Source: an uncultured Gammaproteobacteria bacterium (lineage in GTDB: Bacteria; Patescibacteriota; Patescibacteriia; Magasanikbacterales; UBA922). Taken from it: a DNA stretch of 64,000 nucleotides. Shown here piece after piece: positions 1 through 64,000 of this stretch; within the stretch, counting starts at the first letter, position 1; every line of letters begins with the position of its first letter. The notes under the pieces were generated by a model. It was not told where the DNA came from. It did no database searches and was given only the letters and a program-made list of their open reading frames with translations. The stretch spans positions 22,181 through 86,180 of the forward strand of contig CAYQNA010000002.1 of assembly GCA_964418775.1 (NCBI GenBank), read 5' to 3'. The position numbers were made by a program, and so were the translations under genes.

Positions 1-828
1 GACCAACGAGGCACTCGTGGCCCCATATTCGGCCAAACCTGCGCGCAAGCGCTCACAGGCACGGTACTGCAACGTACGGTCAATGGTGAGGACAAGGTCA
101 GCCCCATCCTGAGCGGGCTGGAACGAACGGCCAGCGAGCGGTATCCACGCGCCTTTGGCTCCACGCGCGGCAGCAACAAAACCGCCGGCGCCTGCCAACT
201 CCTTTTCCCAATACCCCTCGATACCATAACGCCCCACAGCTGTGCCGTCTTTTTCCTTCCCCACAAAGCCCAACACTGACGCAGCCAAAGTCTGCTCCGG
301 ATAATAGCGCTGCTCTTGGCGTACAAAATGCAAGCCTGTTAATTTTTTGGTTCTAAGCGCGTCGGCGACTGTAGCCTCAATCTTTTGCTCCAATGGTTCA
401 TACGGGTCAGTCCGCTTCATGAGCAAACCACGCACTTCGGCCTCGCGTTCAGGCGTATATTTGAATTGTTCACGCAAGGCAGCCAGGGTTTCATTCAGTT
501 TAGCTTCATCCAGAGTGTCGGTTTTTTTGTTCACAAATTCAGTTGTGTCCGCATACACCAAAAACACATCGCGATTAATCGCTACTGGGTATTCCTGGTT
601 GGTGCGTGAATCTTGCACAAAAATTTCCCCGCGCCGAGGCACGAGTTTAGCGGTACTTTCGTGAGAACCAACCGCAATCGCAGCATACACTTCGTGATCC
701 CACACCATAAGCACAAACAAGCGTCCAATCACGAGCGCGCCAAAAGCCAGACCAACCCATGTCGCCACACGCAAACGCTGCACAGTTTCAGGTGACTCAC
801 TAGATTGTCGACGCGAAAACCGAGCCAT
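1..828 (-). CDS. Penicillin-binding protein 2/FtsI-like (class B PBP), N-terminal dimerisation region; partial, continues beyond window start
   Basis: Hand translation of minus strand from ATG at 826-828: MARFSRRQSS...RRGEIFVQDSRTNQEYPVAINRDVFLVYADTTEF...YYPEQTLAASVLGFVGKEKDGTAVGRYGIEGYWEKELAG, typical PBP dimerisation-domain motifs; not in ORF track because it runs off the edge. Confidence 0.65.
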   Translation of the reverse strand, partial: MARFSRRQSSESPETVQRLRVATWVGLAFGALVIGRLFVLMVWDHEVYAAIAVGSHESTAKLVPRRGEIFVQDSRTNQEYPVAINRDVFLVYADTTEFVNKKTDTLDEAKLNETLAALREQFKYTPEREAEVRGLLMKRTDPYEPLEQKIEATVADALRTKKLTGLHFVRQEQRYYPEQTLAASVLGFVGKEKDGTAVGRYGIEGYWEKELAGAGGFVAAARGAKGAWIPLAGRSFQPAQDGADLVLTIDRTLQYRACERLRAGLAEYGATSASLV

Positions 829-871
829 GCCAGAGGGTTAAAATTACCCTCATTATAGCATATAAATACTC

Positions 872-900
872 TTGACACGATCCTTGTTTTAAAATATACT
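872..900 (+). promoter_or_regulatory. sigma70-type promoter TTGACA-17-TATACT
   Basis: TTGACA 872-877, 17-nt spacer, TATACT 895-900; same architecture as the promoters at 50129 and 59446(-). Confidence 0.5.
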
Positions 901-906
901 GCAATT

Positions 907-1037
907 ACATTTGCCTTCGGGCTCCGAGGCCTTGCCTTGTTTACAAGGTCTGGCCGCCAAACGGTTTGGTTTTACCAAACTGACACCTGCCTTCGGGCTC
1001 CGAGATTCCGACTCCACAAGAGTCGGTTTCGCTTTTT
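907..1037 (+). ncRNA. Candidate small structured RNA (about 130 nt) between the promoter and an intrinsic terminator
   Basis: No ORF; duplicated 16-mer GCCTTCGGGCTCCGAG at 913-928 and 989-1004 (UUCG tetraloop hairpins); CCUUG-UUUA-CAAGG hairpin; ccaaac/gtttgg/ccaaac alternative pairing at 957-980; ends in terminator hairpin CCGACUC-CACAA-GAGUCGG plus U-tract (1008-1037). Confidence 0.35.
1008..1037 (+). terminator. Rho-independent terminator; U-tract overlaps the stop codon of the convergent MazF gene
   Basis: 7-bp GC stem ccgactc/gagtcgg, 5-nt loop, then tttcgcttttt. Confidence 0.5.
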
Positions 1038-1425
1038 ATATTAGATTTTTGTAGGAATTTTTGATATTTTCAAACTCCTCTGTAGGCAAAACTGCAATCT
1101 TACGAGAAAACCTTTGGCTGCTGATTACACGAGACTGATCCAACAATAACACGCTACGTTTATTTTTAAAGAATGTTGGTATTTCACGAACGGATTCCGA
1201 TTCTCGGGACGTTGCTGGTACGACCAAGGCTGTATCTTGAGTATGCTTTTTTAAAACTAAAACCGGTCTTTCGCACCAATAATTTCGACCATCTTGTTCG
1301 TGGCCCACGTTAATACCAATACTACCCCACCAAATTTCTCGCTCCTTAAAATATAACTGAGGCGCTCGTTGACAAAGCGCAATTTGAACTTCGGCCCAGC
1401 GCCGAATCTGCTGAGTTTTATCCAT
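1036..1425 (-). CDS. Type II toxin MazF/PemK-family endoribonuclease; no adjacent antitoxin ORF
   Basis: REIWWGSIGINVGHEQDGRNYWCERPVLVLKK...ALVVPATSRE...VLLLDQSRVIS aligns motif-by-motif with MazF (IWVDFDPTKGSEQAGHRPAVVLS...CVPCTTQSK); ATG at 1423-1425 preceded by AAGGAGG. Confidence 0.65.
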   Translation of the reverse strand: MDKTQQIRRWAEVQIALCQRAPQLYFKEREIWWGSIGINVGHEQDGRNYWCERPVLVLKKHTQDTALVVPATSRESESVREIPTFFKNKRSVLLLDQSRVISSQRFSRKIAVLPTEEFENIKNSYKNLI

Positions 1426-1545
1426 AGTCCCTCCTTGGATTAAAAATAATGTGTTGATTGTAGCAAAAAATTACGAAGTATTTTAGAAATCTTTGTCAAG
1501 AGCCTTACTTGCACTTTAATAAACACAACGATATAATCGCCCAAT

Positions 1546-1998
1546 ATGAAAATATCTTGCAGACCATTCAAAAAAGAAGATTTTACAGAATACCAAAGTT
1601 GGTTTTCTGATAATATCCTTAACCAAGAGCTCGGACCAATGGAAAAAGATGATGAGTGGTTAAACCATGTATTGAGAGAAACAATGGGGAAAGAATTCAG
1701 CTTCTTTATGGGCGAAGAACTAATTGCAGTGGTAGGAATTTTATTCCCCACCCAAAACGAACAGGCTTTTTACATTACTGATTTTGCGGTTAAACCAAAC
1801 CAACAAGGAAAGGGTGTGGGGTCAGCCGTACTAACCTATCTTTTATCTTTACACAAAGTAGAAACGGTCAAAATCTGGAAAGTTTATGTAAACAAAAGGA
1901 ATAAACTTGCACAAAAATTTTTTGAGAAAAATAAGTGGGATCACATTGACACTCCACCTGAAAAAGAAATGCTGCAAATGCAGCATACTATTTTGTAA
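1546..1998 (+). CDS. GNAT family N-acetyltransferase
   Basis: Acetyl-CoA binding motif VKPNQQGKGVGSAVL; 150 aa; ATG start. Confidence 0.7.
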   Translation: MKISCRPFKKEDFTEYQSWFSDNILNQELGPMEKDDEWLNHVLRETMGKEFSFFMGEELIAVVGILFPTQNEQAFYITDFAVKPNQQGKGVGSAVLTYLLSLHKVETVKIWKVYVNKRNKLAQKFFEKNKWDHIDTPPEKEMLQMQHTIL

Positions 1999-3157
1999 CC
2001 TCAGGACGAGCCGCAGCATTGGCAGCGGCTTTTTTGTAAATGTCGAGCATTTGTTTGGCGACGAGGTCGATGTCGAATTTTTGTTCAGCGATTTTGCGAG
2101 CCCGCGCGCCCCAGCCAGACTGGTCATTGCCACGCGCGAAATAGCCGTAGAGCGCATCAGCCAGGTCCGAGGCGCTGCGCGGCTCTACCAACGTACCGGC
2201 TTCGAGTGCGAGCGTGCGCACGCCCGGGAGGTCAGTCGCAATCACCGGCAAACCACTGGCCAGGGCTTCCAAAATCACCATCCCAAACGCTTCACCGCGC
2301 GTAGTTGATGGCAAGACCAATAAATCCGCGGCATTGTACACGGCTGGTAAACTGGCGTCATCAACTTGACCCAAAAAACGCACGCGGTCAGTAATCCCAA
2401 GACCCGCAGCACGGGTTTCAAATTCGGCACGCAAGTCACCGTCACCAACCAAGAGTGCCTGCACCATTAATCCCCCATTTTTTACCATAGTGAGCGCGTC
2501 GAGAAGTACAGGGACACCTTTGAAAAAATGCGCACGATCCATACCGCCCACAAACACAATTATTGGTGCGTTTGGATTTAGACCTGAAGCAGCGAGCCAG
2601 TCGACAGGTTTTGGGTTTGGAGCAAAACGCTTGGTATCAACTCCAAATGGGACCTCAAACCAATGTTCCGGTTTGGCTTGATACAATTTTTTGGCATCAC
2701 TGGCCGTAAGATAATCAAAAGAGGCTGAGTGTAGGGCATCGGCTACGCCCAAAATCTTTGGCAACCAAAACGTCGCGTAATATTTAAAAAACAAACCAAG
2801 CCAACCCTGCGCACGATTATCCATGTGATACGTGACTACAAGTGGGATGCGTGGATTTTTTTTCTTCCAGCGGCGCACCAAATTAGCCGTACCAAAAAAT
2901 GGATAGTGCAAATGTACTAAATCAAACTGGGAAAGTTCGGATGACAAACCTGGCAACCACGCCGCGTTTCCGTATTTAAAACCTGGCTTAAGACGGGTCG
3001 CGAGCATCGTATCATCCTCGGTCGGGCCCTCGAATTGTGGTGTGTACACACGCACATCATGGCCTAGCCGAATTTGCGCATTGGCCATTTCGAACGCCAC
3101 ATTTCCCATGCCGCTGTAATACGGTGGAAACCGACACACAATGTGCGCAATTTTCAT
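1988..3157 (-). CDS. Glycosyltransferase family 4 (GT-B)
   Basis: C-terminal EAFGMVILEALASGLPVIATDLPG GT4 signature. Track ORF starts at a TTG (3196); trimmed to ATG (MKIAHIV...) at 3155-3157, 1 nt after the upstream stop. Confidence 0.75.
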   Translation of the reverse strand: MKIAHIVCRFPPYYSGMGNVAFEMANAQIRLGHDVRVYTPQFEGPTEDDTMLATRLKPGFKYGNAAWLPGLSSELSQFDLVHLHYPFFGTANLVRRWKKKNPRIPLVVTYHMDNRAQGWLGLFFKYYATFWLPKILGVADALHSASFDYLTASDAKKLYQAKPEHWFEVPFGVDTKRFAPNPKPVDWLAASGLNPNAPIIVFVGGMDRAHFFKGVPVLLDALTMVKNGGLMVQALLVGDGDLRAEFETRAAGLGITDRVRFLGQVDDASLPAVYNAADLLVLPSTTRGEAFGMVILEALASGLPVIATDLPGVRTLALEAGTLVEPRSASDLADALYGYFARGNDQSGWGARARKIAEQKFDIDLVAKQMLDIYKKAAANAAARPEVTK

Positions 3158-3158
3158 A

Positions 3159-3491
3159 TTAGCGATTCGCATTTTCAACTGCTTCGCGCCGCACAACCTG
3201 TGTTACCTGGCGATTAATGGTTTCCATTTTTACATGCAAACGAAAAAGCAAAAAGAAAATTGCGGCAATTGCGGCGTACACGACCACATCGGTCCCACGC
3301 CCGATCCCCAAAGCTTTAGCAACTTGTTGAGTACTTTCGGGCCACATGACCACTGCCCACGCGCCAACCCAAACTAACACCCAAAATGACGCCGCGCGTC
3401 CACTAAGGCCTTTATTTTTAAATTGCAAAAATGTGGCCACGAGCGCGCCAATTGCAAAAATGCTAAACAAAATTTGAAATAACCCAAACAT
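3159..3491 (-). CDS. Small membrane protein, DUF2304-like (commonly partners a GT2)
   Basis: 110 aa, 3-4 predicted TM helices; sits directly downstream of a DPM1-like GT2. Confidence 0.5.
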   Translation of the reverse strand: MFGLFQILFSIFAIGALVATFLQFKNKGLSGRAASFWVLVWVGAWAVVMWPESTQQVAKALGIGRGTDVVVYAAIAAIFFLLFRLHVKMETINRQVTQVVRREAVENANR

Positions 3492-3492
3492 A

Positions 3493-4155
3493 TTATTTTT
3501 TAATAAAAGCCCCTAAAAACAGGTCGCGCACAATTGCCACTGCCCCACGGCTCCCCTGTCCGTATTCATGATACTGTACGGTAACGGGAAATTCGCGCCA
3601 CGTCAAATTATGTCGTTTGATTTGGGACAAAATTTCCGTGGCATGAGCCATGCGATCTTGCTGCAATTCAATCGTCTCAAGGGCCCGCGGACCAAGCACG
3701 CGGAAACCATTGTGCGCATCGCTCAAATGTAACCCAACAAACAAACGATGAAACCAGCGTGCCGCCGGCAATAAAATACGACGTTTAAACCAGGGCACAT
3801 GCACCGTATCTTTTAAAAACCGCGAACCAAGCACAATGTCTGCACCATGCTCTTCCAAAAATTGCACAGCTGGAACAATATCAGCGGCGCTCAATTGCCC
3901 ATCACCATCAAAATGAATCACATATTTTGCCCCACGCTGACGTGCGTAGGCATGTCCAGTCTCCAAGGCCGCACCCTGTCCGCGGTTAATTCGGTGCGAC
4001 AACACCGTAGCTCCCGCGGCCTTAGCAATCACTTCCGTATCATCGCGCGAACCATCGTCGACCACCACGACTTCGTCAACAACACCGCGCAGTGCCGCCA
4101 CTACGTCACGAATTCGCTCTCGCTCATTAAATGCTGGCACTATCGCAAGCCACAT
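3493..4155 (-). CDS. Glycosyltransferase family 2 (polyprenol-phosphate sugar transferase-like)
   Basis: IVPAFNERERI...VVVDDGSRDDT...HFDGDGQ GT2 motifs. Track start is TTG at 4278; ATG (MWLAIVPAFNE) at 4153-4155. Confidence 0.75.
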   Translation of the reverse strand: MWLAIVPAFNERERIRDVVAALRGVVDEVVVVDDGSRDDTEVIAKAAGATVLSHRINRGQGAALETGHAYARQRGAKYVIHFDGDGQLSAADIVPAVQFLEEHGADIVLGSRFLKDTVHVPWFKRRILLPAARWFHRLFVGLHLSDAHNGFRVLGPRALETIELQQDRMAHATEILSQIKRHNLTWREFPVTVQYHEYGQGSRGAVAIVRDLFLGAFIKK

Positions 4156-4156
4156 A

Positions 4157-5170
4157 TTATTCACCAATTTCTTTGTTAGCGAGTGTGTAATCGACCGTGC
4201 GTTGTAAACCATCTTCGAGACGCGTAATCGGCAACCACCCCAACTCATCTTTGGCACGACGCAAATCGGGAATACCAATTAAAGTCAAAAAATCGAGCGG
4301 CGGTTCAAATTTTACATTTGATTTTGAATTGGCCAAACTCACAATCGTGCGCGCCACATCGGCCAAACGCACTGGTTGGTCTGAACCAACATTTACCAAA
4401 CTAATCTTAGGACCGGAGCTCATCAAACGCACGAGCGCATCGACCAAGTCAGATACAAAGCAGAGCGACTCTTGTAACTGCTCAGTACCGTAAATGGTTA
4501 AATCATTACCTTCGAGCGCATTCAAAATAAAATCTGGAATCATGAGCCCATCGCGTAAACGCATACGCGGGCCATAGGTTGGGAACACGCGTGCAATTTT
4601 GGCATCGAGCCCATATACTTGGCGGTATGTGTCCACGCATGTTTCCGCAAAACGTTTGCCTTCGTCATAACACCCGCGTGGCGATAAATGATTTACCCGA
4701 CCTTCGTCACCTTCGTTAAAAAAATAATGTTCGGGAGTGGCCTGACCATATACGACCGCGCTCGAAGTAAACACGTATTTGGCCTTGTATTTCACGGCCA
4801 AATCAAGCGTCGATAGCATGGCGCGCGAATTGGCCCACAGCGAATGAATTTTTAAATTTTCAAAATTCTTTGGACTACTTGGACAAGCCAGGTGATAAAT
4901 TTCCTGAATACCCTGAAATTTGACCTTAAATTTATCAAGCTCGGGGAAATCATGTAGGTCAATAGCCTGATTCACGTCGTATTTTATAAATTCAAAGTCA
5001 GGATACTGCAACAAATGTTCTATATTACCGAGACGTGAATTCGACAAGTCGTCCATGCAAATCACATTGGCATCGCGCAGCAAACGTTCGCACAAATGCG
5101 AACCAATAAAACCAGCCCCGCCGGTCACGAGCACATTTTTTTTCTCAAAAATTGGCGCAGAGTTTAGCAT
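4157..5170 (-). CDS. NAD-dependent epimerase/dehydratase, UDP-glucuronate decarboxylase (UXS)-like
   Basis: [19 protein letters not shown], YxxxK region. Track start is GTG at 5188; ATG (MLNSAPIF) at 5168-5170. Confidence 0.7.
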   Translation of the reverse strand: MLNSAPIFEKKNVLVTGGAGFIGSHLCERLLRDANVICMDDLSNSRLGNIEHLLQYPDFEFIKYDVNQAIDLHDFPELDKFKVKFQGIQEIYHLACPSSPKNFENLKIHSLWANSRAMLSTLDLAVKYKAKYVFTSSAVVYGQATPEHYFFNEGDEGRVNHLSPRGCYDEGKRFAETCVDTYRQVYGLDAKIARVFPTYGPRMRLRDGLMIPDFILNALEGNDLTIYGTEQLQESLCFVSDLVDALVRLMSSGPKISLVNVGSDQPVRLADVARTIVSLANSKSNVKFEPPLDFLTLIGIPDLRRAKDELGWLPITRLEDGLQRTVDYTLANKEIGE

Positions 5171-5178
5171 ACAGAAAA

Positions 5179-7164
5179 TTAAGGCCACAATACCCAGCGG
5201 CGGCCACTTGATAATTCTGAAAACAATGAAATTTCTTCAACTACACGACCAGAGTAATCAAGCACACGTGCTGGCGCGGTACTGGTCGTTGGGTACATAA
5301 TTATTTCGGCACGCGCATCATCGTTGTAATCCCCGACCGTCCAGTCCCATTGCGCGGAAGGAGCCGTGATCGGCAAACCAAGTTCCCACTCAGCCGCCAT
5401 ATTATACAGCTTTACCGTTGGGTTTAGACCAACTGGCGCCACCACAATTGAACCTTGTCCGCGCGCATCAAAATCACCGGCTGCCAAGCGGTACTCAGCT
5501 TTTGGCAAAGTCACGGTGGCGACGGTTTTACCATTACGTGCCGTAATTAACTGCACACCGTTTGTTTGCGAAACCAGTGCTGCCAAAGACCAATTGCCAG
5601 TATCTGGCACACTGGTTAATTGCGTCACACCTTTGTGCGCTGCGCCTAAATCCCAGGTACCAACTTTTTTTCCAACCACACTGTACAATTCGACCACAGT
5701 TTTACGGCTAGCCGCTGTGGCCACAGCCAAACGGGCGTCCTGGCCAGCCGATTTTTCAAACGCCAATATAACTGGATTTGGCGACGCAATTACAAACGAA
5801 CCAGTCGCATTCCACTGCTTATCGTAGACAGTAATGCGCTGATTTTTTTTACCCTCGGCCTTGGCCACGGCATAATACTCCGTGCAGGGAAATTGATGAA
5901 ACGCCGCCACCGCATTTGTGCCTGCAAACGTACCCATGGTGAAAAATCCACGCGACGTGGCCGTGGTGCGCGCGGTGGTGGTTGGTAATAACCAATCTTC
6001 AACTCGGCGTGCATCACCAGCCCACAAACCAACACTACCCATGTACGGGTAAATCCCGACATCCGAACTTTTGCGCGGCCCGGCATTGGCCGCACGGACA
6101 GCACGGTCAACCCGCAACAAGCCATACCCATAATATTGCTGATACGCCGTATCCGAAGCCATGCACGTATGTGAAACACGTCCCAGCATGGCACGATAAA
6201 TATCATCAGCCTTCCAATCGGGACGCAAAGCTTTAATTAAAACGGCTGCACCCGAGGCAAATGGGGTTGCAAACGAGGTGCCAGCCCACCCAGACACGTA
6301 CCCGTCAACACCATACCAACCGGCCGCATTCACGTTTTCGCCCGGCGCGGTTAAATCAATACAATCCGGACCGTAATTCGAGAAACTCGACAAACGACGG
6401 TCTTCGCTCACGGCACTGAGGCCAATCACCCACTGCTTGGCAGCGCCGCGGTCAGTACACACGGGAAATGACGGCAAGTCTGTATAAGAGGCGGCCAAAT
6501 TCCCGGCCGATGCAAACACTGCGACACCACGGTCCACGGCAAAACGCAACGCTGTACGCAACGTTTCGTCGTCCTGTTGACTATTCACGCTCAAATTAAT
6601 AATTGAAGCACCGTTTTTGACTGCATACGTGATTGCCTCGGCCAGGTCACCGTTAAATCCATCGCCTTTATTGTCTGCAGCACGCAAATTCATTAAGCGC
6701 ACCTCCCAAGCAATCCCTGCCCCATCGCGACTATTATTACCAATAGCCCCAATAATCCCAGCTACTGAGGTGCCGTGACTAATACCAATGTCTGATTGGT
6801 CCGGTGCCAAATACTGAGCATCAGGCGCCGGGTCATTGTCATTGTTTACAAAATCCCAACCATTTACATCATCAACATAGCCGTTCTGGTCATCGTCACG
6901 ACCATTGCCTGGCACTTCGGCTTCGTTGCGCCACATATTGGCCTGCAGATCGGCGTGACTGGCCACAATCCCATTGTCGATAACAGCCACAATGACATCA
7001 TGGCTGCCCGTGGTATAATCCCAGGCCAGTGGTACACCTGTTGCAGTGTACCCCCATTGCTGAATATGGGGATCATTGGCGTTTCGTGCCAAAGCAAGCC
7101 CTGGTTCAAAGCTCAAAAAGATTGCGGAAAATACTAAAAAAATTCTGGTTATTTTACCCTGCAT
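5179..7164 (-). CDS. Secreted S8 (subtilisin-like) serine peptidase with C-terminal FG-GAP/VCBS-like repeats
   Basis: Signal peptide; catalytic triad contexts VIDNGI (D), HGTSVAG (H), GTSFATP (S); C-terminal GDFDARGQGSIVVAP / GDYNDDARAEIIMYP repeats. Confidence 0.8.
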   Translation of the reverse strand: MQGKITRIFLVFSAIFLSFEPGLALARNANDPHIQQWGYTATGVPLAWDYTTGSHDVIVAVIDNGIVASHADLQANMWRNEAEVPGNGRDDDQNGYVDDVNGWDFVNNDNDPAPDAQYLAPDQSDIGISHGTSVAGIIGAIGNNSRDGAGIAWEVRLMNLRAADNKGDGFNGDLAEAITYAVKNGASIINLSVNSQQDDETLRTALRFAVDRGVAVFASAGNLAASYTDLPSFPVCTDRGAAKQWVIGLSAVSEDRRLSSFSNYGPDCIDLTAPGENVNAAGWYGVDGYVSGWAGTSFATPFASGAAVLIKALRPDWKADDIYRAMLGRVSHTCMASDTAYQQYYGYGLLRVDRAVRAANAGPRKSSDVGIYPYMGSVGLWAGDARRVEDWLLPTTTARTTATSRGFFTMGTFAGTNAVAAFHQFPCTEYYAVAKAEGKKNQRITVYDKQWNATGSFVIASPNPVILAFEKSAGQDARLAVATAASRKTVVELYSVVGKKVGTWDLGAAHKGVTQLTSVPDTGNWSLAALVSQTNGVQLITARNGKTVATVTLPKAEYRLAAGDFDARGQGSIVVAPVGLNPTVKLYNMAAEWELGLPITAPSAQWDWTVGDYNDDARAEIIMYPTTSTAPARVLDYSGRVVEEISLFSELSSGRRWVLWP

Positions 7165-7228
7165 ACCCTTGATTTTTTCCTAAAATATGATATAAATAGT
7201 ATACCATATTGACCTCTCTGACTCAATT

Positions 7229-8614
7229 ATGAAATCCGGCTACCGACTTCAACAAATCCTACTTTTGCTTGGCGACCTTGGCACATACCTGCTGGCGCTG
7301 TGGTTTGGTTTGTTTATTCGCCACTTGGCGCTGCCTACAGCTGACCGATATATTGAACACCTGCCTCTGTTTGGCAGTCTTTTTGTTGGTTGGGTGATTA
7401 TTAACTACATCAATGGCCTGTACGATTTAGGTCGTTTTACTGAACGCAGCCATTACCGTCGTTTATTTGAATCAGCGGCTTTTTTCTTTTTAATTAGCGC
7501 TTTGACCCTATACGCGGCTGACCCAGGTCTCACACCAAAGACAATTTTATTCCTCACTGTGCTGGTGGGGTACTGCTTAAGTACAGCCTGGCGCATGTTG
7601 TATTACCGAGTGATCGTGCAACACACGTTGCACACACGTCTGATTATTTTAGGTCATGACCCAGAGGTGGCTGAACTGATTCGCTTAACCAAACAGCACC
7701 CAGAAAAAGGCTACCAAGTTGTGGCCCTGTTTGACCCTCGTCGCGAAGTTGGGGCCAATAAGCTGGAGGGTATTGATGTGTATACTTCAATGACTGCGTT
7801 ACGCGCTGCAATTACCACCCACAAAGCCAATGTAATTGCCGCTGCCAGTTCAGTCCAAAATGACGAAGTGGTGATTCGTGAATTGTATGAATTATTGTTT
7901 TGGCCAGTGCGCGTCACTGACCTCTCGTCTTTGTACGAAACAATTACCGGCCGCGTACCGCCCAGTGCGTTTTCCGAAACCTGGTTTTTGCGCAATGTAG
8001 GGGCTGTGGATGCGCCAGGATACCGTTTGTTCCGTTTGTTTTTGGATGGCTTGGCTACATTGCTCATGACTACAGTCTTAGTGATCTTGTTCCCAATTAT
8101 TGCTCTGGCGATCAAACTATCCTCAAAAGGACCGATTTTCTTTGGTCAACAACGCGTTGGTCGCGGCGGCACCCTATTTACCATGCACAAATTCCGCACC
8201 ATGTATGTGCTTGCCGCTGACGGCAGTGCCGAGACTCATGGGGCCCAATTTGCCACCAAAGACGATGCCCGCATTACGGCGGTGGGTCGCTTTTTGCGCC
8301 GCACCCGTTTGGACGAACTGCCTCAGGCCGTAAACATGCTCCGCGGGGAAATTAGTTTAATTGGCCCACGCCCCGAGCGCCCTGAATTTGTGCGCACCCT
8401 GGCGGCCAGCATGCCCTACTACGCGCTCCGTCACGTAGTTCGCCCTGGCATTACCGGCTGGGCCGCGATCAACCAAAACTACACGGACAATCTGGAGACC
8501 ACCCTCCAAAAATTACAATACGATCTATTCTATATAAAAAATCGCTCTGCCCTGTTGGACATCGCGATTCTATTGCGCACAATAAACGTGGTTGTGCGCA
8601 TGCTGGGCCAATAA
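7229..8614 (+). CDS. Polyprenyl glycosylphosphotransferase (WbaP/CpsE-type sugar transferase)
   Basis: Four N-terminal TM helices, then KGPIFFGQQRVGRGG...DELPQAVNMLRGEISLIGPRPE bacterial sugar transferase domain. Confidence 0.85.
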   Translation: MKSGYRLQQILLLLGDLGTYLLALWFGLFIRHLALPTADRYIEHLPLFGSLFVGWVIINYINGLYDLGRFTERSHYRRLFESAAFFFLISALTLYAADPGLTPKTILFLTVLVGYCLSTAWRMLYYRVIVQHTLHTRLIILGHDPEVAELIRLTKQHPEKGYQVVALFDPRREVGANKLEGIDVYTSMTALRAAITTHKANVIAAASSVQNDEVVIRELYELLFWPVRVTDLSSLYETITGRVPPSAFSETWFLRNVGAVDAPGYRLFRLFLDGLATLLMTTVLVILFPIIALAIKLSSKGPIFFGQQRVGRGGTLFTMHKFRTMYVLAADGSAETHGAQFATKDDARITAVGRFLRRTRLDELPQAVNMLRGEISLIGPRPERPEFVRTLAASMPYYALRHVVRPGITGWAAINQNYTDNLETTLQKLQYDLFYIKNRSALLDIAILLRTINVVVRMLGQ

Positions 8615-9523
8615 TTACAGGCCCATTTCTTTCTTCATAGCATTAATACCTTCGGCAATTTGAATGGTTGGTTCCCAACCCAACAAACGTTTGGCTTTGC
8701 TGATATCAGCCGTAAAATAACGGCCATCCCCAGGGCGTTCAGGAATTTTGACTACGGGGCGATCGATAATCGCAACTAATTGATTTACTGATTGTGGATT
8801 GTTGGTGCCAATATTTATTACCTCGCCTTTACCCACAGTAGGGCTGGTCATCGCTGCCAAGTTTGCGGCCACTACGTCTGATACGTGAATATAATCACGA
8901 TAATATTCGCCATCACCGCACACGGTCAACGGTTGGCCTTCTTTGGCCTGCTGCAAAAATTTACCAACCACTAACGCATACGGACCATTTGGGTCAAAAT
9001 GCGGACCGTAGACATTGAAATAAATTAAACTGACCCCCTCTACTCCGTACAATTCGCTGAACAAACGGACGTAATGTTCCCCCACAAGTTTATGCAAACC
9101 ATAGGGACTGATTGGATTTCTGACCATTGTATCCTCAACGAGCGGGAAGGTTGTTTGTTCACCATAGGTGGCGGCAGTAGACGCCAGCACAACTCGTTTA
9201 ACGTGATGTCGTTTGGCCGCCAACAAAACCTGAAGTGTGCCATTTACATTTACATCGTGCACTTCCCAAGGCTGTTCAACCGAATAGCTCACACGAGGCA
9301 AAGCAGCCAAATGAAAAATACCATCTGCACCCGCGCACACACGGTCAAGCACAGACGCATCACGGATATCGCCTTCAACATATTCAACCCCAGCCACTAC
9401 CCGATCAGTCTGACGGCCACCTGCATAATTATCCAGCACCACCACACTGTTGCCTTGTTTAATAAGTTCGGTAACTAAGTTTGTACCAATAAAACCAGCT
9501 CCGCCAGTTACTAAGTAACGCAT
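8615..9523 (-). CDS. NAD-dependent epimerase/dehydratase (UDP-sugar 4-epimerase-like)
   Basis: MRYLVTGGAGFIGTNL Rossmann motif; YGLHK active-site region; ATG start. Confidence 0.8.
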   Translation of the reverse strand: MRYLVTGGAGFIGTNLVTELIKQGNSVVVLDNYAGGRQTDRVVAGVEYVEGDIRDASVLDRVCAGADGIFHLAALPRVSYSVEQPWEVHDVNVNGTLQVLLAAKRHHVKRVVLASTAATYGEQTTFPLVEDTMVRNPISPYGLHKLVGEHYVRLFSELYGVEGVSLIYFNVYGPHFDPNGPYALVVGKFLQQAKEGQPLTVCGDGEYYRDYIHVSDVVAANLAAMTSPTVGKGEVINIGTNNPQSVNQLVAIIDRPVVKIPERPGDGRYFTADISKAKRLLGWEPTIQIAEGINAMKKEMGL

Positions 9524-9526
9524 ACA

Positions 9527-10939
9527 TTAGATATTTGTTTCGCCGGCTAAAAATGGCGAGCCGACAGCAATGATGCTGTATCCTTTTTTGCACAAGGCCG
9601 AATATTGGTGTTGCAAAATACGACGTCCATCCATAATTAAGAATGGAGCCGATACCGTTGCCGCAATTGTTTCGGCCAAGTTTTTAAACTGTGGCCAATC
9701 AGTACCAATCACAACGGCCTGTGTACCTTGTAGTGCTTCGGCCTCGTTTTTGGTGTACGTAATTTTGCCGTACAACGGATTTTTAGCAGCATCAAAGTAG
9801 CGTGCGCATTCCGTCATGGCCGCCGGGTCATAGACTTTGACCTCAGCTGCACCAGCACCCAGTAATTGCTGGACAATTCCAATTACCCCTGAATTGCGGA
9901 TATCATTCGTGTCCTGCTTAAACGCCACCCCCAGTACGGCAACCGACTTACCCGCCCACTCCATGTGGGCTTCGGTTTCAGCACGACCAAAAAAGTGGTC
10001 ACGTTGAAAAACATTGGCTTCCAAAATACTGCGGACCAAATGAGCGTGTGTACCGGCTTGCTCCAATTGGTGCGCGAGCGAGGCTGCGTCTTTGATAAAA
10101 CAACTACCGCCCGCAAACAAACTATCATACAAACCCCAACTACCAATGCGCGGGTCAGCCACCAAAATTTTGCGCACCGACTCATAGCCAACTTTGTCAA
10201 AATATTCGCACGTGCGTCCAACTACATCAAACGTAGTCACGACTTTATTGAAGAGTAAAAAGTTTGCGAGGAGCTTACCACAAGCCGCTTCGTATGGATT
10301 TACTTCAATGTAAGTAATACTTGGAACATCACAAAAACGCTGGTACAACTGACGCATGATTGCAAAGTCCTCGGCTGAATTCGCGCCAACGACCACGCGG
10401 TCTGGGTGAATTGAGTCTTGTACTGCCTTGCCTTCGACCAAAAATTCTGGATTAGCGACAATCCCAAAATTTTGTACACCCTCGGCCGCAAACCATTCGG
10501 CCGTGTAATCAATCATGCGAATTGGCACTGTGCTTTTATTGATGATGACCAAACGCCGTGATTGTGCGCCGCCATTTCGTGCGGCCAACAACGGACCAAT
10601 TGTTTTTACGGCCGCCTGATAGTACGACAAATCAGACTCGCCCTCGGCGCCAGCTTTTTCAGGCGTTGGCAAACACATAAACACCGCATCCACACTCTCG
10701 CAAAAAGCAGCGACATCGCCAATTTCAGTGCTAAATGTAATACGTGACTGGTTACGAATCAAGAGCTCGGCCAGACCCTCTTCGTGTAGACACGACTTGA
10801 TCGTATCCCGGTCGCCACTCCCAAGCTTGCGGACTTTTTCTTTGTCAACGTCAAATACAAGCACTTGATGCCCGGAATCAGCTGATACGGCCGCAGAACA
10901 AGCCCCTACAAATCCCCCACCAATATATAGAATGTTCAT
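9527..10939 (-). CDS. UDP-glucose/GDP-mannose 6-dehydrogenase family (nucleotide-sugar dehydrogenase)
   Basis: [23 protein letters not shown] catalytic Cys motif; 470 aa; ATG overlaps the downstream gene's TGA (ATGA). Confidence 0.85.
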
Positions 10940-11874
10940 ACTTTTGTTTTAAAATATTCAATCGTGGTGCTTAGACCAGTCTCCAAATCAACTTGCGGGT
11001 ACCAACCTAGTGACTTGCGCGCCTTGCGAATATCCGGCTTGCGACGCACCGGATCGTCCTGGGGTAAATCGCGATACACAATCCCACTCTTTGAACCAGT
11101 TAAATTAATTACTGTTTTAGCTAATTTTTTAACCTTGTATTCATCTGGATTACCCAGATTTACTGGGCCAGTTATATCTTGTTCAGTGGCCATCATCTTT
11201 ACAATTCCATCTACGAGGTCAGCTACGTAGCAGAAACTACGCGTTTGATTACCTTTTCCATATAGCGTAATTGGTTCGCCTCGCAATGCCTGCACAATAA
11301 AATTCGAAACCACCCGCCCATCATTTAGCGCCATACGTGATCCATATGTGTTAAAAATCCGAACCACCTTGATTTTTAAACCATAGGTCCGGCGATAGTC
11401 AAAGCATAAGGTCTCGGCCACGCGTTTACCCTCATCATAACATGCGCGTGGACCAATTGGATTTACATTGCCGCGGTATTCCTCTACTTGCGGATGCACT
11501 TCCGGATCACCGTATATCTCGCTGGTTGAGGCTTGTAAAATTGTAGCGCCATGTTTCCGGGCTAATTCCAGCATATTAATCATGCCAATCGTGTTTACTT
11601 TAATTGTCTCAATCGCGCTGCTTTGATAGTGCACAGGTGAAGCTGGGCAAGCCAAATTATAGATTTCATGAACAGTTTCTTTAATTTCCACTGGTTCAAT
11701 GATGTCGTGCTTGAGCAATGTAAAGTTTGAATCTGACTGCAAATGAGTCACGTTATCAGGGCTTCCAGTTAAAAAATTATCAATACAAATTACACGGTTC
11801 CCCTCGGCTAACAATCGCTCGCACAAATGTGAACCCACAAATCCCGCACCGCCTGTGACGACAATAGTCTTCAT
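10936..11874 (-). CDS. UDP-glucuronate decarboxylase (UDP-xylose synthase)-like epimerase/dehydratase
   Basis: [22 protein letters not shown]; a paralog of 4157..5170. Confidence 0.8.
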
Positions 11875-11875
11875 A

Positions 11876-12742
11876 TCAGTTTTTTGGTTTACAAATGTTT
11901 TGGAGCAACGCTAAACCCAAACGAGTTTTAATACCAGACCAAACAGCTGCTTTCAAAAATACGTTGTGCTTTGTCCCCCAGTGCTTATCATAATACAACC
12001 ACATGGCGTCGTAAAAATTAACGATTGATTTTGTGCGGCGTTTTTTGGAGCTAGCCCCACCATAGTGAATAATTTCAGCAGTGTGCACAAACATTGTTTT
12101 CCAACCACGGTCAAAGACTTGTTTAGAAAAATCCAAGTCCTCACCATACATGAAGAAACGCTCATCAAAACCACCGGTCGCTTCAAATACTTCCCGACGG
12201 AACATCATGGCCGCGCCAGACAAAGCCTCCACTGGCTCTGTTACATTAGGCTCACGATTATAGCCTTTGTATGCATTCACTCGGGCACTCTTACGGAATA
12301 TTTTTACGAGCCCAAACAAATGATAAAACGATGATAATGGTGTTGGCAACATGCGGCGGCAAGCATGCTGGAATGTATGGTCTGCGTTCAAAACTTTTGG
12401 GCCAATCATCATAACATCGGAATGCTCCTCCAGATACGCCACCATTTTTTCGAGCGCACGATCAAGGACGACCGTGTCACTATTCAATAACATGATATAT
12501 TGGCCTTTAGCCAAACGCATACCCTGGTTATTAGCCTTGCCAAACCCAAGATTGGTGGCATTTTCTACAATTATAATTTGTGGGAATTGTGAGCGCAATG
12601 CTTCCACACTACCGTCGGCTGAATTATTATCAATTAAAATTACTTCAAACAGTAGTGCTTTGGTTTGCTCAAAAACCGAGGCAATCGCGGCTGCGGTCAA
12701 TTCTTTGGTTTTCCAATTTACAATAACGATTGAGAGCTTCAT
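11876..12742 (-). CDS. Glycosyltransferase family 2
   Basis: [10 protein letters not shown]...[11 protein letters not shown]. Confidence 0.8.
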
Positions 12743-13689
12743 AACGGCTTATGAATACGCCCGGTGAAGAGTTCAAATTTACCAAATAACCAGCCGGCCA
12801 TTTTGGCCAAGTCACCAGCAATGAGTAAGAGCGCCAGCGGAACTACACTAGACAGACGAACCGCGTAACCCTGCTTTTCCGTAAATCGAAACCAACGGAG
12901 CGCGTACTTTTGCACATAGTCTAAGCCTGCCAAATACAGAAATGGGATTGACCACACTGGGCCCACACAAGCAATCACAATAAACGCAGTGTAAGCGACA
13001 AAGCGTGCTGCTTGTCGCCACCAGTTAAGACCCGCATGACCTTCGCTGCGAGTGTAATTAAAGACCTGTTTTAAATAGGCTTGAATTGTAGGGCGTGGCC
13101 GCCAAAATACGAGCGGTTGACGCACGAGTGCGAGTTTGCCAACTTTGGCCAAAGCACGGTCAAAAAGCACGTCTTCACAGAATGGCAACCACGTTGGGTA
13201 GCCCTGAACAGTATGCCATAGGGTTTGGCGGAAGGCAACCGAACGACTCGATGGCAACCAATCAATCTCGAACTCAGGCGCTGACGGTGTAGTAAGGGCC
13301 GCAATCATGGTCTGTAACCACGTTGCGCTCGCGAGGCCTGGCCCAAACGCCGTTGCAGACCAATCCCCTTCGCCAAACTCGATTGGACGCACAATTTCCG
13401 CCAACCATTCTGGCGCATACGTACAGCCTGCATCTGTAACCACGATAATGTCACCCTTGGCCACAGCAATCGCCGCGTTGCGCCCGGTCGCAATATTACC
13501 GGACACTTGCTTGACCACCAAATTTGGGATCTGAGCCGCCGTCTCCTGTAGCCATTCCCACGTGCCATCGGTTGAACCACCGTCAACAATTACCCACTCA
13601 TCAGGCTGACGTTTTTGCAATGACAAACTATACCACCAACTGGCAATGGAGTTTTTTTCGTTGCGGACCGTGGCAATGAGCGAAATCAT
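12739..13689 (-). CDS. Glycosyltransferase family 2 with C-terminal membrane segment
   Basis: VIVDGGSTDGT...TGRNAAIAVAKGDIIVVTDAG. Confidence 0.7.
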   Translation of the reverse strand: MISLIATVRNEKNSIASWWYSLSLQKRQPDEWVIVDGGSTDGTWEWLQETAAQIPNLVVKQVSGNIATGRNAAIAVAKGDIIVVTDAGCTYAPEWLAEIVRPIEFGEGDWSATAFGPGLASATWLQTMIAALTTPSAPEFEIDWLPSSRSVAFRQTLWHTVQGYPTWLPFCEDVLFDRALAKVGKLALVRQPLVFWRPRPTIQAYLKQVFNYTRSEGHAGLNWWRQAARFVAYTAFIVIACVGPVWSIPFLYLAGLDYVQKYALRWFRFTEKQGYAVRLSSVVPLALLLIAGDLAKMAGWLFGKFELFTGRIHKPL

Positions 13690-14570
13690 ACAATATTTTT
13701 CAGGCGCTTGAGAAGCAAACTCAGCGGTCCGAGGATTTTCACTTCAGCCGCAATTACCGAACGACGTGGGCCGCGATAATTTTTATTTACAAACAACCAC
13801 AAACTATCAAGCATGCGGCGCAAACGGCGTGGATCAAACGCAGTTTTGTAACTGCCGCCATACACATGCATAACTGGGTCAGTCGAAATTACGTGGCACT
13901 CCCAACCAGCCTGACCCAAACGCCAACACAAATCAGTTTCCTCGAAATACATAAAGTATTCTTCGGCAAGCAAACCGACTTTGTCGAGCGCAGCGCGACG
14001 CAACAGTACGGCCGCCCCAGTCACATAATCAAGCACTAAACCAGTCTCTGGAATCGGTTGTGGATATAGGGCAAGGCTATGCAAACGACGACGCCACGCC
14101 GCCGGCAAAAACCACGTAAACGGAATTAAATAATACAAAACATTTATAGGTGTTGGAAAAAATCCACCTACCGATTGCCATGCGCGCGTTGGGTACACAA
14201 GCTGCGGCCCGACTGCACCAACCCGAGGATTAGCCGATATATGTTCAACCAATTGAGCCAAACTTTTGGCGCCGGTTTCTGTGTCGCTATTCAAAAGCCA
14301 CACAAATGGCTGATTTACAACCGTACGAATTGCTTGATTATTCGCTTTAGCAAATCCGACATTTTCTTGATTTTCTAAAATAATAACCTCAGGAAATTCA
14401 CGCTGCACGCGCTCGACCGTTTCATCACCCGAAGCATTATCAACCATAATTATTTGCTCAGGGGCAACGGTAGAGTTGTATAACGCAGCCAAAGCCTTGC
14501 ACGTTAAATCTGGCGTTTTCCAGTTCACCACAATTACCGACACTGGTACGCGCGGTTTAGCGGCGTTCAT
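13686..14570 (-). CDS. Glycosyltransferase family 2
   Basis: VSVIVVNWKT...IIMVDNASGDET. Track start is TTG at 14618; ATG (MNAAKPRV) at 14568-14570. Confidence 0.75.
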   Translation of the reverse strand: MNAAKPRVPVSVIVVNWKTPDLTCKALAALYNSTVAPEQIIMVDNASGDETVERVQREFPEVIILENQENVGFAKANNQAIRTVVNQPFVWLLNSDTETGAKSLAQLVEHISANPRVGAVGPQLVYPTRAWQSVGGFFPTPINVLYYLIPFTWFLPAAWRRRLHSLALYPQPIPETGLVLDYVTGAAVLLRRAALDKVGLLAEEYFMYFEETDLCWRLGQAGWECHVISTDPVMHVYGGSYKTAFDPRRLRRMLDSLWLFVNKNYRGPRRSVIAAEVKILGPLSLLLKRLKNIV

Positions 14571-16716
14571 ACAAATCAAATTGGACTTTGAAAAAACCAA
14601 TTGTTTTTCCGCGCACAAAACCCTCTTGTCCCAAAATCTCTCTGGTTTTGCCTTGCGGATCTTTTTGCCATTCTAAAAACTGTGAAAACCACACCCGCCG
14701 TACACCGGCCAATTCAGCACGCATGTGCGCACCAATCGCAACATAATCGGTTGCATCAACCAAATCATCAGGCCAGGTGCTAATAATCTTTACTGGCTTA
14801 GTTTGGTAAGCGGTGTAGGTTGGTGGCGGCTGTAAGTCCCCAATAAACATAACCGCGTCAGTCACTTGTAATTCTGCTTCCACCTGAGGCACTACGGTTT
14901 TCCATGGTTCGCGTGCATACCATGGATTAAACCAGTACAAACCATTAATAATTAAACTGCAGCTAATTACAATCACAGTCGCTACAAGACCCAAACGAGT
15001 TTTTTTATTCCATAGATATTGAATACTGTTAACCAAGAGAATCACATATAACGGAAACAACGGCGTGTAATAACGCGGGTCAAAAATAGAAAACCGTGTG
15101 GCCGAGATACCAAGACAGACTGCTATGGTTACAAGTATTTGCCACCACAAAATTTCCATAACCTGGTTGCGACGATCGGTTTTCCACCATTGCCACAGTC
15201 CGGTCAAGCCGATGGCGAAACTAAACAAACTAATTGCCGTTGGCCAATATTGATGCACGTGATTCAAGTCAGTCACTGATACGCGGCCACCAGCAAAACC
15301 AGCCGCAATAATGGCGGGGATCTGCCACCACGGAATAGACAAAAAATGAGTGGGCTGTTCCCCTGCACGGTGCAGTACCACACTAAACAACCACGGACTA
15401 TACAAAATTGTTACAATCAGCCATGGCCAGAAGCAGCGCCACCAAGCCGAACGCTGTCTAAAAACAACATACAGACACTGCGCGACCATTAAAAATGCAC
15501 ACGGATAAAATAACCACAGTGCAAGTAAAGAATAAAGACCATACCGCCACTTATCATAACGTGTTCGAGACGAATCCTTTTTTACCAAATCAGCAAATGC
15601 ATAGAACTGCAAAGCACTCACCAAAACAATGGCCATATATGAACGCAATTCACTGGCATAGAATATACCGAACGGTACAATACTGGCAGCCAGTAGTACC
15701 AGGCTTCGCTGCCACTTTTCCTGAGTATGCAGGGCAATTGCTCTTTTATAAATAACCCACAAAAACAGCGTATACCAGACCGTGCTCCAACTGCGCAGGG
15801 CAACTACTCCAAAATCGCTAAGTGGACCAATCGCATGCAAAAATAAATAGTACAAAGGCGGGTGCAAATCCACGCTCTGTGCCAGGTGAACAATCGAGCT
15901 AACTGAACCCTGCGCAAATTTACGACTAAGTCCTTCGTCGAGCCACATGGACTGACTGGCCGAAGTTGCCAATGCAACCGCAGCCACCAGTACAAAGACA
16001 GCCAACACAGGCCAATTAACCCAGGCATGACGCCCAGCCTTAAGTGCCCCATAGGTCAATAATTGTTTGGCAAAAAACCAGTACTCAGTCAAATTTAATT
16101 TTGAAGAACTATGACGGCGCATGCGAAACAAAAAAGCCCGTTCGGCCGTGCGCGAATAATGACCCTTTACCAAAATTTCCAATAAAATTTTGTATCCAAC
16201 TGTGTTCAAATTTACACCTTCAATTACGCTACGACGGAACACAAAATAGCCGCTGAGCGGGTCCTGAACGCCAGTCAAACGACGTGCGAGCGCGACACCG
16301 GTTTGTGATAATAATTTACGACCAAGTTGCCAATTCTCTACACTACTACCTTCGGCAAAACGACTGCCAATCGCAATTTCCACTGTCTCTAAATCCTTAA
16401 ACAACTGTGGCAAAATAGTTGGGTCATGACTCAAGTCTGCGTCCATGACTGCTAAATACGGACGGTCAGAGGCAGCAAAACCAGCTCGCACGGCTGAACC
16501 AAGCCCCTGCTTACCGGCACGGTGTAGCACTTTTACTGGATACTGCCGACCTAATTCATCAGCCACGTTGCCCGTACCGTCTGGCGAATTGTCGTCAACC
16601 ACAATATACTCCAAATCCAACCACGACCGGTCAATCGCCTGTTCAATTTCTGCAACTAAAAGTGGCAAATTTTCTGCCTCATTATATGTTGGAATTATCA
16701 GTGATGCGCGAATCAT
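14557..16716 (-). CDS. Fusion: N-terminal GT2 polyprenol-phosphate mannosyltransferase-like domain plus large C-terminal GT-C/PMT-like multi-pass membrane domain
   Basis: N-terminus IIPTYNEAENL...VVDDNSPDGT...AVMDADLSHDP (DPM1-like); about 480 aa of hydrophobic TM-rich C-terminus. Confidence 0.65.
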   Translation of the reverse strand: MIRASLIIPTYNEAENLPLLVAEIEQAIDRSWLDLEYIVVDDNSPDGTGNVADELGRQYPVKVLHRAGKQGLGSAVRAGFAASDRPYLAVMDADLSHDPTILPQLFKDLETVEIAIGSRFAEGSSVENWQLGRKLLSQTGVALARRLTGVQDPLSGYFVFRRSVIEGVNLNTVGYKILLEILVKGHYSRTAERAFLFRMRRHSSSKLNLTEYWFFAKQLLTYGALKAGRHAWVNWPVLAVFVLVAAVALATSASQSMWLDEGLSRKFAQGSVSSIVHLAQSVDLHPPLYYLFLHAIGPLSDFGVVALRSWSTVWYTLFLWVIYKRAIALHTQEKWQRSLVLLAASIVPFGIFYASELRSYMAIVLVSALQFYAFADLVKKDSSRTRYDKWRYGLYSLLALWLFYPCAFLMVAQCLYVVFRQRSAWWRCFWPWLIVTILYSPWLFSVVLHRAGEQPTHFLSIPWWQIPAIIAAGFAGGRVSVTDLNHVHQYWPTAISLFSFAIGLTGLWQWWKTDRRNQVMEILWWQILVTIAVCLGISATRFSIFDPRYYTPLFPLYVILLVNSIQYLWNKKTRLGLVATVIVISCSLIINGLYWFNPWYAREPWKTVVPQVEAELQVTDAVMFIGDLQPPPTYTAYQTKPVKIISTWPDDLVDATDYVAIGAHMRAELAGVRRVWFSQFLEWQKDPQGKTREILGQEGFVRGKTIGFFKVQFDLYERR

Positions 16717-16718
16717 AC

Positions 16719-17609
16719 TTACAATTTATAACACAATAGATTGAGATATGTGCGATCTGTGTAAGATTCCAACGAAGGCCATTTTTTATCAACCAAAATC
16801 AAAGCCTCGTCTTTTTCACTAATCTCATAAATCACAAATCCCGAATTCCACAAACGTTCAATTAAATCTGTAGGTCTAGGCATAGTGGCGGCAAGCCCTG
16901 CGGGCCAATATTCCAAAAATAAAACTAAACTATGCGAACCTTGTAGCGTTTGCTCCATGCCTTTTAGGACAAAATTTTCGGCCCCCTGAACATCAATCTT
17001 AATAAGATTAACATTGTTAATGTTATTGTGTTTGGCAAATTCATCAAAGCGCCATGTATCAATCACCACACCCTTGCGGTCTTCTTTAAGTTCCGAGACA
17101 ATGCGATGATCCCCTTTATTATCAGGCGATAAATACAAAGTGGATTTACCGGTTTGCTCAGAGAGAGCAGCAGCAACTGGCTTTATTTGGGGCATGCTGT
17201 TGGTTTGAGCATTTTGCTGGAGCAGCGCAAAATTTTCTGGATCAGGTTCAAAAGCGTAAATCTGGCCAGTTGACCCAACCACGGAAGCGGCCAAAACTGA
17301 GTAGTAACCGATATTTGCTCCCACATCAATAACCGTCATTCCAGGACGTAAATGATGCAAAAAAATCTTAGTGGCATACGGCTCATAGACATTAAACAAA
17401 AGCGCCGTAGAAATTACCGGATCAGTGGTGTTTAGATTCAAAGTACCCCAGGGCAAACTTATTTTTTCTGGAATAATAGTCAGAAGCAAACGGTGTAACA
17501 CTGACTTAATATAGCGACTGTTAACCAAAGCCAAATACGTACTAATAAAAAAAGCAGCTGGTAGGCAGGCCCGCAACGCCTTTATTACAGTGAAGAGTAG
17601 TTTTTTCAT
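16719..17609 (-). CDS. FkbM-family SAM-dependent methyltransferase
   Basis: VIDVGANIGYYSV...AFEPDPENF. Confidence 0.7.
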   Translation of the reverse strand: MKKLLFTVIKALRACLPAAFFISTYLALVNSRYIKSVLHRLLLTIIPEKISLPWGTLNLNTTDPVISTALLFNVYEPYATKIFLHHLRPGMTVIDVGANIGYYSVLAASVVGSTGQIYAFEPDPENFALLQQNAQTNSMPQIKPVAAALSEQTGKSTLYLSPDNKGDHRIVSELKEDRKGVVIDTWRFDEFAKHNNINNVNLIKIDVQGAENFVLKGMEQTLQGSHSLVLFLEYWPAGLAATMPRPTDLIERLWNSGFVIYEISEKDEALILVDKKWPSLESYTDRTYLNLLCYKL

Positions 17610-19249
17610 AATTTTTTAGCAACAAACACATTTTGTACTGCCCACCAACCTGGATATTTCTGCAAAATCCATTGGCCAGTTTTTCCTAGACCCAGCTGCT
17701 GGGCCCAGCGTTCAATGTCACCGCGCGGACGCACACTCTGTACCTGCAAACCAACACTCTCCAATAATTCGCACGCTGTTTTTTGGGTGTAAAAATGCAC
17801 GTGCGTACGGTCAAGAATGCCAGTGTCAGTCATAGTCCAATTACCACGCAGCAAACCCAAGCGAACTGAATAGTGTGCCACATTAGGCAGAGAAATTACA
17901 AACGTGCCCTCTGGTTTTAAGAGTGGACGCAATTGACGAAGTATTTCGGCAGGGTCGAGCAAATGCTCAAGCACATCACCAAGCAAAATATGGTCAAATG
18001 TTTTACCAGCCAAAACATTATTAGCCAACACTTTTTCCACATCACCAACAAACACATTCTCATACCCCTGGGCCTGCGCGACCTCGGCCACCGCTGGCAT
18101 TGACTCAATCCCCCACACTTTAGCGTGCTGGCGCAGGTGTACCCAATGACCTAAATATCCACTTGCACAGCCCACATCGAGCACGGTTGACTGTGGTTTA
18201 ATCGCATCCACCAAGAGCATGTGCGTCCCGGTTGGCTCAGTGGAAAAATTATAAGTAAATTCTGATTTTTCCGCAGCCGCATGATTTTTCGTACCCACAA
18301 TCATCAGACCCTGACCGCGATTAAGCGGAGTTAACGACTCAACGATTGAATTAATTGGATTCAAAATAATATTTACTGCCACCTGTACTACCTTAACGCG
18401 GCTCAAAACTTTGGCTGCAGCCACAATTACACGGATTGCCCGAGATTTTTCCTTGTATTTACCATCAAATAAATCAATATAATATTGAACAGGCCAAATC
18501 ACACCCCAGATTTTTTTTACCACCGGCAAAACAAACCCATTCTTCTCCCAGCGCGCCACACAGTCAGTAGGAAGCTCCAAGCCCACATGGCCACCAATCT
18601 TTTCAACCAAATATTCTTGAAATAAATCCGGATAGCGATGCGCAAAGCGGAAAAAAATATTATTACTGTCTGTTTCAATTACATGAATTGTACGCCCGGC
18701 GGGTTTCATCACGCGACGAATCTCTTGTTGCAAAGCGTCCTTGTCTACGTTGCGCACGTGGCCCAAAAAATCTGAGCTAACCACATAATCAAACGTGTTA
18801 TCCGCAAAAGGCAAGCGCATGACACCGCTCTGGATAGTCAACTGGTACCGATCTTTGGCAATCTTTAAGGCATCGTGCGACAAATCAACGCCGACTACAT
18901 ACCCGTATTTAGTAAAATAATCGCGCCCTGCTCCGCACGCCAAGTCCAAAATTGTTTGATTGGTGCCCTTTAAATGACGGCGAAAAAACCGTTCACGGCG
19001 ATATGCCAAACTAATTGTTTCCAAAATCTTTTTAAAAATACTTTGACGATTCAAACCCTGGAACCATTTTTGGCCATGTTCATCATGATAAATAGTATCG
19101 TAGTAGTCTTTGTCTTTTTCTTGTACGACAGCTTGGTCAACCCATACACCTTCGCGCAAAACCAAACTAAATGAGCAACGCGAACAACGCCATTCAGTTG
19201 GCATTGACGTCATTTCACATTTGCACATTGGGCACCACAAAGAAATCAT
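17606..19249 (-). CDS. Protein with N-terminal zinc ribbon and two tandem class I SAM-methyltransferase domains
   Basis: CPMCKCEM...CSRCS; ILDLACGAGRD (first domain) and VLDVGCASGYL...DVLEHLLDP (second domain). Confidence 0.7.
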   Translation of the reverse strand: MISLWCPMCKCEMTSMPTEWRCSRCSFSLVLREGVWVDQAVVQEKDKDYYDTIYHDEHGQKWFQGLNRQSIFKKILETISLAYRRERFFRRHLKGTNQTILDLACGAGRDYFTKYGYVVGVDLSHDALKIAKDRYQLTIQSGVMRLPFADNTFDYVVSSDFLGHVRNVDKDALQQEIRRVMKPAGRTIHVIETDSNNIFFRFAHRYPDLFQEYLVEKIGGHVGLELPTDCVARWEKNGFVLPVVKKIWGVIWPVQYYIDLFDGKYKEKSRAIRVIVAAAKVLSRVKVVQVAVNIILNPINSIVESLTPLNRGQGLMIVGTKNHAAAEKSEFTYNFSTEPTGTHMLLVDAIKPQSTVLDVGCASGYLGHWVHLRQHAKVWGIESMPAVAEVAQAQGYENVFVGDVEKVLANNVLAGKTFDHILLGDVLEHLLDPAEILRQLRPLLKPEGTFVISLPNVAHYSVRLGLLRGNWTMTDTGILDRTHVHFYTQKTACELLESVGLQVQSVRPRGDIERWAQQLGLGKTGQWILQKYPGWWAVQNVFVAKKL

Positions 19250-20412
19250 ACAGTCAGTCGCTGATATATTTGAACTAATTTTTGTTGGAACAATTTACTA
19301 CTAAACCTAACCTGGGCTGCTGCGCAATTCTGCTGCAATTTTTGATACACACTTTCGGTTTGCATCGCTTGCAGCGCTTCAGCTAATTCCAACGGACTGC
19401 CGGGCGATACCAAAATTCCCGCATCGCCAACAACTTCGGGAATTGCACCCGAGTGTGTACTGATCACTGGACAATTATTCATGATCGCCTCGGTCAGCAC
19501 ATAGCCAAACTGTTCTTGCCAAACCGACGTTGGCACACTGCCCAAAATCAAAGCGCGGGCGTGTTTGTACATCTGTCTTACGGTTTGATTTGGTAAACGG
19601 TCGATCATCACCACACTATCATGCAACCCAAGTTCATTCATGAGACGCTGCCAATTGGCTTTTTCCGGGCCGTTGCCAATTACCAACAACAAAGCTTGGG
19701 GATTTGTACGCACAAAAGCCTGCCACGCATACAACACATCATAAATCCCCTTTTCCTTAACTAAACGGCAAACCATCATGTACACTGCACGGCCGCGAAT
19801 CACTTCGGTAGACAATCCAGCCAATTCACTCAGTGACTGGTCGCTTGCATCTGGCATAACCACACCAGGTGTGAGGATTTCAATCTTACTCTCGTCAACT
19901 CCATAACTTAAAAGCAAGGCGCGGGCACTCTCACTAACTGGCAAAAATAAATCCACTCCAGCTTTATTTTCCGCTATTAACTTGGCAATTTTCGTACGCC
20001 AGTATTTTGGCGAGACAGCTAAACCGGGCCAGTAATTATACTCGTAACGTCCAAAAGAATTGTCCCACACCGTAGTCACTACTTTTAAATTTGGGTTCAT
20101 TTTTTTCGCGCGCACCGCCTGATTGGTCATGAAGTACGAAATTTCCGCTGTGTGCGCAATCGAAAAATCAGTCAGTGCAGATTCCAAACCACTCATTTTT
20201 TGAACCACACCTTGCGTATAAAAAAGGCGTGCCGCATTGAGGCGCGAGTCACTACTGCATGGCAAATGCGTAATCGGATATCTCAAATTCGCAGTCGAAA
20301 ACGAATTGCGACCACTACAAAAACCAACGACCTTAACCCCAACTGGTAACCCCTCCCACAGTTTACCCTCCCATTCGTTCAGAGAAGCTCCTCTAACCAA
20401 AGCCACCTTCAT
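19246..20412 (-). CDS. Glycosyltransferase family 4
   Basis: C-terminal E-x7-E region QEQFGYVLTEAIMNNCPVISTHSGAIPEVV. Confidence 0.75.
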   Translation of the reverse strand: MKVALVRGASLNEWEGKLWEGLPVGVKVVGFCSGRNSFSTANLRYPITHLPCSSDSRLNAARLFYTQGVVQKMSGLESALTDFSIAHTAEISYFMTNQAVRAKKMNPNLKVVTTVWDNSFGRYEYNYWPGLAVSPKYWRTKIAKLIAENKAGVDLFLPVSESARALLLSYGVDESKIEILTPGVVMPDASDQSLSELAGLSTEVIRGRAVYMMVCRLVKEKGIYDVLYAWQAFVRTNPQALLLVIGNGPEKANWQRLMNELGLHDSVVMIDRLPNQTVRQMYKHARALILGSVPTSVWQEQFGYVLTEAIMNNCPVISTHSGAIPEVVGDAGILVSPGSPLELAEALQAMQTESVYQKLQQNCAAAQVRFSSKLFQQKLVQIYQRLTV

Positions 20413-20500
20413 AAAAATACCGTAATTTTAGCAAAAAAAATCGCTTTTCTCTAGCCACATCCTATCATAAACCAAAAAAATAATCAATCTGTCTTTACGA

Positions 20501-21484
20501 TTAAGCCCTTTGCTGGATTGCCTCCATTTGGGCTACAATTTTTTGTCCAAACCCAAAGCCTGTTTCCGGCTTCTGACCAGAACGCACACAGTCCACAAAA
20601 TGTTCCAGTTGGTTTTGGAGTGGTTCGCCCCCCTGTACCGACACCACTTCGGGCGGAATCGCCGCTAATTCCTTCATAAAATCAGACGAATGCTCCATGG
20701 TTGTGGTTGGGTATGGCCGATCGTACAGCTTTAGCTTATCAGTTGGCGCTGTGTCATTAAAAACGGCCACGCTCTTGTCCCCGACTACAATCATTTGGCG
20801 AGATTTTTCAGGCACAAACCACGAAGCAGTGACATGGGCACGTAAGCCATTTACATACTCGATAGTAGCCGTTGAAAAATCATCCACCCCTGGCGTGGCA
20901 ATAGAAAACGACTGATACGAACTTTTTTTAATTGCTCCGGGACTAAATAAATACTCGATCATTGACAATTCATGACCGGCGGCATCCGCAAAACTACCAA
21001 TATCCCGACGCAATGGTCCAAAATACCAGTTTTGTGCCAATACGTATGACACTTTACCTAGCCGGTCAGATTTAATTAATTCCTTTAGAGCACGGATATA
21101 ATCATTGTACACGTACTGAAACGCAACCATGACCGTGGATTGACCAATCCATGGCACCAATGTCGCGGCTTCGGCCAAATCCAAAACCATTGGCTTTTCG
21201 ACGAGTACATGCTTCCCAGCCTGCAGGGCTGATTTGATTAACGACACATGTGTGGAGGGTGGGGTAGCCACAATAAGGCAATCAATAGTAGGGTTATTGA
21301 TTACTTCAACTGCATCTACGGTTTGAATTGTTTGTGTCGATAAATACTGACGATTCAGCTCAAACATTTCTGTTGAACGGTTGGCTACAGCCACCAACTC
21401 GACTCCGGACATAGCCCCAAGCAAACGTGCATAGTGTTTACCAAAATGGCCAAAGCCTACCAAGCCAAATCGAAGTGCTTCCAT
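20501..21484 (-). CDS. Gfo/Idh/MocA-family NAD(P)-dependent oxidoreductase
   Basis: LRFGLVGFGHFGKHYARLL...VLVEKPM. Track start is TTG at 21511; ATG at 21482-21484. Confidence 0.75.
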   Translation of the reverse strand: MEALRFGLVGFGHFGKHYARLLGAMSGVELVAVANRSTEMFELNRQYLSTQTIQTVDAVEVINNPTIDCLIVATPPSTHVSLIKSALQAGKHVLVEKPMVLDLAEAATLVPWIGQSTVMVAFQYVYNDYIRALKELIKSDRLGKVSYVLAQNWYFGPLRRDIGSFADAAGHELSMIEYLFSPGAIKKSSYQSFSIATPGVDDFSTATIEYVNGLRAHVTASWFVPEKSRQMIVVGDKSVAVFNDTAPTDKLKLYDRPYPTTTMEHSSDFMKELAAIPPEVVSVQGGEPLQNQLEHFVDCVRSGQKPETGFGFGQKIVAQMEAIQQRA

Positions 21485-21486
21485 AC

Positions 21487-23778
21487 CTATTCCATCACAC
21501 TTTTCATCCAACGATACGAGCGGCGCAAGCCAGTCTTAACATCAATTTGTGGTGTATAGGCTAATCGAGTTTTTATTTTTGTCAAATCTGGGCAGCGGCG
21601 ATTTGGTTCATCCTGAGGATAGTTATCAGGATACTGCACCAAATTTACCTCAACTGGACGGTCCAAAACTTCACGCGCCACCATGTCGCCCAAGGTCTTC
21701 ATGTTAATCTCATCATTGTCATTGCCAACGTTGAAGATTTCGCCATTTTGTTCGGACAATAGAACTTTGAAAAAACCCGTCATGGCATCGGTCACATAGC
21801 AGAATGTTCGCGTCTGATTACCCTTGTCATGAACAGTCAACGGCTTACCTTCGATACCCTGACTCAAAAAAGTCGGCACAACCCGGTAATCCTTGGCGCT
21901 CATACCCGGACCATACACATTAAACGGACGCACCGCTTTAACCGGTACATTATGAACTTGGAAATAGGCCATGGCCAATGTCTCACCCAGACGTTTAGAT
22001 TCGTCGTAGCATGAACGCGGCCCAATTGACGACACATTTCCTTTGTATGTTTCTGGTGTTGGAACGGCGTGAGGCGCCGGGTCACCATAAATTTCACTCG
22101 AACTAAAGAACAAAATACTTTTAACATTTTTGTCACGGGCCAACTCAAGGGCATTTTTGAGTCCAAAAATAGTCCCCTCAATTGTCTCAATTGGATACTT
22201 TTTATAATACACTGGCGAAGCCACCCCTGCGGCCGAGATAATATAGTCTAGCGGCTCATTAATCGTAATTGGGTTGCAAACATTGTGCTCGATAAAGGTA
22301 ACATGATCGCTAAAGATTTCTTTAAGCAGATTCTCCTTCTTGCCAACAATATGATTGTCGGCGGAAATTACCTTACATGGTGCGGACAAATATTTGCGAT
22401 TCAACAGGTCAATCGTAGCAATAAAATAACTGCCCAAAAAACCAGAACCACCTGTAATAAACACGGTTTTACCAGCTAATTGAGCAGCACTGTCCTTAAT
22501 ACCCTCAGCAATTATTTCTAAATCTTCCTCGACAATGCTGTTAACTACTTGAGCAAACGGCACTGGCACAATAAATCGCGCAAATGGTGCACAGCGCTTC
22601 ATAATTGACTCGGCAAAGTTCCAAGCCAAAATCAAAATAAAGTCCGGAGGCACTTCTTGTAAGTGCTGTGAGGACATAACCGGAATGTGCGTGCCTGGCG
22701 CGTACAGGCCCTGTTTAAGAGGGCTGTCATCGACAATATAATCAACTGTTTCAGTACCAATCTCAAAATAATTAAGTAGTGTATTGCCCTTTGCTGGAGC
22801 ACCATAGGCAACAATACGCTTACCCTGAGATTTAAGGTCTTGAAGCAAGGCTTTAAGACGAAGCTTGTTTTCACTAATCTTAGCTTCAAACGCCAGCAAG
22901 GTGTCGATGGCGTGAATTTTCTTCACTTCTTCGTTGGCGATGAATTCGGCCACAGCTGGCGAAACCGCGTGGCGGCCACCTACTTTTTGCACAAACACCC
23001 GAATTGAACCGCCATGGGTATCGGTTTTTTCCACATCAAACACCTGCATACCCAAACGGGCAAACAATGTGCTGATTGTCTTAACCGTAAAGTAGGACAA
23101 GTGTTCGTGATAAATAGTGTCAAACAAATTTTTCTCAATCAAGTCAACCAGGTAGTACGCCTCGATCACAAACACGCCATCGTCGGCCAATAATGCCTTA
23201 ACCCCAGCAACAATATTGTCAAGGTCGTCAATGTGTGGAAAAACACTGGTCGCAGTCATTAGTGTTGCCTGGCCTTTGTCACGTTTAATTTCCTCGGCAA
23301 CTTCAGGACCAAAATAAGCTGGTTTAGTTTCAATTCCGCTGGCAGTGGCCATGGCGGCAATATTTGCAGCCGGGTCTACGCCCATCACACGAATGCCGTT
23401 TTCTTGGTACGGACGCAACAAAATCCCATCGTTACTACCAATATCAACCACCAAGGAATTAGCATTCAAACCGAAACGAGTGGTCATTTGTGCGGCAAAT
23501 TCCTGAAAATGGGCCACAAACACTGGCGAAGTTGACGAAACATACACATAGTTGGCAAACAACAAATCCGGCGACACCACGTGCGCCAACTGCACAAACG
23601 AACAATCTTCACAGAAAACTAATTCAAGTGGAAACCAAGGCTCAGGCTGGTCTAGCTGTTCTTTTTTCAAAAAAGAGTTAGCTGGTGGAGTTTTTCCCAA
23701 TGACAAAACTTTTTTTAAACGTGCGCTTTTGCAAACACGACAATTAGTACTTTCTGTAACCAAATTTTCAGACTGCAT
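21487..23778 (-). CDS. Bifunctional fusion: zinc-ribbon/C-methyltransferase-like SAM MTase (N-terminal) plus NAD-dependent sugar epimerase/dehydratase, UXS/ArnA-like (C-terminal)
   Basis: N-terminus CRVCKS...FCEDCSFVQL with MTase core (TylCIII/NovU-like C-methyltransferase architecture); C-terminus KTVFITGGSGFLGSYF...YGDP...YDESKR. Confidence 0.65.
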   Translation of the reverse strand: MQSENLVTESTNCRVCKSARLKKVLSLGKTPPANSFLKKEQLDQPEPWFPLELVFCEDCSFVQLAHVVSPDLLFANYVYVSSTSPVFVAHFQEFAAQMTTRFGLNANSLVVDIGSNDGILLRPYQENGIRVMGVDPAANIAAMATASGIETKPAYFGPEVAEEIKRDKGQATLMTATSVFPHIDDLDNIVAGVKALLADDGVFVIEAYYLVDLIEKNLFDTIYHEHLSYFTVKTISTLFARLGMQVFDVEKTDTHGGSIRVFVQKVGGRHAVSPAVAEFIANEEVKKIHAIDTLLAFEAKISENKLRLKALLQDLKSQGKRIVAYGAPAKGNTLLNYFEIGTETVDYIVDDSPLKQGLYAPGTHIPVMSSQHLQEVPPDFILILAWNFAESIMKRCAPFARFIVPVPFAQVVNSIVEEDLEIIAEGIKDSAAQLAGKTVFITGGSGFLGSYFIATIDLLNRKYLSAPCKVISADNHIVGKKENLLKEIFSDHVTFIEHNVCNPITINEPLDYIISAAGVASPVYYKKYPIETIEGTIFGLKNALELARDKNVKSILFFSSSEIYGDPAPHAVPTPETYKGNVSSIGPRSCYDESKRLGETLAMAYFQVHNVPVKAVRPFNVYGPGMSAKDYRVVPTFLSQGIEGKPLTVHDKGNQTRTFCYVTDAMTGFFKVLLSEQNGEIFNVGNDNDEINMKTLGDMVAREVLDRPVEVNLVQYPDNYPQDEPNRRCPDLTKIKTRLAYTPQIDVKTGLRRSYRWMKSVME

Positions 23779-23780
23779 AT

Positions 23781-24176
23781 CTAGACCAACTTAACACGGA
23801 CCGTGTCCTGTTCGTAATTTTCTTGGCTACGAGATTTAAGCGCCAACACTACCCAGGTTGTGTCCTCGATAAAACGCATGGCGTGAGCTACCATTGGAGG
23901 AGAAAAAACCAAATCGCCCGCAACTAACTCGACACGAGTTTCACGCGACAAGTCAGGCTGACCATCCACAAGTGGTGCCTCCACATATTCCATCTTACCC
24001 GAAACCATGTACACATGATGTCCGTCTTCTTTGTGGTAATGATTAGCTCTCACGCTGCCGGCTTTAGAGGTAATCATGAGCACACTTTTAATTATCGTCT
24101 CACCATCATCAAGAATTTTGGTAATACTACCGCGTTCATCAGTAAATTCAGGCGTAATGTTTCGAGTGATCTGCAT
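23781..24176 (-). CDS. Cupin, WxcM/FdtA-like sugar 3,4-ketoisomerase family
   Basis: 131-aa cupin with RANHYHK...HHVYMVSG motif region. Confidence 0.55.
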   Translation of the reverse strand: MQITRNITPEFTDERGSITKILDDGETIIKSVLMITSKAGSVRANHYHKEDGHHVYMVSGKMEYVEAPLVDGQPDLSRETRVELVAGDLVFSPPMVAHAMRFIEDTTWVVLALKSRSQENYEQDTVRVKLV

Positions 24177-24210
24177 ACTATTTAATAATTTAGGACTTTA
24201 AATCTCTGGT

Positions 24211-24239
24211 ATTATGGTATAGAGAACGCAAAAAGTCAA
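24211..24239 (-). promoter_or_regulatory. Candidate sigma70 promoter (TTGACT-17-CATAAT) for the cupin/C-MT/oxidoreductase sub-operon
   Basis: Minus-strand reading gtaTTGACTttttgcgttctctatacCATAAT in the 70-nt gap 24177-24246. Confidence 0.35.
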
Positions 24240-24246
24240 TACGACT

Positions 24247-25068
24247 TTATGCTCTATATTTTCGCTTAATCTGGCCTATTTTCAAGCACAAATACACATA
24301 GTAAACATACTGCTGAGCGCCCACTTGCCAGCCATAAGGGGAACGCCAGAGATCATTTTTAAGCTGACCCAAGAATGTCTTAATCGGTAACCATATAAGG
24401 TTCAGCCACCAATAGCTGCGAATACGGGCTGCTTTTGCTAGCCACTTTTCTGGTGAAGTATTAAAGGTGTCAATTTCATTCGAGGCCCTAAAAAAAGCGG
24501 CGGCGTGCAAAGGAGCCCAGCGTTTCATTTTGTGCAAAAATGAACTCCAGGCCAGATTATTGTACGCTGGCCGATGATGCAAAGTCACGTCCGTTCTTCG
24601 CACCTCACCCTTAACTACTTGTACTGGCTCATGAAGGACACCAACATACGCAATTGAGTCACGACGAAACAAAGCAAGCTTCTCTAGCCCAGTAAACGTA
24701 ATTACTTTTTTACCATCCCACATTTCCCAAAGCAGTACATAGCCACCAACAGCTGGCTCAGTAATCAATTGTTGAATCTTCTGCGCTCCAGGCTCGTCAA
24801 TAAATTCGTCTGCATCAATCATTAAAATCCACTCACTTGTGGCTTCGCGAAAAATGAAGGCCCGGTGATACTCGCAGGCTCCGCCGTGCGGCCTAACAAT
24901 TACTCGACTCGTGTAGCGTTGAGCAATTTCCAGCGTCCTGTCGTTACACGGACCATCGTGAACAACAATAATTTCATCAACCCACTCTACAAGGCTTTTT
25001 AAGCACTGTTCTATGACTTTTTCTTCATTAAAAACAACTAAACAGGCAGAAATAGTAGGTGATTTCAT
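24247..25068 (-). CDS. Glycosyltransferase family 2
   Basis: ISACLVVFNEEKVIEQCL...IIVVHDGPCNDRT. Confidence 0.75.
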   Translation of the reverse strand: MKSPTISACLVVFNEEKVIEQCLKSLVEWVDEIIVVHDGPCNDRTLEIAQRYTSRVIVRPHGGACEYHRAFIFREATSEWILMIDADEFIDEPGAQKIQQLITEPAVGGYVLLWEMWDGKKVITFTGLEKLALFRRDSIAYVGVLHEPVQVVKGEVRRTDVTLHHRPAYNNLAWSSFLHKMKRWAPLHAAAFFRASNEIDTFNTSPEKWLAKAARIRSYWWLNLIWLPIKTFLGQLKNDLWRSPYGWQVGAQQYVYYVYLCLKIGQIKRKYRA

Positions 25069-26627
25069 AACAGCAACATATACACTCTAAAACTTTTTGA
25101 CGCGCCTGGCGCAACCTCAACCGCACCCGGGATATTGACTTCTTCATCACAACCAACAAAATAATACGCCACTCGCTGAGCGCGAAGCGCAGCCAAAACA
25201 CCTTCTGGGTTTGCTTGCGGGTCAACCATACCATAATACTGATTGCCCGTATAATACGCTACCGATAAAACTGCCTGATTAATTGATGGGCAATAATTAC
25301 TCGCAAACGCACCTTGTACACCAACCTTTTTTAATTCCTCCGCAGCTAAATACACGTCACGGCCTGTGTAGCGACTTTCCCACGCTAATTTAGACGGTGC
25401 AGCCACAAACGAACCAAGCACAACGACCATTAAACACCATTCAGCCCAGCGCTTAAACAAGCCGGCACGTTGTAGCAAAACCAACACAACACCAGCCATT
25501 AGCAATGTCAACAACCAATTAAACCACAGGTACCGCTGCTCAACAAAAAGCAATGCATACCCCGCATTATAAATACTGAGCGCAGCAAAAATCACGACCA
25601 CACTCTGACCCTGGCGAGCACTTGCAAATCGACTAAATGGTGCCAAAATATAGAGTAATAAAATCGCAAATGCAAAAATCGAAAACCGTCTGTAAATTAA
25701 GAATGAGCTATAAATACTCTGTTTGATTAGGCCCAGTTGATGTAGTGCATGCGCCCGCGAAGCAAACGGACTCCATGCTGGCAACGATAGCCCGCTTGGG
25801 TCTTCCCATACACTCACGGCACTTTGGTCAGCGGGGGCAATTAAACGGTGATAAAAAACATGCCCGGTGGCTAGGCCTGGTGACTGCGGACCAACCAAGG
25901 CCTGATTATAAGCGCCCGATGTTCCCAGTGTAAAAAAATCATACTTTATATACAGCACACCGCTCCACACGGCAATTCCCATAGCCATGATCCCCAAACT
26001 CATTGCAGCAGCGATTAGCACCGGCTTTTTAACTGGTTCTCGGTACAAAGAAAGCCCCATTATCACTGCGCCATGAACCAACAAAAAAGGCAGAGAAAAA
26101 CTTTTAGCCAAACAGGCCACAACCATTGTCAAACCTAAATAAACAGCGTACACCCTTTTTTTTGTGGCCAAAAAACGCAAAGCAAAATACAAGTAATACA
26201 GCAAAGGCACAAGTACCAACAAGTCGGGGCCTGGTTCGGCGACGGCAAAATAAAGAGCTAACAAAGCCGCAGCTGCCACGGTTAAGGTATGTATATATCC
26301 CCTGACCTCGAGCTCAAAAGCCAGTCGACGCACTGCATCGATCACAAACAAACCAACGACCAAAGAAACGATTTTGCTTGCCAACACTGCGTTTTCAATA
26401 AGCAACAACACTGGCGCCAGAAGCCACGAAAATAAGGGCGGCCAATACGCATTAATTGCCCGGTACCAATCCCCTTGCATATACCGCTCGGCAATCGCAA
26501 TGTACGAAATCCCGTCTGTCTGCAAATGATATGTGTAAGCCGGGATTAACCAGGCTCCCAAAATTAAGTAGACAACGCCAATACTCAACCACGGATGAGA
26601 CTTGAGTTTAGCGAAGAGATGCTTCAT
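25065..26627 (-). CDS. Multi-pass membrane protein, putative GT-C-fold glycosyltransferase (PMT_2/ArnT-like)
   Basis: About 12 TM helices; N-terminal periplasmic-loop motif TDGISYIAIAERY; C-terminal soluble domain. Confidence 0.45.
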   Translation of the reverse strand: MKHLFAKLKSHPWLSIGVVYLILGAWLIPAYTYHLQTDGISYIAIAERYMQGDWYRAINAYWPPLFSWLLAPVLLLIENAVLASKIVSLVVGLFVIDAVRRLAFELEVRGYIHTLTVAAAALLALYFAVAEPGPDLLVLVPLLYYLYFALRFLATKKRVYAVYLGLTMVVACLAKSFSLPFLLVHGAVIMGLSLYREPVKKPVLIAAAMSLGIMAMGIAVWSGVLYIKYDFFTLGTSGAYNQALVGPQSPGLATGHVFYHRLIAPADQSAVSVWEDPSGLSLPAWSPFASRAHALHQLGLIKQSIYSSFLIYRRFSIFAFAILLLYILAPFSRFASARQGQSVVVIFAALSIYNAGYALLFVEQRYLWFNWLLTLLMAGVVLVLLQRAGLFKRWAEWCLMVVVLGSFVAAPSKLAWESRYTGRDVYLAAEELKKVGVQGAFASNYCPSINQAVLSVAYYTGNQYYGMVDPQANPEGVLAALRAQRVAYYFVGCDEEVNIPGAVEVAPGASKSFRVYMLLL

Positions 26628-26631
26628 ACAA

Positions 26632-27558
26632 TTATTTAAGGCGTTTAATTGTCTGCACCATATATGGTGGGCGCTCTTTTACTTCCAGTAGTATAATCGC
26701 CAAATACTTACCAATCAAGCCAAGCACAAAGAAAACACCCGAAAAACTTACGGACAAAAATAGCATCAGCGTTGTCCAGCCACTAATGACTGACTGGAAC
26801 GTGAGCCAAACAACGGCCGCATATACGCCGATGAGTAATGAGATTCCCAAAAAAACCAAAGACACAATGATTGATAGATTTGGCCCAAGATTAGAAAAAG
26901 TCAGTAAAATCTCTACGGCGAGTGAAATTTTTTCAGCCAAGCTATGTGACGCTAAACGGGGCTGAGTGGCTGCATAGCTAATCGTAGCGTATGGATATCC
27001 AGCGTACCGGTATAACACTTTACCATAACGAATTTTTTCTTTTGAACGTGATACCGAATTATACAAACGTCTGGTAATGACACGGAATGACTCGGTTTTC
27101 AAATCCAAACTCAATGGCGAAAAACGCTTAAACATGGCGTAAAACCAACGAGAAGCGCGTTGGGACTGCGTTGGTGTAGCACTAACCATATCATAGCCAG
27201 ACACCAATTGTTTGTAGGCCTGGTGAATTACTTCGAGCGGATAATCAATCACCGGGCTCTCGAACTCAAAAATAAAATCACCGACAGCCAAGTCTGCGCC
27301 AGCTAGTAGCCCCAGGCCTTCACGGTGATGCCAGGACATCGAAATTAAAGTTACAGGCCCCTGCAGTTCTGGGGCAATTGCGGCGACTTCGGCCGCAGTA
27401 GCATCGCGACTAGCGTCATCAACGACAATAATTTCGTACGACTCAAACGTACCCGCAAAAACCCGATCAATCTTGAGTAAAGAGTCGGCCACAACCTGCG
27501 CTGCATTATGCGCATAGACCACCACCGAAATGTACGCTTTTTCTTTAAGAGTTTGCAT
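26632..27558 (-). CDS. GT2 with C-terminal double TM (GtrB/DPM-like polyprenol-phosphate glycosyltransferase)
   Basis: ISVVVYAHNAAQ...IIVVDDASRDAT plus two C-terminal TM helices. Confidence 0.7.
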   Translation of the reverse strand: MQTLKEKAYISVVVYAHNAAQVVADSLLKIDRVFAGTFESYEIIVVDDASRDATAAEVAAIAPELQGPVTLISMSWHHREGLGLLAGADLAVGDFIFEFESPVIDYPLEVIHQAYKQLVSGYDMVSATPTQSQRASRWFYAMFKRFSPLSLDLKTESFRVITRRLYNSVSRSKEKIRYGKVLYRYAGYPYATISYAATQPRLASHSLAEKISLAVEILLTFSNLGPNLSIIVSLVFLGISLLIGVYAAVVWLTFQSVISGWTTLMLFLSVSFSGVFFVLGLIGKYLAIILLEVKERPPYMVQTIKRLK

Positions 27559-27561
27559 AGG

Positions 27562-28686
27562 CTAGGGTAAAAATTCATCCAGGTCGTAAATCGTATTAAT
27601 TTTACCTGATAAGACCGAAATAAAAGTTGGTTTGTCCGAAAACACCTTAACCACGGTTGGACGCGAATCATCAGCTTCGGATGCAGCTAAAATTGGTTTA
27701 ACCGCAAATAAAGAACTTTTGTATTCTAACGTAATATCTGGATGCAAGTATGTTTTAGCCATTTGACGCATATGGTTCCAAGCCGTCTGCGGCCGTGCCG
27801 GACAATGATTACAATTATCCAGTTGTTCCGGTGTGCAATTTGGATTAAACTTTTGACAAGCAAACACAGGCAAGGATTCATGCGAAGTGCTGTGCGGCGT
27901 ATGCATGACCGAAGTTAGTGTATGATCCCCACTTTGACCAAATGGCATTAGGGAGAAAAAAGGGCCATCCATTACAGTTAAACCGACCTGGCGAATTTTT
28001 TCCGACACCGTACAGGTAATCACTTCGGCAATTTCATACTTGATGTTAAACATCCCAAACCCAAATTTAGTAATTACCTGGTTCACACTGGCATACGTAG
28101 CATTTAGCACAAAAGGGGCACTATACATGGCCCCTGACTCATCGGCAATGCAGTAATTATCTCCCACCGCCTCTGCGCTTGCCAGTCTAAAGTTATAGAC
28201 AATATCAAGCCGATCAGTGACTGCTGCCAACAAAAAATTTTTAATTTTATCCGCATCAAACCCATATTCAACAGTCTCAAATGCACTATCGACTAATGTT
28301 GTTTCAAAAAAATCTCCCGCGCTGATAAGACGACAAGGCACTTGAGCACGCTCACAGAATTTAACAAATTGTTCGGCAGTGGTAAGCGAATGTCGCGCAG
28401 ACACAGCGTAAATTTGCTGAAATTCATTATTAATCGCAAATCCAAAATCAGCCACAAAACGATTAAAATAATGAATGGATTTAATCGCTGTTGCAAAGCT
28501 ACGGGGGTAGTGATATCCGTTGTGCACTCGTGCCTGATTAATGTAGCTGGACCGTTGAAATGGCTTTTGGTCATATTCCAAAATCGCCACTCGGGCCTGG
28601 GGGTGACGCTTTAGAAGGGTTTTGGCCGCATATAGTCCATATATACCAGCCCCAATAATTAGGTAGTCGTATGCCCGCGTAGCCAT
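27562..28686 (-). CDS. FAD-dependent oxidoreductase (UDP-galactopyranose-mutase/amine-oxidase-like fold; function uncertain)
   Basis: YDYLIIGAGIYGLYAAKTL dinucleotide-binding motif. Track start is GTG at 28707; ATG (MATRAY) at 28684-28686. Confidence 0.5.
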   Translation of the reverse strand: MATRAYDYLIIGAGIYGLYAAKTLLKRHPQARVAILEYDQKPFQRSSYINQARVHNGYHYPRSFATAIKSIHYFNRFVADFGFAINNEFQQIYAVSARHSLTTAEQFVKFCERAQVPCRLISAGDFFETTLVDSAFETVEYGFDADKIKNFLLAAVTDRLDIVYNFRLASAEAVGDNYCIADESGAMYSAPFVLNATYASVNQVITKFGFGMFNIKYEIAEVITCTVSEKIRQVGLTVMDGPFFSLMPFGQSGDHTLTSVMHTPHSTSHESLPVFACQKFNPNCTPEQLDNCNHCPARPQTAWNHMRQMAKTYLHPDITLEYKSSLFAVKPILAASEADDSRPTVVKVFSDKPTFISVLSGKINTIYDLDEFLP

Positions 28687-28687
28687 A

Positions 28688-29476
28688 TCAAGGGTTATAA
28701 ACACCACGGGACAACCTTACCAGAATCTTTAAAATTTTCCAATTTCCCGAGAAAAATTTAATTTTAGTTGGGGTCTTGCCGACCGGTGGGTAAGCCCGAC
28801 ACACAGGCACTTCGGTGGTTCGGAAACCAAGTCGAGGCGCAGCCACAGACAAATAAAACAACAGCTCATATGTTTCAAATACAGACCGGAATGGACGAAC
28901 CCGCGCGTCAAGTAAAAAACGCCGTGAATAGGCTCTGAAACCGTTGGTCGTGTCAGTGTAATGAAACCCAGCCAAGTGTGAAATAAATGGCGCATGCACC
29001 AGACGAATTGCGTATTTGCGATATGGCGGTGTGTTTATTTCCTGACCTCCAGGAATAAATCGCGACCCTTGCACCAAATCAAAACCAGCTTCAAGTGCTT
29101 GCATAAAAGCACCAAAAGCAGCTGGGTCATCTTTATCATTGCCATCAATCGTAATAATACCTTCGTACCCTTCGCTCACAGCAAACGCATAACCCATGCG
29201 CAGTTGCGCACTAAGTTTACCAGGACCTGTCTTAGTTAACAGTGTACGAACCCCGCTATTTTTCAATAACTCAGCTGAGAGCGAACCATCAGTACTGCCA
29301 CCATCGCAGATAATAATGTCGCACTGTTCAGCCCATGGCTTCATCTTGACCAACTGACGCTGAATACGTTCACCCTCATTAATTACCGGCACACACACGC
29401 AATACCGGTTACGACGCGGGGCAAAAGTCTGGACCGTAAAAGTAGGAACCTCCCAATCAGACGGAAAAACGGGCAT
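28688..29476 (-). CDS. Glycosyltransferase family 2
   Basis: CVCVPVINEGERI...IIICDGGSTDGS...ITIDGNDKDDP. Track start is TTG at 29506; ATG at 29474-29476, 1 nt after the upstream stop. Confidence 0.7.
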   Translation of the reverse strand: MPVFPSDWEVPTFTVQTFAPRRNRYCVCVPVINEGERIQRQLVKMKPWAEQCDIIICDGGSTDGSLSAELLKNSGVRTLLTKTGPGKLSAQLRMGYAFAVSEGYEGIITIDGNDKDDPAAFGAFMQALEAGFDLVQGSRFIPGGQEINTPPYRKYAIRLVHAPFISHLAGFHYTDTTNGFRAYSRRFLLDARVRPFRSVFETYELLFYLSVAAPRLGFRTTEVPVCRAYPPVGKTPTKIKFFSGNWKILKILVRLSRGVYNP

Positions 29477-29477
29477 A

Positions 29478-30260
29478 TTATCCATATATTGATTGTACAA
29501 AGTCAAGAGCGGTCAAAATCGTCGGTATATTTGAACCTGCATCGCCTTTTTTCATTTCAACCGAAACCCAACCAGAAAAATTATTTGCGCGCAAAACTTC
29601 GGCCACTGTCCGATGAACTACTTCGTATTGCGCATCTAATGGTGCGAGTAACGGCGCACTCACATGAACATGTTTTATCCACGGCAATGCAAGCGTCGTC
29701 GTTTGCACGGGATCTTCACCATTCATGATCAAAGACCCGACATCTAAGTGAGCAACAAAACCCGGGCTATTAACGAGTTTAGCAAGTGCAACAGCTTCGG
29801 CAGTGGTGTTTACAAAATCGGCTCCATATCCTACTGGATTAGGTTCGAGTGCAATCGCAATCCCCTTTTTCGCAGCATAATAACCTAGGGTGCGAAAAAA
29901 ATCGACCGCAATCCCCTCTGCAACTTCTGGTGGCAATCCATTCGTCAAACGATTTTTAGGAGAGCCAAAAATCGCCACGCTACCGCCTAGAGACTGCAAT
30001 AAATCGACTACTTTACATAGGTGCTCCAGCAGAGCAACCCGCGTCTCCTCGGAACCAAAGAGAACCAAATCAGATCGACCAAACAATAGTGCTTGAGCCG
30101 CGACTACTTGCAAATCATAGTCAGAAATTTTCTGGGCAAATTCCGGACCAACCAGTGACGGGGCCACTTCTAACCCAACAACCCCTCGTTCTTGCAGTAT
30201 TTTCCAGACCACTTCATTTTCGGCTGGTTCCCAGGCAATATTGGAAATTGCAATCTTCAT
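29478..30260 (-). CDS. Sugar phosphate isomerase/epimerase (xylose-isomerase-like TIM barrel)
   Basis: MKIAISNIAWEP...GLEVAP, typical AP-endonuclease-2/xylose-isomerase-like barrel. Confidence 0.65.
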   Translation of the reverse strand: MKIAISNIAWEPAENEVVWKILQERGVVGLEVAPSLVGPEFAQKISDYDLQVVAAQALLFGRSDLVLFGSEETRVALLEHLCKVVDLLQSLGGSVAIFGSPKNRLTNGLPPEVAEGIAVDFFRTLGYYAAKKGIAIALEPNPVGYGADFVNTTAEAVALAKLVNSPGFVAHLDVGSLIMNGEDPVQTTTLALPWIKHVHVSAPLLAPLDAQYEVVHRTVAEVLRANNFSGWVSVEMKKGDAGSNIPTILTALDFVQSIYG

Positions 30261-31024
30261 ATGGACCTAACATCTTTTACAAATTCAGAAATTTCACGCA
30301 AGACTGTAGCCCGATCATACAAATATTCACCACGTCCACCAAATAAGTCTGCATATTGGCTAAGCATATTGTAATGCGCAGAAGGTGCCGTGCTTTTGTT
30401 ATCAAGAGTGATACCAAAACATTCCCGAGCCAAGTCTTTGGTTAAAATTGGTTCGGTCGCCAAGTTAATTGTCGTTAACTCATGTCGCGCCGCAGTCTGA
30501 ATGTCGGACCACAAATGTGTCAAATTATAATATTGGTAGACGCTCTGTTCGTTGATTACGTCAATTTGATTGTTATGCAACAAATCAAAAATTACATTCT
30601 TTTTCAGCCCCGGTCCAAATAAACCTGGCAAACGCACAATTATAGTTCGCGGGAAATGAGTCCGCTCAAACTCCTCAAGTTTAAACCGATGGCGTCCATA
30701 GGCATGATTTTGTTCAGGATCAATAGGCGTATCTTCATTCACACCAAAGGGCTGCGGGTACACATCCACTGTTGAAATCTGAATAAACAGTTTAGCTGTA
30801 CACGTAGATAAGCAGCCAATCAAATTAGACACCATATTCCAATCTTGCTCCGGTTCTTGATTTGCACGCCATTTTACGGCAGAAGGCGCAGCACAAACCA
30901 AAACATCAAAGTTCTGACCACGTAACGTATCACTATTTTGCGAATTAAAATACTGATCAAAGGCAAACTGCCTTGCCAAATTACTGCCAACAAAACCAGT
31001 GTTTCCAATAAGCGCAGAAGACAT
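30257..31024 (-). CDS. NAD(P)-dependent epimerase/reductase-like (short SDR)
   Basis: SALIGNTGFVGSNL Rossmann motif. Track start is GTG at 31093; ATG at 31022-31024. Confidence 0.6.
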   Translation of the reverse strand: MSSALIGNTGFVGSNLARQFAFDQYFNSQNSDTLRGQNFDVLVCAAPSAVKWRANQEPEQDWNMVSNLIGCLSTCTAKLFIQISTVDVYPQPFGVNEDTPIDPEQNHAYGRHRFKLEEFERTHFPRTIIVRLPGLFGPGLKKNVIFDLLHNNQIDVINEQSVYQYYNLTHLWSDIQTAARHELTTINLATEPILTKDLARECFGITLDNKSTAPSAHYNMLSQYADLFGGRGEYLYDRATVLREISEFVKDVRSI

Positions 31025-31025
31025 A

Positions 31026-32363
31026 TTACAAACTAGGGTGCCGTTTGTCGTGCCAAAAATCCATGAGCTTACGGTAAAAACGACGCGGCACACGAGCCAT
31101 ATTCACAATCTTTTCATAAACAGTCAACTGATCAAATTCCTCGTGCAAACGTTTTTGATATTCAGCTTTAAAGGCAGTTATCTCGCTTGGGTTTGGCCAA
31201 ACATGAACCGAAGTATATGCCGCAACAGTCTCTGGGCTCACTTCCACTCCATGAGCCTGTAGTTTAGTAATCATAATTTTTTCGAGCATCCGTGTAATCC
31301 GTTCCGGACTATACACGCTCGTAATTTTAGCCCTTGCCTGTCTGCCTAGTCGCTGCTTTATCTCCGGATTTTGCGCCAAGTACGCCACCGCACGCGCAAA
31401 TGTTTGCGGATAGTTGGCAATTAACCCGGTCTGGTTATGGTCAATTACTTCCAACTGTGCGTTATCGCGAGTAGGCGTGGAATTAACGATGACCGGTTTA
31501 CCAAACAAACCAGCCTCGGCCAAAGTCATACCAAAACCTTCGCCAATTTTTGACGCGTGCACATACACATCTAAGGCTGCATAAAACAAAGCCACCTGGC
31601 GGTCATCGCTCGTCTCATCAAGCATGATAACATGGTCCTTGTACGATGAATTAAGGACCACATTTCGACGCGAAACTGGAATAGCCTGAATAATAAATTT
31701 AACATTTGGCACAATCGTGACCAAATAAGGCATCATGTCGAGTAACAAATCGCTCCACTTGGCAATATGTGGCCGTCCCATTTTACCAATCACAAAATCA
31801 CCTTTCTTAACCCCAATCTTGTCCTTAAAATTGGCAATTTCAGCCTGGGTTAACGGATTGCGCTCAAATGTGGACGCATCAACTGGATAATGCAACACGC
31901 CCATCTTCGTAAAATCCTCGTGTCCAGCTTCTTTTACATAGCGCTCGTTAAACATCATCTGACTAACTTGCAAACTACAGTCAATCAAGGGAAATGCCTG
32001 CGGGTCAAACCGACCAAAAACATTGGTCTCGATAATCACAATTTCTGGACTAGCCTTTTTAATAGCTTGCAGCAACTCGAACTGAAACTGGTTATACTGC
32101 CCAGAACGGTGAATGTGAACTACTTGAATTTTTTCTTTACACACCAAATCCGCCACCACAGACGCATTATTATGCGCCACCACATATGGCACTTCCATTT
32201 CACGAAGCTCTTTCTCCCGCGGACCACCTTCGCTAAACGCAGCAGCATGCACAGTAAAAAAACGCCGGTCCAAATTACGACAAAAGTTGATTACTGTCCG
32301 CTGTGTACCTGCATACCCAAACGAATCTACCAATTCCAAGACTTTAATTTTTATATTTGTCAT
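31026..32363 (-). CDS. Glycosyltransferase family 4
   Basis: GEGFGMTLAEAGLFGKPVIVNSTP. Track start is TTG at 32378; ATG (MTNIKIK) at 32361-32363. Confidence 0.75.
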   Translation of the reverse strand: MTNIKIKVLELVDSFGYAGTQRTVINFCRNLDRRFFTVHAAAFSEGGPREKELREMEVPYVVAHNNASVVADLVCKEKIQVVHIHRSGQYNQFQFELLQAIKKASPEIVIIETNVFGRFDPQAFPLIDCSLQVSQMMFNERYVKEAGHEDFTKMGVLHYPVDASTFERNPLTQAEIANFKDKIGVKKGDFVIGKMGRPHIAKWSDLLLDMMPYLVTIVPNVKFIIQAIPVSRRNVVLNSSYKDHVIMLDETSDDRQVALFYAALDVYVHASKIGEGFGMTLAEAGLFGKPVIVNSTPTRDNAQLEVIDHNQTGLIANYPQTFARAVAYLAQNPEIKQRLGRQARAKITSVYSPERITRMLEKIMITKLQAHGVEVSPETVAAYTSVHVWPNPSEITAFKAEYQKRLHEEFDQLTVYEKIVNMARVPRRFYRKLMDFWHDKRHPSL

Positions 32364-32364
32364 A

Positions 32365-33156
32365 CTATGATAAACCAAATAATTTTCGCCACCCCAATGT
32401 CACAAAATTAACCAATGAACCCCAAGCCGTAACTTTATTTTTTTGTTTAAATTCAGATGTAAATACCTCCGGTACGGGTTCGGCAATTGCGCGTCCAATC
32501 CAGAAATACGTTAGCCGCTGCTTGCGGCGTCGCGACCCGCCCGAGCTATAATCATCCTGATCCTGACTAGACCGTTTAAGGTGACTTACATGCCAATACC
32601 GCGCTTGCATAAAATGCGTACCACTACCTAGTATTGATACCCCATCACCAAACACCAAGGCATCCTGATTATACTCACCCAGCCACCGAACTCCATTGTG
32701 TTTTCTAATCACCCGCGGCGAGAAAAAGCCCCTACGACCCAAAATTGTGAAATCACCCGTTCTATAATACTGGTGGAAAATATCACCAACACACAGGTAA
32801 AAAGGCACAACCAAACAAGTCGCCGATTCCTGAGTAATACACTCCTTCATCTCGGTCAACCCACGTTCAGTCCAGATCTCATCCCCATCTAGAATCATAA
32901 ACCAGTCCGTGGTGGTTGCGGCAATCATTGTTTGGCGCAAGACAGTGTGCTGCTCTTTATTACACGGACCTTTTTGTTCAAAATGTATCTTTTCCGGATA
33001 TTTTTTAACAAGTTTTTCAATGATCTCAACTGTTGCATCAGTTGAACCAGTGTCATACACCAAAACTTTGTCCACAGCATTGATAACCGAAGCAATTGCA
33101 AAACCAACAAAATTTTCTTCGTTTTTAACAATACAATGGGCAGTTATTGTTGGCAT
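32365..33156 (-). CDS. Glycosyltransferase family 2
   Basis: TAHCIVKNEENF...VLVYDTGSTDAT...ILDGDEIW. Confidence 0.75.
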   Translation of the reverse strand: MPTITAHCIVKNEENFVGFAIASVINAVDKVLVYDTGSTDATVEIIEKLVKKYPEKIHFEQKGPCNKEQHTVLRQTMIAATTTDWFMILDGDEIWTERGLTEMKECITQESATCLVVPFYLCVGDIFHQYYRTGDFTILGRRGFFSPRVIRKHNGVRWLGEYNQDALVFGDGVSILGSGTHFMQARYWHVSHLKRSSQDQDDYSSGGSRRRKQRLTYFWIGRAIAEPVPEVFTSEFKQKNKVTAWGSLVNFVTLGWRKLFGLS

Positions 33157-33157
33157 A

Positions 33158-34459
33158 CTACAACTTTGGAATCTCTTTTTTCTTAAGTAAATACATAGCC
33201 GAGCCTGCGTTATACAATTGCGAAACTACGATACCAATACAAAACACCAAGCCAGCGCCGATTAGGCCAAACCGTGGTATTAGCGCATAACATAGAACAA
33301 TGTTCAAAACCAACTGGATTGCACCAGAAAACGCCACGAGTTCAGTGCGATTATACACAGTGATAATTAATGAAACAGGAATTGTTACAAATGTCATTAA
33401 CATGCTATAGCTAAGCAGCAAATACAGGGGCATGGCAGCTTGATACGCACCGCCAAAAAACCAACTTACCAAAAATTGAGTGGGGTAAATCAACACTGCC
33501 AGGGCTATTGCACTTGGCACAATGTAACGCCAAATGCGACGGACAAATTGCGTAACTTCAGTTCGATTTGTTAACGCATTCATCTTTGGCAGTAAAACCG
33601 AGGTCATGGCTTGTATTCCCAATGAGTACACAAACACAAATTGAAAAGCCGCTGCGTACAGAGCCACCTCTTTTAGGCCCAAAAAACGGCTAATTAAGCT
33701 TTGGTCAACTCGGGCCGAAATAATTGCACACAAGGACCAGATCGTTAGCCAAAAACTAAACCTGGCCAAATTCTGGTTAATTTCCCGCTTAACCTGGGGC
33801 TCAGTTTTAACTTGCCAAAAGTGAGCTGGTAAAAATTGGTACGTGACCAAAAGTAACACCCACGGCACGCCAATGTACACGGTTAGAATCGCGATTAAGT
33901 CAGTAACCCCAAACCACAGCAACACCCCAACCACCACGACCCGCAGTACACCTTTTAATGCCTGAACTACAGACGTATGCACAAAGCGCTGTGTGGCCTG
34001 TAAATACGTTGTTACAAAACCAAGTAACACAACCCCGCCAATCCCCCAGAACGAAAACCTCACATAATCAACAATCCCAGGTTGATTGAAAATTACTAGT
34101 GCTATTAACGGAGACAGTGCCAGACCACCAAACGTCAAAACAACCGAAAACCACACACGCCACAACCACACTGTTTTAACCAGTTGTTTGAGTTTTGAAT
34201 CCTGTTGTAAGCGCGCATAGTACGGCACAAAACGGAGCAAACCGCTATTAAGTCCAAAATCAGAGAGTTCAGATACAGTACCCAACACCAAGACTGATAA
34301 TGAAAAAGCACCGAAGGCTTCTGGAGGCAAATTCCGAGCTAAAACTAAATTCAGCAAAAACAATGACAGACCATTTAAAAATGAACCAACATACACAAAC
34401 CCAAACTCATGTAGAGTTTTTTTACGCACAATCATCATTAAACGATTAAACCAAGTCAT
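33158..34459 (-). CDS. Polysaccharide biosynthesis protein / oligosaccharide flippase (Wzx-like, MOP superfamily)
   Basis: 433 aa, about 12 TM helices, Polysacc_synt-like architecture. Confidence 0.65.
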   Translation of the reverse strand: MTWFNRLMMIVRKKTLHEFGFVYVGSFLNGLSLFLLNLVLARNLPPEAFGAFSLSVLVLGTVSELSDFGLNSGLLRFVPYYARLQQDSKLKQLVKTVWLWRVWFSVVLTFGGLALSPLIALVIFNQPGIVDYVRFSFWGIGGVVLLGFVTTYLQATQRFVHTSVVQALKGVLRVVVVGVLLWFGVTDLIAILTVYIGVPWVLLLVTYQFLPAHFWQVKTEPQVKREINQNLARFSFWLTIWSLCAIISARVDQSLISRFLGLKEVALYAAAFQFVFVYSLGIQAMTSVLLPKMNALTNRTEVTQFVRRIWRYIVPSAIALAVLIYPTQFLVSWFFGGAYQAAMPLYLLLSYSMLMTFVTIPVSLIITVYNRTELVAFSGAIQLVLNIVLCYALIPRFGLIGAGLVFCIGIVVSQLYNAGSAMYLLKKKEIPKL

Positions 34460-35927
34460 ATTTTTTTTGACGCCATTGCCACACCCAATACAAAGGGGGG
34501 ACGATAATACCCAATGTTACAAAATAGGCCATTGGCAAAATATCTACTCCTCCCCCATTCCATTGCTGAGGTACATAAAAAAGCAGTCCCGCAAAACTCA
34601 AAGCTCCAAGCAATGTCCGATTAAGCGAGACTGGTTTGCACATTGTCAAAATTAAACCAAACGGGATAAGCCACGCAAAGTACCAAGGCCAGAATGATTT
34701 TTGCCAAACCAGTAAATAGACGAGCAATGTCACATATACTGCTTGGATATAATCAAGCAATTGCCACTGTTGTTTTTGATGCACCAATTGCCAGGCCGCG
34801 CGCAAGTAGGGATAGAGCAAATATAAAGCCAAAACCAACAACCCGCCCTGGACCACACTAGTTACAAGCAAATGAGCTTTGCCACCGAGCCAGGGCTGCA
34901 CAATTGGAAAAACCGTGTAATACACAGTGGAAAACAAACTCGAAACTGCCCATTTGGACTGACGCACCAACCCCGCAAACACACCTGGGCCGGCCCATAG
35001 CCCAAACCACGACACCCAAGTTACTACGCTAGTAATAACAATGGCCCGTATTGCTTGTCCAGCTCCACGCTGCCAATGGCTGCGAGTGACCCCACTCCAC
35101 CACCACAAAGCAAACCAGGGAACCAATAAAATCGGAATAAACTTAAGCCAAACCCCCATTGCCAAAAACGCCGCTACCAGTCCCCAACGCTTTTTTTGAG
35201 CCGCCGCAAACGCCCCCACAATTGTCAGCACCCACAAACCATCAAAGTGCCCATTACCAATCCATTCCCACAGCACGAGTGGCTGGGCCAACCAAAATAA
35301 ACTCATCTTTTGTGGCGATGATTGCACACTCAGTGAACGCGCCAATGCCCACACCGCCACGGTCACTGCTGCCCACACGACCAACATTAAAATTTTCCAA
35401 TACACAATAAACAACAGCAGTTGCCCATTGGACCAATTATAAAAATTTGCAAACAAACGTACCATGAGTGGGCCATACATAACCCCTTGTTCAGTCGAAA
35501 TCTGAGCTGGCTCAACCAGTGGAATCGTTCTAAGCCAAGGCTCAGCATATGGATTTTGTCCTACAGCCACACTCCGCCCCACACTAAAATAGAACTGCAC
35601 ATCCCCCGATGTAAATGGAGCTACCAAAAAACTTCCAGCCAACGCAATCACTAAACAAAGCCCAATTATCCACCGTGGCCGCACCTCGCTTTCTGATTTA
35701 GACCAAGTACGCCATAAGCCATAACCACCAATCGCCAGTAAACTCATAATTATGCCCACCACCAACGCTTGCCACACATGCGGCACCTGGGCACAGCCAG
35801 GCCAGTTGTTCAAAAATAAGCACTGATTATCGCGAATCGATCTCCACTGCACCAGAGTAATTATGGCAGCAAAAAGCCATGCCAACACAGTCGCACCCAA
35901 AGCTATCGTTGTGCGCCAGTGTTTCAT
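34446..35927 (-). CDS. Multi-pass membrane protein, putative GT-C-like glycosyltransferase (DUF2029/GT87-like)
   Basis: 493 aa, many TM helices, Trp-rich loops. Confidence 0.4.
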   Translation of the reverse strand: MKHWRTTIALGATVLAWLFAAIITLVQWRSIRDNQCLFLNNWPGCAQVPHVWQALVVGIIMSLLAIGGYGLWRTWSKSESEVRPRWIIGLCLVIALAGSFLVAPFTSGDVQFYFSVGRSVAVGQNPYAEPWLRTIPLVEPAQISTEQGVMYGPLMVRLFANFYNWSNGQLLLFIVYWKILMLVVWAAVTVAVWALARSLSVQSSPQKMSLFWLAQPLVLWEWIGNGHFDGLWVLTIVGAFAAAQKKRWGLVAAFLAMGVWLKFIPILLVPWFALWWWSGVTRSHWQRGAGQAIRAIVITSVVTWVSWFGLWAGPGVFAGLVRQSKWAVSSLFSTVYYTVFPIVQPWLGGKAHLLVTSVVQGGLLVLALYLLYPYLRAAWQLVHQKQQWQLLDYIQAVYVTLLVYLLVWQKSFWPWYFAWLIPFGLILTMCKPVSLNRTLLGALSFAGLLFYVPQQWNGGGVDILPMAYFVTLGIIVPPLYWVWQWRQKKYDLV

Positions 35928-35928
35928 A

Positions 35929-36654
35929 TTATTTTTTAGCCACCACTAACAGTGACAACCCCCAAGGCAAATGTCCCAAAAATCTAAAAGTTCCCACCTC
36001 CACCGCATACCAAACCCCCATCACACTATTCACGAATGGATTAGACTGAGCCACGTCTGAAACCGTATCTCGCAAACCCAACGTTTTCTTTACTAATCGT
36101 ATAAACAGTGCTGGAAGAAAAATCGCAGTGTGGATCCATGTCATGCGTTCAATTTGGAACTCTGGACTAATCAAGTCTTGCAATGTTTGTTTGTTGTAAC
36201 GACGCTTGTGGTGCAAGGCCACGTCATGATATGAAAATAAAAATTGGTGGGCCGGTACTGTGGCCACCAAAAGTCCACCTGGTTTTAGGACGCGTTTAAT
36301 CTCACGAACAGCCGCACCGGCATCATCTAAATGTTCAAGGACATCCAAAGCAAAAACCACATCAAACAAAGCGTCTGCAGATTGCATGGCGTCGGCCAAA
36401 CCATACGATACACGCAATCCTTTTTGTCGACAGTACTGCAAAGCGGTTTGGCTCATGTCTACGCCATGTACATCATACCCCTTTGTTTGCAAAAAACGCA
36501 TCACCGCACCCGTCCCACACCCAACATCGAGCACACGTAACTTACCAACCGGTGCGTACTTAGCCAACACCACGCTCAAAAATTGGCGCTTAGCCTTAAA
36601 CCACCAATGGTCTGTTTCAAGTACATCCATTTTACGATATTCCTGCTCTTCCAT
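35929..36654 (-). CDS. Class I SAM-dependent methyltransferase
   Basis: VLDVGCGTGAVMRFL...VFALDVLEHLDD. Track start is GTG at 36690; ATG (MEEQEY) at 36652-36654. Confidence 0.7.
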   Translation of the reverse strand: MEEQEYRKMDVLETDHWWFKAKRQFLSVVLAKYAPVGKLRVLDVGCGTGAVMRFLQTKGYDVHGVDMSQTALQYCRQKGLRVSYGLADAMQSADALFDVVFALDVLEHLDDAGAAVREIKRVLKPGGLLVATVPAHQFLFSYHDVALHHKRRYNKQTLQDLISPEFQIERMTWIHTAIFLPALFIRLVKKTLGLRDTVSDVAQSNPFVNSVMGVWYAVEVGTFRFLGHLPWGLSLLVVAKK

Positions 36655-36659
36655 ACAAT

Positions 36660-37382
36660 TTATCGATAATGGCCCCGATGTCGATGCCACGACATTGTAG
36701 CTAACTCACCCAAAGTTTGTATCACTGCTTTTCCAACCCGCACCCGCGAATCCTGGTCATGCGACCACTCTACCGGAATTTCCCGAATTGCTAATTTTTG
36801 TAAACGCGCAATATACAATAGCTCAGTGTCAAATCCCCAACGATCTAAACGGGCGCGTGAAAAAATTGTCTGCACTGCTGTCCGTGAAAAACATTTAAAA
36901 CCACACGTAAAATCGGTTACACCTGGCACCCACAAATTGGAAATTCGAGTAAACGCTTGACCAAGCAGGCTGCGCATCCATGATTCTGGTCGCTTTACTT
37001 GTGACTGCCCCAAGCGTCGACTTCCAATTACCACAGCATCGTTTGGCGACAGGGTATCTTTTAACTCGCTAAATGTCTTAAGCGGTGTAGCCAAATCAAC
37101 ATCAAAAAATAATACCCACTCCCCTGTTGCAGCCAAAGCACCCGTGCGCACCGCATAACCCTTGCCACGGTTTTGGGCATAACTTAGCACACGACACCCG
37201 TATTTTTTTTCATAATCACCCAAAAGGGCCGCTGTACCATCGGTTGAGCCATCGTTAACTAAAATTAACTCCACTGGAACATCAACACTACTAAAAAAAT
37301 TAGTAATCTGCCCAATATTTTTTGGCAAACGCTTTTCTTCATTGTACACAGGAATGACCACGGAAAACACGGGTTCAGCCAT
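36660..37382 (-). CDS. GT2 polyprenol-phosphate glycosyltransferase (dolichyl-phosphate glucosyltransferase-like)
   Basis: FSVVIPVYNEEKRL...LVNDGSTDGT...FDVDLATP. Confidence 0.75.
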   Translation of the reverse strand: MAEPVFSVVIPVYNEEKRLPKNIGQITNFFSSVDVPVELILVNDGSTDGTAALLGDYEKKYGCRVLSYAQNRGKGYAVRTGALAATGEWVLFFDVDLATPLKTFSELKDTLSPNDAVVIGSRRLGQSQVKRPESWMRSLLGQAFTRISNLWVPGVTDFTCGFKCFSRTAVQTIFSRARLDRWGFDTELLYIARLQKLAIREIPVEWSHDQDSRVRVGKAVIQTLGELATMSWHRHRGHYR

Positions 37383-37387
37383 ACATT

Positions 37388-39397
37388 CTATTTGGTTCCA
37401 TTAATGATTGCTCTAACCTGCTCGCCTTCTACACCAAAGGTTATGCCGCTTTTATCAGCGTCTGCATAGAGAGCTTTAGCCTTAGCTGTGTCCCCGTTTT
37501 CGTGATAGGCCAACGCCAAACGCCACCAAGCAGCCTCGATTGTTTTATCTGCTTCCCATGCCTGCGTTAAAATTGCGACCGACTTGTCACGCTGACCAGT
37601 TTGGGAATAAATTGCCGCTAATAAAAACTGAACCTGCTGACGACGTGGCGACTTAGTGAGCGCATCTTCCAAAGCCTCTTGTGCTTCGAGCAGATAGCTA
37701 GGCTTATTTTCCAACTGCGAACCAACTAATGCTAACTGGGCAATATTTAGCTGATTGCGGATATCATACGGATGCATTAGACGATTCTGTTTTAGCCCTT
37801 CATACGCGGGCTTAAACAGTGTAAGCGCGATATCTTGACGTTTAGCCTGCTTATACTGTGGAATCAGCTGGTCAACAACACGCGCAAAATCAGCGCGTAT
37901 GTCGTCCACATGTGGTGATTTCGAAAGCAGGGCCTGATTATAATAATCCAAAGCCAATACTGGATTTGAATATAACGATTGCAGAGCCTTGAGCGTAAGC
38001 TTATTTCCGTTTGCCACACGTATATTAGTAGTATAGATCACAAGCGCGGCCACTATACCCGCCGTCACCAATAATCCCGTACCAACCTGTTTATCAGACC
38101 CCAGCTTAACGGTCTGCGGTTGCATAGCCAGCTGATTCAACATGGCCAATGTGAAAAATAGATATAACATTGAGGTTGGGTTTTCAAACACAAATGTTGC
38201 CTGCACCAAATGTGCGGTCAAAAATCCCAACCCAAACACTAGCACTGGCAAGTCAATCCGCTTAGCTCGATAGGCGCCAATCAACATCCAACCAGCTGCC
38301 CCAAAAATCCCCAAAAATGCAACCACACCAATTGCACCCTGCGTAGCCAACGTATTCATGATAATATTGTGTGCGTTATCAAACCACGTTTCACCCCAAC
38401 CATAGCGTAAAAATTCCGGACGGTAATACTCGTTAAACGCGTAAAAGAAATTATTTACACCCCAACCAAACACTGGCTTTTCTTGCCATGCCTCAATTGC
38501 AATCTGCCACGACATAATACGGGTACCAGCCGTTGCACTGCTGACACTGGTATTTACCAGCACACCTACCGCAGGAATGTTGCGAACAAATGAGGTGGTG
38601 CGGAAGGCATAGAGTAGCGCCACCACTGCAACCCCAGCTATAGCGGCCCCACCTACCCATTTACGAATTTGCGAACCACGTGACGAAGTCACCACCAATG
38701 TAATTGCTGACACAATCAAACCAGCAGCCAACCCCACTAATGTGCCGCGCGTACCACTGAACAGCAAACCAGCTACCCCAAACAGTCCAGTCGTAATCGC
38801 ATACATCCGCCAGGCACGTTCACGTTCACGCCATCCAGCAAAAACAGACAAGAAAATTAAAAACAAACCATACCCACCCAGGTAAATCGAATTCCCAAGC
38901 GTACCAGCCACACGTTGCGAGCCATTATTCAACAGTAATGTTGGATTGATTTTTTGTCCCACCCCCACCACCATCACTACTGTAGCCGCGGCCATAAAAC
39001 AACGAAGTAACCATTCCCACTTTGCCTTATCAAACCCAACGTGAGTAAGCACGAAATAAAATGCAATATAGTGAGTCAACGTAAAGACACCCAGCATACG
39101 CTCGTGGCCATCCCAAAAACTGCGATACCAATCCACACTTGTAAATGTGGACAGTAGTAAGCTGACCAGATATACGAGCACCGCAATGGTAATCGGAGTC
39201 AAACGAACTTTATAACGTTGGTAATTGAGCCCCAACAGTAGCCCATAAGTCGCCAACATTAAAACAGCAATAGTTCTAAACCATAAAACTTTTGGGACAA
39301 CAAAAGGGAAAATGTAGGTCTGGTATGACACTATCCAGGGCACCAAAAACGTCACAATCGCGGCCCCAAACACACTTTTCTCCAAAAAATTACGCAT
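37388..39397 (-). CDS. O-antigen ligase (Wzy_C) domain membrane protein with C-terminal TPR repeats; candidate O-oligosaccharyltransferase
   Basis: Multi-TM with Wzy_C-like loop, C-terminal TPR (ALAYHENGDTAKAKALY). Track ORF begins at a TTG (39475); first in-frame ATG at 39395-39397. Confidence 0.65.
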   Translation of the reverse strand: MRNFLEKSVFGAAIVTFLVPWIVSYQTYIFPFVVPKVLWFRTIAVLMLATYGLLLGLNYQRYKVRLTPITIAVLVYLVSLLLSTFTSVDWYRSFWDGHERMLGVFTLTHYIAFYFVLTHVGFDKAKWEWLLRCFMAAATVVMVVGVGQKINPTLLLNNGSQRVAGTLGNSIYLGGYGLFLIFLSVFAGWRERERAWRMYAITTGLFGVAGLLFSGTRGTLVGLAAGLIVSAITLVVTSSRGSQIRKWVGGAAIAGVAVVALLYAFRTTSFVRNIPAVGVLVNTSVSSATAGTRIMSWQIAIEAWQEKPVFGWGVNNFFYAFNEYYRPEFLRYGWGETWFDNAHNIIMNTLATQGAIGVVAFLGIFGAAGWMLIGAYRAKRIDLPVLVFGLGFLTAHLVQATFVFENPTSMLYLFFTLAMLNQLAMQPQTVKLGSDKQVGTGLLVTAGIVAALVIYTTNIRVANGNKLTLKALQSLYSNPVLALDYYNQALLSKSPHVDDIRADFARVVDQLIPQYKQAKRQDIALTLFKPAYEGLKQNRLMHPYDIRNQLNIAQLALVGSQLENKPSYLLEAQEALEDALTKSPRRQQVQFLLAAIYSQTGQRDKSVAILTQAWEADKTIEAAWWRLALAYHENGDTAKAKALYADADKSGITFGVEGEQVRAIINGTK

Positions 39398-39430
39398 AAA
39401 TACGGCAAAATAAAACCCCTTATAGCCAGT

Positions 39431-39459
39431 ATAATACCCGATTTTAAGGAGGTGTACAA
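39431..39459 (-). promoter_or_regulatory. Candidate sigma70 promoter (TTGTAC-17-TATTAT) for the glycosylation operon, just downstream of the S-layer terminator
   Basis: Minus-strand reading cTTGTACacctccttaaaatcgggTATTATact. Confidence 0.4.
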
Positions 39460-39463
39460 GTCC

Positions 39464-39500
39464 GATAAAAACCAAAAACCCCCCGAATACTCGGGGGGTT
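39464..39500 (-). terminator. Rho-independent terminator of the surface-protein gene
   Basis: Minus strand: CCCCCCGA-GUAU-UCGGGGGG followed by UUUUUGGUUUUU. Confidence 0.7.
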
Positions 39501-39536
39501 AGAGGTTCTACCGTGTTGCGGTATTTGCCTAGACCA

Positions 39537-42500
39537 TTAGATGGCCAAAGACAAACTTGGACCGTTAACAGGGTAAGAATCTGAAGCTGAGTAAGCGGTT
39601 GTGTTGATAGAACCGTTTACTGGTGTGTAGAAATATTGAATCACACCGTCAGCCCAGTTTGCTTCGTGTGTGGCGTTGCCAGACACGTAACCACGAGAAC
39701 CAGCCAAAGACGCAGATACTGTAACAGTACTTGGGTACGAAGTTCTACCGGCTGCAATATTATTAGTATTAGCAGTCAATACAAATGTACGAGAAGCACC
39801 TGGAGCGATCTGGATGTCTTCGAACAAGCTCTGGCTATCGGAATCTACACCGAACACGAGGTTCAAGGAACTTGTAACCGAGTTGGCACAAGCACCAGTA
39901 GCATCCGAAGCAGTAGCACCAATACCACCAGCGATACAAGCTGAACCAGTAACACCACCCGAAGAGTTTGTGTTATTAGCCAAACTACTTGTAGCAAGGG
40001 TCTGACTGTTGAAGCCAGCACCTTCAGCGTCGTGTAATTCGAAGCCGTAGATAGTACCAGTACCACTTGTTGCACCACTAGCCAACAAGCCACTTACCTG
40101 CACGTTGATCGTGGTTGTACTCATCTTCATTGGGCGATCACCTTGGTTAGTAACGGTGAAGCGGAAGATCTGAGACTGTGTTAGTTTGGACAAGGCAGTG
40201 CCATTGGCCAAAGTTTCACTTACGATCTTTGGAGCAGCGTTGTGGAACAAATAGAATGTAGTTGTAGCGTGTGTAGCGTTGTATGTCTGACCACTTGCAC
40301 CAAAGTCAAGCATTGTATTCTCTACAGTACCACCCGACGAGCGTAACATCTCGAAGTTAGTTGTAGATGTAGGAGCAATGAAGAAAGCAGAGGTAGTAGC
40401 AGGAGACATTACGCCCGAACCAGTAATTTGACCCATGAGGACCAAATACTTAGTTGTGTTAGCCTTGATGGTCAACATGTTGCTCTTTTCAAAGCGAACG
40501 TTACCACTGGCGTATGGCGATTCGTCAAGCGAAGCACTCATGGCATCGGCATCGTACAAAGACAATGTACCGAATTCAGAAGCCTCAGTCTTAGTTGAAC
40601 CATCTGGACGAGATACGAGGAACGTAATCTTGTTCAAGGTAACATCTTCGTTCTGAGCTTCAACCTTCCACTTACCAAGTTGTACTGGAGCAGTAGAAGG
40701 AGTGTAGAGCTTCGAAACTGTAGTGGTGTCGTTAATAGCCGAGATAATAACGTTAGCAGCGCCAACTGTCATTGTCTGACCAAGAACTGGATCACCAGTC
40801 TGTGGATTATTGGTTGAGAGACCAATGTATGTGAATGAGGAAAGACCCCAAACATACGAGCCGCTCGATACAGCAGAGCTGACATCACCAACAATCTGCA
40901 CAACCTTCAAAGCATTGGCTGGAACACTACCAACTGTAGTGTTGTCAATTGAGAAGGCGTTCGAAGAAGTTGCAGGAGCACTGATAGTAGCACCAACCTG
41001 TGTCAAAGACGCAGTCGATGTACCCATCATGAGCTTAAGATTCTTCACACCGCCGTTTACGATGAGTGCGTCACCAGTGCTGCTGACCGAAACGTTGGTC
41101 AAGCGAACACCTTCGGCACTACCGGCCTGAACTACGAACTGAGCCAATACAACGCCAGTACGACCGGCCGAAACAGTACCACTACCCACTGAAGTATCTT
41201 TCGATACAGTCAAGTTGGAAGCCTGTACAGTTACCGTGTTGCCCGAAGTACCTACGTTAGAACTACTTGGCAAGTTTTCAGCGTATGTCTGACTAGAAAC
41301 ACGACGAGCATAGAAGTTACCTACACTTACGAGGTAACCAGTCGATGTTGCGTTCGAGTTGATGTCACCGCGGACATACAATTTCTTAGTCTGACCAGAT
41401 GGGATTGTCCAGTACTGGGACAAGTTGCGCTGACTACCACCGGCGTAGAGAGCATCAGAAGCCGAGCTGGCAGCAAACTGAGCGAGAGTATCGCCATTGT
41501 CAGCTACCAAGCGGAGGTTACCAGTCAAGGCCATTGTAGGACCAGAAGTGGTAATACCAACGCCGATCTTCTGAATTTCGAGATCTTCACCAACAGCAGT
41601 TACGTCAAACGAAGCCAACTCTACATCAGTAGAACCAGCCGATACGTTGCCGCTCTTGGAAGCCTGGCTCTTAGAGAGAGTCAAGGAACCTTCGCGAACT
41701 TTGAAGTAACCGTCAGCAGCGCCAGTAGCTACGAAACTACTTGGCAATAACTGATAGTGCAAAGCATTGTCTTCTACCATTACGTCAAAATCATTCTGGA
41801 TCTTGGCGCGGAGGTAGTTGCCCGAACCATCCGACACCTTAGCGCGGAGAGTTACGATGCGGTTCTGACTCATTGGAACGATGTATGGACTGGTGAACTT
41901 TACAGTTACGTAACGATTACCAGCGTATTCGGTCTTACCGAGCACAGTGTTGTCCTGGCCCAAAACTTCAAAGTTAGTGAAGTCTTTGTCACGAGCATTG
42001 CCTTCCAAGAAGAAGACGATACCGTTAACAGCCAAGTTGTTGCGGCCCGAAGTTTCCGCAAAGCGGAACTTACCGATTTCCTTAACATCACCAACCGATA
42101 CGTTAGCAGCGTCGCCAGAAGCGGAGTTACCACCTACAGCTGTCGAAGTAACAGTAAAGGAGGACAATGAGTTGCCACCGTCAACAACACTCATGATGTT
42201 ACCAGCAACTGGGAAGGAACCTTCCACAGACGAGGCATCAGTCATGATGTGAGCTTTGTCAGCAATCGAAGCACCAACCGAGCCGGAGCCGGCGTCGCTC
42301 GAAAGATTGAAAGCAACAGTAACAACTTCTGTGGAACCAGCAGCTACCAAGATTGGATCGCTACCAAAACCAACAGTAACCTGGTTACTGGAGTTGAAGG
42401 AAGTCATTACGTTACCTTTGCGGTAACCGGCAGAATTCCAAACACTTACACCAGTAACGTAGGTGTTGTTGATAAGACCATTACGAGTAATAGTCAAACC

Positions 42501-43397
42501 AGTCACCTTAACATCCTTGCTGGCAGCGCGGAGACTAACTTTCAACATTTTGTTGAAAGCAGTACCATCGGCCAAACCACCGGCTGGCTGTACTGGCGTG
42601 TCAGCCGAGAGGCTAACCGACAATGCGCCACCAGTTGCTGGAGTAGTAACTGTAGAACCAGAGCGCTGTGAAGGGTTAGCCGACACAGTAGCTGGAGTTA
42701 CAGTAGTACTATCCATTGAAACAGCCGAGAAGGTAGCCTCGGATACAGTGCGAACATCCTTCGAGAGGTGTGCTGGCAAAGTACCGTCAACTTTCTTCAA
42801 CATGCCATTCCAGACATAGTACACAGTGGCGTCGTTGGCTTTCTTTACCAACTGACCATCGTGCAACTTTGTCAATTCACCACTAGCCGATGAAAGGTTG
42901 GCAAACCACTGGTCAGACCAGTCGGATACCATCTTTTCCCAACCAGCACCATAGGTAGCAGTAAGAACGCTGCCGTCAGTTACCTTTACCTTCATGTTGC
43001 CTGGAGCCACGGCCCAGATTGTTGGGCTAAGTGGAGTCTTGAGAAGACGAGAACCTGGGCGGAAGTTTACACCACCGGCCAAATCATAAGCGTCCAAACA
43101 AGAAGATGGGATTTCTTTAACCTGTACGTTAGCAAAGCTACCGTACCAGCTTTCGAAAACCAACGATGTTGGGAAGTACAAGCGCTTCATGTCGCTTGTC
43201 AACAAGTACACAGCAGTTGTTGCTGGGTTGCTCTTTATTGTTGGAACCTTGAAAAGGTCACCAGCAACGAGCTCAGGGCAGGAAGCTGCAGCCACGCCAG
43301 CTGGAACAAAGGCCGAAAGACCTACGCTCCAGACCATGGTCATACCGACCACAGACATGGTGAAAAGCTTCTTGCCGAACTTTTTAAATTCGTGCAT
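39537..43397 (-). CDS. Giant secreted surface protein (S-layer-like), 1286 aa, Thr/Ser/Gly/Asn/Val-rich beta-repeat architecture
   Basis: Signal peptide MHEFKKFGKK...VPAGVAAA|S; no Cys after the N-terminus; strong codon bias (ggt/gct/gtt/aag/cca); monocistronic with its own terminator. Confidence 0.6.
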   Translation of the reverse strand: MHEFKKFGKKLFTMSVVGMTMVWSVGLSAFVPAGVAAASCPELVAGDLFKVPTIKSNPATTAVYLLTSDMKRLYFPTSLVFESWYGSFANVQVKEIPSSCLDAYDLAGGVNFRPGSRLLKTPLSPTIWAVAPGNMKVKVTDGSVLTATYGAGWEKMVSDWSDQWFANLSSASGELTKLHDGQLVKKANDATVYYVWNGMLKKVDGTLPAHLSKDVRTVSEATFSAVSMDSTTVTPATVSANPSQRSGSTVTTPATGGALSVSLSADTPVQPAGGLADGTAFNKMLKVSLRAASKDVKVTGLTITRNGLINNTYVTGVSVWNSAGYRKGNVMTSFNSSNQVTVGFGSDPILVAAGSTEVVTVAFNLSSDAGSGSVGASIADKAHIMTDASSVEGSFPVAGNIMSVVDGGNSLSSFTVTSTAVGGNSASGDAANVSVGDVKEIGKFRFAETSGRNNLAVNGIVFFLEGNARDKDFTNFEVLGQDNTVLGKTEYAGNRYVTVKFTSPYIVPMSQNRIVTLRAKVSDGSGNYLRAKIQNDFDVMVEDNALHYQLLPSSFVATGAADGYFKVREGSLTLSKSQASKSGNVSAGSTDVELASFDVTAVGEDLEIQKIGVGITTSGPTMALTGNLRLVADNGDTLAQFAASSASDALYAGGSQRNLSQYWTIPSGQTKKLYVRGDINSNATSTGYLVSVGNFYARRVSSQTYAENLPSSSNVGTSGNTVTVQASNLTVSKDTSVGSGTVSAGRTGVVLAQFVVQAGSAEGVRLTNVSVSSTGDALIVNGGVKNLKLMMGTSTASLTQVGATISAPATSSNAFSIDNTTVGSVPANALKVVQIVGDVSSAVSSGSYVWGLSSFTYIGLSTNNPQTGDPVLGQTMTVGAANVIISAINDTTTVSKLYTPSTAPVQLGKWKVEAQNEDVTLNKITFLVSRPDGSTKTEASEFGTLSLYDADAMSASLDESPYASGNVRFEKSNMLTIKANTTKYLVLMGQITGSGVMSPATTSAFFIAPTSTTNFEMLRSSGGTVENTMLDFGASGQTYNATHATTTFYLFHNAAPKIVSETLANGTALSKLTQSQIFRFTVTNQGDRPMKMSTTTINVQVSGLLASGATSGTGTIYGFELHDAEGAGFNSQTLATSSLANNTNSSGGVTGSACIAGGIGATASDATGACANSVTSSLNLVFGVDSDSQSLFEDIQIAPGASRTFVLTANTNNIAAGRTSYPSTVTVSASLAGSRGYVSGNATHEANWADGVIQYFYTPVNGSINTTAYSASDSYPVNGPSLSLAI

Positions 43398-43409
43398 AAA
43401 TAATGTTCT

Positions 43410-43443
43410 TGACTGAGAAAAATGATTTTCTCAAGTCAGGTTA
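43410..43443 (-). promoter_or_regulatory. Stable hairpin in the 5' UTR about 13 nt upstream of the surface-protein start codon
   Basis: cttgactgagaaaa-atga-ttttctcaagtcag, 12-13 bp stem. Confidence 0.45.
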
Positions 43444-43531
43444 TTTAAGGACTGCTTGGCTACCGGGGATTCCGGCATCGACCTTGAGGCTAGCAGTTTC
43501 CCTGATTACTCAGGGGCACCATATACCGTAT

Positions 43532-43570
43532 GGCTATCAACCCTGTACCAAGTACAGAACTGATAGCCGC
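43532..43570. promoter_or_regulatory. Nested palindrome: candidate operator or activator site upstream of the surface-protein gene
   Basis: GGCTATCA-acc-CTGTAC-caa-GTACAG-aac-TGATAGCC, outer 8-bp and inner 6-bp inverted repeats. Confidence 0.4.
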
Positions 43571-43576
43571 ACGGTA

Positions 43577-44827
43577 TTATTTTTTTGTGGAGGTTGACGC
43601 AGTCACAGTTGAGCTGGCACTAACCACAATTGGTAGATTTTTGGTTTCAACCAGAATTTGTTGTGTCTCACCCGCGGTTTGATTCAAATCCTTGAGCTTG
43701 CTTACAGCTTCGCGCAAATGGCCACCGTCAATTGTTTTTTGAATATCACCAACCGAAGCTTGCAAGGCTACAGTCTTTTGCTCGACCGCTTGAATAACAC
43801 TCGCCGGTACTATAGTAGCCGCAGCACCAGACGAAACTGTTACAGTTGTGCTTGCACTCGCTGTAGTGGTGCTAACGCCCATAGTAGATGTAGCTGGAGT
43901 TGAACTTGCAATACGGATTTCAACCAACTCAGTGGTAGAAGTAGCTTGCTGTTTGATGTTCTTAACTGCCTGTTCCAAACCAGATGTTGTTTCCGCCAAT
44001 TGGAATAACTTAGTATTTACCAAAATCGCTACAGTGGCACTGTTTGGAGACTCAGGTGAAGTTTTTTCTTGTGCTGTTACCACAGCCTCTACAGTTGTCA
44101 GAGTACTTGCATTCACTGATTTAACAGTATCAACTACGGTTTTAGTTAACTCAGTATCAACACTATTGGCAGCTGGCACAGTTTCCTGCAAACTCTTTAC
44201 AATTTCCGTGGCATTTTTATTTACATCAGTTACAATGGCAATCGCCGCTGGTAATTCGGCCTTAGAAACAGCTTGAACCTGAGTGTTTACAGCCTCACTT
44301 GCAGTTTTAACTGCTTCGGCTACATCTTTGGCCGCGACGTTCAAATCATTAACCGCTTTGGTGCGCACCGCACTGTCGTCCGACGTGGTACGCTCAGCCA
44401 CCGCACGCTTAATATCTTCGGTACGATTCTTAGCCAAACTCAAATGCAATTGTGCTTTTTCACTATCAGACGCAACCAGGCTCTTTACCGCGACTTCGGT
44501 ATTTTGAGCCGCGCGCTTTACAGACCACAAACGGTCTCCAGGCAAACTATTAAACGAGGCGCTCACACTGGCAATCCAACCACCAGTGGTCAAAACTGCC
44601 ACCAATAAACCAGCCAAAACCGGCTTAGCCAAACGCCAGGCACCAGCATTGCCAAAAATATATTTAACTTCTTCAGTGCGCGCAGACCAGGCTACTTTCT
44701 CGGGTACAACAACTGTGTTACCAATCTGGCTCATCAAACGTGCACGATTTTTTTGTGCCCATGCCAAATCAGGCTGAATGGTTTCAGCCTTTTGTAATTC
44801 GCGTAATTTGGCACGCATGGTTTGCAT
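43577..44827 (-). CDS. Anti-sigma factor-like membrane protein (single TM, coiled-coil Ala/Thr/Val-rich extracytoplasmic domain, DUF5667-like)
   Basis: N-terminal cytoplasmic region, TM LAGLLVAVLTTGGWIA, long repetitive extracellular part; start 2 nt after the ECF sigma stop. Confidence 0.55.
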   Translation of the reverse strand: MQTMRAKLRELQKAETIQPDLAWAQKNRARLMSQIGNTVVVPEKVAWSARTEEVKYIFGNAGAWRLAKPVLAGLLVAVLTTGGWIASVSASFNSLPGDRLWSVKRAAQNTEVAVKSLVASDSEKAQLHLSLAKNRTEDIKRAVAERTTSDDSAVRTKAVNDLNVAAKDVAEAVKTASEAVNTQVQAVSKAELPAAIAIVTDVNKNATEIVKSLQETVPAANSVDTELTKTVVDTVKSVNASTLTTVEAVVTAQEKTSPESPNSATVAILVNTKLFQLAETTSGLEQAVKNIKQQATSTTELVEIRIASSTPATSTMGVSTTTASASTTVTVSSGAAATIVPASVIQAVEQKTVALQASVGDIQKTIDGGHLREAVSKLKDLNQTAGETQQILVETKNLPIVVSASSTVTASTSTKK

Positions 44828-44829
44828 AA

Positions 44830-45396
44830 TTACGAATTCTTTTTTTCAAGTTCATCCAGACGTTCTTTGGCGAGTTTAAGCGCCCGGTGCAGTGTAACCC
44901 GCACGTTGGTCTGGGTTTTTTCTAAAATTTGAGCAATTTCACCGACTGACAAGTCATCCACGTAGCGAAGCAGCAAAATTTCTTGATACTCACGCTTAAG
45001 TTGACTAATAACCCGCAGAATCGGCTGGGCATCGGCCCGGCTCTCGGCGGCAGCAAATTGTTTATCTACTGCGCCGATATTTTCCGCACTTTCCAGTGGC
45101 AGATTAGTATTATGCGCCTTGGCTCGATAAAAATCGACCAAACAATTGCGCGCAATCCTATACACCAGCCCGCTAAAGCTTTGGACTTCGTCAGGTTTGT
45201 GCTCCACAAGGTAATGCCACGTTTTAAGGAACACTGTGCTCGTAATATCCTCAGCTTCTTCCTTGTTGCCCACCTTAAAGTAGACAAAGCGGTAGATTTT
45301 CGCCAAGTACAGGTCATACAAAGCCCCAAAAGCCTGGGGGTCGCGACGGGTAATGACCTGATAGACCAGTTTTTTTTCACTAAAAAGATGTCGCAT
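44830..45396 (-). CDS. RNA polymerase ECF-type sigma-70 family factor
   Basis: Region 2 (FLKTWHYL, LVYRIARN) and region 4 (LSVGEIAQILEKTQTNVRVTLHRAL) motifs; 188 aa. Confidence 0.8.
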   Translation of the reverse strand: MRHLFSEKKLVYQVITRRDPQAFGALYDLYLAKIYRFVYFKVGNKEEAEDITSTVFLKTWHYLVEHKPDEVQSFSGLVYRIARNCLVDFYRAKAHNTNLPLESAENIGAVDKQFAAAESRADAQPILRVISQLKREYQEILLLRYVDDLSVGEIAQILEKTQTNVRVTLHRALKLAKERLDELEKKNS

Positions 45397-45449
45397 AGTA
45401 GAAGACGGCGTTCAGGCGAAAGTGTTACACCTGGGCCATCAGACGTCAA

Positions 45450-45478
45450 AAGTAGGGCCACTATAGCAGAGTAGAGCC
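45450..45478 (-). promoter_or_regulatory. Candidate sigma70 promoter (TTGCTT-17-TATAGT) for the ECF sigma operon
   Basis: Minus-strand reading TTGCTTttttggctctactctgcTATAGT. Confidence 0.35.
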
Positions 45479-45497
45479 AAAAAAGCAAGTAAATCGC

Positions 45498-45526
45498 TTG
45501 ACTTTTTGGCAAATTTAGGGTATATT
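45498..45526 (+). promoter_or_regulatory. Candidate sigma70 promoter (TTGACT-17-TATATT) for the HTH gene
   Basis: TTGACT 45498-45503, 17-nt spacer, TATATT 45521-45526; the track's TTG 'start' at 45506 lies inside it. Confidence 0.4.
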
Positions 45527-45541
45527 TGTATATACTTGTGT

Positions 45542-45874
45542 ATGGAAAGCACTCCAAATAATCAAAACCAAGAGCTAGAAACCAGTCACAAAGAGGTCAT
45601 CCGGGTCTCGATTTCCGAGGCTGCCCGCCTCTTTGGGGTCAACCCTCAAACCATCCGTCGAGCCATTACTAACCAGGAAATCGCCTACGTTGTTGTGGCT
45701 GGGCGGTACAAATTGAACTTCGAGAGCCTAGTTAAGTGGTCCCAACGCAAAACCACGGTCCGCAACAAATCCAACCAAAAAGGCATTGGCCAGTACGTGG
45801 GCCAGTGGCGGATCTCCAATACCCTGTATTCCCCTAGCCCCAAACTAGTCAAAAAGGAAGACGAGGGTGTATAA
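45542..45874 (+). CDS. Small helix-turn-helix DNA-binding protein (excisionase/MerR-like HTH)
   Basis: ISEAARLFGVNPQTIRRAITNQEIAYVVV; ATG at 45542 chosen over the TTG at 45506. Confidence 0.6.
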   Translation: MESTPNNQNQELETSHKEVIRVSISEAARLFGVNPQTIRRAITNQEIAYVVVAGRYKLNFESLVKWSQRKTTVRNKSNQKGIGQYVGQWRISNTLYSPSPKLVKKEDEGV

Positions 45875-47732
45875 TGGCTTCATGAGATACGTGGCCAAAC
45901 ACCTCACGCGACACCATTTATTCCACGCCCCGCACCGGTGGTTTTTTGCGCTTCTGCTCTCCCCTATTCACGCGGCCGAGCTGCATTACCAAAAACGCTA
46001 CCACTTACAGTTTGCGCATGCACGCAAACTTTTTTTATTTGACTTAAGTTTAATTGCGCTCATTGTCGGGCTCGCAGGCTTGACTGCGTATTGGTTCTGG
46101 TATGACCCAACAATCACCGAACAAATTGCATTAAATGTGCGCGCCAACACTGAAACCAACAGTGACGAAGCCGGTCGTATCCGCAGTGGTGAAAGAATTA
46201 CGTTTGCCATCAATTATCAAAACAACAGTGACCAAGAATTAAACGCCACTGAGTTGCGTGTGCGTTTACCCCAGCATTTTATTATACAAAACACCGCTGG
46301 CGCAAATTTCAACACGAGCACACAAACATTTTTCATTGGCCGTGTGTTGCGTAACACCAATAACACCGTGTACGCCACTGGTATATTTTACGGCACGCCA
46401 AGCACAGACGAACACGTGATTGCCGAGTTGCACTACACCCCAAGTTTACGTGCACAAACCGAAAGCAAGTTAGCCGCGCTCATTACCAATTTGCGCGACT
46501 CTGTGTTACAAACAAGCGTTGAATTACCGGCACGTTTACCGGCACGCAGCAACACCAAAACTGTTTTAACATTGTATAATTCACACAGTTTTGATTTGCC
46601 GGAAATTTTTGTGCCATTTGCGACTGGTTCAATTTCAGTCTCAGGCGCCCGCAGCGCATTTGGCACAATTACAGCCGATGGTTGGCGCTTACCAGGACTT
46701 AAACCAAATGAAAAAGCCTATCTTGACCTAAGCATAAACACCAATATTTCCGGGCCAATGAGCACTGCCTCGCTGCGTGTAACGCCATACATTTTCCCCA
46801 ATGGCGTAAGTATTGCACAGCAAACTTTGGAAAAAAATTGGACTGTAGCGCGCCCCGAAATTAGTGTGAATAGTAGCTGGGAAAATAAAACTGCAGCTGC
46901 GGGTAGTAGTCAAAAATTAACTGTGACGCTCCGCAATTTTGGAACTGAATTAATTCAAAATCTAGCACTCACAATTCCACTTGGGGCGAATGTTGACGCA
47001 ACGCGTTGGAGTGCGGCAAACAACGGACGCGTCGCCAATGGCGCAGCTACAATTACACGTGCGCACGATGCGCGTTTAAATGAACTTCAACCAGGCCAAG
47101 AAATTGTTTTTAATTTTTCTGTGCCAATTAAAAATTTCCCAATTGGTGCAGCCAATGCAAAAGTTTCACTACCACTTCGTTTGCACGCGCAGATTGCGGG
47201 CATCACAAGTGAATTTGACAATGAGACAGCTACACCTGAATTATCACTCGGCACTGCACTTCGTGTGTCTGGTGAAGCGCGATATTACACGGCCGAGGGT
47301 GATCAATTAGGTCGCGGACCACTACCGCCCCAGGTTGGTAAACAAACCAAATACGCCGTACTACTACACGTGGTTAACTCCGTTGCCGATGCAGAAAATG
47401 TACGCTTAACCGCAACACTACCAAACGGAATCGAGTGGACAGGAAAAACCAGCGTGAGCCGCGGGCAAGAAATTTCGTATGATGCAGTCACGCGACGTTT
47501 GAGTTGGAGTACGCGCACATTCCCGGCATTATCAGAATTAAGCGTGTTTGTGGAAGTTGGTTTTACACCAACCGAATCACAGCGGGGACAAACCGTACCA
47601 TTACTGCAAAACATTATTGTCGAGGGAACCGATGCCACCCTGGGTGACGCATTGCGTGCTAGTGCGGCCACACTTACGAGTGCACTCAACGCCGATACCC
47701 TTGCCCAATCCGCTAGTACCGCGGTGCGTTAA
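45867..47732 (+). CDS. Membrane-anchored protein with repeated DUF11/CARDB-like beta domains; function unknown
   Basis: One N-terminal TM, then about 4 repeats of about 110 aa (NxSD...L.N..L...LP pattern); GTG start overlapping the HTH gene by 8 nt (an alternative ATG lies at 45882). Confidence 0.5.
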   Translation: MYNGFMRYVAKHLTRHHLFHAPHRWFFALLLSPIHAAELHYQKRYHLQFAHARKLFLFDLSLIALIVGLAGLTAYWFWYDPTITEQIALNVRANTETNSDEAGRIRSGERITFAINYQNNSDQELNATELRVRLPQHFIIQNTAGANFNTSTQTFFIGRVLRNTNNTVYATGIFYGTPSTDEHVIAELHYTPSLRAQTESKLAALITNLRDSVLQTSVELPARLPARSNTKTVLTLYNSHSFDLPEIFVPFATGSISVSGARSAFGTITADGWRLPGLKPNEKAYLDLSINTNISGPMSTASLRVTPYIFPNGVSIAQQTLEKNWTVARPEISVNSSWENKTAAAGSSQKLTVTLRNFGTELIQNLALTIPLGANVDATRWSAANNGRVANGAATITRAHDARLNELQPGQEIVFNFSVPIKNFPIGAANAKVSLPLRLHAQIAGITSEFDNETATPELSLGTALRVSGEARYYTAEGDQLGRGPLPPQVGKQTKYAVLLHVVNSVADAENVRLTATLPNGIEWTGKTSVSRGQEISYDAVTRRLSWSTRTFPALSELSVFVEVGFTPTESQRGQTVPLLQNIIVEGTDATLGDALRASAATLTSALNADTLAQSASTAVR

Positions 47733-47734
47733 TA

Positions 47735-47763
47735 TTGACAAGAATAACAAACTCGGCGATACT
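47735..47763 (+). promoter_or_regulatory. Candidate sigma70 promoter (TTGACA-17-GATACT) for the Cys-rich lipoprotein gene
   Basis: TTGACA 47735-47740; 17-nt spacer; GATACT 47758-47763; a 10-bp inverted repeat (acttcagctt/aagctgaagt, 47806-47853) follows in the leader. Confidence 0.4.
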
Positions 47764-47913
47764 CAGGCTTCGCTCTTTTACAATCCAGAGGTTTGGGAAT
47801 TTTTAGCTAAACTTCAGCTTGGCGTTGTGTGTCACATTACCCTAAGCTGAAGTTGAGTTAAATTTCCCAAAAAGGTAAACCCAAAAAGTCCGCGCAGGAC
47901 GCCAAGGCGAGAA

Positions 47914-49992
47914 ATGAAATACATGACCTTGTGTCTAGTTGCAGCCGTGACGAGCTGCGGCTTTAACTTCTCCCTGGATGGGAAGTGTTTCGAGGGAGAG
48001 ACCTACATCACTAACCCCAACTGCCCGCCGCCCGATGGCGCGGACAGCACGGACAGCGTTGACGGTCTCGATGCAATTGACAGTGTCGGCACTACCGGCA
48101 TCGACACGGTCGACGGCATGGACGGGATCGCTGCAGTCGTGGACGGTGTCGCCGGTGCGTACAGCACCGACGCCACAGACTCAACCGATACCACCGACGG
48201 CACGTCTGACGGGACGGATGGAACCGATGCCACCGATGGCACGGAACCGACTGACTCCGAGGATGGGTCAGATAGCACTGATGCTACTGATGGCACAGTG
48301 GTACTAACCTGTGTTGTGGATACGGACTGCATCGACGACGGCAACCCGTGCACGACAACCAAGTGCGACCCGAATGGCGAGTGCGTGCACCCGCCGAATT
48401 CGGAGTTGTGCGACGATGGTAATGCGTGTACGGCCGGCGACGTTTGTCAGGCCGGTGAGTGTACGGGCACGAGCATCACGTGTGATGACGCTAACCCCTG
48501 CACCACCGACACGTGCACGTCGCCGAGTGGCTGCGTGTTCGTATTCAACACAGCGACGTGCGATGACGGCAACCCGTGCAGCGTTAGTGATGTTTGCAAT
48601 TCTGGCACGTGTCAGAGCGGCAACAACATGTGCGCGTGCAAAACGGACACCGACTGCGTGCCCCACAACGACGACAACCTGTGCAATGGCCAGCTCCATT
48701 GCCTGGTGTCCGGTGGTGTGGGCAACTGCGTGCCGGACGAATCCACGGTCGTCGTGTGCAACACGAATCAGAACACGGACTGCCTTACAGCGGTCTGTGT
48801 GCCGGCCACAGGTGAATGCGCGCTTCAATCCACGCACGAGCAGGAAGCATGCTCGGACGATGGCGATGCGTGCACGATCCTCGAGACGTGCCAGAACGGC
48901 CAGTGCTTAGGCAAACCGCGGGTCTGCGACGATGACGACCTCTGTACGGGGACGGAATCGTGCGATCCAACGAGCGGTTGTGTTCCGGGTACGCCAAAGG
49001 TGTGTAATGACGGGGAGGCTTGCAACGGCCTCGAAACCTGCATCACCATCTACGGCGGCTGCATCCCGGGCATACCCAAGAACTGCAGTGACAGCGATCC
49101 CTGCACGCTCGATTCGTGTACGTCAGGTTCGGGCAACTGCGTCCACGATGTCGGGGCCCTTGACTGTGATGATACCAATCCCTGCACGTTCGATCTGTGC
49201 GTGCCAGTGGTTGGCTGTCTGAACCAGGGGGGGCTCCAGCTCGAGGACATTGCGTGCAACGACGGCAACGCCTGCACTACTGTCGACGCGTGCAACAGCA
49301 CGGGGCAGTGTGTGGGCAATGAACCGGTCGTGTGCACGGCCATGGACCAGTGCCACGATGCGGGTACATGTGACGTGGCGACGGGCGAGTGTTCGCAGCC
49401 GACGGTGAAAAACAGCACGCCCTGCAACGACGGGACGCTGTGCACCACCGGTGACGTTTGTGTGGAAGGTACGTGTGTGGGTAACGAACTTCCACCCTGC
49501 GTACCTGATGCTTGCCACACCAAAGGTTTCTGCAATCCAGAGGATGGCCAGTGTTACCAGGAAGATGCGGACCTCGTACAGTGCCCGACTGACAACGTGC
49601 CCTGCACGTATGACAGTTGGTGCGACCCCCTGGTGGGTTGCTATCACCTGGACATTGGTCGTTTGCCAAATTCCTACGGCAACTGCGGCGTTGACTCTAC
49701 TCTGACGTCTGGCAACCTAGACTTTGACGAATTTCCAGACTACGCTGACCAGGATGCAGATGCGGACGGAATCTGCGACCCCGGTGTATTCTGGGGTGGA
49801 CAGAACTGCACATATCTCCCCAATGACAAGCGGGACAATGCGTCCCGGGTTTATAACCCGGACCAATCTGACCAGGATGGCGATGGTCTCGGGGACGTCA
49901 TTGATCCTGACGCTGATGGGAGTGGGTGCTACGATGCCTCGTTCCCCATCATTCCGGCCGGGGCCTGCGTGGATCTCCCGGTCTCACCATAA
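47914..49992 (+). CDS. Lipoprotein with an acidic Thr/Asp-rich linker, about 14 Dictyostelium-type (CTDC) Cys-rich repeats and C-terminal thrombospondin type-3 Ca-binding repeats
   Basis: Lipobox LVAAVTSC; linker DSTDTTDGTSDGTDGTDATDGTEPTDSEDGSDSTDATDGT; repeats CDDGNPCTTTKCDPNGEC / CDDGNACTAGDVC / CDDANPCTTDTC...; TSP3 segment DQDADADGICD...NPDQSDQDGDGLGDVIDPDADGSGC; GC elevated over flanks. Confidence 0.75.
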   Translation: MKYMTLCLVAAVTSCGFNFSLDGKCFEGETYITNPNCPPPDGADSTDSVDGLDAIDSVGTTGIDTVDGMDGIAAVVDGVAGAYSTDATDSTDTTDGTSDGTDGTDATDGTEPTDSEDGSDSTDATDGTVVLTCVVDTDCIDDGNPCTTTKCDPNGECVHPPNSELCDDGNACTAGDVCQAGECTGTSITCDDANPCTTDTCTSPSGCVFVFNTATCDDGNPCSVSDVCNSGTCQSGNNMCACKTDTDCVPHNDDNLCNGQLHCLVSGGVGNCVPDESTVVVCNTNQNTDCLTAVCVPATGECALQSTHEQEACSDDGDACTILETCQNGQCLGKPRVCDDDDLCTGTESCDPTSGCVPGTPKVCNDGEACNGLETCITIYGGCIPGIPKNCSDSDPCTLDSCTSGSGNCVHDVGALDCDDTNPCTFDLCVPVVGCLNQGGLQLEDIACNDGNACTTVDACNSTGQCVGNEPVVCTAMDQCHDAGTCDVATGECSQPTVKNSTPCNDGTLCTTGDVCVEGTCVGNELPPCVPDACHTKGFCNPEDGQCYQEDADLVQCPTDNVPCTYDSWCDPLVGCYHLDIGRLPNSYGNCGVDSTLTSGNLDFDEFPDYADQDADADGICDPGVFWGGQNCTYLPNDKRDNASRVYNPDQSDQDGDGLGDVIDPDADGSGCYDASFPIIPAGACVDLPVSP

Positions 49993-50008
49993 CCTTTAAC
50001 CTCTGGGG

Positions 50009-50041
50009 CGGGCTGTAAGTCACTTGCAGCCCGGCGCCCTT
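50009..50041 (+). terminator. GC-rich hairpin plus U-run; likely terminator of the lipoprotein gene
   Basis: cgggctg-taagtcacttg-cagcccg followed by gcgcccTTTT. Confidence 0.4.
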
Positions 50042-50073
50042 TTGACCCCCTGCCTAGGGGTTTAGAAGAGCCT

Positions 50074-50101
50074 AAAAAACCGCTTAAATAAGCGGTTTTT
50101 T
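50074..50101. terminator. Rho-independent terminator (A-tract/hairpin/T-tract; bidirectional-looking)
   Basis: aaaaaCCGCTT-aaat-AAGCGGttttt. Confidence 0.6.
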
Positions 50102-50128
50102 ATTTACATAAGTTATCCCCCTCCCCTA

Positions 50129-50157
50129 TTGACAAAAGGGCTGTTTTTTGGTATACT
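50129..50157 (+). promoter_or_regulatory. sigma70 promoter TTGACA-17-TATACT with extended -10 TGn, for GT4 gene 50185
   Basis: ctaTTGACAaaagggctgttttttggTATACTctc. Confidence 0.6.
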
Positions 50158-50184
50158 CTCCAGTTATTTTTAAGGGCCACCCCT

Positions 50185-51357
50185 ATGCGTATTGCGATGA
50201 TCGGACAAAAAGGTATGCCTGCCACCTACGGCGGGGTGGAGCGCCATGTCCACGATTTAGCCGTGCGCCTGGTTAAAGCCGGTCATCAAGTGACTGCCTA
50301 TAGCCGCGCCTGGTACACCGGCGGCCACATGGGTCCAGTTGAGGGTGTTTCAATTGCCCTCTTGCCAAGTATCAAGAGCCAAAGCTTGGACACCATTACT
50401 CACACGGTCTTGGCCTCGTGGCACGCTGCACGCGCCAAGTTTGACGTGATCCACTATCACGGTGTTGGTCCATCTTTAATGGCTTGGATCCCTCGTTTGA
50501 TTTCACCTAAGACCAAAATTGTCTCCACATTCCACTCCATTGACCGCCACCAGCCAAAGTGGGGCCGCTTTGCCAAATTCATGTTGCGCCTCGGGGAATG
50601 GTGTGCTTGTCGCTTGGCTCATGACACAATTGTAGTGTCGAAAAGCTTGCAGAACTACTGCTTGAACGAATACAACCGCATTACCAATTACATTCCAAAC
50701 GGGACAGCATTGCGCCGTTCAGATAAAATCTCGACCGCGCCATTGGCTCAGTTTGGTTTGCAAGATGGCCAATACTTAGTCATGGTCGCACGTTTGATCC
50801 CAACCAAGGGTGCCCACTTACTTATCGATGCGTTTGAACAACTTAAGAACGGCAGCGCAGCAGCCAAAAATCTCAAACTTGCCATTGTTGGCGACACTGT
50901 AAATACGGACGCCTATGTGGCCCGCCTCAAAGCGCAAGCTGCTGGCAACTCAGACATTGTCTTCACTGGTTTCCAATCTGGTACCGAACTCCGTGCATTG
51001 TATGCGCACAGTTTTGCGGTGGTGCACCCATCGTTCAGCGAAGGCTTGCCAATTACAGTGCTCGAAGCCATGAGTTATGCCAAGCCAGTGCTTGTGTCTG
51101 ACATTGTGGAGCACCTGGAAGTCGTAACTGACCGCCGCGTCTTGTACGCGCAAAACTCAGTGCGCGACTTGGCCCGCTGCTTAAAAGAATTCCTTGAATT
51201 ACCGGCCGCAGAACGCGAAACTATCGGCATGCTTAATCGCCAAATGGTTCGCGCCAACTTTAGTTGGGAAACATTGGTACCACAAACAATTGCCGTGTAC
51301 CAAAACCCCGTGCCAGACTCAACAGTGGCCCGCAAAGAAATTTTGGCCACGACCTAA
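50185..51357 (+). CDS. Glycosyltransferase family 4
   Basis: MRIAMIGQKGMPATYGGVERHV N-terminus; FSEGLPITVLEAMSYAKPVLVSD. Confidence 0.8.
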   Translation: MRIAMIGQKGMPATYGGVERHVHDLAVRLVKAGHQVTAYSRAWYTGGHMGPVEGVSIALLPSIKSQSLDTITHTVLASWHAARAKFDVIHYHGVGPSLMAWIPRLISPKTKIVSTFHSIDRHQPKWGRFAKFMLRLGEWCACRLAHDTIVVSKSLQNYCLNEYNRITNYIPNGTALRRSDKISTAPLAQFGLQDGQYLVMVARLIPTKGAHLLIDAFEQLKNGSAAAKNLKLAIVGDTVNTDAYVARLKAQAAGNSDIVFTGFQSGTELRALYAHSFAVVHPSFSEGLPITVLEAMSYAKPVLVSDIVEHLEVVTDRRVLYAQNSVRDLARCLKEFLELPAAERETIGMLNRQMVRANFSWETLVPQTIAVYQNPVPDSTVARKEILATT

Positions 51358-51371
51358 GCAAAATCATATAC

Positions 51372-51404
51372 CAAAAAGACCCCGCACAGGGGTCTTTTGT
51401 TTTA
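51372..51404. terminator. Bidirectional rho-independent terminator between convergent genes
   Basis: ccaaaaAGACCCC-gcaca-GGGGTCTtttgtttt. Confidence 0.65.
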
Positions 51405-51443
51405 CAAAAAGTAAACTATGCGCCTTTTAATACGTGCCAAGAA

Positions 51444-53444
51444 CTAAATACCAGCATCAGGAGAAAGAACAATAATGTCACTTTGACCATTAAAATCAAC
51501 GTCTGCGGCGCGCACTACCGCACCATTTTTACGCGTAGTTTTGTATGCAGTGAATTCTTTACCTTGCTGATTCCCCTCTTCATTAAACGTGCGCACAAGC
51601 GGGCCCTTACCTACACCGGCACCAACAATAATTTCCGCGCGACCATTACCATCCACATCACCAGCCGCGACATTTACGCCGCCACGGAATGCTTTTTCAA
51701 AAGCCAAAAAATTGCGCACCGTGGCTTGCGCGGCCGTAAACACATACACGCGCGGTTCAGCACCCGGACCCGCACCCACAATCAAACGCGTTTCGCCTTT
51801 AGCGCCAGTTTTCGCGACTGCAAGTGTGAAACCATTTTTGTATTTTTTACCAAGTGGATACCAATCATCGCGCATGGGATTACCATCCAAATCATAATAT
51901 TTGAGCGGCAAAACATCTTTGCTTGGCGCCACCATAATTTCAGCCTTATCGTCGCCATTAATATCAGCGGTCACAACATTGAGCGTGCCAGTGTATTTAA
52001 AACCATAAGGTGCAATGGTAAATAATGGCTGGCCATCGTCGCGCCACGCCAAGATTTGGTTGCCGCTTACAATCAGTAAATCACGCTGGCCATTACCATT
52101 TAAATCTTGGTGTAAAATTTGTTCACCACCCCGATACCCGTCTTCATAAATAAAAAAGCCGTTGCGCACGCGACCACCATCAGCGCGGAAAAAACGGATA
52201 AAGCCACCGTTGGTGAACAATAAGTCAGATAACGTCGAGACAGTTTTTAATAACAACGCACCATCATAACCACCGAGCCAGGTCTCGGACACAATTGCAC
52301 CAGAATTAACGTTTGGGTCTTGAGTGCCGCGAATTTTTTCATACTCACCGCCAAGTGAAACGTTTTGACCAAGCGGAGTGCTGTTTACAATGGCGACACC
52401 GCGCGCAAAGTCGCGACGCCATACATCTGGTTGATAGTGTGCGGAATTATTAAGTGCATACGAGTCACCAGCTGGGTCGCCGAGGCGCACACCATATTCA
52501 TCGTACTGCCAGGTCTGCCCGTGGTCTTGGTCGCCATGGTCATATGAATAATACCCATCCTCGAGCAACGTGCTCGCGAGACCAAAACGCATTTGCTGGT
52601 AATTTGTACTGCCGCCAACATTGTTGGTATTGGCATTAATAAACATAGTTTGGCCAGCCTTTTGATTGGCACGATATGTGGCCATGGTCTGCGACCACGA
52701 GGCTGGTTGGAAATTTTCAAGCAGTGTTCCGTCTAATTCTTGTTGATACGCGCGCGTGGTACCATTGCCAACTAAAATCGCCCTTGGCGCAATTTGGCGC
52801 GTTGTGCGGTAAATTGAGCGCATGCCGTCGCGCCACGCTGCATCAAGATTACTATCAACTGAGCCATCGCCATTTAAATCAATATTAGAGCCTGCAAAAT
52901 ACGTAATATTATCCCACGCATTATCATAAAAAACACCGTCCCACAAATTCGTGCTGAGAATTTTGGTGGTCACAAAATTGACCAAATAATCAGTCCAGCG
53001 TTGACCACCAACTACAGGCGCTTGCGGTGTCACATTTAACAGATACGTACCCGGCCACCAACTAAGGCGCTGACCACTGGAATTATGCAAATACCATTGC
53101 TCGGGAATGCCGGCCGCAAGTTGACTGCGCAGCGGACTGTAACCACCCGGCGCATCTTTACGAATTTCTTGCGGCGTAATGTACGCCAAAATAATAATGT
53201 CTGGATTAATTGTGCGCATCAATCTCAACAACTCAGGCGCACGCACCTGCATGTCCATATCCATGACCACAACCGGCCACTTGGCGAGCTCACGCGCATT
53301 TGGTTCATTCAATTCCCAACGCAAATAAAAATTCACCGTGCGCGGAAAATCACGGTTAAGGCGCGTCGAAGCCGCACTAACAAAACCAGGCAGACACAGC
53401 CCAGCAATGACGAACGGAATAATTTTTTTAAACCAACGATTCAT
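51444..53444 (-). CDS. Secreted putative polysaccharide hydrolase (GH114/TM1410-like TIM-barrel domain) with C-terminal FG-GAP repeats
   Basis: Signal peptide MNRWFKKIIPFVIAGLCLPGFVSA|AS (ATG at 53442-53444 chosen; the longer track start would bury it); N-terminal domain WPVVVMDMDM...IIILAYI...LWDGVFYDNA; C-terminal DINGDDKAEIMV, GDVDGNGRAEIIVGAG, ADVDFNGQSDIIV. Confidence 0.5.
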   Translation of the reverse strand: MNRWFKKIIPFVIAGLCLPGFVSAASTRLNRDFPRTVNFYLRWELNEPNARELAKWPVVVMDMDMQVRAPELLRLMRTINPDIIILAYITPQEIRKDAPGGYSPLRSQLAAGIPEQWYLHNSSGQRLSWWPGTYLLNVTPQAPVVGGQRWTDYLVNFVTTKILSTNLWDGVFYDNAWDNITYFAGSNIDLNGDGSVDSNLDAAWRDGMRSIYRTTRQIAPRAILVGNGTTRAYQQELDGTLLENFQPASWSQTMATYRANQKAGQTMFINANTNNVGGSTNYQQMRFGLASTLLEDGYYSYDHGDQDHGQTWQYDEYGVRLGDPAGDSYALNNSAHYQPDVWRRDFARGVAIVNSTPLGQNVSLGGEYEKIRGTQDPNVNSGAIVSETWLGGYDGALLLKTVSTLSDLLFTNGGFIRFFRADGGRVRNGFFIYEDGYRGGEQILHQDLNGNGQRDLLIVSGNQILAWRDDGQPLFTIAPYGFKYTGTLNVVTADINGDDKAEIMVAPSKDVLPLKYYDLDGNPMRDDWYPLGKKYKNGFTLAVAKTGAKGETRLIVGAGPGAEPRVYVFTAAQATVRNFLAFEKAFRGGVNVAAGDVDGNGRAEIIVGAGVGKGPLVRTFNEEGNQQGKEFTAYKTTRKNGAVVRAADVDFNGQSDIIVLSPDAGI

Positions 53445-54642
53445 ATAAACCAACAATGGCGGCCAAATGTTTGTGTGGGTCATTAACATACTCGACTTGG
53501 CGTCGCAGACCCAAGCCTACCTCGTGGCGGGCAGCGAGCGGGGCATTATACCAGCGCTGGACCAATTGCGCCAGCTGGGTTGACTCCCCTGGTTTAAAAA
53601 GCAATTCATCGGGCAAAAGTTCGGGCAGGCCGCCAATACGGCTCGCAATCATAATCTTGCCCATGGCCTTGGCTTCGAGCACACTAATTGGGTAATTTTC
53701 ATACCAAACGGCCGGGAGCACGAGCAAACGCGCCTGGGCCACGAGCTGGCGCAGTTCCGGACCAGTTCTAAAACCGCAAAACTCAACGTTTGGAAGGTCG
53801 GCGGCCAAAGCTTTTAATTCAGCTTCTTGCTCGCCAGTACCAATTAATTTGTAGTGAATCGCGGGCGTTAAGCGCGCAGCCTCAACCAATACTTTCAGGC
53901 CTTTTTCTTCGGACAAACGGCCAATATACGCTACATAACCCGCATCATCCGGCGCCAAATTCCACGTGCGCGCATCAATTGGATTGGGAATTTGCACAAA
54001 CTTATCGCGCGGCTGGCCCAGGCGCACACACGTATCAAGCATGAATTGGCTGGGCGCAATAAATTTGTTGACCCCGCGTTCATAATATTTTTTAAATTTG
54101 TGGTGCCAAATCATTTCCGCTGTCACCAGCGTACTTTGCGCGCGACTATTTTTAAAACACTTATTTTTTATACACGTTAAATACCACCCGCGCGCGTCTT
54201 CTTCGTGCACCGCGCCATGATGATACATCGGATAATTCGGGCACACCAATTTGTAATCATGCAAGGTCATGACGACCGGAATGTTGCGCGCTTTGAATAC
54301 AGGCAAAATTGACGGCGTAATGTGGTGATAAATATTATGCAAATGCACCACGTCAATTTTTTCTTGGTCCAATAGTTTAGTAATTTTTTCGCGCGCTTCG
54401 TGCGAATAAATAAAGCGGCCGGCATACCGAATTTTATTACCCAAACTAACACGCGACGGGTCATTCAAATCCATTTCGCGCACAAAAAAAGGGCTGTATG
54501 GCGAGGGCATGGCTTGCGGATGCTGCATGCTAAATGGAATCACCGTGTGGCCAGCTTTAGTCAGAGCAGCCGATAAATCCCACGCATAATTAGACGCACC
54601 GTCGCGGTACCAAAAATATTTATGCACTTGAAGTATGCGCAT
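53428..54642 (-). CDS. Glycosyltransferase family 4
   Basis: MRILQVHKYF...; C-terminal GLPELLPDE; GT-B fold. Confidence 0.75.
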   Translation of the reverse strand: MRILQVHKYFWYRDGASNYAWDLSAALTKAGHTVIPFSMQHPQAMPSPYSPFFVREMDLNDPSRVSLGNKIRYAGRFIYSHEAREKITKLLDQEKIDVVHLHNIYHHITPSILPVFKARNIPVVMTLHDYKLVCPNYPMYHHGAVHEEDARGWYLTCIKNKCFKNSRAQSTLVTAEMIWHHKFKKYYERGVNKFIAPSQFMLDTCVRLGQPRDKFVQIPNPIDARTWNLAPDDAGYVAYIGRLSEEKGLKVLVEAARLTPAIHYKLIGTGEQEAELKALAADLPNVEFCGFRTGPELRQLVAQARLLVLPAVWYENYPISVLEAKAMGKIMIASRIGGLPELLPDELLFKPGESTQLAQLVQRWYNAPLAARHEVGLGLRRQVEYVNDPHKHLAAIVGLYESLV

Positions 54643-54643
54643 A

Positions 54644-55702
54644 TTAGGCCAGGGTGCGATACAATTGTTCGTACGCGCGCGTCATCACACGAATATCAAA
54701 AGCGGCTTCGGCATGCACGCGCGCCTCGGCGGCCACAGACAGCGCTTCTTCGGGGTATTCCAAAACATGTTCAATCGCGTGGCGGAGCGCAGTTGGGTCA
54801 TTGGGCTCCACCAAATAGCCAGTTTGTTCATCACTAATAAACTCCGGCAAACCGCCCGTGCGTGACGCAATTACCACACGGCCAGCAGCCATGGCTTCGC
54901 GCGCCACAATCCCCAACCCTTCCCACAGCGATGGCATAATTAACATATCGTGTTCAGAGAGCAATTTCGGCACATCATGCGTGGCACTGACCAAACGCAC
55001 ACGGTCAGCCAGCGCCATGGCATTGGTCATGTGCACAATTTTCTCGCGGTCTTCACCATTACCCGCAATTGTTAAGCGCCAATTATGGTGACGAATTTGC
55101 GACAAAGCCCGCAGTGCAATTACTTGACCTTTTTGCACAGTCAAACGGCCGAGTAATAAAATTTTTAAGGGCGAACCAAAAGCTGGCGACGTTACATTGG
55201 CAAATCGCGTTAGGTCCACGCCAGTCGGAATAATTTCCGCTTTAGTAATTCCATATGTGTGGCGCATAAAATCCGCAATCGCTTGCGATAATGCCACATG
55301 CACCTGACTCTTGTTGCGCAGCACACGCTTCACCAGATTGTGTGCCCAACTTTCACTCACATTAATATTATGCTCAGTTGTAATCACGGGAATATTCAAA
55401 CGACGCGCAGCCAAACGACCCCACACATCACCCCCAAACAAATGCGTGTGCACAATATCTGGTTGCAAAATTTGCAATTGTTTTTTAATCCGATTAATCA
55501 AACCAATATCCAGCTTACCTTTTTTCGGCACCACAAACACTGGCACATCAGGCGGCAATTCAGCGGCCAGTGGATTATTATCAAACAACGTAATAATTGA
55601 AAACGAAAACTCGTCGCGATTCGCATGGCGAATTAATTCCACCACCATTTTCTCGGCCCCGCCAAATGGCAGTGCCGGTAAAATATGAACAATATGACGC
55701 AT
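54644..55702 (-). CDS. Glycosyltransferase family 4
   Basis: MRHIVHILPALPFGGAEKMVVEL...EGLGIVAREAMAAGRVVIASRTGGLPEFI. Track start is GTG at 55768; ATG at 55700-55702. Confidence 0.75.
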   Translation of the reverse strand: MRHIVHILPALPFGGAEKMVVELIRHANRDEFSFSIITLFDNNPLAAELPPDVPVFVVPKKGKLDIGLINRIKKQLQILQPDIVHTHLFGGDVWGRLAARRLNIPVITTEHNINVSESWAHNLVKRVLRNKSQVHVALSQAIADFMRHTYGITKAEIIPTGVDLTRFANVTSPAFGSPLKILLLGRLTVQKGQVIALRALSQIRHHNWRLTIAGNGEDREKIVHMTNAMALADRVRLVSATHDVPKLLSEHDMLIMPSLWEGLGIVAREAMAAGRVVIASRTGGLPEFISDEQTGYLVEPNDPTALRHAIEHVLEYPEEALSVAAEARVHAEAAFDIRVMTRAYEQLYRTLA

Positions 55703-55703
55703 A

Positions 55704-57110
55704 CTATTTGGTTTGTTTTTTGAGTGCAATTCCGGCCAGCGCCATCCCAATTGGCAACCACAGCACACTATTCAAATACGACGTATTAAATAATTGGAAC
55801 ACCATGGCGCCCGCGCACATACACAAGAGCGCTTGGTAAAACACATCATCGCGCACGCGCTTCCCCACTGCCCACAACACCCAACCCAAAAATCCAACAA
55901 ACGTCACGAGCCCAAACACACCCGTTTCAATCACCATTTTTTGGAGCAAACCATGCGCGTCCAAAGCTTCGCCATATTCAAGTGTGTACACATATGAGTT
56001 CGCGAGGAGTTCCACAAATGTGCCCGGCCCATAGCCAAACCACGGCTTCACACTTGCATATGCCAAGGCAATTTCCGTCACTTCCCAACGTGCGCCCGAC
56101 GAACTCGATACAATGTTAGACGTTAAGAAATAGGCCATGTATCCAATCACGGCCACAGCCGCCGACAGCAACAAAACCTTAGCTTCCGGGGCTAATGATT
56201 TTAATTTCACAATAGCCTCGCGACGATACAACCACAACGCAATCACGACCTGCACACCCAAACTAAGCCAAGCGGCGCGCGACAAGGTTAACAAACAAAT
56301 CGTCACCATAAACCCAATGCCCCACCACAACCATTGCTGTGCCCGGCGACGATAATACCACGCCAACCACACCCCAATCGGAATAATCGCGACCAGCGGC
56401 TCGGCCAATTGATTATGATTCACGCCCAGTGGCGTAAACCCACCAATCGCAAATGGCACAGCGCGCACCCAACCCTGCGGCGGCACCAAAAATAACGACA
56501 CCAAACCATACACACTAATTGCCACACCCACGCCAAACCACACCTTGGCCACGCGCAACCACGCGGCCGGCGTCGTCACCAATCGCCCCACCATCACCAC
56601 ATACGCCACATACACAAACACATACAAACGCAACCACACATACCACGCACTACTCGTATCATGGTCATACACCAATTGCGCGGACGCTGCAGACAACAGC
56701 AAAAATGCCCCATACCATTGCCAACCAGGCACACGCCACTCACCCCGCTGCCATGCCGGCAAACGCAAGAGCCACGCCACCGCCAAACTCGCGGCCATCA
56801 GCACAGCCAAAAATTCCGCAATCGGCGCATTCAACGTCGCCAAACCAGGCACTTCGCGCGCCCACGCATACACCGAAAAATCAATCATGTAGCCCGTGAA
56901 AAAACTCGTCAGCGCCAGCAGCGACACACCCACCATTGGCCTAAATGCAAACAAACCAACAATCCCTGCCACAGCCAAAACAACCGCCAGCGACGGAATA
57001 AACATGAGCAGCCCCGCATATCCCAACCCCAAGGCCAACACCAGCAGCACCATACTACAACCCCATGGTGCCCGCGGGTTAAAATAAGCTAAAAAATTTG
57101 GAGCGTACAT
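55704..57110 (-). CDS. O-antigen ligase/polymerase family membrane protein (Wzy_C-like)
   Basis: 468 aa, about 12 TM helices, LSRAAWLSLGVQ loop motif. Confidence 0.6.
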   Translation of the reverse strand: MYAPNFLAYFNPRAPWGCSMVLLVLALGLGYAGLLMFIPSLAVVLAVAGIVGLFAFRPMVGVSLLALTSFFTGYMIDFSVYAWAREVPGLATLNAPIAEFLAVLMAASLAVAWLLRLPAWQRGEWRVPGWQWYGAFLLLSAASAQLVYDHDTSSAWYVWLRLYVFVYVAYVVMVGRLVTTPAAWLRVAKVWFGVGVAISVYGLVSLFLVPPQGWVRAVPFAIGGFTPLGVNHNQLAEPLVAIIPIGVWLAWYYRRRAQQWLWWGIGFMVTICLLTLSRAAWLSLGVQVVIALWLYRREAIVKLKSLAPEAKVLLLSAAVAVIGYMAYFLTSNIVSSSSGARWEVTEIALAYASVKPWFGYGPGTFVELLANSYVYTLEYGEALDAHGLLQKMVIETGVFGLVTFVGFLGWVLWAVGKRVRDDVFYQALLCMCAGAMVFQLFNTSYLNSVLWLPIGMALAGIALKKQTK

Positions 57111-57158
57111 ACGCGAAAATTATGCGCGTAGTATACTAAAAAAATGCGTGCGCAGCAA

Positions 57159-57195
57159 TAAAAAAATCTCCCAATGTTCTTGGGAGATTTTCAAT
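57159..57195 (-). terminator. Rho-independent terminator closing the high-GC island transcript(s)
   Basis: Minus strand: AUCUCCCAA-GAACA-UUGGGAGAU followed by UUUUUUU. Confidence 0.65.
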
Positions 57196-57243
57196 TCAAT
57201 TTCTTGCTGTTCACAGTACCAAATTTGATGCTGTAAATGGCAA

Positions 57244-57326
57244 GGGGGAGGTTCAGCGAACTTCGACTCCCCTGGCTCAGTCGCTCTCGCGACGAACCCA
57301 GGGAGGAGTTCGAACTGACACTCCCC
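57244..57326. repeat. Two related GC-rich hairpins (GGGGAGG-N16-TCCCC) in the 3' region of the first island gene
   Basis: gggggaggttcagcgaacttcgactcccc (57244-57272) and gggaggagttcgaactgacactcccc (57301-57326). Confidence 0.4.
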
Positions 57327-57451
57327 ACTGTTGCCCTCCTTGGCCGCCGGAACGCTCGCGCGCCCGACCGGCGGTTCACCTAGCGGAGTATCTCTCCGTC
57401 ATCCTCGCGAACCCGCGAGGCGAACCGCCGACCAGGAATCTGGTCTGCGGC

Positions 57452-59194
57452 CTAGTTCGTCTCCCCCCACCAGTTGGTCCCGTTGGCCAGCTCGTTGTAG
57501 TCAACCTCGACCGGCATCGTGACGGTCGTCCCGTCCGGGAAGACGAGCTTCATCGTCACGCCGCCGAGCACGAGCCAGTCCGTCGGGCTGGTGTTGAAGC
57601 CCGTGAGCCACGTCATGATGTTGTACTTGCCGTTGATCGGCCGCAGGAGCTTGCCGTTGACCTTGCACCGAAGCCGAGGCTTGGTGGCAGTCGCGGGCGG
57701 GAGCTGGCCGGCGGTGAGCGACTTGCTGTACACCATCTTGACGATGTCACCCGACGTCGGGATGTTCTGGCTGATCTGCGGGTTGTACTCGTCGAACTCG
57801 ATGATCGTCGAGCCCGCCGAGTTTGTGCAGCCGACGTGGAGCTGGGAGATCTCCGCGACGGAGGGGAGGAGGGACCGGAGGATCGACCACTCGGCGAAGT
57901 ACGTAGCGCCCGTGGTGACGGGCGGGATGGTGGTGTGCTCGCAGAGGCCGGTCTGGCCGTTGCAGCTGTCCGCCGTCCCGCCGTCGCCGTCGTCGCAGTT
58001 CTTCGCCGCGTTGACGCACCCCGTAGCCGCGACGCACGTGTCCGTCGAGCAGGCGTCGCCATCGTCGCAGGCGCCGTGGTTCGGGACGTGGGCGCAGCCC
58101 TGGCCGGGGTAGTAGGTGTCGACCGTGCAGGCGACGCCGTCGTTGCACGACGGCTCCGCGTTGCACTGACCCTCGTAGCACCCGTAGGGGCAGACGATCC
58201 CGGCCGAGCCGAGCTGGACGCACTGGTGAGCCTGGCACTGGTAGACGAAGCTGACGAGCGAGTTGCCGTTGCAGGCGTCGGGGACCTCGCAGTCCGTGTC
58301 GACGTCGCACTCCGGGTTCGGCGTGAACACGCAGCTCCCCGTCGCCGGGTTGCAGCTGTCCGTCGTCGTCGAGTCCCCGTCGTTGCACGTCTTGTGCGTG
58401 AACAGGCACCCGCCGATCGCCTCGTTGTACTCGTCCGTCGAGCAGGCGTCGCCATCGTCGCAGTCCGGCTCCTGCACGCAGAGCCCCTCGGAGCAGCCGA
58501 AGCCGCACGCCGGGCCAGCCGCCTTCGGGTCCTCGGCGACGCACGTTCCCGCGATGCAGGCGTAGAGCCGGAACATCGGGGTCGTGCCGTCGCAGAAGAG
58601 GTCCGTCGGACAGCCAGCGTCGGAGACGCACTCGGTCGGCACCGCGGGCGGCGCGTAGCAGATGACCAGCGTCGAGTCCGGATCGATCTCCACCGCGTCG
58701 AGCTTCCCGTTCTTCGGGTTGTTGTCGACACCGCTGAAGAAGACCGTACCGCCGAAGGCGCACTGCTTGAGCGTGGCCGCGACGGCGCCGTTGATGACGG
58801 TGTCGCCCTGCGGTCCCTGCTCGCCGGTCTCACCCTTCTCTCCGTCGGTCCCCGGATCGCCCTTGTCACCCTTCCCGCCGGGCTTGCCCGGCGCTCCGTC
58901 TTCGCCGTCCTTCGCGTCATCGATGCAGAGGCCCTGAGGACCACAGATGAAGCCGGAGGGACAGACGCTCTCGGAGTTGCAGAGGGTGAGGTCGATGCCG
59001 TCCGTCGCGTCGGTGGTGTCGGTCGCGTCGTCCCCCTCGGTGCCGTCCGTGGCATCCGTGGAGTCCGTCGTGTCGGTGTTGACCTGGGCGTCGCCCTTGT
59101 CATCGCCGCCGAGCGCACAGCCGGAGAAGCTTCCCACGATGACGCTCGTGAGCAGGCGGGCCGTGGCCAGCTTCAGGTTCTTCAGGTTCTTCAT
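57452..59194 (-). CDS. Lipoprotein with acidic Thr/Asp linker, collagen-like Gly-X-Y segment, Dictyostelium-type Cys-rich repeats and a C-terminal beta-rich domain (GC3 about 90%)
   Basis: Start trimmed from the track's TTG (59272) to ATG at 59192-59194 (MKNLKNLK..., GGAG 5 nt upstream); lipobox-like FSGC; TDSTDATDGTEGDD; GEDGAPGKPGGKGDKGDPGTDGEKGETGEQGPQGD (12 triplets); CDDGDACSTDEY, CNDGDSTTTDSC, CNDGVACTVDTY, CDDGDACSTDTC, CDDGDGGTADSC. Confidence 0.7.
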   Translation of the reverse strand: MKNLKNLKLATARLLTSVIVGSFSGCALGGDDKGDAQVNTDTTDSTDATDGTEGDDATDTTDATDGIDLTLCNSESVCPSGFICGPQGLCIDDAKDGEDGAPGKPGGKGDKGDPGTDGEKGETGEQGPQGDTVINGAVAATLKQCAFGGTVFFSGVDNNPKNGKLDAVEIDPDSTLVICYAPPAVPTECVSDAGCPTDLFCDGTTPMFRLYACIAGTCVAEDPKAAGPACGFGCSEGLCVQEPDCDDGDACSTDEYNEAIGGCLFTHKTCNDGDSTTTDSCNPATGSCVFTPNPECDVDTDCEVPDACNGNSLVSFVYQCQAHQCVQLGSAGIVCPYGCYEGQCNAEPSCNDGVACTVDTYYPGQGCAHVPNHGACDDGDACSTDTCVAATGCVNAAKNCDDGDGGTADSCNGQTGLCEHTTIPPVTTGATYFAEWSILRSLLPSVAEISQLHVGCTNSAGSTIIEFDEYNPQISQNIPTSGDIVKMVYSKSLTAGQLPPATATKPRLRCKVNGKLLRPINGKYNIMTWLTGFNTSPTDWLVLGGVTMKLVFPDGTTVTMPVEVDYNELANGTNWWGETN

Positions 59195-59340
59195 CTTCGC
59201 TCCAACTGCAGGCCGACTCTTGTGTGAGGCCCGCTTCTCGGTGTTGCGGCGAAGGTAGTGTCCCTCCGCCAAATTGCCACGCCATCCCGTTCCCCCGTTC
59301 TCCCCAGCTTGCGCCAGGGCGAGTTAACGGGACGGTATAG

Positions 59341-59390
59341 TGTGGACAAGAAAGAGTTTTGGCTAATCTAAGCCCTTTCTTATCCACACT
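59341..59390 (-). promoter_or_regulatory. Conserved leader element A: 13-bp inverted repeat (GTGGACAAGAAAG / CTTTCTTATCCAC) flanking the core TTTTGGCTAATCTAAGCC, in the 5' UTR of gene 57452..59194
   Basis: Core GGCTAATYTRAGCC also present at 60980-60993 (element B). Confidence 0.45.
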
Positions 59391-59445
59391 AAGGCGTGTA
59401 TTTATCTTGTCTTGGGTTGTAAGGAACCCTTTAATTTAACTTGAG

Positions 59446-59474
59446 AGTATACCACTTTTTGTGGGTTTTGTCAA
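59446..59474 (-). promoter_or_regulatory. sigma70 promoter TTGACA-17-TATACT (extended -10), near-identical in flanks to the promoter at 50129
   Basis: Minus strand: ctaTTGACAaaacccacaaaaagtggTATACTctc; shares CTATTGACAAAA and GGTATACTCTC with 50126-50161. Confidence 0.6.
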
Positions 59475-59704
59475 TAGACTTACCCACTCATCCACAAGCC
59501 AATTTTGACTTAGAGATGAGTGAGGGGAAGCGTTTGACTGCCACCCCCGCCGCTCCGATCGCTGTGCGACCGTCGAACGACGAGGGGAGTTCACGCTCCC
59601 CACACCTCCTTGTGCGCTGCCGGACAAATCCGGACCAGCGCGGCTTCCACCTGAACGCGACGTAAACGCCGCACTCTTAGACCCTGATGGAAAAGGGTCG
59701 CATA

Positions 59705-60688
59705 TCACCAGCCGACTTGGAGCCCGAGCTGGAGCCGGGGCAGGAACAGCCAGTCGGCCGTGTCGAAGGTGTCCCCCTTCTTGTAGGCCTGAACTCCGTA
59801 GAGCTCGACCCCGATCTCGAGGAACTCCTTCATCCAATCGGCCTTCGACCACCACAGCGGCCGGAAGTTGGCCCCGAGACCGAGCCCGTAGAGGAACTCG
59901 TCCGCGTGGTCAACGACCGCGTGGGAGGAGGTTCCCGACTTGAGAGCGAAGGACAAGTCCACCACCCCCAGCCAGGCCCCGATCTGAGCCCCAACGTCCC
60001 AACCGATCGCACGATTACCCGCTTCATTGTCCGCAGTGAGGTATCCGCTGACCCTGGCCACGAGCGAGTCGTTGTGCCAGCTGAAGGTGAGTCCCGTCGA
60101 GGAGATCATGTCGGCGCCGACGAAGTCGAGGCCCGTGCTGATCCGCGCCCCGAAGTGCGAGATGATCGAAACCGGCGCGGGCGAGCCAGCCGGTCCGGCG
60201 ATACCTTGCGGTCCCTGTCCTCCGGGCGCCCCAGCCTCGCCATTGCAGACGTAGTGCGGGTTACCATTCACATCGATCACGCTGATCCCGCCGGCGGGGC
60301 AATTCTCCCCCACCGGCTCCTCCGAGACGATGGGGGTGAAACCATCCATCCCGTCACGACCCTCCTTCGGCTTGGTGCTGCCATACTTACCGCAGACGAT
60401 GCGCTCACCCTTCTTGTTGACGCCCCAGTACCCGGGGCCCTTGGGCTTGCAGCAGAAGGCGTACGTATACGCCTTCGTCTCGCACTTGTCCTCACAGTCC
60501 GCACCAGCGCGGCACTGTTCACCGTCCTCCGGCGAGCTGCTGACCTTCCAGACGCACTTGCCGTCCTGGCAGTGTGCGTTCGGTCCGGCGCAGTCGTTGT
60601 CCGACTTACACTCAGACCTAGGCGGCTTGGCCGCCGCGACACCGGTGACGAGGAGGAACGCGAGCAAAAAGGAACCGAACCGATTCAT
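59705..60688 (-). CDS. Secreted Cys-rich protein with a short collagen-like segment and a C-terminal about 170-aa beta-barrel-like domain ending in Trp (OMP-like)
   Basis: Signal peptide MNRFGSFLLAFLLVTGVAAA; 14 Cys in the first 150 aa; GEAGAPGGQGPQGIAGPAGSP; C-terminal amphipathic beta-strand pattern ...LQLGLQVGW*; GC3 very high. Confidence 0.65.
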   Translation of the reverse strand: MNRFGSFLLAFLLVTGVAAAKPPRSECKSDNDCAGPNAHCQDGKCVWKVSSSPEDGEQCRAGADCEDKCETKAYTYAFCCKPKGPGYWGVNKKGERIVCGKYGSTKPKEGRDGMDGFTPIVSEEPVGENCPAGGISVIDVNGNPHYVCNGEAGAPGGQGPQGIAGPAGSPAPVSIISHFGARISTGLDFVGADMISSTGLTFSWHNDSLVARVSGYLTADNEAGNRAIGWDVGAQIGAWLGVVDLSFALKSGTSSHAVVDHADEFLYGLGLGANFRPLWWSKADWMKEFLEIGVELYGVQAYKKGDTFDTADWLFLPRLQLGLQVGW

Positions 60689-60915
60689 GATGCCCTCCTG
60701 GGCATGCCGGCCTAACGCGTCCCACCGCGCTGGTCAGCTCTTGTCTATGCTAGACCCTGAAAAGAACTTGCGCACCCAGGTGGGACCGGGCGCGACTTGA
60801 CCCTTAAGTTTCCTTAAGACGTTCGCCACAGGGGCGAGGTTGAAGCCCAGTAGGAACCAACCTCGTCTCTCTGGTTTAGGTCAACACTACTCCTAACTTA
60901 TTTAAATAACCAAAT

Positions 60916-60944
60916 ATCATATCAAAAAAAGACTATTTTGTCAA
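60916..60944 (-). promoter_or_regulatory. Candidate sigma70 promoter TTGACA-17-TATGAT for gene 59705..60688
   Basis: Minus strand: ctaTTGACAaaatagtctttttttgaTATGAT; same CTATTGACAAAA -35 context as the other two promoters. Confidence 0.45.
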
Positions 60945-60960
60945 TAGTCAAGCCAAGGCA

Positions 60961-60995
60961 GTGGATAAATCATTTTTTTGGCTAATTTGAGCCAT
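60961..60995 (-). promoter_or_regulatory. Conserved element B (GTGGATAAA...TTTTGGCTAATTTGAGCC), a degenerate copy of leader element A
   Basis: About 70% identity to 59341-59374 over 35 nt, including the 14-mer GGCTAATYTRAGCC. Confidence 0.4.
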
Positions 60996-60998
60996 TTA

Positions 60999-61072
60999 CC
61001 AGACTACTCCAGAGAAACCTTCTCTAGACTAGTCTGGCGGGGCCGGGGCACGATGAATTGAATCATCGCACC
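60999..61072. repeat. Two long imperfect hairpins downstream of gene 61173..62468
   Basis: ccagacta-ctcc-agagaa-acc-ttctct-agac-tagtctgg (60999-61037) and ggggcacgatgaatt/gaatcatcgcacccc (61043-61072). Confidence 0.4.
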
Positions 61073-61172
61073 CCGCCCCCAACCCTCCCCACCCACCCGC
61101 CGAAGCGGATGGGCGCCCGTCCCTCCGCTGAGCGTTGCGCGACCCTAGGGGATCACCGCTCAGTGGGAGACA

Positions 61173-62468
61173 TCACGACGGCGGGCAGCCGTTCGGCTTC
61201 GCGCCCGGCGTGCCGTTGCACGCGTCGCACGCGTCACCGACGCCGTCGCCGTCGAAGTCGGCCTGCCCGACGTTCGGCGCCGCGGGGCAGTTGTCGCACG
61301 CGTTGCCGAAGCCGTCCTTGTCGCCGTCCGTCTGGTTGACGTTGGCGAGCCCCGGACAGTTGTCGAGCGCGTCCGGCACCTTGTCATCGTCGCCGTCGAG
61401 GGCGCAGATGCCCGGGGTCGGCGTGCTGCCGGTGACGTCCTGGAGGCAGAGCTCCGGCGGGCCGTCCTCGGTGCCGCACGACTTGCCCGTGTCGGTGCCG
61501 CACATCGGCTCGAGACCGCACTCCGTGCTCGCCGCGTCCGGCGTGCACGGCTCGCACGCCCCGTCGAGGCAGTACTCGCCCACGCCGCACTGCACGCCCA
61601 TCGGCGCCGCCCAGTGCTTGCACGACGTGCCGCTGCAGCCGTCGAGCGTGCAGAGGTTGCCGTCGTCGCAGGACTTCGCGGTGCCGACGCAAGCCCCGTT
61701 CGCGCACTTGTCCGAATCCGAGCAGAACTGCCCGTCGTCACACGCCACGCCGTCGGCCTTCTTCGGGTTCGTGCAGTCGCCCGTCGTGGGCTCGCACGTA
61801 CCCGGGAGGTGGCACTGGTCGAGGGCGGTGCAGGACTTGTCGGTGCCGGGGTCGCACTCACCCGCGGTGCACACGTCCCCGACCGTGCACTTGTCACCGT
61901 CGTCGCACGACGTGCCGTCGGCCGCGACCGGGTTCGAGCAGAGCCCGGTGGCCGGGTTGCACGTGCCCGCGACGTGGCAGTCGTCCTGCGCCGTGCACGT
62001 GACCGGGCTGGAACCCGAGCACATGCCCGCCTGGCAGGTGTCGACCGTCGTGCACATGCTGCCGTCGCTGCACGACGTGCCGTCACTGACCGGCGTGTGC
62101 CCGCACTTGTAGTTCTGACACGAGTCCGTGGTGCAGGGGTTCTTGTCGTCGCAGCCCCCCGCGTTCACGCACTGGATCTCCTCGGCGCAGTTCGTCCCGT
62201 TCTTGTCCTTCACGTAGGAGCAGAACCCCTTGGTGTCCCCCTCCTTCTTGAAGCACATGTACTCGTCGACGAGCGCGCACGGGTCCTCGTCGTGCGGGTT
62301 CCCGGTGCAGTCGGAGGGCATCGTGCACTCCGTGAGGTCGGCCTTGAGGACCTGCACCTTGTCGGCCTCCTTGACGGAGACCGGCGACCCCGTGGACGCC
62401 TGAGACGCACAGCCGAACACCGTCGCGACCACGAAGAACTTCGCGGCCCACTTCATGAGATTACGCAT
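61173..62468 (-). CDS. Lipoprotein with Dictyostelium-type Cys-rich repeats and C-terminal thrombospondin type-3 repeats (GC3 above 90%)
   Basis: Lipobox VATVFGC; CDDKNPCTTDSC, CSDGSMCTTVDTC, CDDGDKCTVGDVC, CDDGQFCSDSDKC, CDDGNLCTLDGC; TSP3 segment DGDDDKVPDALDNCPGLANVNQTDGDKDGFGNACDNCPAAPNVGQADFDGDGVGDACDAC. Confidence 0.75.
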   Translation of the reverse strand: MRNLMKWAAKFFVVATVFGCASQASTGSPVSVKEADKVQVLKADLTECTMPSDCTGNPHDEDPCALVDEYMCFKKEGDTKGFCSYVKDKNGTNCAEEIQCVNAGGCDDKNPCTTDSCQNYKCGHTPVSDGTSCSDGSMCTTVDTCQAGMCSGSSPVTCTAQDDCHVAGTCNPATGLCSNPVAADGTSCDDGDKCTVGDVCTAGECDPGTDKSCTALDQCHLPGTCEPTTGDCTNPKKADGVACDDGQFCSDSDKCANGACVGTAKSCDDGNLCTLDGCSGTSCKHWAAPMGVQCGVGEYCLDGACEPCTPDAASTECGLEPMCGTDTGKSCGTEDGPPELCLQDVTGSTPTPGICALDGDDDKVPDALDNCPGLANVNQTDGDKDGFGNACDNCPAAPNVGQADFDGDGVGDACDACNGTPGAKPNGCPPS

Positions 62469-62633
62469 TTCTACCTCTAGCTATCTGTCTTGCGCAAGAT
62501 CACCCCACCCCTTTTGCTCATCTATGAGCGAGAACCCGAACGGGTTACAGCACAGGGTGGATGGCGACCCCTGCACGGCCGGATGATTAGTACGAATACT
62601 AAGCATTCGGCCATGGCTGAACCTGAACGCGGT

Positions 62634-62662
62634 TTATTACCACGTCTGTAATTTTTTGTCAA
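62634..62662 (-). promoter_or_regulatory. Candidate sigma70 promoter TTGACA-17-TAATAA (TGn extended) for gene 61173..62468
   Basis: Minus strand: cacTTGACAaaaaattacagacgtggTAATAAacc. Confidence 0.4.
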
Positions 62663-62687
62663 GTGTTAGCAAACTCTTGCTAAATTA

Positions 62688-62713
62688 TTAAACACCCCGA
62701 GTAGGGTGTTTAA
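62688..62713 (-). terminator. Terminator-like hairpin downstream of gene 62728..63816
   Basis: ttaaacaccc-cgagta-gggtgtttaa, 10-bp stem; on the minus strand it is followed by an A/T-rich run aataattt. Confidence 0.45.
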
Positions 62714-62727
62714 AGGGAATTATTGAG

Positions 62728-63816
62728 TTATTGGAGGTTGAGTCGATGGTTGATTTTGGGGTCTAAAAGTTGATGAACAGGCGTACTCGCCACCTCGGCG
62801 AGGCGGTGGCAGGCCTTGGCGAGGGTGGTGTGGAGGGCGTGGGCAGCGGCGGTGTTGGTTTGGCGGGTGGCGACAAGGGCGTCGTAGGCCCAGAGGCCGA
62901 GTGCGATTTGGTGGACGAGTTGGTCGAACTGGTCGTGTTTGGTGGAGGGCAGGCGTGCGGGATAATGTGGGTCGCCAAGGAGGAGTTGGCGCGCTTTTTC
63001 CGCACGGAGCGTGATAGTGCCTGAAACTTTTAATTCGGCGAGGCCATTCTTCCCTACCGTAACTGCTGCCGGAACTTTGCCGGGCAACATGACTTCGACC
63101 GTGCGGATATTTTCGTGTACTGATGTGTGCGTTGGTTTTATTGGCGCATGTGTTTCTTTGACTGCAACGGTGCCGGTGATTGTTGGCCAAGCGGCGCGGT
63201 GTGGAAATAAATGCCACACACCTAAACCATCGAGTACTGGGTCGCGCAGTGTGGTCGTGTTATCGGGAAAATGGATAACCACATGGTCAGCCATTGGTTC
63301 AACGCGACTAATGGCAGTTTGGTTATACAATTCTGGCGCACTTACATCGGGCTCAAGCACAATTTCGTGGCCAGCACGTTCATTTAATTCTGATACGAAT
63401 TGTTCAATCGCACTAGTTGGTTTATGCGCCAGAGCAATTGGCGCGGATGCAGTTGGTTTATACAAGACAGTTTTTTGGCGAAAGCCATCGACTGACAAAT
63501 GTCCGTCATCACGCAACCGTGTTTGGGCTTGCGGTGTGGTTTCGCCTAATAATTGTGCACGCAAATCAGTGGGAAAATATTGGGGATTTTCCATTAAGCT
63601 GCGATGCACGTCGCTCATGCGCTGGGCGCGCAATTCTGGATCTGTTTGCGTGTGTGCTTGCGCGAGCGCGTGCACAACATCAACCACAAACCGCTGCTCA
63701 AATGGCGCTGCGGAAATATTGTGGAGCGTTGACCACGCGGTCACTGCCTCGACTTTGTCGGCCGGGCTGGCGTGCGGCGCTTGCCACAATTCTAATAATT
63801 CGGCCAACAACGCCAT
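62728..63816 (-). CDS. Hypothetical protein (no family recognised)
   Basis: The track ORF (start 63912) overlaps the upstream gene by 94 nt; internal ATG (MALLAELLELWQ) at 63814-63816 lies 2 nt after the upstream stop, matching the stop-N1-2-ATG packing used throughout the window. Confidence 0.35.
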   Translation of the reverse strand: MALLAELLELWQAPHASPADKVEAVTAWSTLHNISAAPFEQRFVVDVVHALAQAHTQTDPELRAQRMSDVHRSLMENPQYFPTDLRAQLLGETTPQAQTRLRDDGHLSVDGFRQKTVLYKPTASAPIALAHKPTSAIEQFVSELNERAGHEIVLEPDVSAPELYNQTAISRVEPMADHVVIHFPDNTTTLRDPVLDGLGVWHLFPHRAAWPTITGTVAVKETHAPIKPTHTSVHENIRTVEVMLPGKVPAAVTVGKNGLAELKVSGTITLRAEKARQLLLGDPHYPARLPSTKHDQFDQLVHQIALGLWAYDALVATRQTNTAAAHALHTTLAKACHRLAEVASTPVHQLLDPKINHRLNLQ

Positions 63817-63818
63817 AC

Positions 63819-64000
63819 TTAGCGGTTGCGCACAACAATCACACTCATAATTAGCGCACCGACCACAAACCCAAGCGCCATATTTACGGGAATATTTGGA
63901 CGCACTGGCCATGGTGTGACTACTGGATTATCAACTACGCGGATCGTCATGTCGCCGCCAACATATTCAAAGCCTTTGATGGCAAGAGTCTGCGCAGCGG
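63819..64000 (-). CDS. C-terminus of a polysaccharide co-polymerase (Wzz/PCP chain-length determinant)-like protein; partial, starts beyond window end
   Basis: Hand translation ...LAIKGFEYVGGDMTIRVVDNPVVTPWPVRPNIPVNMALGFVVGALIMSVIVVRNR*: proline-rich PxxPxxP motif followed by a terminal TM helix, the hallmark of PCP TM2. Confidence 0.45.
   Translation of the reverse strand, partial: AAQTLAIKGFEYVGGDMTIRVVDNPVVTPWPVRPNIPVNMALGFVVGALIMSVIVVRNR

Follow-up and report, generated by a model that had tools for sequence, protein, structure and literature searches.

The stretch of DNA analysed here (the window) spans 64,000 nt of assembly GCA_964418775.1 (contig CAYQNA010000002.1, positions 22,181-86,180, forward strand). 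It carries a gene for a large secreted protein beside a long run of glycan genes, and homologues of its genes point to a Magasanikbacteria-like member of the Patescibacteria. Does this arrangement represent one supercluster, headed by an ECF sigma factor, that O-glycosylates an S-layer protein, as the first-pass annotation proposed? The organisation is that of two neighbouring modules, not a single sigma-headed supercluster: a coat operon (module A) and, adjoining it, a glycan assembly cluster of about 37 kb (module B). As judged from sequence, a role in S-layer O-glycosylation is plausible, with the coat protein as main candidate acceptor; we put the probability of this reading at roughly 0.45. 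If true, it would place S-layer glycosylation in ultra-small, uncultivated CPR bacteria, a group whose cell envelope still awaits explanation.

The coat operon and its control

Module A comprises divergent HTH_17 and DUF11 genes, an ECF sigma gene, a DUF5667 anti-sigma gene, a leader RNA, the 1286-aa gene and a terminator.

45867..47732, plus strand: DUF11/CARDB protein, 621 aa, with N-terminal membrane anchor (Pfam DUF11, 42.6 bits)
45506..45874, plus strand: HTH_17/excisionase-family DNA-binding protein, 122 aa (TIGR01764, 25.8 bits, slightly under cut-off)
45460..45488, minus strand: candidate housekeeping promoter TTGCTT-N17-TATAGT, read from the sequence, 5' of the ECF promoter
45404..45429, minus strand: ECF-type promoter TGTAAC-N16-CGTC, sole match in the window
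44830..45396, minus strand: ECF sigma factor, 188 aa (Sigma70_r2, 42.8 bits; Sigma70_r4_2, 56 bits)
43577..44827, minus strand: anti-sigma-like membrane protein, 416 aa, 2-nt gap after sigma (DUF5667, 24.4 bits)
43523..43577, minus strand: long hairpin with no T-run, directly 3' of the anti-sigma stop codon
43446..43502, minus strand: conserved leader RNA element (covariance model R1)
43411..43437, minus strand: hairpin, read from the sequence, just before the AU-rich, SD-less translation start region of the coat gene
39537..43397, minus strand: secreted coat protein, 1286 aa (homologues, AF2 folds, composition)
39467..39500, minus strand: intrinsic terminator closing the sigma/anti-sigma/coat operon (10-bp stem, seven GC pairs)

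The HTH_17, DUF11, sigma, anti-sigma and ~1250-aa genes co-occur at every locus with sufficient flanking sequence, and the sigma/anti-sigma/coat triad is retained in L032, at 30% identity. HTH_17 (annotated as PF12728 in homologues) is the core's most conserved gene, with 63-93% identity across loci where the coat protein shows only 31-65%. The DUF11 gene is a divergently transcribed part of this conserved core; its product has a single transmembrane segment followed by a 540-aa tail, and most related loci have a homologue (27-59% identity) beside the sigma operon. The limits originally drawn for the cluster (1988-45396) were thus too narrow, both here and at 50-57 kb, where further glycan genes lie (see below).

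An ECF sigma gene followed by that of an anti-sigma-like protein was correctly recognised from the start. The DUF5667 match falls slightly under the Pfam cut-off in the window protein and above threshold in homologues; the protein has a cytoplasmic N-terminus, one transmembrane segment (about residues 67-90), an extracytoplasmic DUF5667 domain and Ser/Thr-rich tracts. The ECF promoter motif is invariant and precedes sigma in all 22 loci covering the region, the strict pattern giving one match per locus. With this single copy across the 64-kb window, there is no visible sign that the sigma factor heads the glycan genes; the pair is part of the coat operon, not of the glycan cluster as had been supposed. 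The sigma ATG lies 7 nt past CGTC, which suggests a leaderless or near-leaderless transcript. Relatives carry TTGAC-N17-TAxxxT at the position equivalent to the candidate housekeeping promoter; the generic sigma-70 scan did not pick up the copy in the window. Module A would be driven by this housekeeping-type promoter together with an autoregulated, leaderless ECF promoter.

The terminator scan made no call at the long hairpin (arms ATACCGTGCGGCTATCA / TGATAGCCATACGGTAT, similar to TACTGTATGGC / GCCATACAGTA in relatives), nor anywhere between the anti-sigma and coat genes. With no terminator or separate promoter before the 1286-aa gene, we infer that it is transcribed by read-through from the sigma promoters. 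In L006, G.U pairs are confined to the sense strand, which suggests that the long hairpin acts as an RNA-level structure. In the leader RNA element, P1 is a helix of 8 bp and P2 a hairpin of 6 bp; a bulge on the 5' side, about 10 nt long, contains an invariant AGGUCGA. In 559 kb of sequence, model R1 found one match per locus in 24 of 26 sources, always just 5' of the coat gene, and L026, outside the seed, was also matched. Paired cells amounted to 76.9%, as against 58.8% in shuffles, none of 500 shuffles reaching 76.9%; double changes were seen at 14 of 14 pairs, with slid controls at 30-51%. No Rfam family matches the element. The intergenic leader as a whole, this element included, probably serves in processing, stability or translational control. 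Stems analogous to the 43411..43437 hairpin are found in relatives. Downstream of the coat gene, the claimed terminator is indeed present and strong (stem 39500-39477, T-run tail TTTGGTTTTT), and would end the module A transcription unit.

The glycan cluster and its Wzy_C-TPR protein

Module B and a further set of genes beyond module A are arranged as follows.

37388..39397, minus strand: Wzy_C (O-antigen-ligase family) membrane protein with C-terminal TPR, 669 aa (Pfam Wzy_C, 64.6 bits; cut-off, 31.7)
24247..37382, minus strand: fourteen tightly packed genes (Pfam; junctions)
20501..24176, minus strand: modified-sugar genes, namely a cupin, a 763-aa fusion and a GFO/IDH/MocA oxidoreductase (Pfam)
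8615..20412, minus strand: eleven genes (Pfam)
7229..8614, plus strand: initiating polyprenyl-phosphate glycosylphosphotransferase, WbaP/WcaJ type (Bac_transf, 201.8 bits; TIGR03025, 351 bits, cut-off 295.6)
1988..7164, minus strand: subtilase, SDR, PpgS-like GT2 with DUF2304 small membrane protein, and GT4 (Pfam)
50185..57110, no strand assigned to the set: further surface-glycan genes outside the original limits (Pfam)

The fourteen-gene block begins with a GT2, a methyltransferase, a 493-aa polytopic membrane protein, a Wzx flippase, a GT2 and a GT4, and continues with an epimerase-like protein, a sugar-isomerase TIM barrel, a GT2, an FAD oxidoreductase, a GT2, a 520-aa polytopic membrane protein and a GT2. 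The order Wzy_C-TPR, GT2, methyltransferase, 493-aa protein and Wzx recurs in L008. Among the modified-sugar genes, the 763-aa product joins an NDP-hexose C-methyltransferase (Methyltransf_14, 176.8 bits; Methyltransf_13, 88.5 bits) to an SDR 4,6-dehydratase-like domain (Epimerase, 137.9 bits), and the oxidoreductase resembles UDP-GlcNAc 3-dehydrogenase (118 bits, under cut-off). The eleven-gene block starts with a GT4, a double methyltransferase, an FkbM methyltransferase and a 719-aa fusion of GT2 and membrane domain; three GT2, an SDR, an NDP-sugar dehydrogenase (TIGR03026, 263 bits, over cut-off) and an epimerase follow. The phosphoglycosyltransferase gene converges on the epimerase gene ending at 8615. 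The last block includes a secreted S8 subtilase (5179-7164), inside the glycan cluster, and the PpgS-like GT2 (178 bits, under cut-off), and ends at a bidirectional terminator (1969-1986). The 50185..57110 set holds a GT4 (plus strand), a secreted GHL15 protein with FG-GAP repeats, two more GT4 and a second, 468-aa Wzy_C protein; homologues of the GHL15 and second Wzy_C proteins also flank the core in L005-L009.

Several early statements about this cluster need amending. The at least 17 GT2/GT4 enzymes become 13 by Pfam (10 GT2 and 3 GT4) within 1988-45396, and the phosphoglycosyltransferase gene on the plus strand breaks the supposed unidirectionality. The evidence for GT-C transferases is weak: the 719-aa protein is polyprenyl-P-sugar-synthase-like, its GT2 N-terminus resembling AglJ/ArnC/PpgS, and matches PMT_2 at 17 bits (cut-off, 26), while the membrane proteins of 493 and 520 aa match nothing in the Pfam copy used (homologues of the former carry the precomputed family PF26314). 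The Wzx flippase, methyltransferases and NDP-sugar enzymes were confirmed by Pfam, as was the tight packing by the junctions (seven 4-nt overlaps of the ATGA type, nine gaps of 1-3 nt). Inside the cluster, scans for generic sigma-70 promoters and for terminators gave results at chance level and are thus uninformative on operon structure.

The identification of the Wzy_C-TPR protein itself holds. Its most likely start is the ATG at 39397, and the resulting 669 aa equal the length of the database entry P0099; a TTG at 39475 was rejected because it would overlap the terminator. More than 500 homologues are listed in Patescibacteria (about 44% identity). R217, R266, R293 and H343 are invariant, and the invariant Arg/Arg/His lie at PglL-like positions, although the Pfam scan found no PglL_A motif. 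Remote profile matches include WaaL (7tpg, E 4.5e-6) and an entry named 'Oligosaccharyltransferase' (9rmk, E 2e-4). An extra transmembrane segment (436-462) would place the TPR outside the cell. The protein is a candidate O-oligosaccharyltransferase, a family assignment that in itself does not separate this activity from that of a ligase or polymerase.

Could the product of the cluster instead be a polysaccharide, secreted or associated with the wall (capsule, EPS or teichuronic-acid-like), with Wzy_C-TPR as a polymerase or as a ligase for a non-protein acceptor and the coat left unglycosylated? Pfam Wzy_C spans polymerases and ligases besides O-oligosaccharyltransferases, and with no separate Wzy polymerase clearly identified in the window, the polymerase might be this very protein. 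Acidic polysaccharide pathways typically include UDP-sugar dehydrogenase and uronic-acid-type enzymes, and additional glycan genes lie on the core's other side. A WaaL-type role is unlikely, given that lipid A and LPS genes were not found in a Parcubacteria-group CPR genome analysis (PMC5220378). Gene order speaks on both sides. The juxtaposition of coat and Wzy_C genes, likened at first to that of slg loci, is found again in 13 of the 21 informative loci, with coat identity as low as about 31% and with differing downstream sugar genes; in the other eight the two are not adjacent, and in the genome of L004 Wzy_C-TPR heads a separate sugar cluster some 80 kb away. Wzy_C-TPR thus appears linked most tightly to glycan genes, which it always heads, and its place beside the coat gene might reflect merely a common "cell-envelope island". 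Three observations stand against a polysaccharide product. The adjacency persists over deep divergence even as the sugar genes change; the large, invariant TPR, predicted to be extracytoplasmic, is a protein-binding feature that the O-oligosaccharyltransferases WsfB and PglL are reported to have; and the Pfam scans of the window found no PCP/OPX chain-length/export genes or LCP-type wall ligase. We consider this alternative rather unlikely.

The coat protein

The 1286-aa protein matches no Pfam or NCBIfam family. It comprises a signal peptide (1-38), a triple-repeat N-domain (39-228), a S/T/P linker (229-255) and beta-sandwich modules (256-1286); the mature form is acidic (129 kDa, pI 5.5) with four Cys. 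Its richness in Ser and Thr was borne out (23.3%, against 11.6% in neighbouring proteins), and is the same with or without an adjacent Wzy_C-TPR gene. The matches listed include 98 homologues, about 1200-1300 aa long, and every named one belongs to the Patescibacteria; in close homologues the N-terminal half is better conserved than the C-terminal half. Distant homologues align from residue 256-272 onward and carry three SLH domains or PG_binding_1 at the N-domain position, one having three SLH domains exactly there. The N-domain is thus probably a wall anchor; a sequence search of the PDB detected no relative, so this role is read from its position. It is a mobile terminal module, with matches in 2801 representative clusters (proteins of 200-1650 aa) and fusions that include a trypsin-like protease, cohesin, TSP_3 and the Pfam 'S-layer' domain.

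The AF2 models (pLDDT 86.7 and 88.0) predict a compact C-terminal half (pTM 0.77). Foldseek returned generic Ig-like arrays alone (TM 0.22 or lower), with no S-layer protein among the best 50 matches of either search. The label "S-layer-like" fits in part: signal peptide, N-domain at anchor position, linker, beta-sandwich array and SLH homologue support the build of a wall-anchored, S-layer-like coat protein, whereas the structural matches do not.

Alternatively, the protein might be an adhesin or fibril, anchored in the wall, through which the bacterium attaches to host cells or particles; glycosylated or not, it would be regulated by an envelope-sensing ECF system and would not be a lattice-forming subunit. 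Its top structural matches were Ig-like arrays from adhesins of Gram-positive bacteria, among them PrgB and antigen I/II, and the same N-domain occurs on many different secreted proteins. Constitutive S-layer genes are not usually controlled by an ECF sigma/anti-sigma pair, and CPR bacteria are often episymbionts. Yet the coat proteins keep strictly to one architecture and to a length of about 1210-1300 aa, each locus of about 20 kb examined has a single coat gene, the predicted C-terminal half is no extended stalk, and one homologue bears SLH domains. An acidic, Cys-poor composition, a conserved anchor half with a variable distal half, and a gene flanked by a long structured leader and a strong terminator are all typical of major coat proteins. 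An adhesin is, in our estimate, improbable.

Possible acceptors and known systems

In the reading that we prefer, the coat protein would be secreted by Sec and held to the wall by its N-domain, displaying linker and beta-sandwich modules as an S-layer-like coat. Phosphoglycosyltransferase, the 13 GT2/GT4, NDP-sugar enzymes and methyltransferases would assemble, on a polyprenyl-phosphate carrier, a hetero-oligosaccharide or polysaccharide that is methylated and probably branched. Wzx would flip it across the membrane, and polyprenyl-P-sugar synthases may add sugars outside the cell. Wzy_C-TPR, its catalytic loop and TPR outside, would then attach the glycan en bloc to a secreted protein, at Ser, Thr or Tyr, with the adjacent coat protein, most plausibly its S/T/P linker (residues 229-255), as main candidate.

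Least probable is a general O-glycosylation by Wzy_C-TPR of many secreted targets (coat protein, Ser/Thr-rich anti-sigma ectodomain, DUF11 protein, Cys-rich lipoproteins): the enzyme's family is far larger (more than 500 against 98 listed) and better conserved than that of the coat, which fits a general rather than dedicated enzyme, it need not adjoin the coat gene, and neighbouring proteins contain Ser/Thr-rich low-complexity tracts, but this is a broader version of the two-module reading and depends equally on a putative protein acceptor. Such a system would be comparable to general O-glycosylation in Tannerella or Neisseria. The combination of Wzy_C with a C-terminal TPR is itself the architecture that WsfB, the S-layer O-oligosaccharyltransferase, and PglL are reported to have (PMC2943079).

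Organization of the locus

We read the locus as a wall-anchored, S-layer-like coat operon lying beside a glycan cluster whose lead enzyme would glycosylate protein, with the coat protein as the likeliest acceptor; our estimate for this reading is about 0.45. The gene content was taken from the list of open reading frames and from Pfam and NCBIfam scans of the window.

Main features of the locus (coordinates, strand, description)
44830-45396, minus: ECF sigma factor, 188 aa (Sigma70_r2, Sigma70_r4_2/r4)
43577-44827, minus: anti-sigma-like single-pass membrane protein with a DUF5667-type ectodomain, 2 nt downstream of sigma
43446-43502, minus: leader RNA element (stem/bulge/stem), a single copy ahead of the coat gene in each of 23 related loci
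39537-43397, minus: coat-protein ORF, 1286 aa, without family match
39500-39477, minus: strong intrinsic terminator between the coat gene and the Wzy_C-TPR gene
from ATG 39397, minus: Wzy_C-TPR protein, 669 aa (Wzy_C 64.6 bits, TPR_19 37.4 bits)
down to 1988, minus: dense run of glycan genes, closed by a bidirectional terminator (1969-1986)
21487-23778, minus: 763-aa fusion of an NDP-hexose C-methyltransferase (Methyltransf_13, Methyltransf_14) to an SDR 4,6-dehydratase-like domain, flanked by cupin and GFO-type oxidoreductase genes
7229-8614, plus: initiating phosphoglycosyltransferase (Bac_transf; TIGR03025 351 bits, above cut-off)
3159-4278, minus: PpgS-like GT2 (178 bits, below the curated cut-off) with a small DUF2304 membrane protein

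The first-pass annotation had described an ECF sigma gene followed by its anti-sigma, a 1286-aa surface-protein gene with a terminator of its own, a Wzy_C-TPR gene behind it and a train of tightly packed glycan genes. All of these were recovered, both domains of the Wzy_C-TPR protein being recognized by Pfam and the junctions in the cluster including seven 4-nt overlaps and nine gaps of 1-3 nt. Other elements did not stand. The 17 or more GT2/GT4 glycosyltransferases counted there reduce to 10 GT2 and 3 GT4 with Pfam support, the GT-C membrane transferases are weakly assigned in the Pfam and NCBIfam scans, and the cluster is not unidirectional, the phosphoglycosyltransferase gene lying on the plus strand. 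Altogether, the observation was confirmed in part and its interpretation supported in part. The Wzy_C-TPR protein most likely starts with the ATG at 39397, which would give 669 aa as in the database entry P0099; the TTG at 39475 falls inside the terminator. Rfam at the gathering threshold returned nothing meaningful for the whole window, a search for tRNA genes found none, and scans for generic sigma-70 promoters and terminators inside the cluster remained at chance level.

A secreted subtilase gene is located within the glycan cluster, and a MazF/PemK-type toxin gene (1036-1425, minus strand) lies just beyond its left end. Three genes with a GC content of 60-65% stand amid sequence of 45-50% GC (47914-49992, plus strand; 57452-59272 and 61173-62468, minus strand). 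Their products have lipoprotein-like signal peptides and Cys-, Asp-, Gly- and Thr-rich repeats matching Dicty_CTDC, collagen and TSP_3, which suggests either foreign origin or a strong amino-acid bias.

Regulation of the coat-protein operon

The coat protein has 98 detectable homologues, nearly all of 1200-1300 aa, and all sources that carry a name are Patescibacteria/CPR MAGs (Magasanikbacteria, Uhrbacteria, Parcubacteria group; the NCBI taxonomy places Magasanikiibacteriota within the Parcubacteria group). Twenty-seven distinct related loci were collected, some of them with an alignment of 15 closer sequences, a 31-sequence alignment having no sufficiently conserved stretch, and their ORFs were compared with the window proteins by BLASTP. 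Wherever flanks are present, a five-gene core is kept: the divergent HTH_17 and DUF11 genes, sigma, anti-sigma and the ~1250-aa gene. The sigma/anti-sigma/coat triad is still together in a 30%-identical relative (L032). Several public MAG records with this Patescibacteria-specific module bear the title "uncultured Gammaproteobacteria bacterium" or "Candidatus Udaeobacter sp." (loci L006-L012, L013, L016, L018, L021 and L023); these titles are probably taxonomic mislabels.

In the 188-aa sigma factor, the sole Pfam matches are to regions 2 and 4, and this architecture, the adjoining single-TM anti-sigma and an AAC...CGT promoter would place it among the ECF (group 4) sigma factors. The sequence TGTAAC-N16-CGTC(T) is present directly upstream of sigma in 22 of the 22 loci that include the region (45404-45429, minus strand, in the window). 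The strict TGTAAC-N16-CGTC pattern, which we take to be similar to the sigmaX and sigmaW consensus sequences, occurs exactly once per ~20-kb locus and once in the 64-kb window. Since only 7-8 nt separate CGTC from the sigma ATG, the sigma transcript is presumably leaderless. In most loci, a housekeeping-type TTGAC-N17-TAxxxT precedes the ECF motif by ~70-110 nt. No terminator and no promoter were predicted in the interval from anti-sigma to the coat gene, so the latter would be reached by read-through from the sigma promoters. The motif thus predicts that sigma acts on the operon to which it belongs, in which the coat gene is the cargo. The sigma factor had been described as heading the glycan genes as well; a role in driving them was rejected because the window holds no second copy of the promoter motif, the single one standing before sigma itself.

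The HTH_17/excisionase-family gene (45506-45874, plus strand) overlaps the DUF11 gene (45867-47732, plus strand) by 8 nt, and in nearly all loci the two are transcribed divergently from the sigma operon. The membrane-anchored DUF11 protein is fast-evolving; the HTH_17 protein is the most conserved of the core (63-93% identity across loci), far more so than any neighbour. The pair is a possible second regulator of module A, the unit formed by the core genes, the leader RNA and the terminator.

The 179-nt spacer preceding the coat gene holds an invariant AGGTCGA sequence whose flanks differ between lineages yet stay complementary. The shared fold consists of a helix (P1), a ~10-nt 5' bulge containing AGGUCGA and a hairpin (P2), and most copies fold in this way individually. 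RNAalifold applied to a gap-free MAFFT alignment gave P2 only; a hand-specified structure and covariance-model realignment were used. Pairing amounts to 76.9% against 58.8% in shuffles, 0 out of 500 of which reached the observed value; compensatory changes are found at all 14 pairs, and controls in which the structure was slid along the alignment show 30-51% pairing. In a search of 559 kb from 26 sources, the covariance model identified a single copy in each locus of 24; this copy invariably lies just ahead of the coat gene, and one of the hits is in a locus outside the seed alignment. It had no match in locus L003, nor in the control locus L030, which is without the large gene. Comparison of the leader with Rfam at E values up to 10 gave no meaningful match.

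We considered that AGGTCGA might be an ECF -10 element. This was rejected because its distance from any AAC varies from locus to locus and the flanks covary as helices. The favoured interpretation is that the leader, as part of a long structured 5' region, serves in processing, in stability or in protein binding. Such regions occur in other highly expressed coat-protein genes. The leader is a candidate for a new cis-regulatory or processing element specific to the coat gene family. To our knowledge, almost no regulatory elements are known in the phylum Patescibacteria; the two described here, an invariant ECF promoter and a leader RNA with covarying helices, would be useful as such.

A separate long hairpin, lacking a T-run, lies right after the anti-sigma stop codon (43523-43577, minus strand). 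Its arms are kept as TACTGTATGGC / GCCATACAGTA in the clade with an adjacent Wzy_C-TPR gene; the clade of the other kind has a different hairpin at that place, CTCTCTTTCC... / ...GGAGAGAGA.

The coat protein and the candidate glycan-attaching enzyme

The coat protein begins with a Sec-type signal peptide (KKFGKK, hydrophobic core, AAA/S cleavage site); the mature form has a mass of 129 kDa, a pI of 5.5, four cysteines and a single S/T/P-rich linker (residues 229-255). It matches no Pfam or NCBIfam family. AF2 models (pLDDT 86.7 and 88.0; pTM 0.77 for the C-terminal half) show an alpha/beta N-domain (approximately residues 45-240) followed by tandem beta-sandwich modules. No solved S-layer protein is among the Foldseek PDB top 50 of either half; these are generic Ig-like arrays (PrgB, antigen I/II, integrins, transglutaminase) with TM scores of at most 0.22, so that Foldseek does not separate an S-layer protein from an adhesin. 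The coat protein may form a lattice, or it may be an adhesin.

The most informative evidence on this protein is domain replacement in distant homologues. One database entry (P0082) carries three SLH domains, and its sequence from residue 257 onward aligns to the window protein from residue 272 onward (32% identity, E 1e-68). Another (P0072) has a PG_binding_1 domain, followed by an alignment to the window protein from residue 256 of the latter on. The N-domain therefore occupies the position of a known wall anchor. It spans about 200 aa (residues 38-256; window 42630-43286) and contains three internal repeats of the form G-x-L-x-K...VY-x-V..G..K; its profile has zero matches among PDB sequences. 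It does match 2801 representative 50%-identity clusters, usually right after the signal peptide of proteins of 200-1650 aa, sometimes at the C-terminus, with fusions to a trypsin-like protease, cohesin, TSP_3 and the Pfam "S-layer" domain. The N-domain is thus a mobile terminal module that behaves as anchoring modules do, and it looks like an undescribed surface anchor. Among close homologues, conservation is 89-78% in the N-terminal half as against 79-54% in the C-terminal half, which fits a conserved anchor bearing a variable exposed part.

The Wzy_C-TPR protein has more than 500 Patescibacteria homologues at ~44% identity. Residues R217, R266, R293 and H343 show no variation among 23 family members; H343 forms part of a DNAHN motif. 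An Arg/Arg/His set is common to WaaL and PglL (R224, R298 and H349 in PglL; PMC3643930), and the residues of the window enzyme appear to correspond to it by position and motif. The family profile matches the WaaL structure 7tpg over the catalytic region (E 4.5e-6) and, at E 2e-4, the structure 9rmk, a 610-aa protein named "Oligosaccharyltransferase"; in the TPR part, the profile is closest to the TPRs of OGT. Hydropathy reveals a transmembrane segment (436-462) additional to the WaaL plan, which suggests that the TPR domain would lie outside the cell. The first-pass annotation had likened the protein to the O-oligosaccharyltransferases of S-layer glycosylation (slg) loci. This likeness held: WsfB, like PglL, has a C-terminal TPR, and WsaB has a TPR partner, WsaA (PMC2943079), so that Wzy_C and TPR in cis match the description of WsfB, with the corresponding activity predicted. 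[quoted passage not shown] The enzyme is a candidate as to class, since O-oligosaccharyltransferase, ligase and polymerase are not separable from sequence (PMC3643930).

No separate Wzy polymerase was identified in the window, the candidates being two Wzy_C proteins and two polytopic proteins of 493 and 520 aa; nor does any Pfam match point to a Wzz/PCP chain-length regulator there. Single-sequence searches of the 493- and 520-aa proteins against the PDB gave nothing useful; homologues of the former carry PF26314. The phosphoglycosyltransferase and the Wzx flippase (Polysacc_synt_3, 64.6 bits in Pfam), both components of a Wzx/Wzy-dependent heteropolysaccharide pathway, indicate a polyprenyl-linked glycan that would be flipped across the membrane. 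As to its chemistry, uronic acids or pentoses may be expected from a UDP-sugar dehydrogenase and SDR enzymes, and a branched or C-methylated deoxysugar from the C-methyltransferase-dehydratase fusion, cupin and GFO-type oxidoreductase. The 763-aa fusion and its flanking genes are a candidate C-methyl-branched sugar pathway for the surface glycan. Four further methyltransferase genes suggest O-methylation, and two PpgS/ArnC/AglJ-like GT2 enzymes, one fused to a membrane domain and the other beside the DUF2304 protein, suggest that extra sugars are added outside the cell from polyprenyl-P donors.

The siting of the glycan locus beside an S-layer-like gene, on which the original interpretation turned, is borne out in some relatives and not in others. 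The Wzy_C-TPR gene follows the coat gene in 13 of the 21 informative loci (12 directly, and L027 after ~6 kb), an adjacency seen down to ~31% coat-protein identity; in the remaining eight, BipA takes this place and the two are separate. In one such genome, a 44%-identical Wzy_C-TPR gene lies ~80 kb off on the same contig, heading its own sugar cluster. There are thus two modules, often but not always juxtaposed. The sugar genes behind the Wzy_C-TPR gene vary between loci (L003 versus L005). As the genome is ~1 Mb (related contigs measure 0.9-1.0 Mb), the surface-glycan region of ~37-43 kb takes up a large share of it. In locus L030, where the Wzy_C-TPR gene is non-adjacent, a CBASS-like set (SAVED, SMODS, Cap2/ThiF, JAB; 2227-6454) lies upstream of it on a Patescibacteria contig, and a HamA-family gene is found at the edge of the locus.

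The tightest linkage of the Wzy_C-TPR gene is to the glycan genes, and Ser+Thr contents of the coat proteins are no different in loci with and without the adjacent enzyme (22.8% versus 24.1%). These observations bear on the main rival reading, in which the glycan cluster makes a wall or capsular polysaccharide without a protein acceptor. We consider it less likely than the first reading; the recurrent coat-gene adjacency and the WsfB-like architecture speak against it.

The reading of a glycosylated, wall-anchored coat gives testable candidates for the coat protein, its wall anchor, a regulator, a leader RNA and the glycan-attaching enzyme. If true, it would reveal the surface that hosts and phages encounter on these cells, and the known protein O-glycosylation systems would gain one from a monoderm lineage. 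An extended version joins several proposals: that the S-layer subunit long sought in CPR bacteria of the Magasanikbacteria type is the ~1250-aa family; that this family is anchored by a wall-binding module both widespread (at least 2800 clusters at 50% identity) and hitherto undescribed; that the operon is leaderless and ECF-autoregulated, with a new leader-RNA class (AGGUCGA-bulge hairpin); and that a TPR-bearing Wzy_C oligosaccharyltransferase carries out O-glycosylation via a hypervariable glycan cluster (more than 4% of a ~1-Mb genome). We hold this version to be rather unlikely. For some CPR/Patescibacteria species, regular surface layers are on record; the group goes unmentioned in a 2025 review of S-layer structural biology, and our literature search found no paper that joins CPR, O-antigen ligase and an S-layer gene or that describes this module.

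Comparison with known systems

WaaL and the window enzyme have their Pfam family in common, as well as the profile match to 7tpg; the window enzyme differs in its extra TM segment and 200-aa TPR domain. No lipid A-core genes are present in the window. In one studied CPR genome, neither lipid A nor LPS genes were found, and "a glycosylated S-layer" has been only speculated for CPR (PMC5220378). With PglL/PilO-type enzymes the window protein shares a Wzy_C core with conserved Arg/Arg/His and the remote match to 9rmk. The gene for such enzymes often adjoins that of the acceptor in the same orientation (21 of 31 cases; PMC3643930). Unlike them, the window enzyme has no PglL_A motif in the Pfam scan, would act on a beta-sandwich coat protein of 129 kDa and not on a pilin, and belongs to a host thought to be monoderm.

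The PpgS-like GT2 next to a DUF2304 protein presumably recalls the mycobacterial PpgS (Rv3631)/Rv3632 module, in which we take Rv3632 to be the DUF2304 partner; it differs in scoring below the cut-off. Modules of the PpgS type supply lipid-linked sugars for glycosylation at the outer face of the membrane. Module A resembles the ECF regulons of the Bacillus subtilis type that remodel the cell surface (sigmaX, sigmaW, sigmaM) in having a two-domain sigma co-transcribed with a single-pass anti-sigma, and an autoregulatory promoter with AAC at -35 and CGT at -10. In contrast to these, its anti-sigma carries a DUF5667 ectodomain, its mRNA is apparently leaderless, and the sole motif copy per locus is sigma's own promoter, the cargo being one large coat gene.

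The slg loci of Paenibacillus alvei (SpaA/WsfB) and Geobacillus stearothermophilus (SgsE/WsaB) likewise have a putative Wzy_C O-oligosaccharyltransferase next to genes of glycan assembly and an initiating enzyme of the Bac_transf family, a polyprenyl-P hexose-1-P transferase of the WsaP/WsfP type, whose counterpart here lies on the opposite strand. O-methyltransferases and a TPR, C-terminal in WsfB and separate as WsaA for WsaB, are further points in common (PMC2943079). The G. stearothermophilus model has a Wzm/Wzt ABC transporter where a Wzx flippase is found here (PMC2943079). Further differences are that the host is a CPR bacterium, that the coat protein has an undescribed triple-repeat N-domain and no SLH, that the cluster is much larger (~33 genes), and that the coat gene, preceded by a conserved leader RNA, shares its operon with an ECF sigma and anti-sigma pair.

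Follow-up and report, generated by a model that had tools for sequence, protein, structure and literature searches.

The gene at 47914..49992 of the window (the whole stretch of DNA that was analysed, 64,000 nucleotides) probably encodes a membrane-anchored, disulfide-rich surface protein, predicted to bind Ca2+, which is vertically inherited and is losing foreign GC while its paralogs in a GC-rich island keep theirs. We assign this combined reading a probability of roughly 60%. The gene (hereafter the target) is a conserved, lineage-specific surface-contact candidate for ultra-small, probably episymbiotic CPR bacteria, whose attachment machinery is largely unknown, and Myxococcota are indicated as a source of such machinery.

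A cysteine-rich repeat lipoprotein with its own transcription unit

The open reading frame had been called exactly in the preliminary description and is a real gene; an exact look-up of its protein returned no record. All four parts of the architecture proposed there (lipobox, acidic Thr/Asp linker, Cys-rich repeats and TSP3 repeats) are present, the last of these at profile level and not in single-sequence Pfam searches (Table 1). From the N-terminus onward, the protein consists of a signal peptide, an acidic stalk predicted to be disordered, a Cys-rich rod, and a TSP3-like segment with three DxDxDG motifs.

Table 1. Features of the target locus and its paralogs in the window.
Feature	Position	Strand	Basis
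Sigma-70-type promoter, TTGACA-17 nt-GATACT	47735..47763	+	Scan, 10/12
Extended stem-loop in 5' leader	47794..47872	+	RNAalifold, 28 pairs, -34.8 kcal/mol
Shine-Dalgarno-like AAGGCGAG, 6-9 nt upstream of ATG	47904..47911	+	Read from sequence
CDS, Cys-rich repeat lipoprotein, 692 aa	47914..49992	+	ORF, ATG start
Lipoprotein signal peptide and lipobox (VTS/C15)	47914..47958	+	PROSITE-type pattern; Cys15 invariant; AF2 helix 2-13
Conserved N-terminal motif GFxFxxxGxCFxGExY...C	47959..48033	+	Long-form alignments and short-form sequences
Acidic Thr/Asp/Gly-rich stalk, predicted disordered	48034..48303	+	Composition; AF2 pLDDT ~30
Rod of 15 regular four-Cys Dicty_CTDC-type modules and one irregular CxC module	48304..49653	+	Cys spacing, Pfam, AF2, family consensus
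Irregular CxC module within rod	48631-48819	+	Cys spacing
Degenerate TSP type-3-like segment, predicted Ca2+-binding	49705..49938	+	Ortholog profile, paralog alignment, motifs
GC-rich hairpin then TTTT, first terminator-like element	50005..50039	+	-24.6 kcal/mol, z=-2.45; conserved with variation in orthologous loci
A6-stem-T6 intrinsic terminator AAAAAACCGCTTA...TAAGCGGTTTTTT	50073..50102	+	-15.1 kcal/mol, z=-4.9; nearly invariant in six of six loci
More distant paralog, collagen-like GxY run and Dicty modules, GC3 0.93	57452..59272	-	BLASTP, Pfam
Closest island paralog, 431 aa; lipobox, Dicty modules, canonical TSP_3; GC3 0.96	61173..62468	-	BLASTP, alignment A3, Pfam

The lipobox covers residues 5-15 (TLCLVAAVTSC), with K2 in the n-region. 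The PROSITE PS51257-type pattern combines a positively charged n-region and a hydrophobic h-region with [LIVMFWSTAG](2)-[LIVMFYSTAGCQ]-[AGS]-C, the cysteine lying within residues 15-35; the protein matches it as MKYMTLCLVAAVTSC, and Cys15 is shared by the orthologs without exception. This residue presumably anchors the protein to the cytoplasmic membrane of a cell that lacks an outer membrane. Neither lgt nor lspA was seen among the window ORFs scanned with Pfam, which were part of all ORFs. The conserved N-terminal motif that follows is specific to the ortholog group of the target. The stalk spans about 90 residues (41-130), of which 28% are D or E, 30% T or S, and 16% G; K and R do not occur in it.

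The rod is defined by its cysteines, of which the protein has 76; the 74 beyond the lipidated residue form an even number, and the three closest orthologs retain all cysteines unchanged. From residue 133 to residue 576, 15 regular units with C-x5-7-C-x5-6-C-x4-6-C spacing are accompanied by the irregular CxC module, in keeping with the Dicty_CTDC repeat, a tandem unit of about 24 residues with a C-x-D-x-N-x-C-T core. The earlier estimate of about 14 Dicty-type repeats was fair: the loose expression C-x-[DNST]-x-C-[TSNHD]-x-C finds 14 units and the spacing 15-16, while a stricter CxDxNxCT-type core finds only 6. Pfam Dicty_CTDC (PF00526; gathering score 27) scores 23.9 bits on the target (E=3.7e-5), with 7 stretches detected when the threshold is relaxed, whereas the ortholog proteins P0001 and P0002 exceed the gathering score, with 35.7 and 60.6 bits. 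In the AF2 model, residues 131-530 form beta-hairpin repeats with a pLDDT of about 90. The rod comprises 15-16 disulfide-stapled beta-hairpin modules, with up to 37 disulfides.

The C-terminal segment contains three DxDxDG motifs, at residues 614, 653, and 664 (49753, 49870, and 49903). Pfam TSP_3 (PF02412; gathering score 25 bits) did not match the target, either whole or as its C-terminal 126 aa, even at E <= 10, and phmmer with the single sequence found no match in the PDB; only profiles gave matches. Specifically, a profile of the three closest orthologs (A1) matched the type-3 repeats of COMP (3fby, E=3.5e-11) and thrombospondin-2 (4.7e-9), and the segment can be aligned to the TSP_3 of paralog 61173..62468, which is significant in Pfam. 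The TSP_3 Cys pair (D-N-C-P ... C-D) is absent: where DNCP and GDxCD would stand, the target and its orthologs have DNAS/DNAP and GDVxD. For the C-terminal 110 residues, the AF2 model gives no useful information.

The target forms a transcription unit of one gene, equipped with its own promoter, a structured leader and terminators. The promoter begins 3 nt past the stop codon of the upstream DUF11 gene; its -35 hexamer is invariant in all six orthologous loci, and its -10 hexamer is conserved with variation. The leader stem-loop, in which RNAalifold found 3 pairs with compensatory changes among 4 sequences, is confined to the long-form clade described below, and Rfam held no family for this leader or for that of the island. 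An AAGG(A) motif at the Shine-Dalgarno position is conserved in the orthologs. A consensus scan for terminators missed the pair at 50005-50102. The promoter and terminator that had been attributed to the gene were both found, conserved across six related loci.

Conserved position and vertical descent

Relatives of the locus (contigs L001, L002, and L004-L007) were obtained by exact-protein look-ups in Logan and NCBI assemblies, while scans of genome and metagenome contigs with the DUF11 neighbour yielded no syntenic loci. The target slot, between the DUF11 gene and a GT4 gene, is repeated in five related Patescibacteria contigs, and an ortholog occupies it in every relative found, deep ones included. 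The wider order sigma70 / 416-aa gene / 1286-aa gene / HTH_17 / DUF11 / target / GT4 / GHL15 / GT4 / GT4 / Wzy_C is conserved in L001, L002, L004, L005, L006, and L007. The neighbouring genes are Magasanikbacteria-like; for the DUF11 neighbour, the names of its families suggest Magasanikbacteria/Patescibacteria. Because the same slot recurs in related contigs among such neighbours, the target is a vertically inherited resident. The orthologs are each other's best matches, with 51-54% identity over the full length; all other matches are partial and reach at most 42%.

With a dN/dS of about 0.13-0.17 and the invariant cysteines of its three closest orthologs, the target is under purifying selection. 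It nevertheless changes about three times faster than the DUF11 neighbour (dN 0.39 versus 0.12-0.14), and in the same genome pairs its identity is 55%, against about 80% for the DUF11 gene. Two forms can be distinguished. The window copy (W) belongs with those of L001, L002, and L007 to a long-form clade of 623-692 aa and GC3 0.65-0.72, while the deep relatives L004 and L006 have short forms of 401-408 aa, with 26 cysteines in the repeat region and a nearly host-like GC3 of 0.55-0.59.

Relatives in Myxococcota and in the island

In a set of genomes with one per species, the best 80 relatives all came from MAGs of the Myxococcota or Deltaproteobacteria type, whose loci averaged a GC of 0.66. 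The Cys-rich family as a whole is overwhelmingly one of Myxococcota, with the CPR copies as outliers, and it probably came from GC-rich donors of the Myxococcota type, in which it has hugely expanded. The PF00526-positive Myxococcota proteins share with the target the modules CxDGNxCTxxDxCxxGxCxG / CxDxNPCTxDxCDPxxGC and an internal CxC, at 33-47% identity over target residues 140-580, and some members carry TSP3 repeats as well. However, they are usually 1000-1200 aa long, are encoded in GC-rich diderm genomes and often have MYXO-CTERM or lectin domains, whereas the target has 692 residues, a predicted lipobox anchor, its own N- and C-terminal motifs (the protein ends in ...ACVDLPVSP, without MYXO-CTERM), and a 45% GC CPR genome as its setting. 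NCBIfam MtsC (NF047638, a cell-cell cohesion MYXO-CTERM protein and a named member of this group; equivalog cut-off 350 bits) did not match the target and gave an island paralog only 48 bits. A literature search on Dicty_CTDC or Cys-rich repeats in CPR/Patescibacteria, and on MtsC, found nothing relevant; a paper on horizontal gene transfer in Patescibacteria offered no more than general background.

Kinship between the target and three island genes had been proposed, and it holds for two of them. The strongest case is 61173..62468 (BLASTP 3e-24, 45% identity over 151 aa), for which alignment A3 is collinear through the Cys modules and the TSP3 region, so that the homology is not confined to low-complexity segments; the two are true collinear paralogs. 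Gene 57452..59272, with a probable ATG at 59194, is more weakly related (9e-7, 36% identity over the best 66-aa segment) and matches Dicty_CTDC (48.8 bits) and Collagen in Pfam, whereas 59705..60688 gave no significant BLASTP match. The repeat structure makes positional homology among the Cys-rich proteins unreliable outside the collinear C-terminal half. The peptide DSTDATDGT, offered earlier as a sign of kinship, does occur in both the target stalk (48271-48297) and 57452..59272 (59039-59065), with 19 of 27 nucleotides identical and the differences at third codon positions. It is weak evidence, however, because both linkers consist of (T/S)-D-x triplet repeats, from which such a low-complexity coincidence is expected.

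A plausible but doubtful history is that the long GC-rich form dates from the ancestor of W, L001, L002, and L007, in which recombination with a GC-rich family member, of island type or foreign, overwrote or extended an old, short, host-like copy; decay would have followed. The difference in length, cysteine number, and GC3 between the deep and long forms fits such an event, as do the extra 270 residues, which include a CxC module typical of Myxococcota members, the restriction of the leader hairpin to the same clade, and the synonymous GC of about 0.95 inferred for the clade ancestor (see below). A simple internal insertion is insufficient, however, as the N- and C-terminal signature motifs are common to both forms and yet GC3-rich in the long one. 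In addition, no donor of high nucleotide identity was found, either among outside proteins or among the in-window paralogs (45% over 151 aa, 36% over 66 aa, and none), and deletion in two deep lineages is equally simple. This account corresponds to the earlier suggestion that the family expanded after entry or entered more than once. Ongoing import of GC-rich segments from outside is unsupported, as no relative of the target outside its ortholog group exceeded about 42% identity, and outside relatives of 61173..62468 reached at most 62%, over short stretches.

A candidate surface-contact protein

The target lies within a large envelope-polysaccharide locus, with genes for GT2/GT4, Wzy_C, a flippase, and UDP-glucose dehydrogenase, and adjoins an ECF-sigma/DUF11 module, in which DUF11 marks a wall-associated-type protein. 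Proteins with TSP3 or Cys-rich repeats classically serve in adhesion or in the matrix, and extracellular-matrix proteins of Dictyostelium with CTDC repeats are the founding members of PF00526. The latter share the 24-residue four-Cys motif with the target, but are eukaryotic secreted matrix proteins. Thrombospondin and COMP type-3 repeats (PF02412; 3fby, 1yo8, 1ux6) likewise show DxDxDGxxDxxD Ca2+ motifs and an N-P-D-Q spacer; the target differs in having about 2-3 degenerate repeats with the paired Cys replaced (DNA-S/P) and no C-terminal lectin-like globe. In a Foldseek search, the AF2 model best matched the Cys-rich region of the Entamoeba histolytica Gal/GalNAc lectin heavy subunit (PDB 9gjf and others; E ~4e-6, probability 0.96). 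Both are elongated, disulfide-rich stalks, that of Entamoeba being an adhesin stalk, but with a global TM-score of about 0.1 and 16-18% identity, the resemblance is one of local fold class and gives no evidence of homology.

Architecture and context together suggest that the target may be an elongated cell-surface protein with a Ca2+-dependent role in adhesion or in the matrix, and thus a putative adhesin. Its embedding in the envelope-polysaccharide locus beside the DUF11 protein would also suit a protein that is a structural part of the envelope or matrix of the cell itself or buffers Ca2+ there, or one that acts as a decoy or shield, and the target has no recognisable ligand-binding domain, while some relatives carry a C-type lectin. 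We regard such a role as rather unlikely: the nearest structural match is to an adhesin, proteins of this repeat composition are typically adhesive or matrix proteins, and the faster change relative to the DUF11 neighbour fits an interaction surface. More speculatively, the island and target proteins might mimic or bind homologous surface proteins of a Myxococcota host cell.

Probable decay of synonymous GC in the target

With a GC of 0.595 and a GC3 of 0.698 (z=4.7 versus host genes), the target stands between the host genes (n=41; mean GC3 0.451, sd 0.053) and the island genes (0.83, 0.93, and 0.96), as first described. Its GC3 is not at the genome average, and its codon choices are shifted toward the pattern of the island and of Myxococcota.

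We compared models of this intermediate composition in a likelihood test with four taxa and 249 sites (a crude F81-type model with one equilibrium for all lineages and no rate variation). A host-equilibrium model with a free root (root S=0.95) reached a lnL of -606.55, against -610.29 for a stationary model with an equal number of parameters (delta AIC 7.5), and a four-state fit placed the root GC at 0.96. In a parametric bootstrap, only 1.3% of stationary simulations reached the observed difference (p ~0.013), which was typical under the decay model. A-or-T-ending states are mostly lineage-specific (101 sites with one such lineage versus 7 with all four). Parsimony polarisation with three taxa gave more G/C-to-A/T than A/T-to-G/C changes in the target and not in the flanking gene, although it is biased in that direction by a GC-rich, saturated outgroup and serves as support only. 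The DUF11 control gene fits stationarity at host composition, yet with lineage-specific GC shifts.

Because the four-taxon test favours decay over stationarity, the description of the target as partly ameliorated is supported statistically: its synonymous GC is decaying from an ancestor at about 0.95 toward the host. In the proposed course of events, the long-form ancestor would have had an island-like synonymous GC, all four sampled lineages would then have lost GC, and about 35-55% of synonymous sites would have turned over since, giving the present GC3 of 0.65-0.72. Given the short, nearly host-like copies in L004 and L006, a GC-rich long-form ancestor would require that GC was maintained for a long time before decay set in, or that a GC-rich paralog re-seeded the gene. 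Where both sequences have G or C, the decay fit predicts too few C/G differences (about 0.25, hand-calculated from the branch lengths and root frequencies of the four-state fit, versus 0.47 observed between W and L002), which hints at extra turnover under a GC-favouring force.

Such a force could also hold the target itself at a stable, gene-specific equilibrium, as a weaker form of the one acting on the island (biased gene conversion or selection on GC content), in which case the intermediate GC3 would not be a decaying relic. All four lineages have a similar GC3, C and G are randomised at both-G/C sites (CG/(S-S) = 0.47 for W-L002), the force demonstrably acts on 61173..62468, and third-base identity at 4-fold sites of conserved residues (0.31-0.35) matches the expectation from composition (0.28-0.31), from which the flanks differ. 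The last comparison does not discriminate, however, as the composition itself may be inherited memory; a saturation test based on it was rejected as proof of stationary GC3, as it conditions on the present, possibly inherited composition, and explicit likelihood models reversed its conclusion. A stable equilibrium is also disfavoured by the poorer fit and bootstrap result of the stationary model, which two-class stationary mixtures did not improve, and by the likelihood profile, which argues against an equilibrium of 0.7 or more. We therefore consider it unlikely and retain decay as the preferred reading.

Recent horizontal transfer of the target, or a chimeric assembly in which GC-rich Myxococcota DNA was wrongly joined to a CPR contig, would explain the atypical composition and the Myxococcota MAGs that hold all the closest non-orthologous relatives, but is effectively refuted by the recurrence of slot, promoter and terminator in five independent assemblies from different samples, the joint divergence of the target and its flanks, the low identity of external relatives, and a 100% match, in an independent assembly, to the island region that adjoins the target in the window.

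Retention of GC in an island gene

The island slot is syntenic in relatives as well: genes at the same position as 57452..59272 were found in L004 and L006, and 61173..62468 has syntenic orthologs in L009 and L010. Across orthologs that are only 53-75% identical, 61173..62468 holds a GC3 of 0.87-0.96 despite heavy C/G turnover. Among 4-fold sites of the W/L009 pair, 42 are CC, 49 GG, and 46 CG, while only 12 set G/C against A/T. In fits to W, L009, and L010, a stationary equilibrium rich in GC reached a lnL of -228.29 and the host equilibrium -244.50, and decay toward the host is rejected for this gene (delta lnL 16). This one island gene is thus at a GC-rich equilibrium, and not in a state that has yet to ameliorate.

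The intermediate GC and GC3 of the target had been taken as consistent with an older acquisition undergoing amelioration. The decay from an island-like ancestor was borne out, but GC3 is no age clock, because the island is syntenic in relatives and 61173..62468 keeps its GC3. The difference between the target and the island is one of regime (GC decaying versus kept), not demonstrably one of age. Against the amelioration model of Lawrence and Ochman 1997, as PMC12455944 cites it, the target fits, with synonymous GC moving from donor-like to host-like mostly through lineage-specific G/C-to-A/T changes, whereas the sister island genes do not. Retention of foreign GC by neighbouring relatives while the target fades is not predicted by the usual picture. 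These are two paralogs, about 7 kb apart in one genome, of which one loses foreign GC and the other holds it at equilibrium; as such, a compositional island cannot be read as a recent arrival, nor an intermediate GC as age, without a phylogenetic test.

As shown for 61173..62468, the island paralogs are not simply younger: GC-ending codons are kept at equilibrium by a force favouring G/C over A/T, which the target would have escaped or lost. Tentatively, and at somewhat less than even odds, we propose that Myxococcota-derived Cys-rich surface genes in this CPR lineage are held at a donor-like GC3 (0.87-0.96) over an evolutionary time that leaves C versus G nearly randomised at 4-fold sites, while the target has escaped and is now ameliorating. 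If true, the target and the island genes form a natural experiment within one genome on why some foreign genes never ameliorate. The force separates G/C from A/T and not C from G, which suggests either that gene conversion is biased at a surface-antigen locus prone to recombination or that GC content itself is under selection; its identification would bear on the long debate over which of the two shapes bacterial GC content.

The 47914..49992 gene encodes a predicted cysteine-rich surface lipoprotein

The open reading frame placed at 47914..49992 in the preliminary description was exact in its coordinates, and its product consists of a lipoprotein signal peptide, a charged linker, a long series of cysteine repeats, and an aspartate-rich C-terminus (Table). 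Following the lipidated cysteine, the protein contains 74 cysteines, an even number, and full disulfide pairing is therefore possible. Dicty_CTDC was the only Pfam family detected, at 23.9 bits against a gathering score of 27, while the same family scored above the gathering score in the two closest orthologs (35.7 and 60.6 bits). No match to TSP_3 was found when Pfam was searched with the single sequence. A profile built from the three closest orthologs, however, matched the type-3 repeats of COMP (3fby, E=3.5e-11) and also thrombospondin-2, and the C-terminal segment could be aligned to the Pfam-significant TSP_3 repeats of an island paralog.

In an AlphaFold2 model, for which 52 family members were used as input, residues 131-530 formed a confident rod of beta-hairpin repeats (pLDDT ~90). 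The linker was modeled with low confidence (pLDDT ~30) and is read as disordered, and the C-terminus was not resolved. The best match among solved structures was the cysteine-rich stalk of the Entamoeba Gal/GalNAc lectin heavy chain (E ~4e-6), but the global TM-score was very low, so that the likeness is one of fold class only. Judging from architecture and context only, the protein would be a stalked rod on the cell surface that is anchored by lipid, rich in disulfides, and able to bind Ca2+, and it would plausibly touch a partner cell or matrix material.

Coordinates and properties of the features discussed (GC3: GC at third codon positions).
Feature	Location	Strand	Remarks
Target gene	window 47914-49992	+	692 aa; GC3 0.70
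Signal peptide	target N-terminus	+	MKYMTLCLVAAVTSC matches lipoprotein lipobox pattern
N-terminal motif	just after signal peptide	+	short, contains Cys
Linker	target, 90 residues	+	Asp/Thr/Gly-rich, without Lys or Arg
Cys repeats	target residues 133-576	+	67 Cys; spacing of 15 regular four-Cys units and 1 irregular CxC module
C-terminus	last ~110 target residues	+	three DxDxDG motifs
Leader stem-loop	window 47794-47872	+	28 predicted pairs
GC-rich hairpin with T-run	3' of target	+	folds at -24.6 kcal/mol
A6-stem-T6 terminator	3' of GC-rich hairpin	+	folds at -15.1 kcal/mol
Target ortholog	L001		681 aa; GC3 0.67
Target ortholog	L002		683 aa; GC3 0.72
Target ortholog	L007		623 aa; GC3 0.65
Target ortholog	L004 (deeper relative)		401 aa; GC3 0.59
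Target ortholog	L006 (deeper relative)		408 aa; GC3 0.55
Upstream module	window 39537-47732		further members: 416-aa gene, 1286-aa gene, 621-aa DUF11 protein
ECF-type sigma70	window 44830-45396		in upstream module
HTH_17	window 45542-45874		in upstream module
GT4	window 50185-51357	+	GC3 0.57
Wzy_C	window 55704-57110	-	GC3 0.60
Island gene	window 57452-59272	-	GC3 0.93
Collagen-like/Dicty gene	L004 19950-21705	-	at position of window 57452-59272; GC3 0.87
Collagen-like/Dicty gene	L006 20300-21697	-	at position of window 57452-59272; GC3 0.84
Island gene	window 59705-60688	-	327 aa; GC3 0.83
Leader	window ~60689-60930	-	~230 nt, upstream of 59705-60688
Island gene	window 61173-62468	-	GC3 0.96
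Ortholog of 61173-62468	L009 450-1748		syntenic; 75% identity; GC3 0.94
Ortholog of 61173-62468	L010 81-1352		syntenic; 53% identity; GC3 0.87
End of gene 62728-63912	window 62728-62850	-	last 40 codons; GC3 0.82

The gene occupies a conserved slot with its own transcription signals

An exact look-up of the target protein in the public collection gave no record. An island protein was found at 100% identity on a contig of SRR12487046, which is 100% identical to window 58434-64000 and therefore represents an independent sampling of the organism. The target's nearest homologs, P0001 (54% identity) and P0002 (51%), match it over the full length and lie in the same gene neighborhood, and further contigs with the locus were located through the DUF11 neighbor, which is more conserved than the target. 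The order of the locus is ECF-type sigma70, 416-aa gene, 1286-aa gene, HTH_17, DUF11 gene, cysteine-rich lipoprotein, GT4, GHL15/FG-GAP, GT4, GT4, and Wzy_C. To judge by the family names of the DUF11 neighbor, the host belongs to the Patescibacteria, near Candidatus Magasanikbacteria.

An ortholog occupied the target slot in every locus found. The short forms in the deeper relatives retain the N- and C-terminal signature motifs, and among the three closest orthologs the cysteines are 100% invariant and dN/dS is ~0.13-0.17. The target evolves about 3 times faster than its DUF11 neighbor (dN 0.39 versus 0.12-0.14), with an identity between orthologs of 55% versus about 80%. GC3 is 0.33-0.53 in the genes flanking the slot, except for a higher value in the small HTH_17 gene (0.56-0.65). 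The module immediately upstream of the target is conserved in all relatives and may form a unit, both regulatory and functional, that serves the surface proteins; its 1286-aa gene gave no Pfam match. Window 1-57110 is mostly a single large locus for envelope-polysaccharide synthesis, with many GT2/GT4 genes, two Wzy_C genes, a flippase, a UDP-glucose dehydrogenase, sugar epimerases, methyltransferases, and an S8 peptidase.

That the gene has its own promoter and terminator, as had been proposed, was upheld on comparative grounds in six orthologous loci. The promoter (TTGACA-17-GATACT) starts 3 nt past the upstream stop codon; across all six loci the -35 hexamer does not vary and the -10 hexamer is conserved. 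Both terminator elements were missed by a consensus scan; of the two, the A6-stem-T6 element hardly varies among all six loci and the GC-rich hairpin is conserved less strictly, and a conserved promoter of the next gene follows them. The 5' leader contains an extended stem-loop with compensatory changes at 3 pairs among four sequences, which is confined to the long-form clade and does not occur in L004 or L006, the loci with short forms. An Rfam search gave no family for it.

One island gene is a collinear paralog of the target

The proposed homology to the island genes held for two of the three. The 61173..62468 gene matches the target at 3e-24 (45% over 151 aa), and can be aligned collinearly to the C-terminal half of the target and to its short orthologs at 37-42% identity over a stretch spanning the cysteine modules and the TSP3 region. 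This alignment marks it as a true paralog that shares the target's architecture. The 57452..59272 gene is more distant (9e-7), whereas 59705..60688 is unrelated: its product has a short cysteine-rich N-terminus, a collagen-like GxY run, and the end ...LQLGLQVGW, and matches no Pfam family. The peptide DSTDATDGT is indeed common to the target and 57452..59272, but does not count as evidence of relationship, because in both genes it lies in linkers of (T/S)-D-x triplet repeats, and a residue-shuffle null (5e-5) ignores triplet periodicity. The two coding segments differ at 8 of 27 bases, all of them third codon positions.

Relatives of the family number in the thousands. The best 80 in a set with one genome per species all belong to Myxococcota/Myxococcales or otherwise labeled Deltaproteobacteria-type MAGs, are largely from freshwater, often carry many paralogs per genome, and have a mean locus GC of 0.66. 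We infer that the family entered CPR bacteria (Patescibacteria) from GC-rich Myxococcota-type donors. A distant CPR genome, L003 (GCA_016234725.1, labeled Candidatus Azambacteria), carries at 10001-20398 four Dicty_CTDC lipoprotein genes with a GC3 of 0.70-0.85, interrupted by a small low-GC gene. It shows the same order as the window (island, Wzy_C, GT4), and its Wzy_C and GT4 are just 33-34% identical to those of the window; the association is either very old or a recurrent integration site. The target joins a large, known, functionally uncharacterized family, and a literature search gave nothing on it from CPR bacteria.

The target appears to be losing a GC bias that its paralog maintains

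The target has a GC content of 0.595 and a GC3 of 0.698, intermediate between the 41 host-like genes of the window (mean 0.451, sd 0.053; z=4.7) and the island genes (0.83-0.96). The excess is gene-wide, at 0.58-0.78 per 50-codon block. Codon choices shift towards those of the island, with ACG, GGC, CCG, and GCG up and with TGC (0.72 versus 0.41 in host genes) and GAC (0.61 versus 0.41) favored, and host-preferred GGT and CCA are still visible.

Such a composition could be a stationary property of the gene. At conserved residues of the target, third-base identity between orthologs at 4-fold sites equals the expectation from composition, which is not so in the flanks. A stationary gene-specific GC3 read from this test was rejected as flawed, because the present composition may itself be inherited. 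Explicit models were fitted on a rooted four-taxon tree (the window, L007, L001, and L002). The data were synonymous sites at residues that all four taxa share, pooled as G/C-ending or A/T-ending (n=249). The stationary model (equilibrium 0.69) reached an lnL of -610.29, and two-class stationary mixtures brought no gain over it. With the same number of parameters as the stationary model, a model with the host equilibrium fixed at 0.43 and a free root reached -606.55 (root 0.95). A fully free non-stationary model reached -606.50 (equilibrium 0.47, root 0.94). With S for G/C-ending and W for A/T-ending codons, the site patterns were SSSS 65, single-W 101, and WWWW 7; the A/T-ending codons are mostly lineage-specific novelties. 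In a parametric bootstrap with 150 data sets generated under stationarity, only 1.3% reached the observed difference, which was typical of simulations under decay. A four-state fit of the 4-fold sites agreed (root GC 0.96), and polarized changes showed a G/C-to-A/T excess in the target and none in the DUF11 gene, which as a control fits stationarity at host composition. The decay fit does under-predict C/G differences where both orthologs carry G or C (~0.25, a hand calculation from the four-state parameters, versus 0.47 observed). The better support is for decay from an ancestor of island-like composition, a reading that we hold with moderate confidence, the model being simple and the taxa and sites few.

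In the preliminary description, partial amelioration (a drift of foreign composition towards that of the host) was read as consistent with an older acquisition of the target, which implied a more recent island. This implied chronology is wrong, as both slots are old in the clade. Downstream of Wzy_C, L004 and L006 each carry a fusion of collagen-like GxY repeats and Dicty cysteine modules, which is GC3-rich like that of the window (0.84-0.93 across the three). These genes are ~30% identical to 57452-59272, with C-terminal domains that differ from the window copy, and 80% identical to each other, with a synonymous divergence 2-3 times below that of their flanks. The L009 ortholog of 61173..62468 is flanked by orthologs of both neighboring genes, and conserved intergenic elements are common to the window, L009, and L010. 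The leader upstream of 59705-60688 has ~90% of its bases in common with L009, a conservation above that of synonymous sites, and follows a host-type promoter (TTGACA-N17-TGATATGAT); an Rfam search returned no family, and it could be an uncharacterized cis-regulatory RNA.

At 4-fold sites of 61173..62468, the pairs between the window and L009 were CC 42, GG 49, and CG 46, and just 12 were G/C-versus-A/T; L010 repeats this pattern. Among sites with G or C in both orthologs, about one in three is C versus G, a near-randomization at a GC of still at least 0.9. A stationary GC-rich equilibrium (lnL -228.29) outperformed decay towards host composition (-244.50) at equal parameter numbers, and decay was rejected by a delta lnL of 16. 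The GC of this gene is maintained at equilibrium. The force acting on it separates G/C from A/T and not C from G, which argues against selection for particular optimal codons and favors biased gene conversion or selection on GC content. The intergenic regions of the island have a GC of just 0.53-0.55 and host-type promoters. Repeated re-import of the gene into the same site from related GC-rich donors finds no database support, since outside the syntenic group (P0241, P0242, P0251) identity is at most 56% over a third of the protein and at most 66% over about a tenth.

The preliminary description was right about the paralogy, about the intermediate composition, and about the decay of the GC signal in the target; what separates target and island is whether GC is maintained. 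The long GC-rich form in the window's clade may stem from a continuously GC-maintained ancestor, or from an island-type copy that re-seeded a short host-like gene. The unusual element is that a decaying and a non-decaying paralog contrast within one genome.

Wzy_C and GT4, which adjoin the cysteine-rich genes, are mildly elevated in GC3 over the host mean of 0.45, and along their whole length. In the island-adjacent, host-like gene 62728-63912, GC3 is 0.33-0.65 except in the last 40 codons, those next to the island, where it is 0.82, and this jump indicates that the GC-rich zone overruns the exact gene boundary.

Follow-up and report, generated by a model that had tools for sequence, protein, structure and literature searches.

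We identified, in a 64,000-nucleotide stretch of DNA (the window) from a probable ultra-small Patescibacteria (CPR) bacterium, a GC-rich block of three genes, g3, g2 and g1. Our reading, to which we assign a probability of roughly 0.6, is that the block is an old, conserved cell-surface module forming a polymorphic attachment and recognition apparatus, and that its GC content is maintained. The block (57,235–62,720) has a GC content of 64.0% compared with 46.8% elsewhere in the window, which confirms the anomaly of a high-GC trio inside a GC-poorer genome that the first-pass annotation described, although at a lower value than the roughly 67% proposed there. The GC content of the coding sequences is 0.676 for g1, 0.642 for g2 and 0.695 for g3, and their GC3 values (Table 1) compare with about 0.38–0.52 in most host genes; the earlier figure of more than 90% GC3 is correct for g1 and g3 but not for g2. 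The codon preference of the block is the opposite of the host's (Lys AAG, 1.00 versus 0.36; Leu CTC, 0.79 versus 0.11). The block boundaries are abrupt and match transcription-unit limits, with no GC3 spill-over or gradient into the genes flanking the block.

Table 1. Positions in the window of the g3–g2–g1 block, its flanking elements and the paralogue g4.
Feature	Coordinates	Strand	Description
g3 promoter	62,634–62,662	−	TTGACA (62,662–62,657), 17-nt spacer, TAATAA (62,639–62,634), TG before −10; read from sequence
g3 5′ leader	62,469–62,633	−	~165 nt; low-GC part, then GC-rich
g3	61,173–62,468	−	431 aa, secreted; Cys-rich Dicty/Myxo-type repeats (51 Cys); GC3 0.96
g3 3′UTR	60,999–61,172	−	GC-rich; G-runs at 61,099–61,071, then conserved long hairpin
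g3–g2 spacer and g2 promoter	60,916–60,998	−	low-GC; small hairpin GGCT..AGCC, A-run
g2 5′ leader	60,689–60,915	−	about 220 nt, strongly structured
g2	59,705–60,688	−	327 aa, secreted; GC3 0.83
g2 3′UTR	59,513–59,704	−	conserved structured RNA with ~100-nt hairpin
g1 promoter	59,446–59,474	−	TTGACA-17-TATACT, 11/12, extended −10 TG; conserved in L085
g1 5′ leader	59,195–59,445	−	about 250 nt
g1	57,452–59,194	−	580-aa lipoprotein; GC3 0.94
g1 3′UTR	57,225–57,451	−	conserved GC-rich structured RNA; 8 helices, one of 41 bp
Intrinsic terminator of g1 transcript	57,162–57,192	−	13-bp stem and T-run
g4 (outside block)	47,914–49,992	+	paralogous lipoprotein, 692 aa; GC3 0.70

As originally proposed, the three genes are co-directional open reading frames for whose products a scan with a PROSITE PS51257-type rule gives export signals: a lipobox (SFSGC) in g1, a Sec-type signal (VAAA followed by K) in g2 and, in g3, which is probably a lipoprotein, a near-lipobox (TVFGC) whose h-region is short. 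The start of g1 is most likely the ATG at 59,194 (MKNLKNLK...), with GGAG 6 nt upstream, and the protein comprises a D/T/G-rich linker, 12 collagen-like G-X-Y triplets (Pfam Collagen, 28.4 bits; threshold 27.2) and Cys-rich Dicty-type repeats containing 41 Cys (Dicty_CTDC, 45.4 bits; gathering score, GA, 27). The g3 repeats score slightly under the Dicty_CTDC GA (26.4 bits) and are followed by three C-terminal thrombospondin (TSP) type-3 Ca-binding repeats (TSP_3, 26.4 bits; threshold 25); a profile of g3 orthologues matched the type-3 repeats of COMP (E 3e-31) and thrombospondin-2 (E 4e-24) in the PDB. The modules of g2 are a small Cys-rich segment, a DUF7151-like segment, 7 G-X-Y triplets and, at about residues 177–327, ending in W, a predicted 8-stranded OMP-like beta-barrel, which supports the C-terminal barrel suggested for the middle gene. 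The description of these modules as rare in bacteria did not hold, as more than 5,300 proteins match g3 at E ≤ 1e-3 and the named ones are bacterial (Myxococcota, Planctomycetota and Acidobacteriota). We likewise rejected the label "eukaryotic-ECM-like", which derives from Pfam family names for repeats that are abundant in bacteria. Outside its orthologues, g3 matches MYXO-CTERM and Polyangia proteins best. On the basis of homology searches, g2 appears essentially restricted to the lineage of the window: among 1.8e9 representative proteins there was one full-length homologue and two that share the C-terminal domain only, and all three sit in the same kind of locus.

Each gene is preceded by a low-GC TTGACA-17 promoter of the resident type, as had been noted, and that of g1 is near-identical to a resident promoter at 50,129–50,157, before a host glycosyltransferase. 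The g2 promoter (60,944–60,916; TTGACA-17-TATGAT) scores 11/12 and has an extended −10 TG, whereas the g3 promoter is weaker than the other two and is rejected by the promoter scan rule because its −10 box ends in A; L002, an assembly of a relative, keeps its −35 box and TGn extended −10. The transcribed flanks are structured. In the g3 leader, the pairing of a hairpin is kept with different letters, GGCCGAATG/CATCCGGCC in the window and AGCTGATT/AATCAGCT in L002 (alignment A3). The g2 leader folds with an MFE of −86 kcal/mol (z −2.8), has a consensus fold from three relatives, and contains both a terminator-like hairpin with a U-rich tail (60,794–60,771) and, within its final hairpin, the Shine-Dalgarno sequence AGGAGG. 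A hairpin in the g1 leader (59,388–59,341) has DnaA-box-like arms, TGTGGATAA and TTGTCCACA (repeat D16, motif search), and D16 also involves the g3–g2 spacer, where a conserved TTATCCAC motif lies at 60,960–60,968.

The 3′UTRs show covariation. Across the window, L002 and L003 (alignment A2, with the L085 copy read besides), the long hairpin of the g3 3′UTR, CCAGACTA...TAGTCTGG at 61,037–60,999, has an unchanged outer stem and an inner stem that pairs via different letters. The g2 3′ hairpin, which starts AAGGAGG..GGGGAG and ends CTTCCCCTC, shares a motif with the paralogous g1 3′ hairpin, and covariance model R1 matches both 3′UTRs (59,513–59,614 and 57,233–57,333). From three sequences each, the g2 3′UTR consensus fold has 68 pairs with compensatory changes in 9, and that of g1 has 77 pairs with 96% of cells paired and 16 pairs changed on both sides, compared with 0–4 for slid partners and 6.7 ± 2.1 for shuffles (0/500 reach 16). 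The g1 terminator is just upstream of the promoter of a Wzy-family gene, a position kept in L083 and L082.

Parts of the cluster recur in seven independent assemblies (L002, L085, L086, L088, L083, L082 and L003), which come from six other samples and from related organisms that are probably also Patescibacteria/CPR; one of the seven has all three genes in order. L001 equals window positions 58,434–64,000 at 100% identity. The g3–g2–g1 order, spacers with TTGACA-17-TAnnnT promoters and UTR motifs recur in these relatives, which agree with the window in their low-GC promoter spacers and in their GC-rich UTRs. Intergenic regions are 83–90% identical in nucleotide sequence (83–84% for the g3–g2 region) versus 60% for the g2 coding sequence, while protein identity is 75% and 53% for g3 and 48% for g2; no aligned cysteine of mature g3 is changed in the orthologues P0002 (75%) and P0012 (53%). 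Four-fold sites of g3 are 61% identical to L002 and 51% to L003, with a saturation expectation of 46%, and 46/58 and 27/45 of the respective differences are G<->C, at a GC4 of 0.83–0.97; between g2 orthologues these sites are 33–44% identical at a GC4 of 0.77–0.88. As these sites are near or at saturation, mostly through G<->C exchange, and GC4 is still 0.77–0.97, the GC-rich composition is maintained, which points to a locus-specific force acting on the transcribed units. In the distant relative L088, GC3 is 0.92, 0.82 and 0.88. Since related organisms share this spelling, the module is old and actively maintained rather than freshly imported DNA, although allele divergence could come partly from replacement instead of in-place evolution.

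The coding sequences have also diversified. Counterparts of g1 are present in L083, L082 and L088, with stalks that can be aligned (30–38%), but their C-terminal ~150 aa are unalignable with one another and with the window. The 3′UTR immediately after the g1 stop codon is conserved despite these unrelated C-terminal domains, and in L083 the Wzy-family neighbour is 91% identical, yet the g1 C-terminal domain is unrelated. In L086, g2 retains its barrel and 3′UTR, and its N-terminal half has been swapped out.

The block borders a large envelope-glycan locus. The paralogue g4 has a D/T/G linker, Cys-rich repeats, a TSP3-like C-terminus and its own promoter (TTGACA-17-GATACT, 47,735–47,763), and is 45% identical to g3 across 151 aa; its L082 orthologue has a GC3 of 0.55. 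The probable host assignment draws on the named homologues of a neighbouring gene, which at no more than 42% identity belong to Peribacteraceae, Magasanikbacteria and Paceibacteria, and on a weak, sub-threshold Pfam match to DUF5667 in the window.

By implication, the first-pass annotation took the block to have come recently from a high-GC donor. Transfer of an unameliorated 5.5-kb island from, for example, Myxococcota would fit the GC3 of 0.83–0.96 against about 0.44 in host genes, the MYXO-CTERM and Polyangia matches of g3 and the weak MtsC-like and Myxo_Cys_RPT signals, but is largely refuted and, we think, very improbable. Diverged relatives have the cluster in common with the window, spacers and UTRs included, synonymous sites are saturated and G/C nonetheless, g2 is confined to the lineage, the resident g4 has an intermediate GC3, and every gene is set apart by AT-rich, host-type spacers. 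Our search for a donor lineage returned no close candidate (the best g3 matches are 46–56% identical over partial lengths), no tRNA genes or flanking repeats were found around the block, and, in agreement with the earlier reading, integrase and transposase are absent from the large window ORFs scanned (at least 188 aa), as is reverse transcriptase. The Cys-repeat and TSP3 modules may ultimately derive from a Myxococcota-like source; if so, the event was old, with something keeping the genes GC-rich. On composition alone, a contig of high GC might have been joined to one from a CPR bacterium, or the long plus-strand shadow ORFs might be the real genes; public gene callers chose the opposite strand in L082 and L083. 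We give this almost no weight, and agree with the first-pass annotation that the block is no assembly chimera: the right edge is reproduced in L001 and L002 and the left edge in L083 and L082, the junctions recur in assemblies from seven SRA/ENA samples, the window's own included, the minus-strand frames are backed by Shine-Dalgarno sites, signal peptides and conserved cysteines as well as by Pfam and PDB matches, and long shadow ORFs are an expected by-product of a GC3 near 0.95.

It is conceivable, if doubtful, that an ancient acquisition was followed by repeated allele replacement, with the conserved promoters and UTRs as homology arms and recombination-associated GC-biased conversion (gBGC) keeping GC high; the high-GC alleles would be drawn from a shared pool in the CPR population or, time after time, from a partner organism of high GC. 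Higher GC3 tends to mark recombining bacterial genes, according to one published study (PMC4450053). Conserved UTRs adjoining non-homologous coding sequence, the differing g1 head beside its 91%-identical neighbour and the half-replaced g2 of L086 point in the same direction. However, reported gBGC effects in bacteria amount to a few percent, against the roughly 50 points at issue here, the lack of a GC3 gradient in flanking genes is awkward for regional gene conversion, the inter-gene spacers remain AT-rich, and two scans of JGI metagenomes returned nothing. We are similarly tentative about selection of GC-rich spelling at the level of RNA or translation. The benefit could lie in mRNAs that are very stable and heavily structured, or in codons rare in the host (CTC, AAG, GAG, CCG and ACG) being used on purpose, which could throttle or time the translation of disulfide-rich secreted proteins. 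GC-richness tracks the transcribed units exactly, including the structured UTRs, and ends at the promoters, the UTRs covary, and codon choice is the inverse of the host's. Against this, no case is known of selection raising GC3 to 0.95 where genome GC is 47%, g4 functions at a GC3 of 0.55–0.70, and codon selection by itself fits poorly with GC-rich UTRs.

The best reading of the block is that of a lineage-specific, fast-diversifying cell-cell adhesion set built from Myxococcota-type parts. Each gene would be transcribed from a strong housekeeping-type promoter of its own, placed within a short AT-rich spacer. The long structured leader and 3′UTR of each gene probably act on mRNA stability and on translation or attenuation. 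What maintains GC may be RNA- or codon-level selection, biased repair or conversion tied to frequent allele replacement, or both. As judged from domain content, g1–g3 share the domain kit of myxobacterial TraA/TraB, in which Cys-rich repeats accompany a variable domain and TSP-3 repeats accompany a beta-barrel (PMC6372800). Patescibacteria are thought to be without an outer membrane (PMC12102498), which counts against our reading in that it leaves no evident site for the membrane-type barrel of g2. We propose that g3 would be a membrane-anchored lipoprotein with Cys-rich and Ca-binding TSP type-3 repeats, that g2 would be secreted and combine a short collagen-like stalk with an 8-stranded membrane-type barrel, and that g1 would be a lipoprotein whose collagen-like stalk and Cys-rich repeats are followed by a hypervariable head at the C-terminus. 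This content makes a role in adhesion plausible, and together the three proteins would most likely constitute a polymorphic apparatus for cell-to-cell attachment and recognition.

Between positions 57235 and 62720 the GC content rises to 64.0%, against a mean of 48.7% for the window, or 46.8% once its two GC-rich stretches are set aside. As the first-pass annotation had described, this block is filled by three co-directional minus-strand open reading frames (ORFs), designated g1, g2 and g3, whose GC content at third codon positions (GC3) lies well above the ~0.38-0.52 of most other genes in the window. Their codon choice is the inverse of that of the host, with AAG accounting for 1.00 of Lys codons (0.36 in the host), CTC for 0.79 of Leu codons (0.11) and CCG for 0.71 of Pro codons (0.27). 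Within the spacers that separate the island genes GC falls to 27-45% for ~150-200 nt, and the edges of the block are sharp and located at promoters. No spill-over of GC3 into the genes flanking the block was seen; the neighbouring Wzy-family gene (55704-57110) has a GC3 of ~0.6 even in L084, a related contig in which its upstream neighbour is a low-GC AAA_14 gene. The block is also flanked by a gene for a 394-aa orphan protein without family match (62728-63912, minus strand), the last ~80 codons of which are Pro/Thr/Ala-rich with a GC3 of 0.75; strong positive GC skew is found at 62700-63000, and conservation of this protein was seen for its C-terminus only, in L002. A lipoprotein gene outside the block, g4, is a resident paralogue that is 45% identical to g3 across 151 aa. 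Its GC3 is 0.70 in the window versus 0.55 in the orthologue on L082 (8523-9749), and the family is therefore present in the lineage at near-host or ordinary composition too.

Features of the GC-rich block, its paralogue and the related contigs
Feature	Position	Strand	Description
g1	57452-59194	minus	580 aa; start codon ATG with GGAG 6 nt upstream; GC3 0.94
g2	59705-60688	minus	327 aa; GC3 0.83
g3	61173-62468	minus	431 aa; GC3 0.96
g4	47914-49992	plus	promoter 47735-47763; lipoprotein with D/T/G-rich linker, Cys-rich repeats and TSP3-like C-terminus
Terminator-like hairpin	60771-60794	minus	in g2 5' leader; 9 bp, 7 of them GC, then U-rich tail CAAGUUCUUUU
L002			end of flanking host gene, promoter, g3 orthologue (75% aa), spacer, g2 start
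L003			g3 orthologue (53% aa) and spacer start
L085			g3 end, spacer, g2 orthologue (48% aa), 3'UTR, g1 promoter
L086			TSP3/Cys-repeat gene, spacer with TTGACA-17-TATACT, barrel protein P0188, 3'UTR homologous to that of g2
L083, L082			Wzy-family orthologue (91% and 74% aa), conserved g1 3'UTR, GC-rich g1-type gene
L088			all three gene types, order unchanged; GC3 0.92, 0.82, 0.88

The junctions between low-GC and high-GC DNA are reproduced in independent assemblies, which bears out the earlier view that the block is not an assembly chimera. One contig (L001; Logan, SRR12487046) is 100% identical to window 58434-64000, runs 610 bp beyond it, and ends within g1 at a 30-nt exact repeat (58041-58070 / 58434-58463). 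Parts of this locus, junctions included, were also found in seven further assemblies, which come from six other samples. Contigs tend to break within the repeat-rich g1-type genes, and on L082 (2-1126) and L083 (3-623) gene callers chose the wrong strand, so that the public calls are the opposite-strand shadow ORFs of these GC-rich genes and no Pfam hits are recorded for their products. L084 and L088 both derive from sample SRR22388291 and represent a more distant relative, in which a low-GC AAA_14/DUF4143 gene lies upstream of the Wzy-family orthologue on L084 and the GC-rich trio is found on the other contig, L088; the position of the trio may thus not be fixed, or the sample may hold two organisms. 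The lineage was seen in Logan and ENA assemblies only, and two scans of JGI metagenomes, with the conserved spacer pattern and with the g2 family alignment, returned no matches. When species-representative genomes were scanned with the g3 alignment, there were high-GC repeat proteins only among the matches listed; the one labelled "Patescibacteria" (L056) lies on a uniformly 69% GC contig and is not comparable. A further protein, P0045, was rejected as a relative, its context being an ordinary diderm genome (VgrG, LysR).

Named homologues of the Wzy-family neighbour belong to Candidatus Peribacteraceae, Magasanikbacteria and Paceibacteria (~40% identity), which indirectly suggests that the host is probably a Patescibacteria/CPR bacterium. 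Outside the block, the window is taken up by a large locus for envelope glycans, with more than 15 glycosyltransferases, sugar epimerases and dehydrogenases, methyltransferases, a flippase, two Wzy_C-family proteins, a subtilase, and an ECF sigma factor adjoining a DUF5667-like protein. Between 1988 and 37382 this locus is unusually long and almost uninterrupted on the minus strand, and includes the more than 15 glycosyltransferases, a 763-aa C-methyltransferase/epimerase fusion, an FkbM methyltransferase and the flippase; two ORFs of ~500 aa (25065-26627 and 34446-35927) are without family match. On the minus strand at 39537-45396, the ECF-type sigma factor (44830-45396) and DUF5667-like protein (43577-44827) are accompanied by a 1286-aa protein without family match, an arrangement also kept in L082. 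It is possible that the first two form a sigma/anti-sigma pair controlling a giant surface protein.

Like classical genomic islands, the block combines sharply atypical base composition and codon usage with surface or adhesion cargo. It differs from them in that it is conserved in diverged relatives, its composition does not decay, and the usual hallmarks were not found: there is no tRNA in the 64-kb window, no integrase, transposase or reverse transcriptase domain in the scanned window ORFs of at least 188 aa, and no flanking direct repeats. For integrase, transposase and repeats this agrees with what had been noted from the sequence at the outset. Synonymous change was followed at four-fold degenerate sites, restricted to codons that specify the same amino acid in the orthologues compared. 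For g3 these sites are 61% identical to L002 and 51% identical to L003, where base composition predicts 46% at saturation, and 46/58 and 27/45 of the respective differences are G<->C transversions; GC at four-fold sites (GC4) stays at 0.83-0.97. The four-fold sites of g2 are fully saturated (33-44% identical) at a GC4 of 0.77-0.88, and ordinary host genes have a GC4 of ~0.5-0.7. Under the host regime, sites with this much change would have drifted to A/T; this has not happened, which means that A/T variants are being removed.

The first-pass annotation had read the composition as acquisition from a high-GC lineage. A recently acquired island was rejected, since the block is present in seven related assemblies and retains a GC4 of 0.77-0.97 despite synonymous saturation; the composition is old and is maintained among diverged orthologues. 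No donor-like sequence was found in a collection of 5.8 billion proteins which, together with the restriction of g2 to the lineage, rules out recent transfer. An old transfer of Myxococcota-type modules is possible. The long-term maintenance of such an extreme intragenomic GC contrast is an uncommon feature, and our literature search turned up no earlier case of maintained GC-rich genes in CPR.

The promoters of g1 and g2 match TTGACA-17-TATAAT at 11 of 12 positions, with an extended -10 TG, and are the best sites in a scan of the island that recovered four sites where 0.9 were expected. They equal the sole 11/12 site of the neighbouring 20 kb, which lies ahead of a host glycosyltransferase (50129-50157). 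The host-type promoters proposed from the sequence are supported, with a weaker one, TTGACA-17-TAATAA, ahead of g3. Identity to relatives is 83-84% in the g3-g2 intergenic region and 90% in the g2-g1 region, compared with 60% for the g2 coding sequence and 80% for that of g3, such that noncoding DNA is better conserved than g2 itself. The g2 leader of ~220 nt folds at -86 kcal/mol (z -2.8), with the Shine-Dalgarno sequence in its last hairpin, and its terminator-like hairpin, in which one pair shows a compensatory change between relatives, suggests transcription attenuation.

The 3'UTRs are likewise structured. A consensus of 77 pairs was obtained for that of g1; across three relatives, 96% of its cells are paired and 16 pairs have changed on both sides, compared with 0-4 when partners were slid and 6.7+/-2.1 in shuffles, none of which reached 16 (0/500). 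The g2 3'UTR consensus has 68 pairs, nine of them compensatory. The two 3' hairpins are paralogous, with AAGGAGG..GGGGAG...CTCCCC in common, and were not detected by their covariance model after g3 or g4. The same model recovers exactly two copies per genome, on which ground a dispersed repeat was rejected. The g1 transcript ends at a classic intrinsic terminator (57192-57162). A search of the whole window against Rfam gave nothing at gathering score and two chance-level hits at E<=1 within 57000-62900; the leaders and 3'UTRs are accordingly conserved structured RNAs outside any Rfam family. GC-richness therefore tracks transcribed units, and its UTR part is explained by RNA structure.

Several further sequence elements were seen in these noncoding regions. 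A perfect Shine-Dalgarno-like AAGGAGG forms the 5' foot of the long hairpin in every cluster 3'UTR (57338-57345 and 59606-59612, minus strand, and also in L086 and L088). No conserved ORF lies downstream of it, and small ORFs were rejected, as the relatives differ by 1-nt indels that disrupt the reading frames and leave base pairing intact; ribosome or anti-SD mimicry is a possibility. The g1 leader contains TTATCCACA, the only perfect DnaA-box sequence in the 64 kb, which forms a hairpin with an inverted 8/9 copy (59341-59349 and 59380-59388). These are among the four of 23 DnaA-box matches with at most one mismatch that fall in two island spacers, the others lying at 59488-59496 and 60960-60968. 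Upstream of the g2 promoter, TTATCCAC is kept in L002, L003 and L085, and the DnaA-box-like motifs are possibly a regulator-binding site. The g3 3'UTR carries a run of G-tracts, GGGTGGGTGGGGAGGGTTGGGGGCGGGG (61071-61099, minus strand), kept as G-tracts in L002 and L085, which could form a G-quadruplex; pilin antigenic variation in Neisseria needs such a structure.

The predicted products are assembled from repeat modules that had been proposed from the sequence, and profile searches recovered each in turn. Dicty_CTDC (PF00526) matches g1 in three stretches at 45.4 bits (gathering score 27), with g3 (26.4) and g4 (23.9) slightly under that score and each carrying 4-6 regex copies of CxDDxxC[ST]xDxC. 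Collagen (PF01391) matches g1 at 28.4 bits (threshold 27.2) over 12 G-X-Y triplets at residues 97-132, and g2 has seven such triplets without a Pfam collagen match, both runs being short relative to known bacterial collagens. TSP_3 (PF02412) matches g3 at 26.4 bits (threshold 25), reflecting three DxDxDGxxDxxDNCP-type calcium-binding repeats at its C-terminus (residues 358-417), and a profile of g3 and two orthologues against the PDB retrieved the type-3 repeats of COMP (E 3e-31) and thrombospondin-2 (E 4e-24). These modules had been considered rare in bacteria, yet g3 has more than 5,300 protein matches at E<=1e-3 and those named are bacterial, from Myxococcota (several annotated MYXO-CTERM), Planctomycetota and Acidobacteriota. 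The earlier interpretation of the block as real, domesticated and adhesin-like stands, and its reading as recent and eukaryote-specific does not.

Export signals were scored by a PROSITE PS51257-type lipobox rule (an uncharged h-region, then [LIVMFWSTAG]2-[LIVMFYSTAGCQ]-[AGS]-C within the first ~35 residues). Matches were found in g1 (...VIVGSFSGC) and g4 (...VAAVTSC), and g3 (...VVATVFGC) is a near-lipobox that fails solely for a Lys at -10. No lipobox is present in g2, which has a predicted AxA-type Sec site, the signal ending AAA before K. The barrel predicted for this middle gene was corroborated, its C-terminal domain fitting a closed 8-stranded antiparallel fold of the OmpA/NspA/OmpX type. 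The 149 aa of this domain, searched with homologues against Pfam and NCBIfam, matched no family even at E up to 5. In a HMMER search of 1.8 billion representative proteins, one full-length homologue of g2 was identified (P0186, 47%), and two proteins (P0188 and P0212) match only over the C-terminal 150 aa; its middle module (DUF7151/collagen-like) is common to many proteins.

Sequence variability is concentrated in particular domains. The last ~150 aa of g1-type proteins (window, L083, L082 and L088) have no significant mutual similarity, and 30-38% is reached in alignments of their collagen and Cys-repeat stalks. L083 has a flanking Wzy-family gene that is 91% identical, and alignment holds through its 3'UTR as far as the stop codon but is lost in the adjoining coding sequence; in P0188, the g2 barrel and 3'UTR are kept and the N-terminal half is different. 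As judged from these alignments, the pattern is that of a polymorphic surface receptor undergoing allele replacement between conserved flanks. A Pfam search with the g1 C-terminal domain returned nothing, and its AF2 model, built without an alignment, has a pLDDT of 32. Conserved structured UTRs flanking hypervariable coding regions are an uncommon feature. Integron gene cassettes do not describe the locus, as there is no integrase among the scanned ORFs and every gene has its own promoter, nor does a diversity-generating retroelement, with no reverse transcriptase domain in the scanned large ORFs and no near-repeat of the g1 C-terminal region in the island.

We conclude that the block probably belongs to a known class, the polymorphic bacterial surface-adhesin loci. 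Its closest functional analogue by domain architecture is myxobacterial TraA/TraB, which it resembles without being a member. TraA has a polymorphic PA14-like variable domain, Cys-rich repeats and MYXO-CTERM, TraB has a barrel with TSP-3 and OmpA domains, the traA/traB genes overlap in an operon, and the two proteins act jointly as cell-cell adhesins (PMC6372800). In both systems adjacent genes encode cell-surface products (predicted for the island) with variability concentrated in one domain; g1, like TraA, joins a polymorphic variable domain to Cys-rich repeats, g2 plus g3, like TraB, provide a beta-barrel and TSP type-3 repeats, and the nearest sequence relatives of the island repeats are Myxococcota proteins. 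The modules are nonetheless arranged differently, being spread over three proteins, with the variable domain C-terminal rather than N-terminal and PA14-like. The island has no MYXO-CTERM, PA14 or OmpA hits and instead has lipoprotein anchors and collagen-like stalks, its genes lie 480-510 nt apart under their own promoters, and its host is a probable monoderm CPR bacterium.

Other known systems are like the trio in part. MYXO-CTERM Cys-rich proteins and MtsC (NF047638, TIGR04201) have the same CxDDxxC[ST]xDxC and TSP3 repeats, at 40-56% identity over partial lengths; however, MtsC scores 48.3 bits in the TSP3 region only (equivalog cut-off 350), the MYXO-CTERM model (TIGR03901) has no match in g1-g4, and the full-length g3 orthologues found, P0002 and P0012, lie on short contigs with the same UTR and spacer elements as the CPR locus. 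Thrombospondin and COMP (PF02412; PDB 3fby, 1yo8) have only the type-3 repeat in common with g3, which lacks the TSP C-terminal lectin-like domain and EGF modules, and type-3 repeats are widespread in bacteria. Scl1/Scl2, Legionella Lcl and BclA are, like g1, secreted and membrane- or wall-anchored, with a G-X-Y stalk and variable globular head, but with 12 and 7 triplets the stalks of g1 and g2 are very short, the g1 anchor is a lipobox and not LPXTG, and the SclA and Lcl NCBIfam models score 26.6 and 17.9 bits against g1 in the collagen region only (cut-offs 325-500). Small outer-membrane barrels (the OmpA/OprF N-terminal domain, NspA, OmpW, OmpX) end, like g2, in an aromatic residue; the g2 barrel differs in having no sequence-family match, in sitting behind a Cys-rich, collagen-like extension, and in being encoded in a lineage thought to lack an outer membrane, as has been proposed for Patescibacteria (PMC12102498). 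An OMP-like barrel in a probable monoderm is an uncommon feature.

What keeps the block GC-rich may be explained in several ways. Pure codon selection leaves the GC-rich UTRs unexplained. Regional biased gene conversion (PMC4450053) agrees with the evidence for allele replacement. Against it stands the lack of GC3 spill-over into the flanks, and known cases are much weaker. Selection at the RNA level agrees with the coincidence of GC-richness and transcription units, although we know of no precedent of this magnitude. Repeated import from an unsampled high-GC pool is also possible.

In the mechanism that we propose, the products of g1 and g3 would be lipoproteins anchored in the cell membrane with rigid, disulfide-rich, collagen-like, calcium-binding stalks, and g1 would display a strain-specific head. 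A membrane-type barrel on a short stalk would be added by g2, destined either for the bacterium's own envelope or for the outer membrane of a host. A more speculative joint reading, to which we assign a probability of about 15%, is that the trio is a host-attachment and recognition device of an episymbiotic CPR bacterium, coupled to a locus-specific mechanism that keeps GC3 at ~0.9. In this episymbiont reading, the parts would be the same as those of myxobacterial kin recognition and outer-membrane fusion (TraA/TraB), g1 and g3 would be anchored in the membrane of the symbiont, the self-inserting 8-stranded barrel of secreted g2 would lodge in a diderm host's outer membrane, the host being possibly a myxobacterium, and host-strain specificity would be set by the hypervariable head of g1. 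Within a genome of 47% GC, whole transcription units would be held at GC3 ~0.9 over long spans of evolution, through recombination-coupled GC-biased repair with the conserved structured UTRs as exchange arms, or through RNA-level selection. Intragenomic compositional compartmentalisation of this degree would, to our knowledge, be undescribed in bacteria.

Sharp compositional islands are usually read as recent horizontal transfer; here, comparison of orthologues shows an old composition that is being maintained, and island callers based on GC would therefore misassign the block. The persistence of a GC3 of 0.83-0.96 through synonymous saturation in a 47% GC genome offers a clean test of synonymous or RNA-level selection versus biased conversion. 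For host attachment and recognition in CPR bacteria, the trio is a testable candidate: a conserved and strongly promoted set of two lipoproteins and a barrel, with a hypervariable head.
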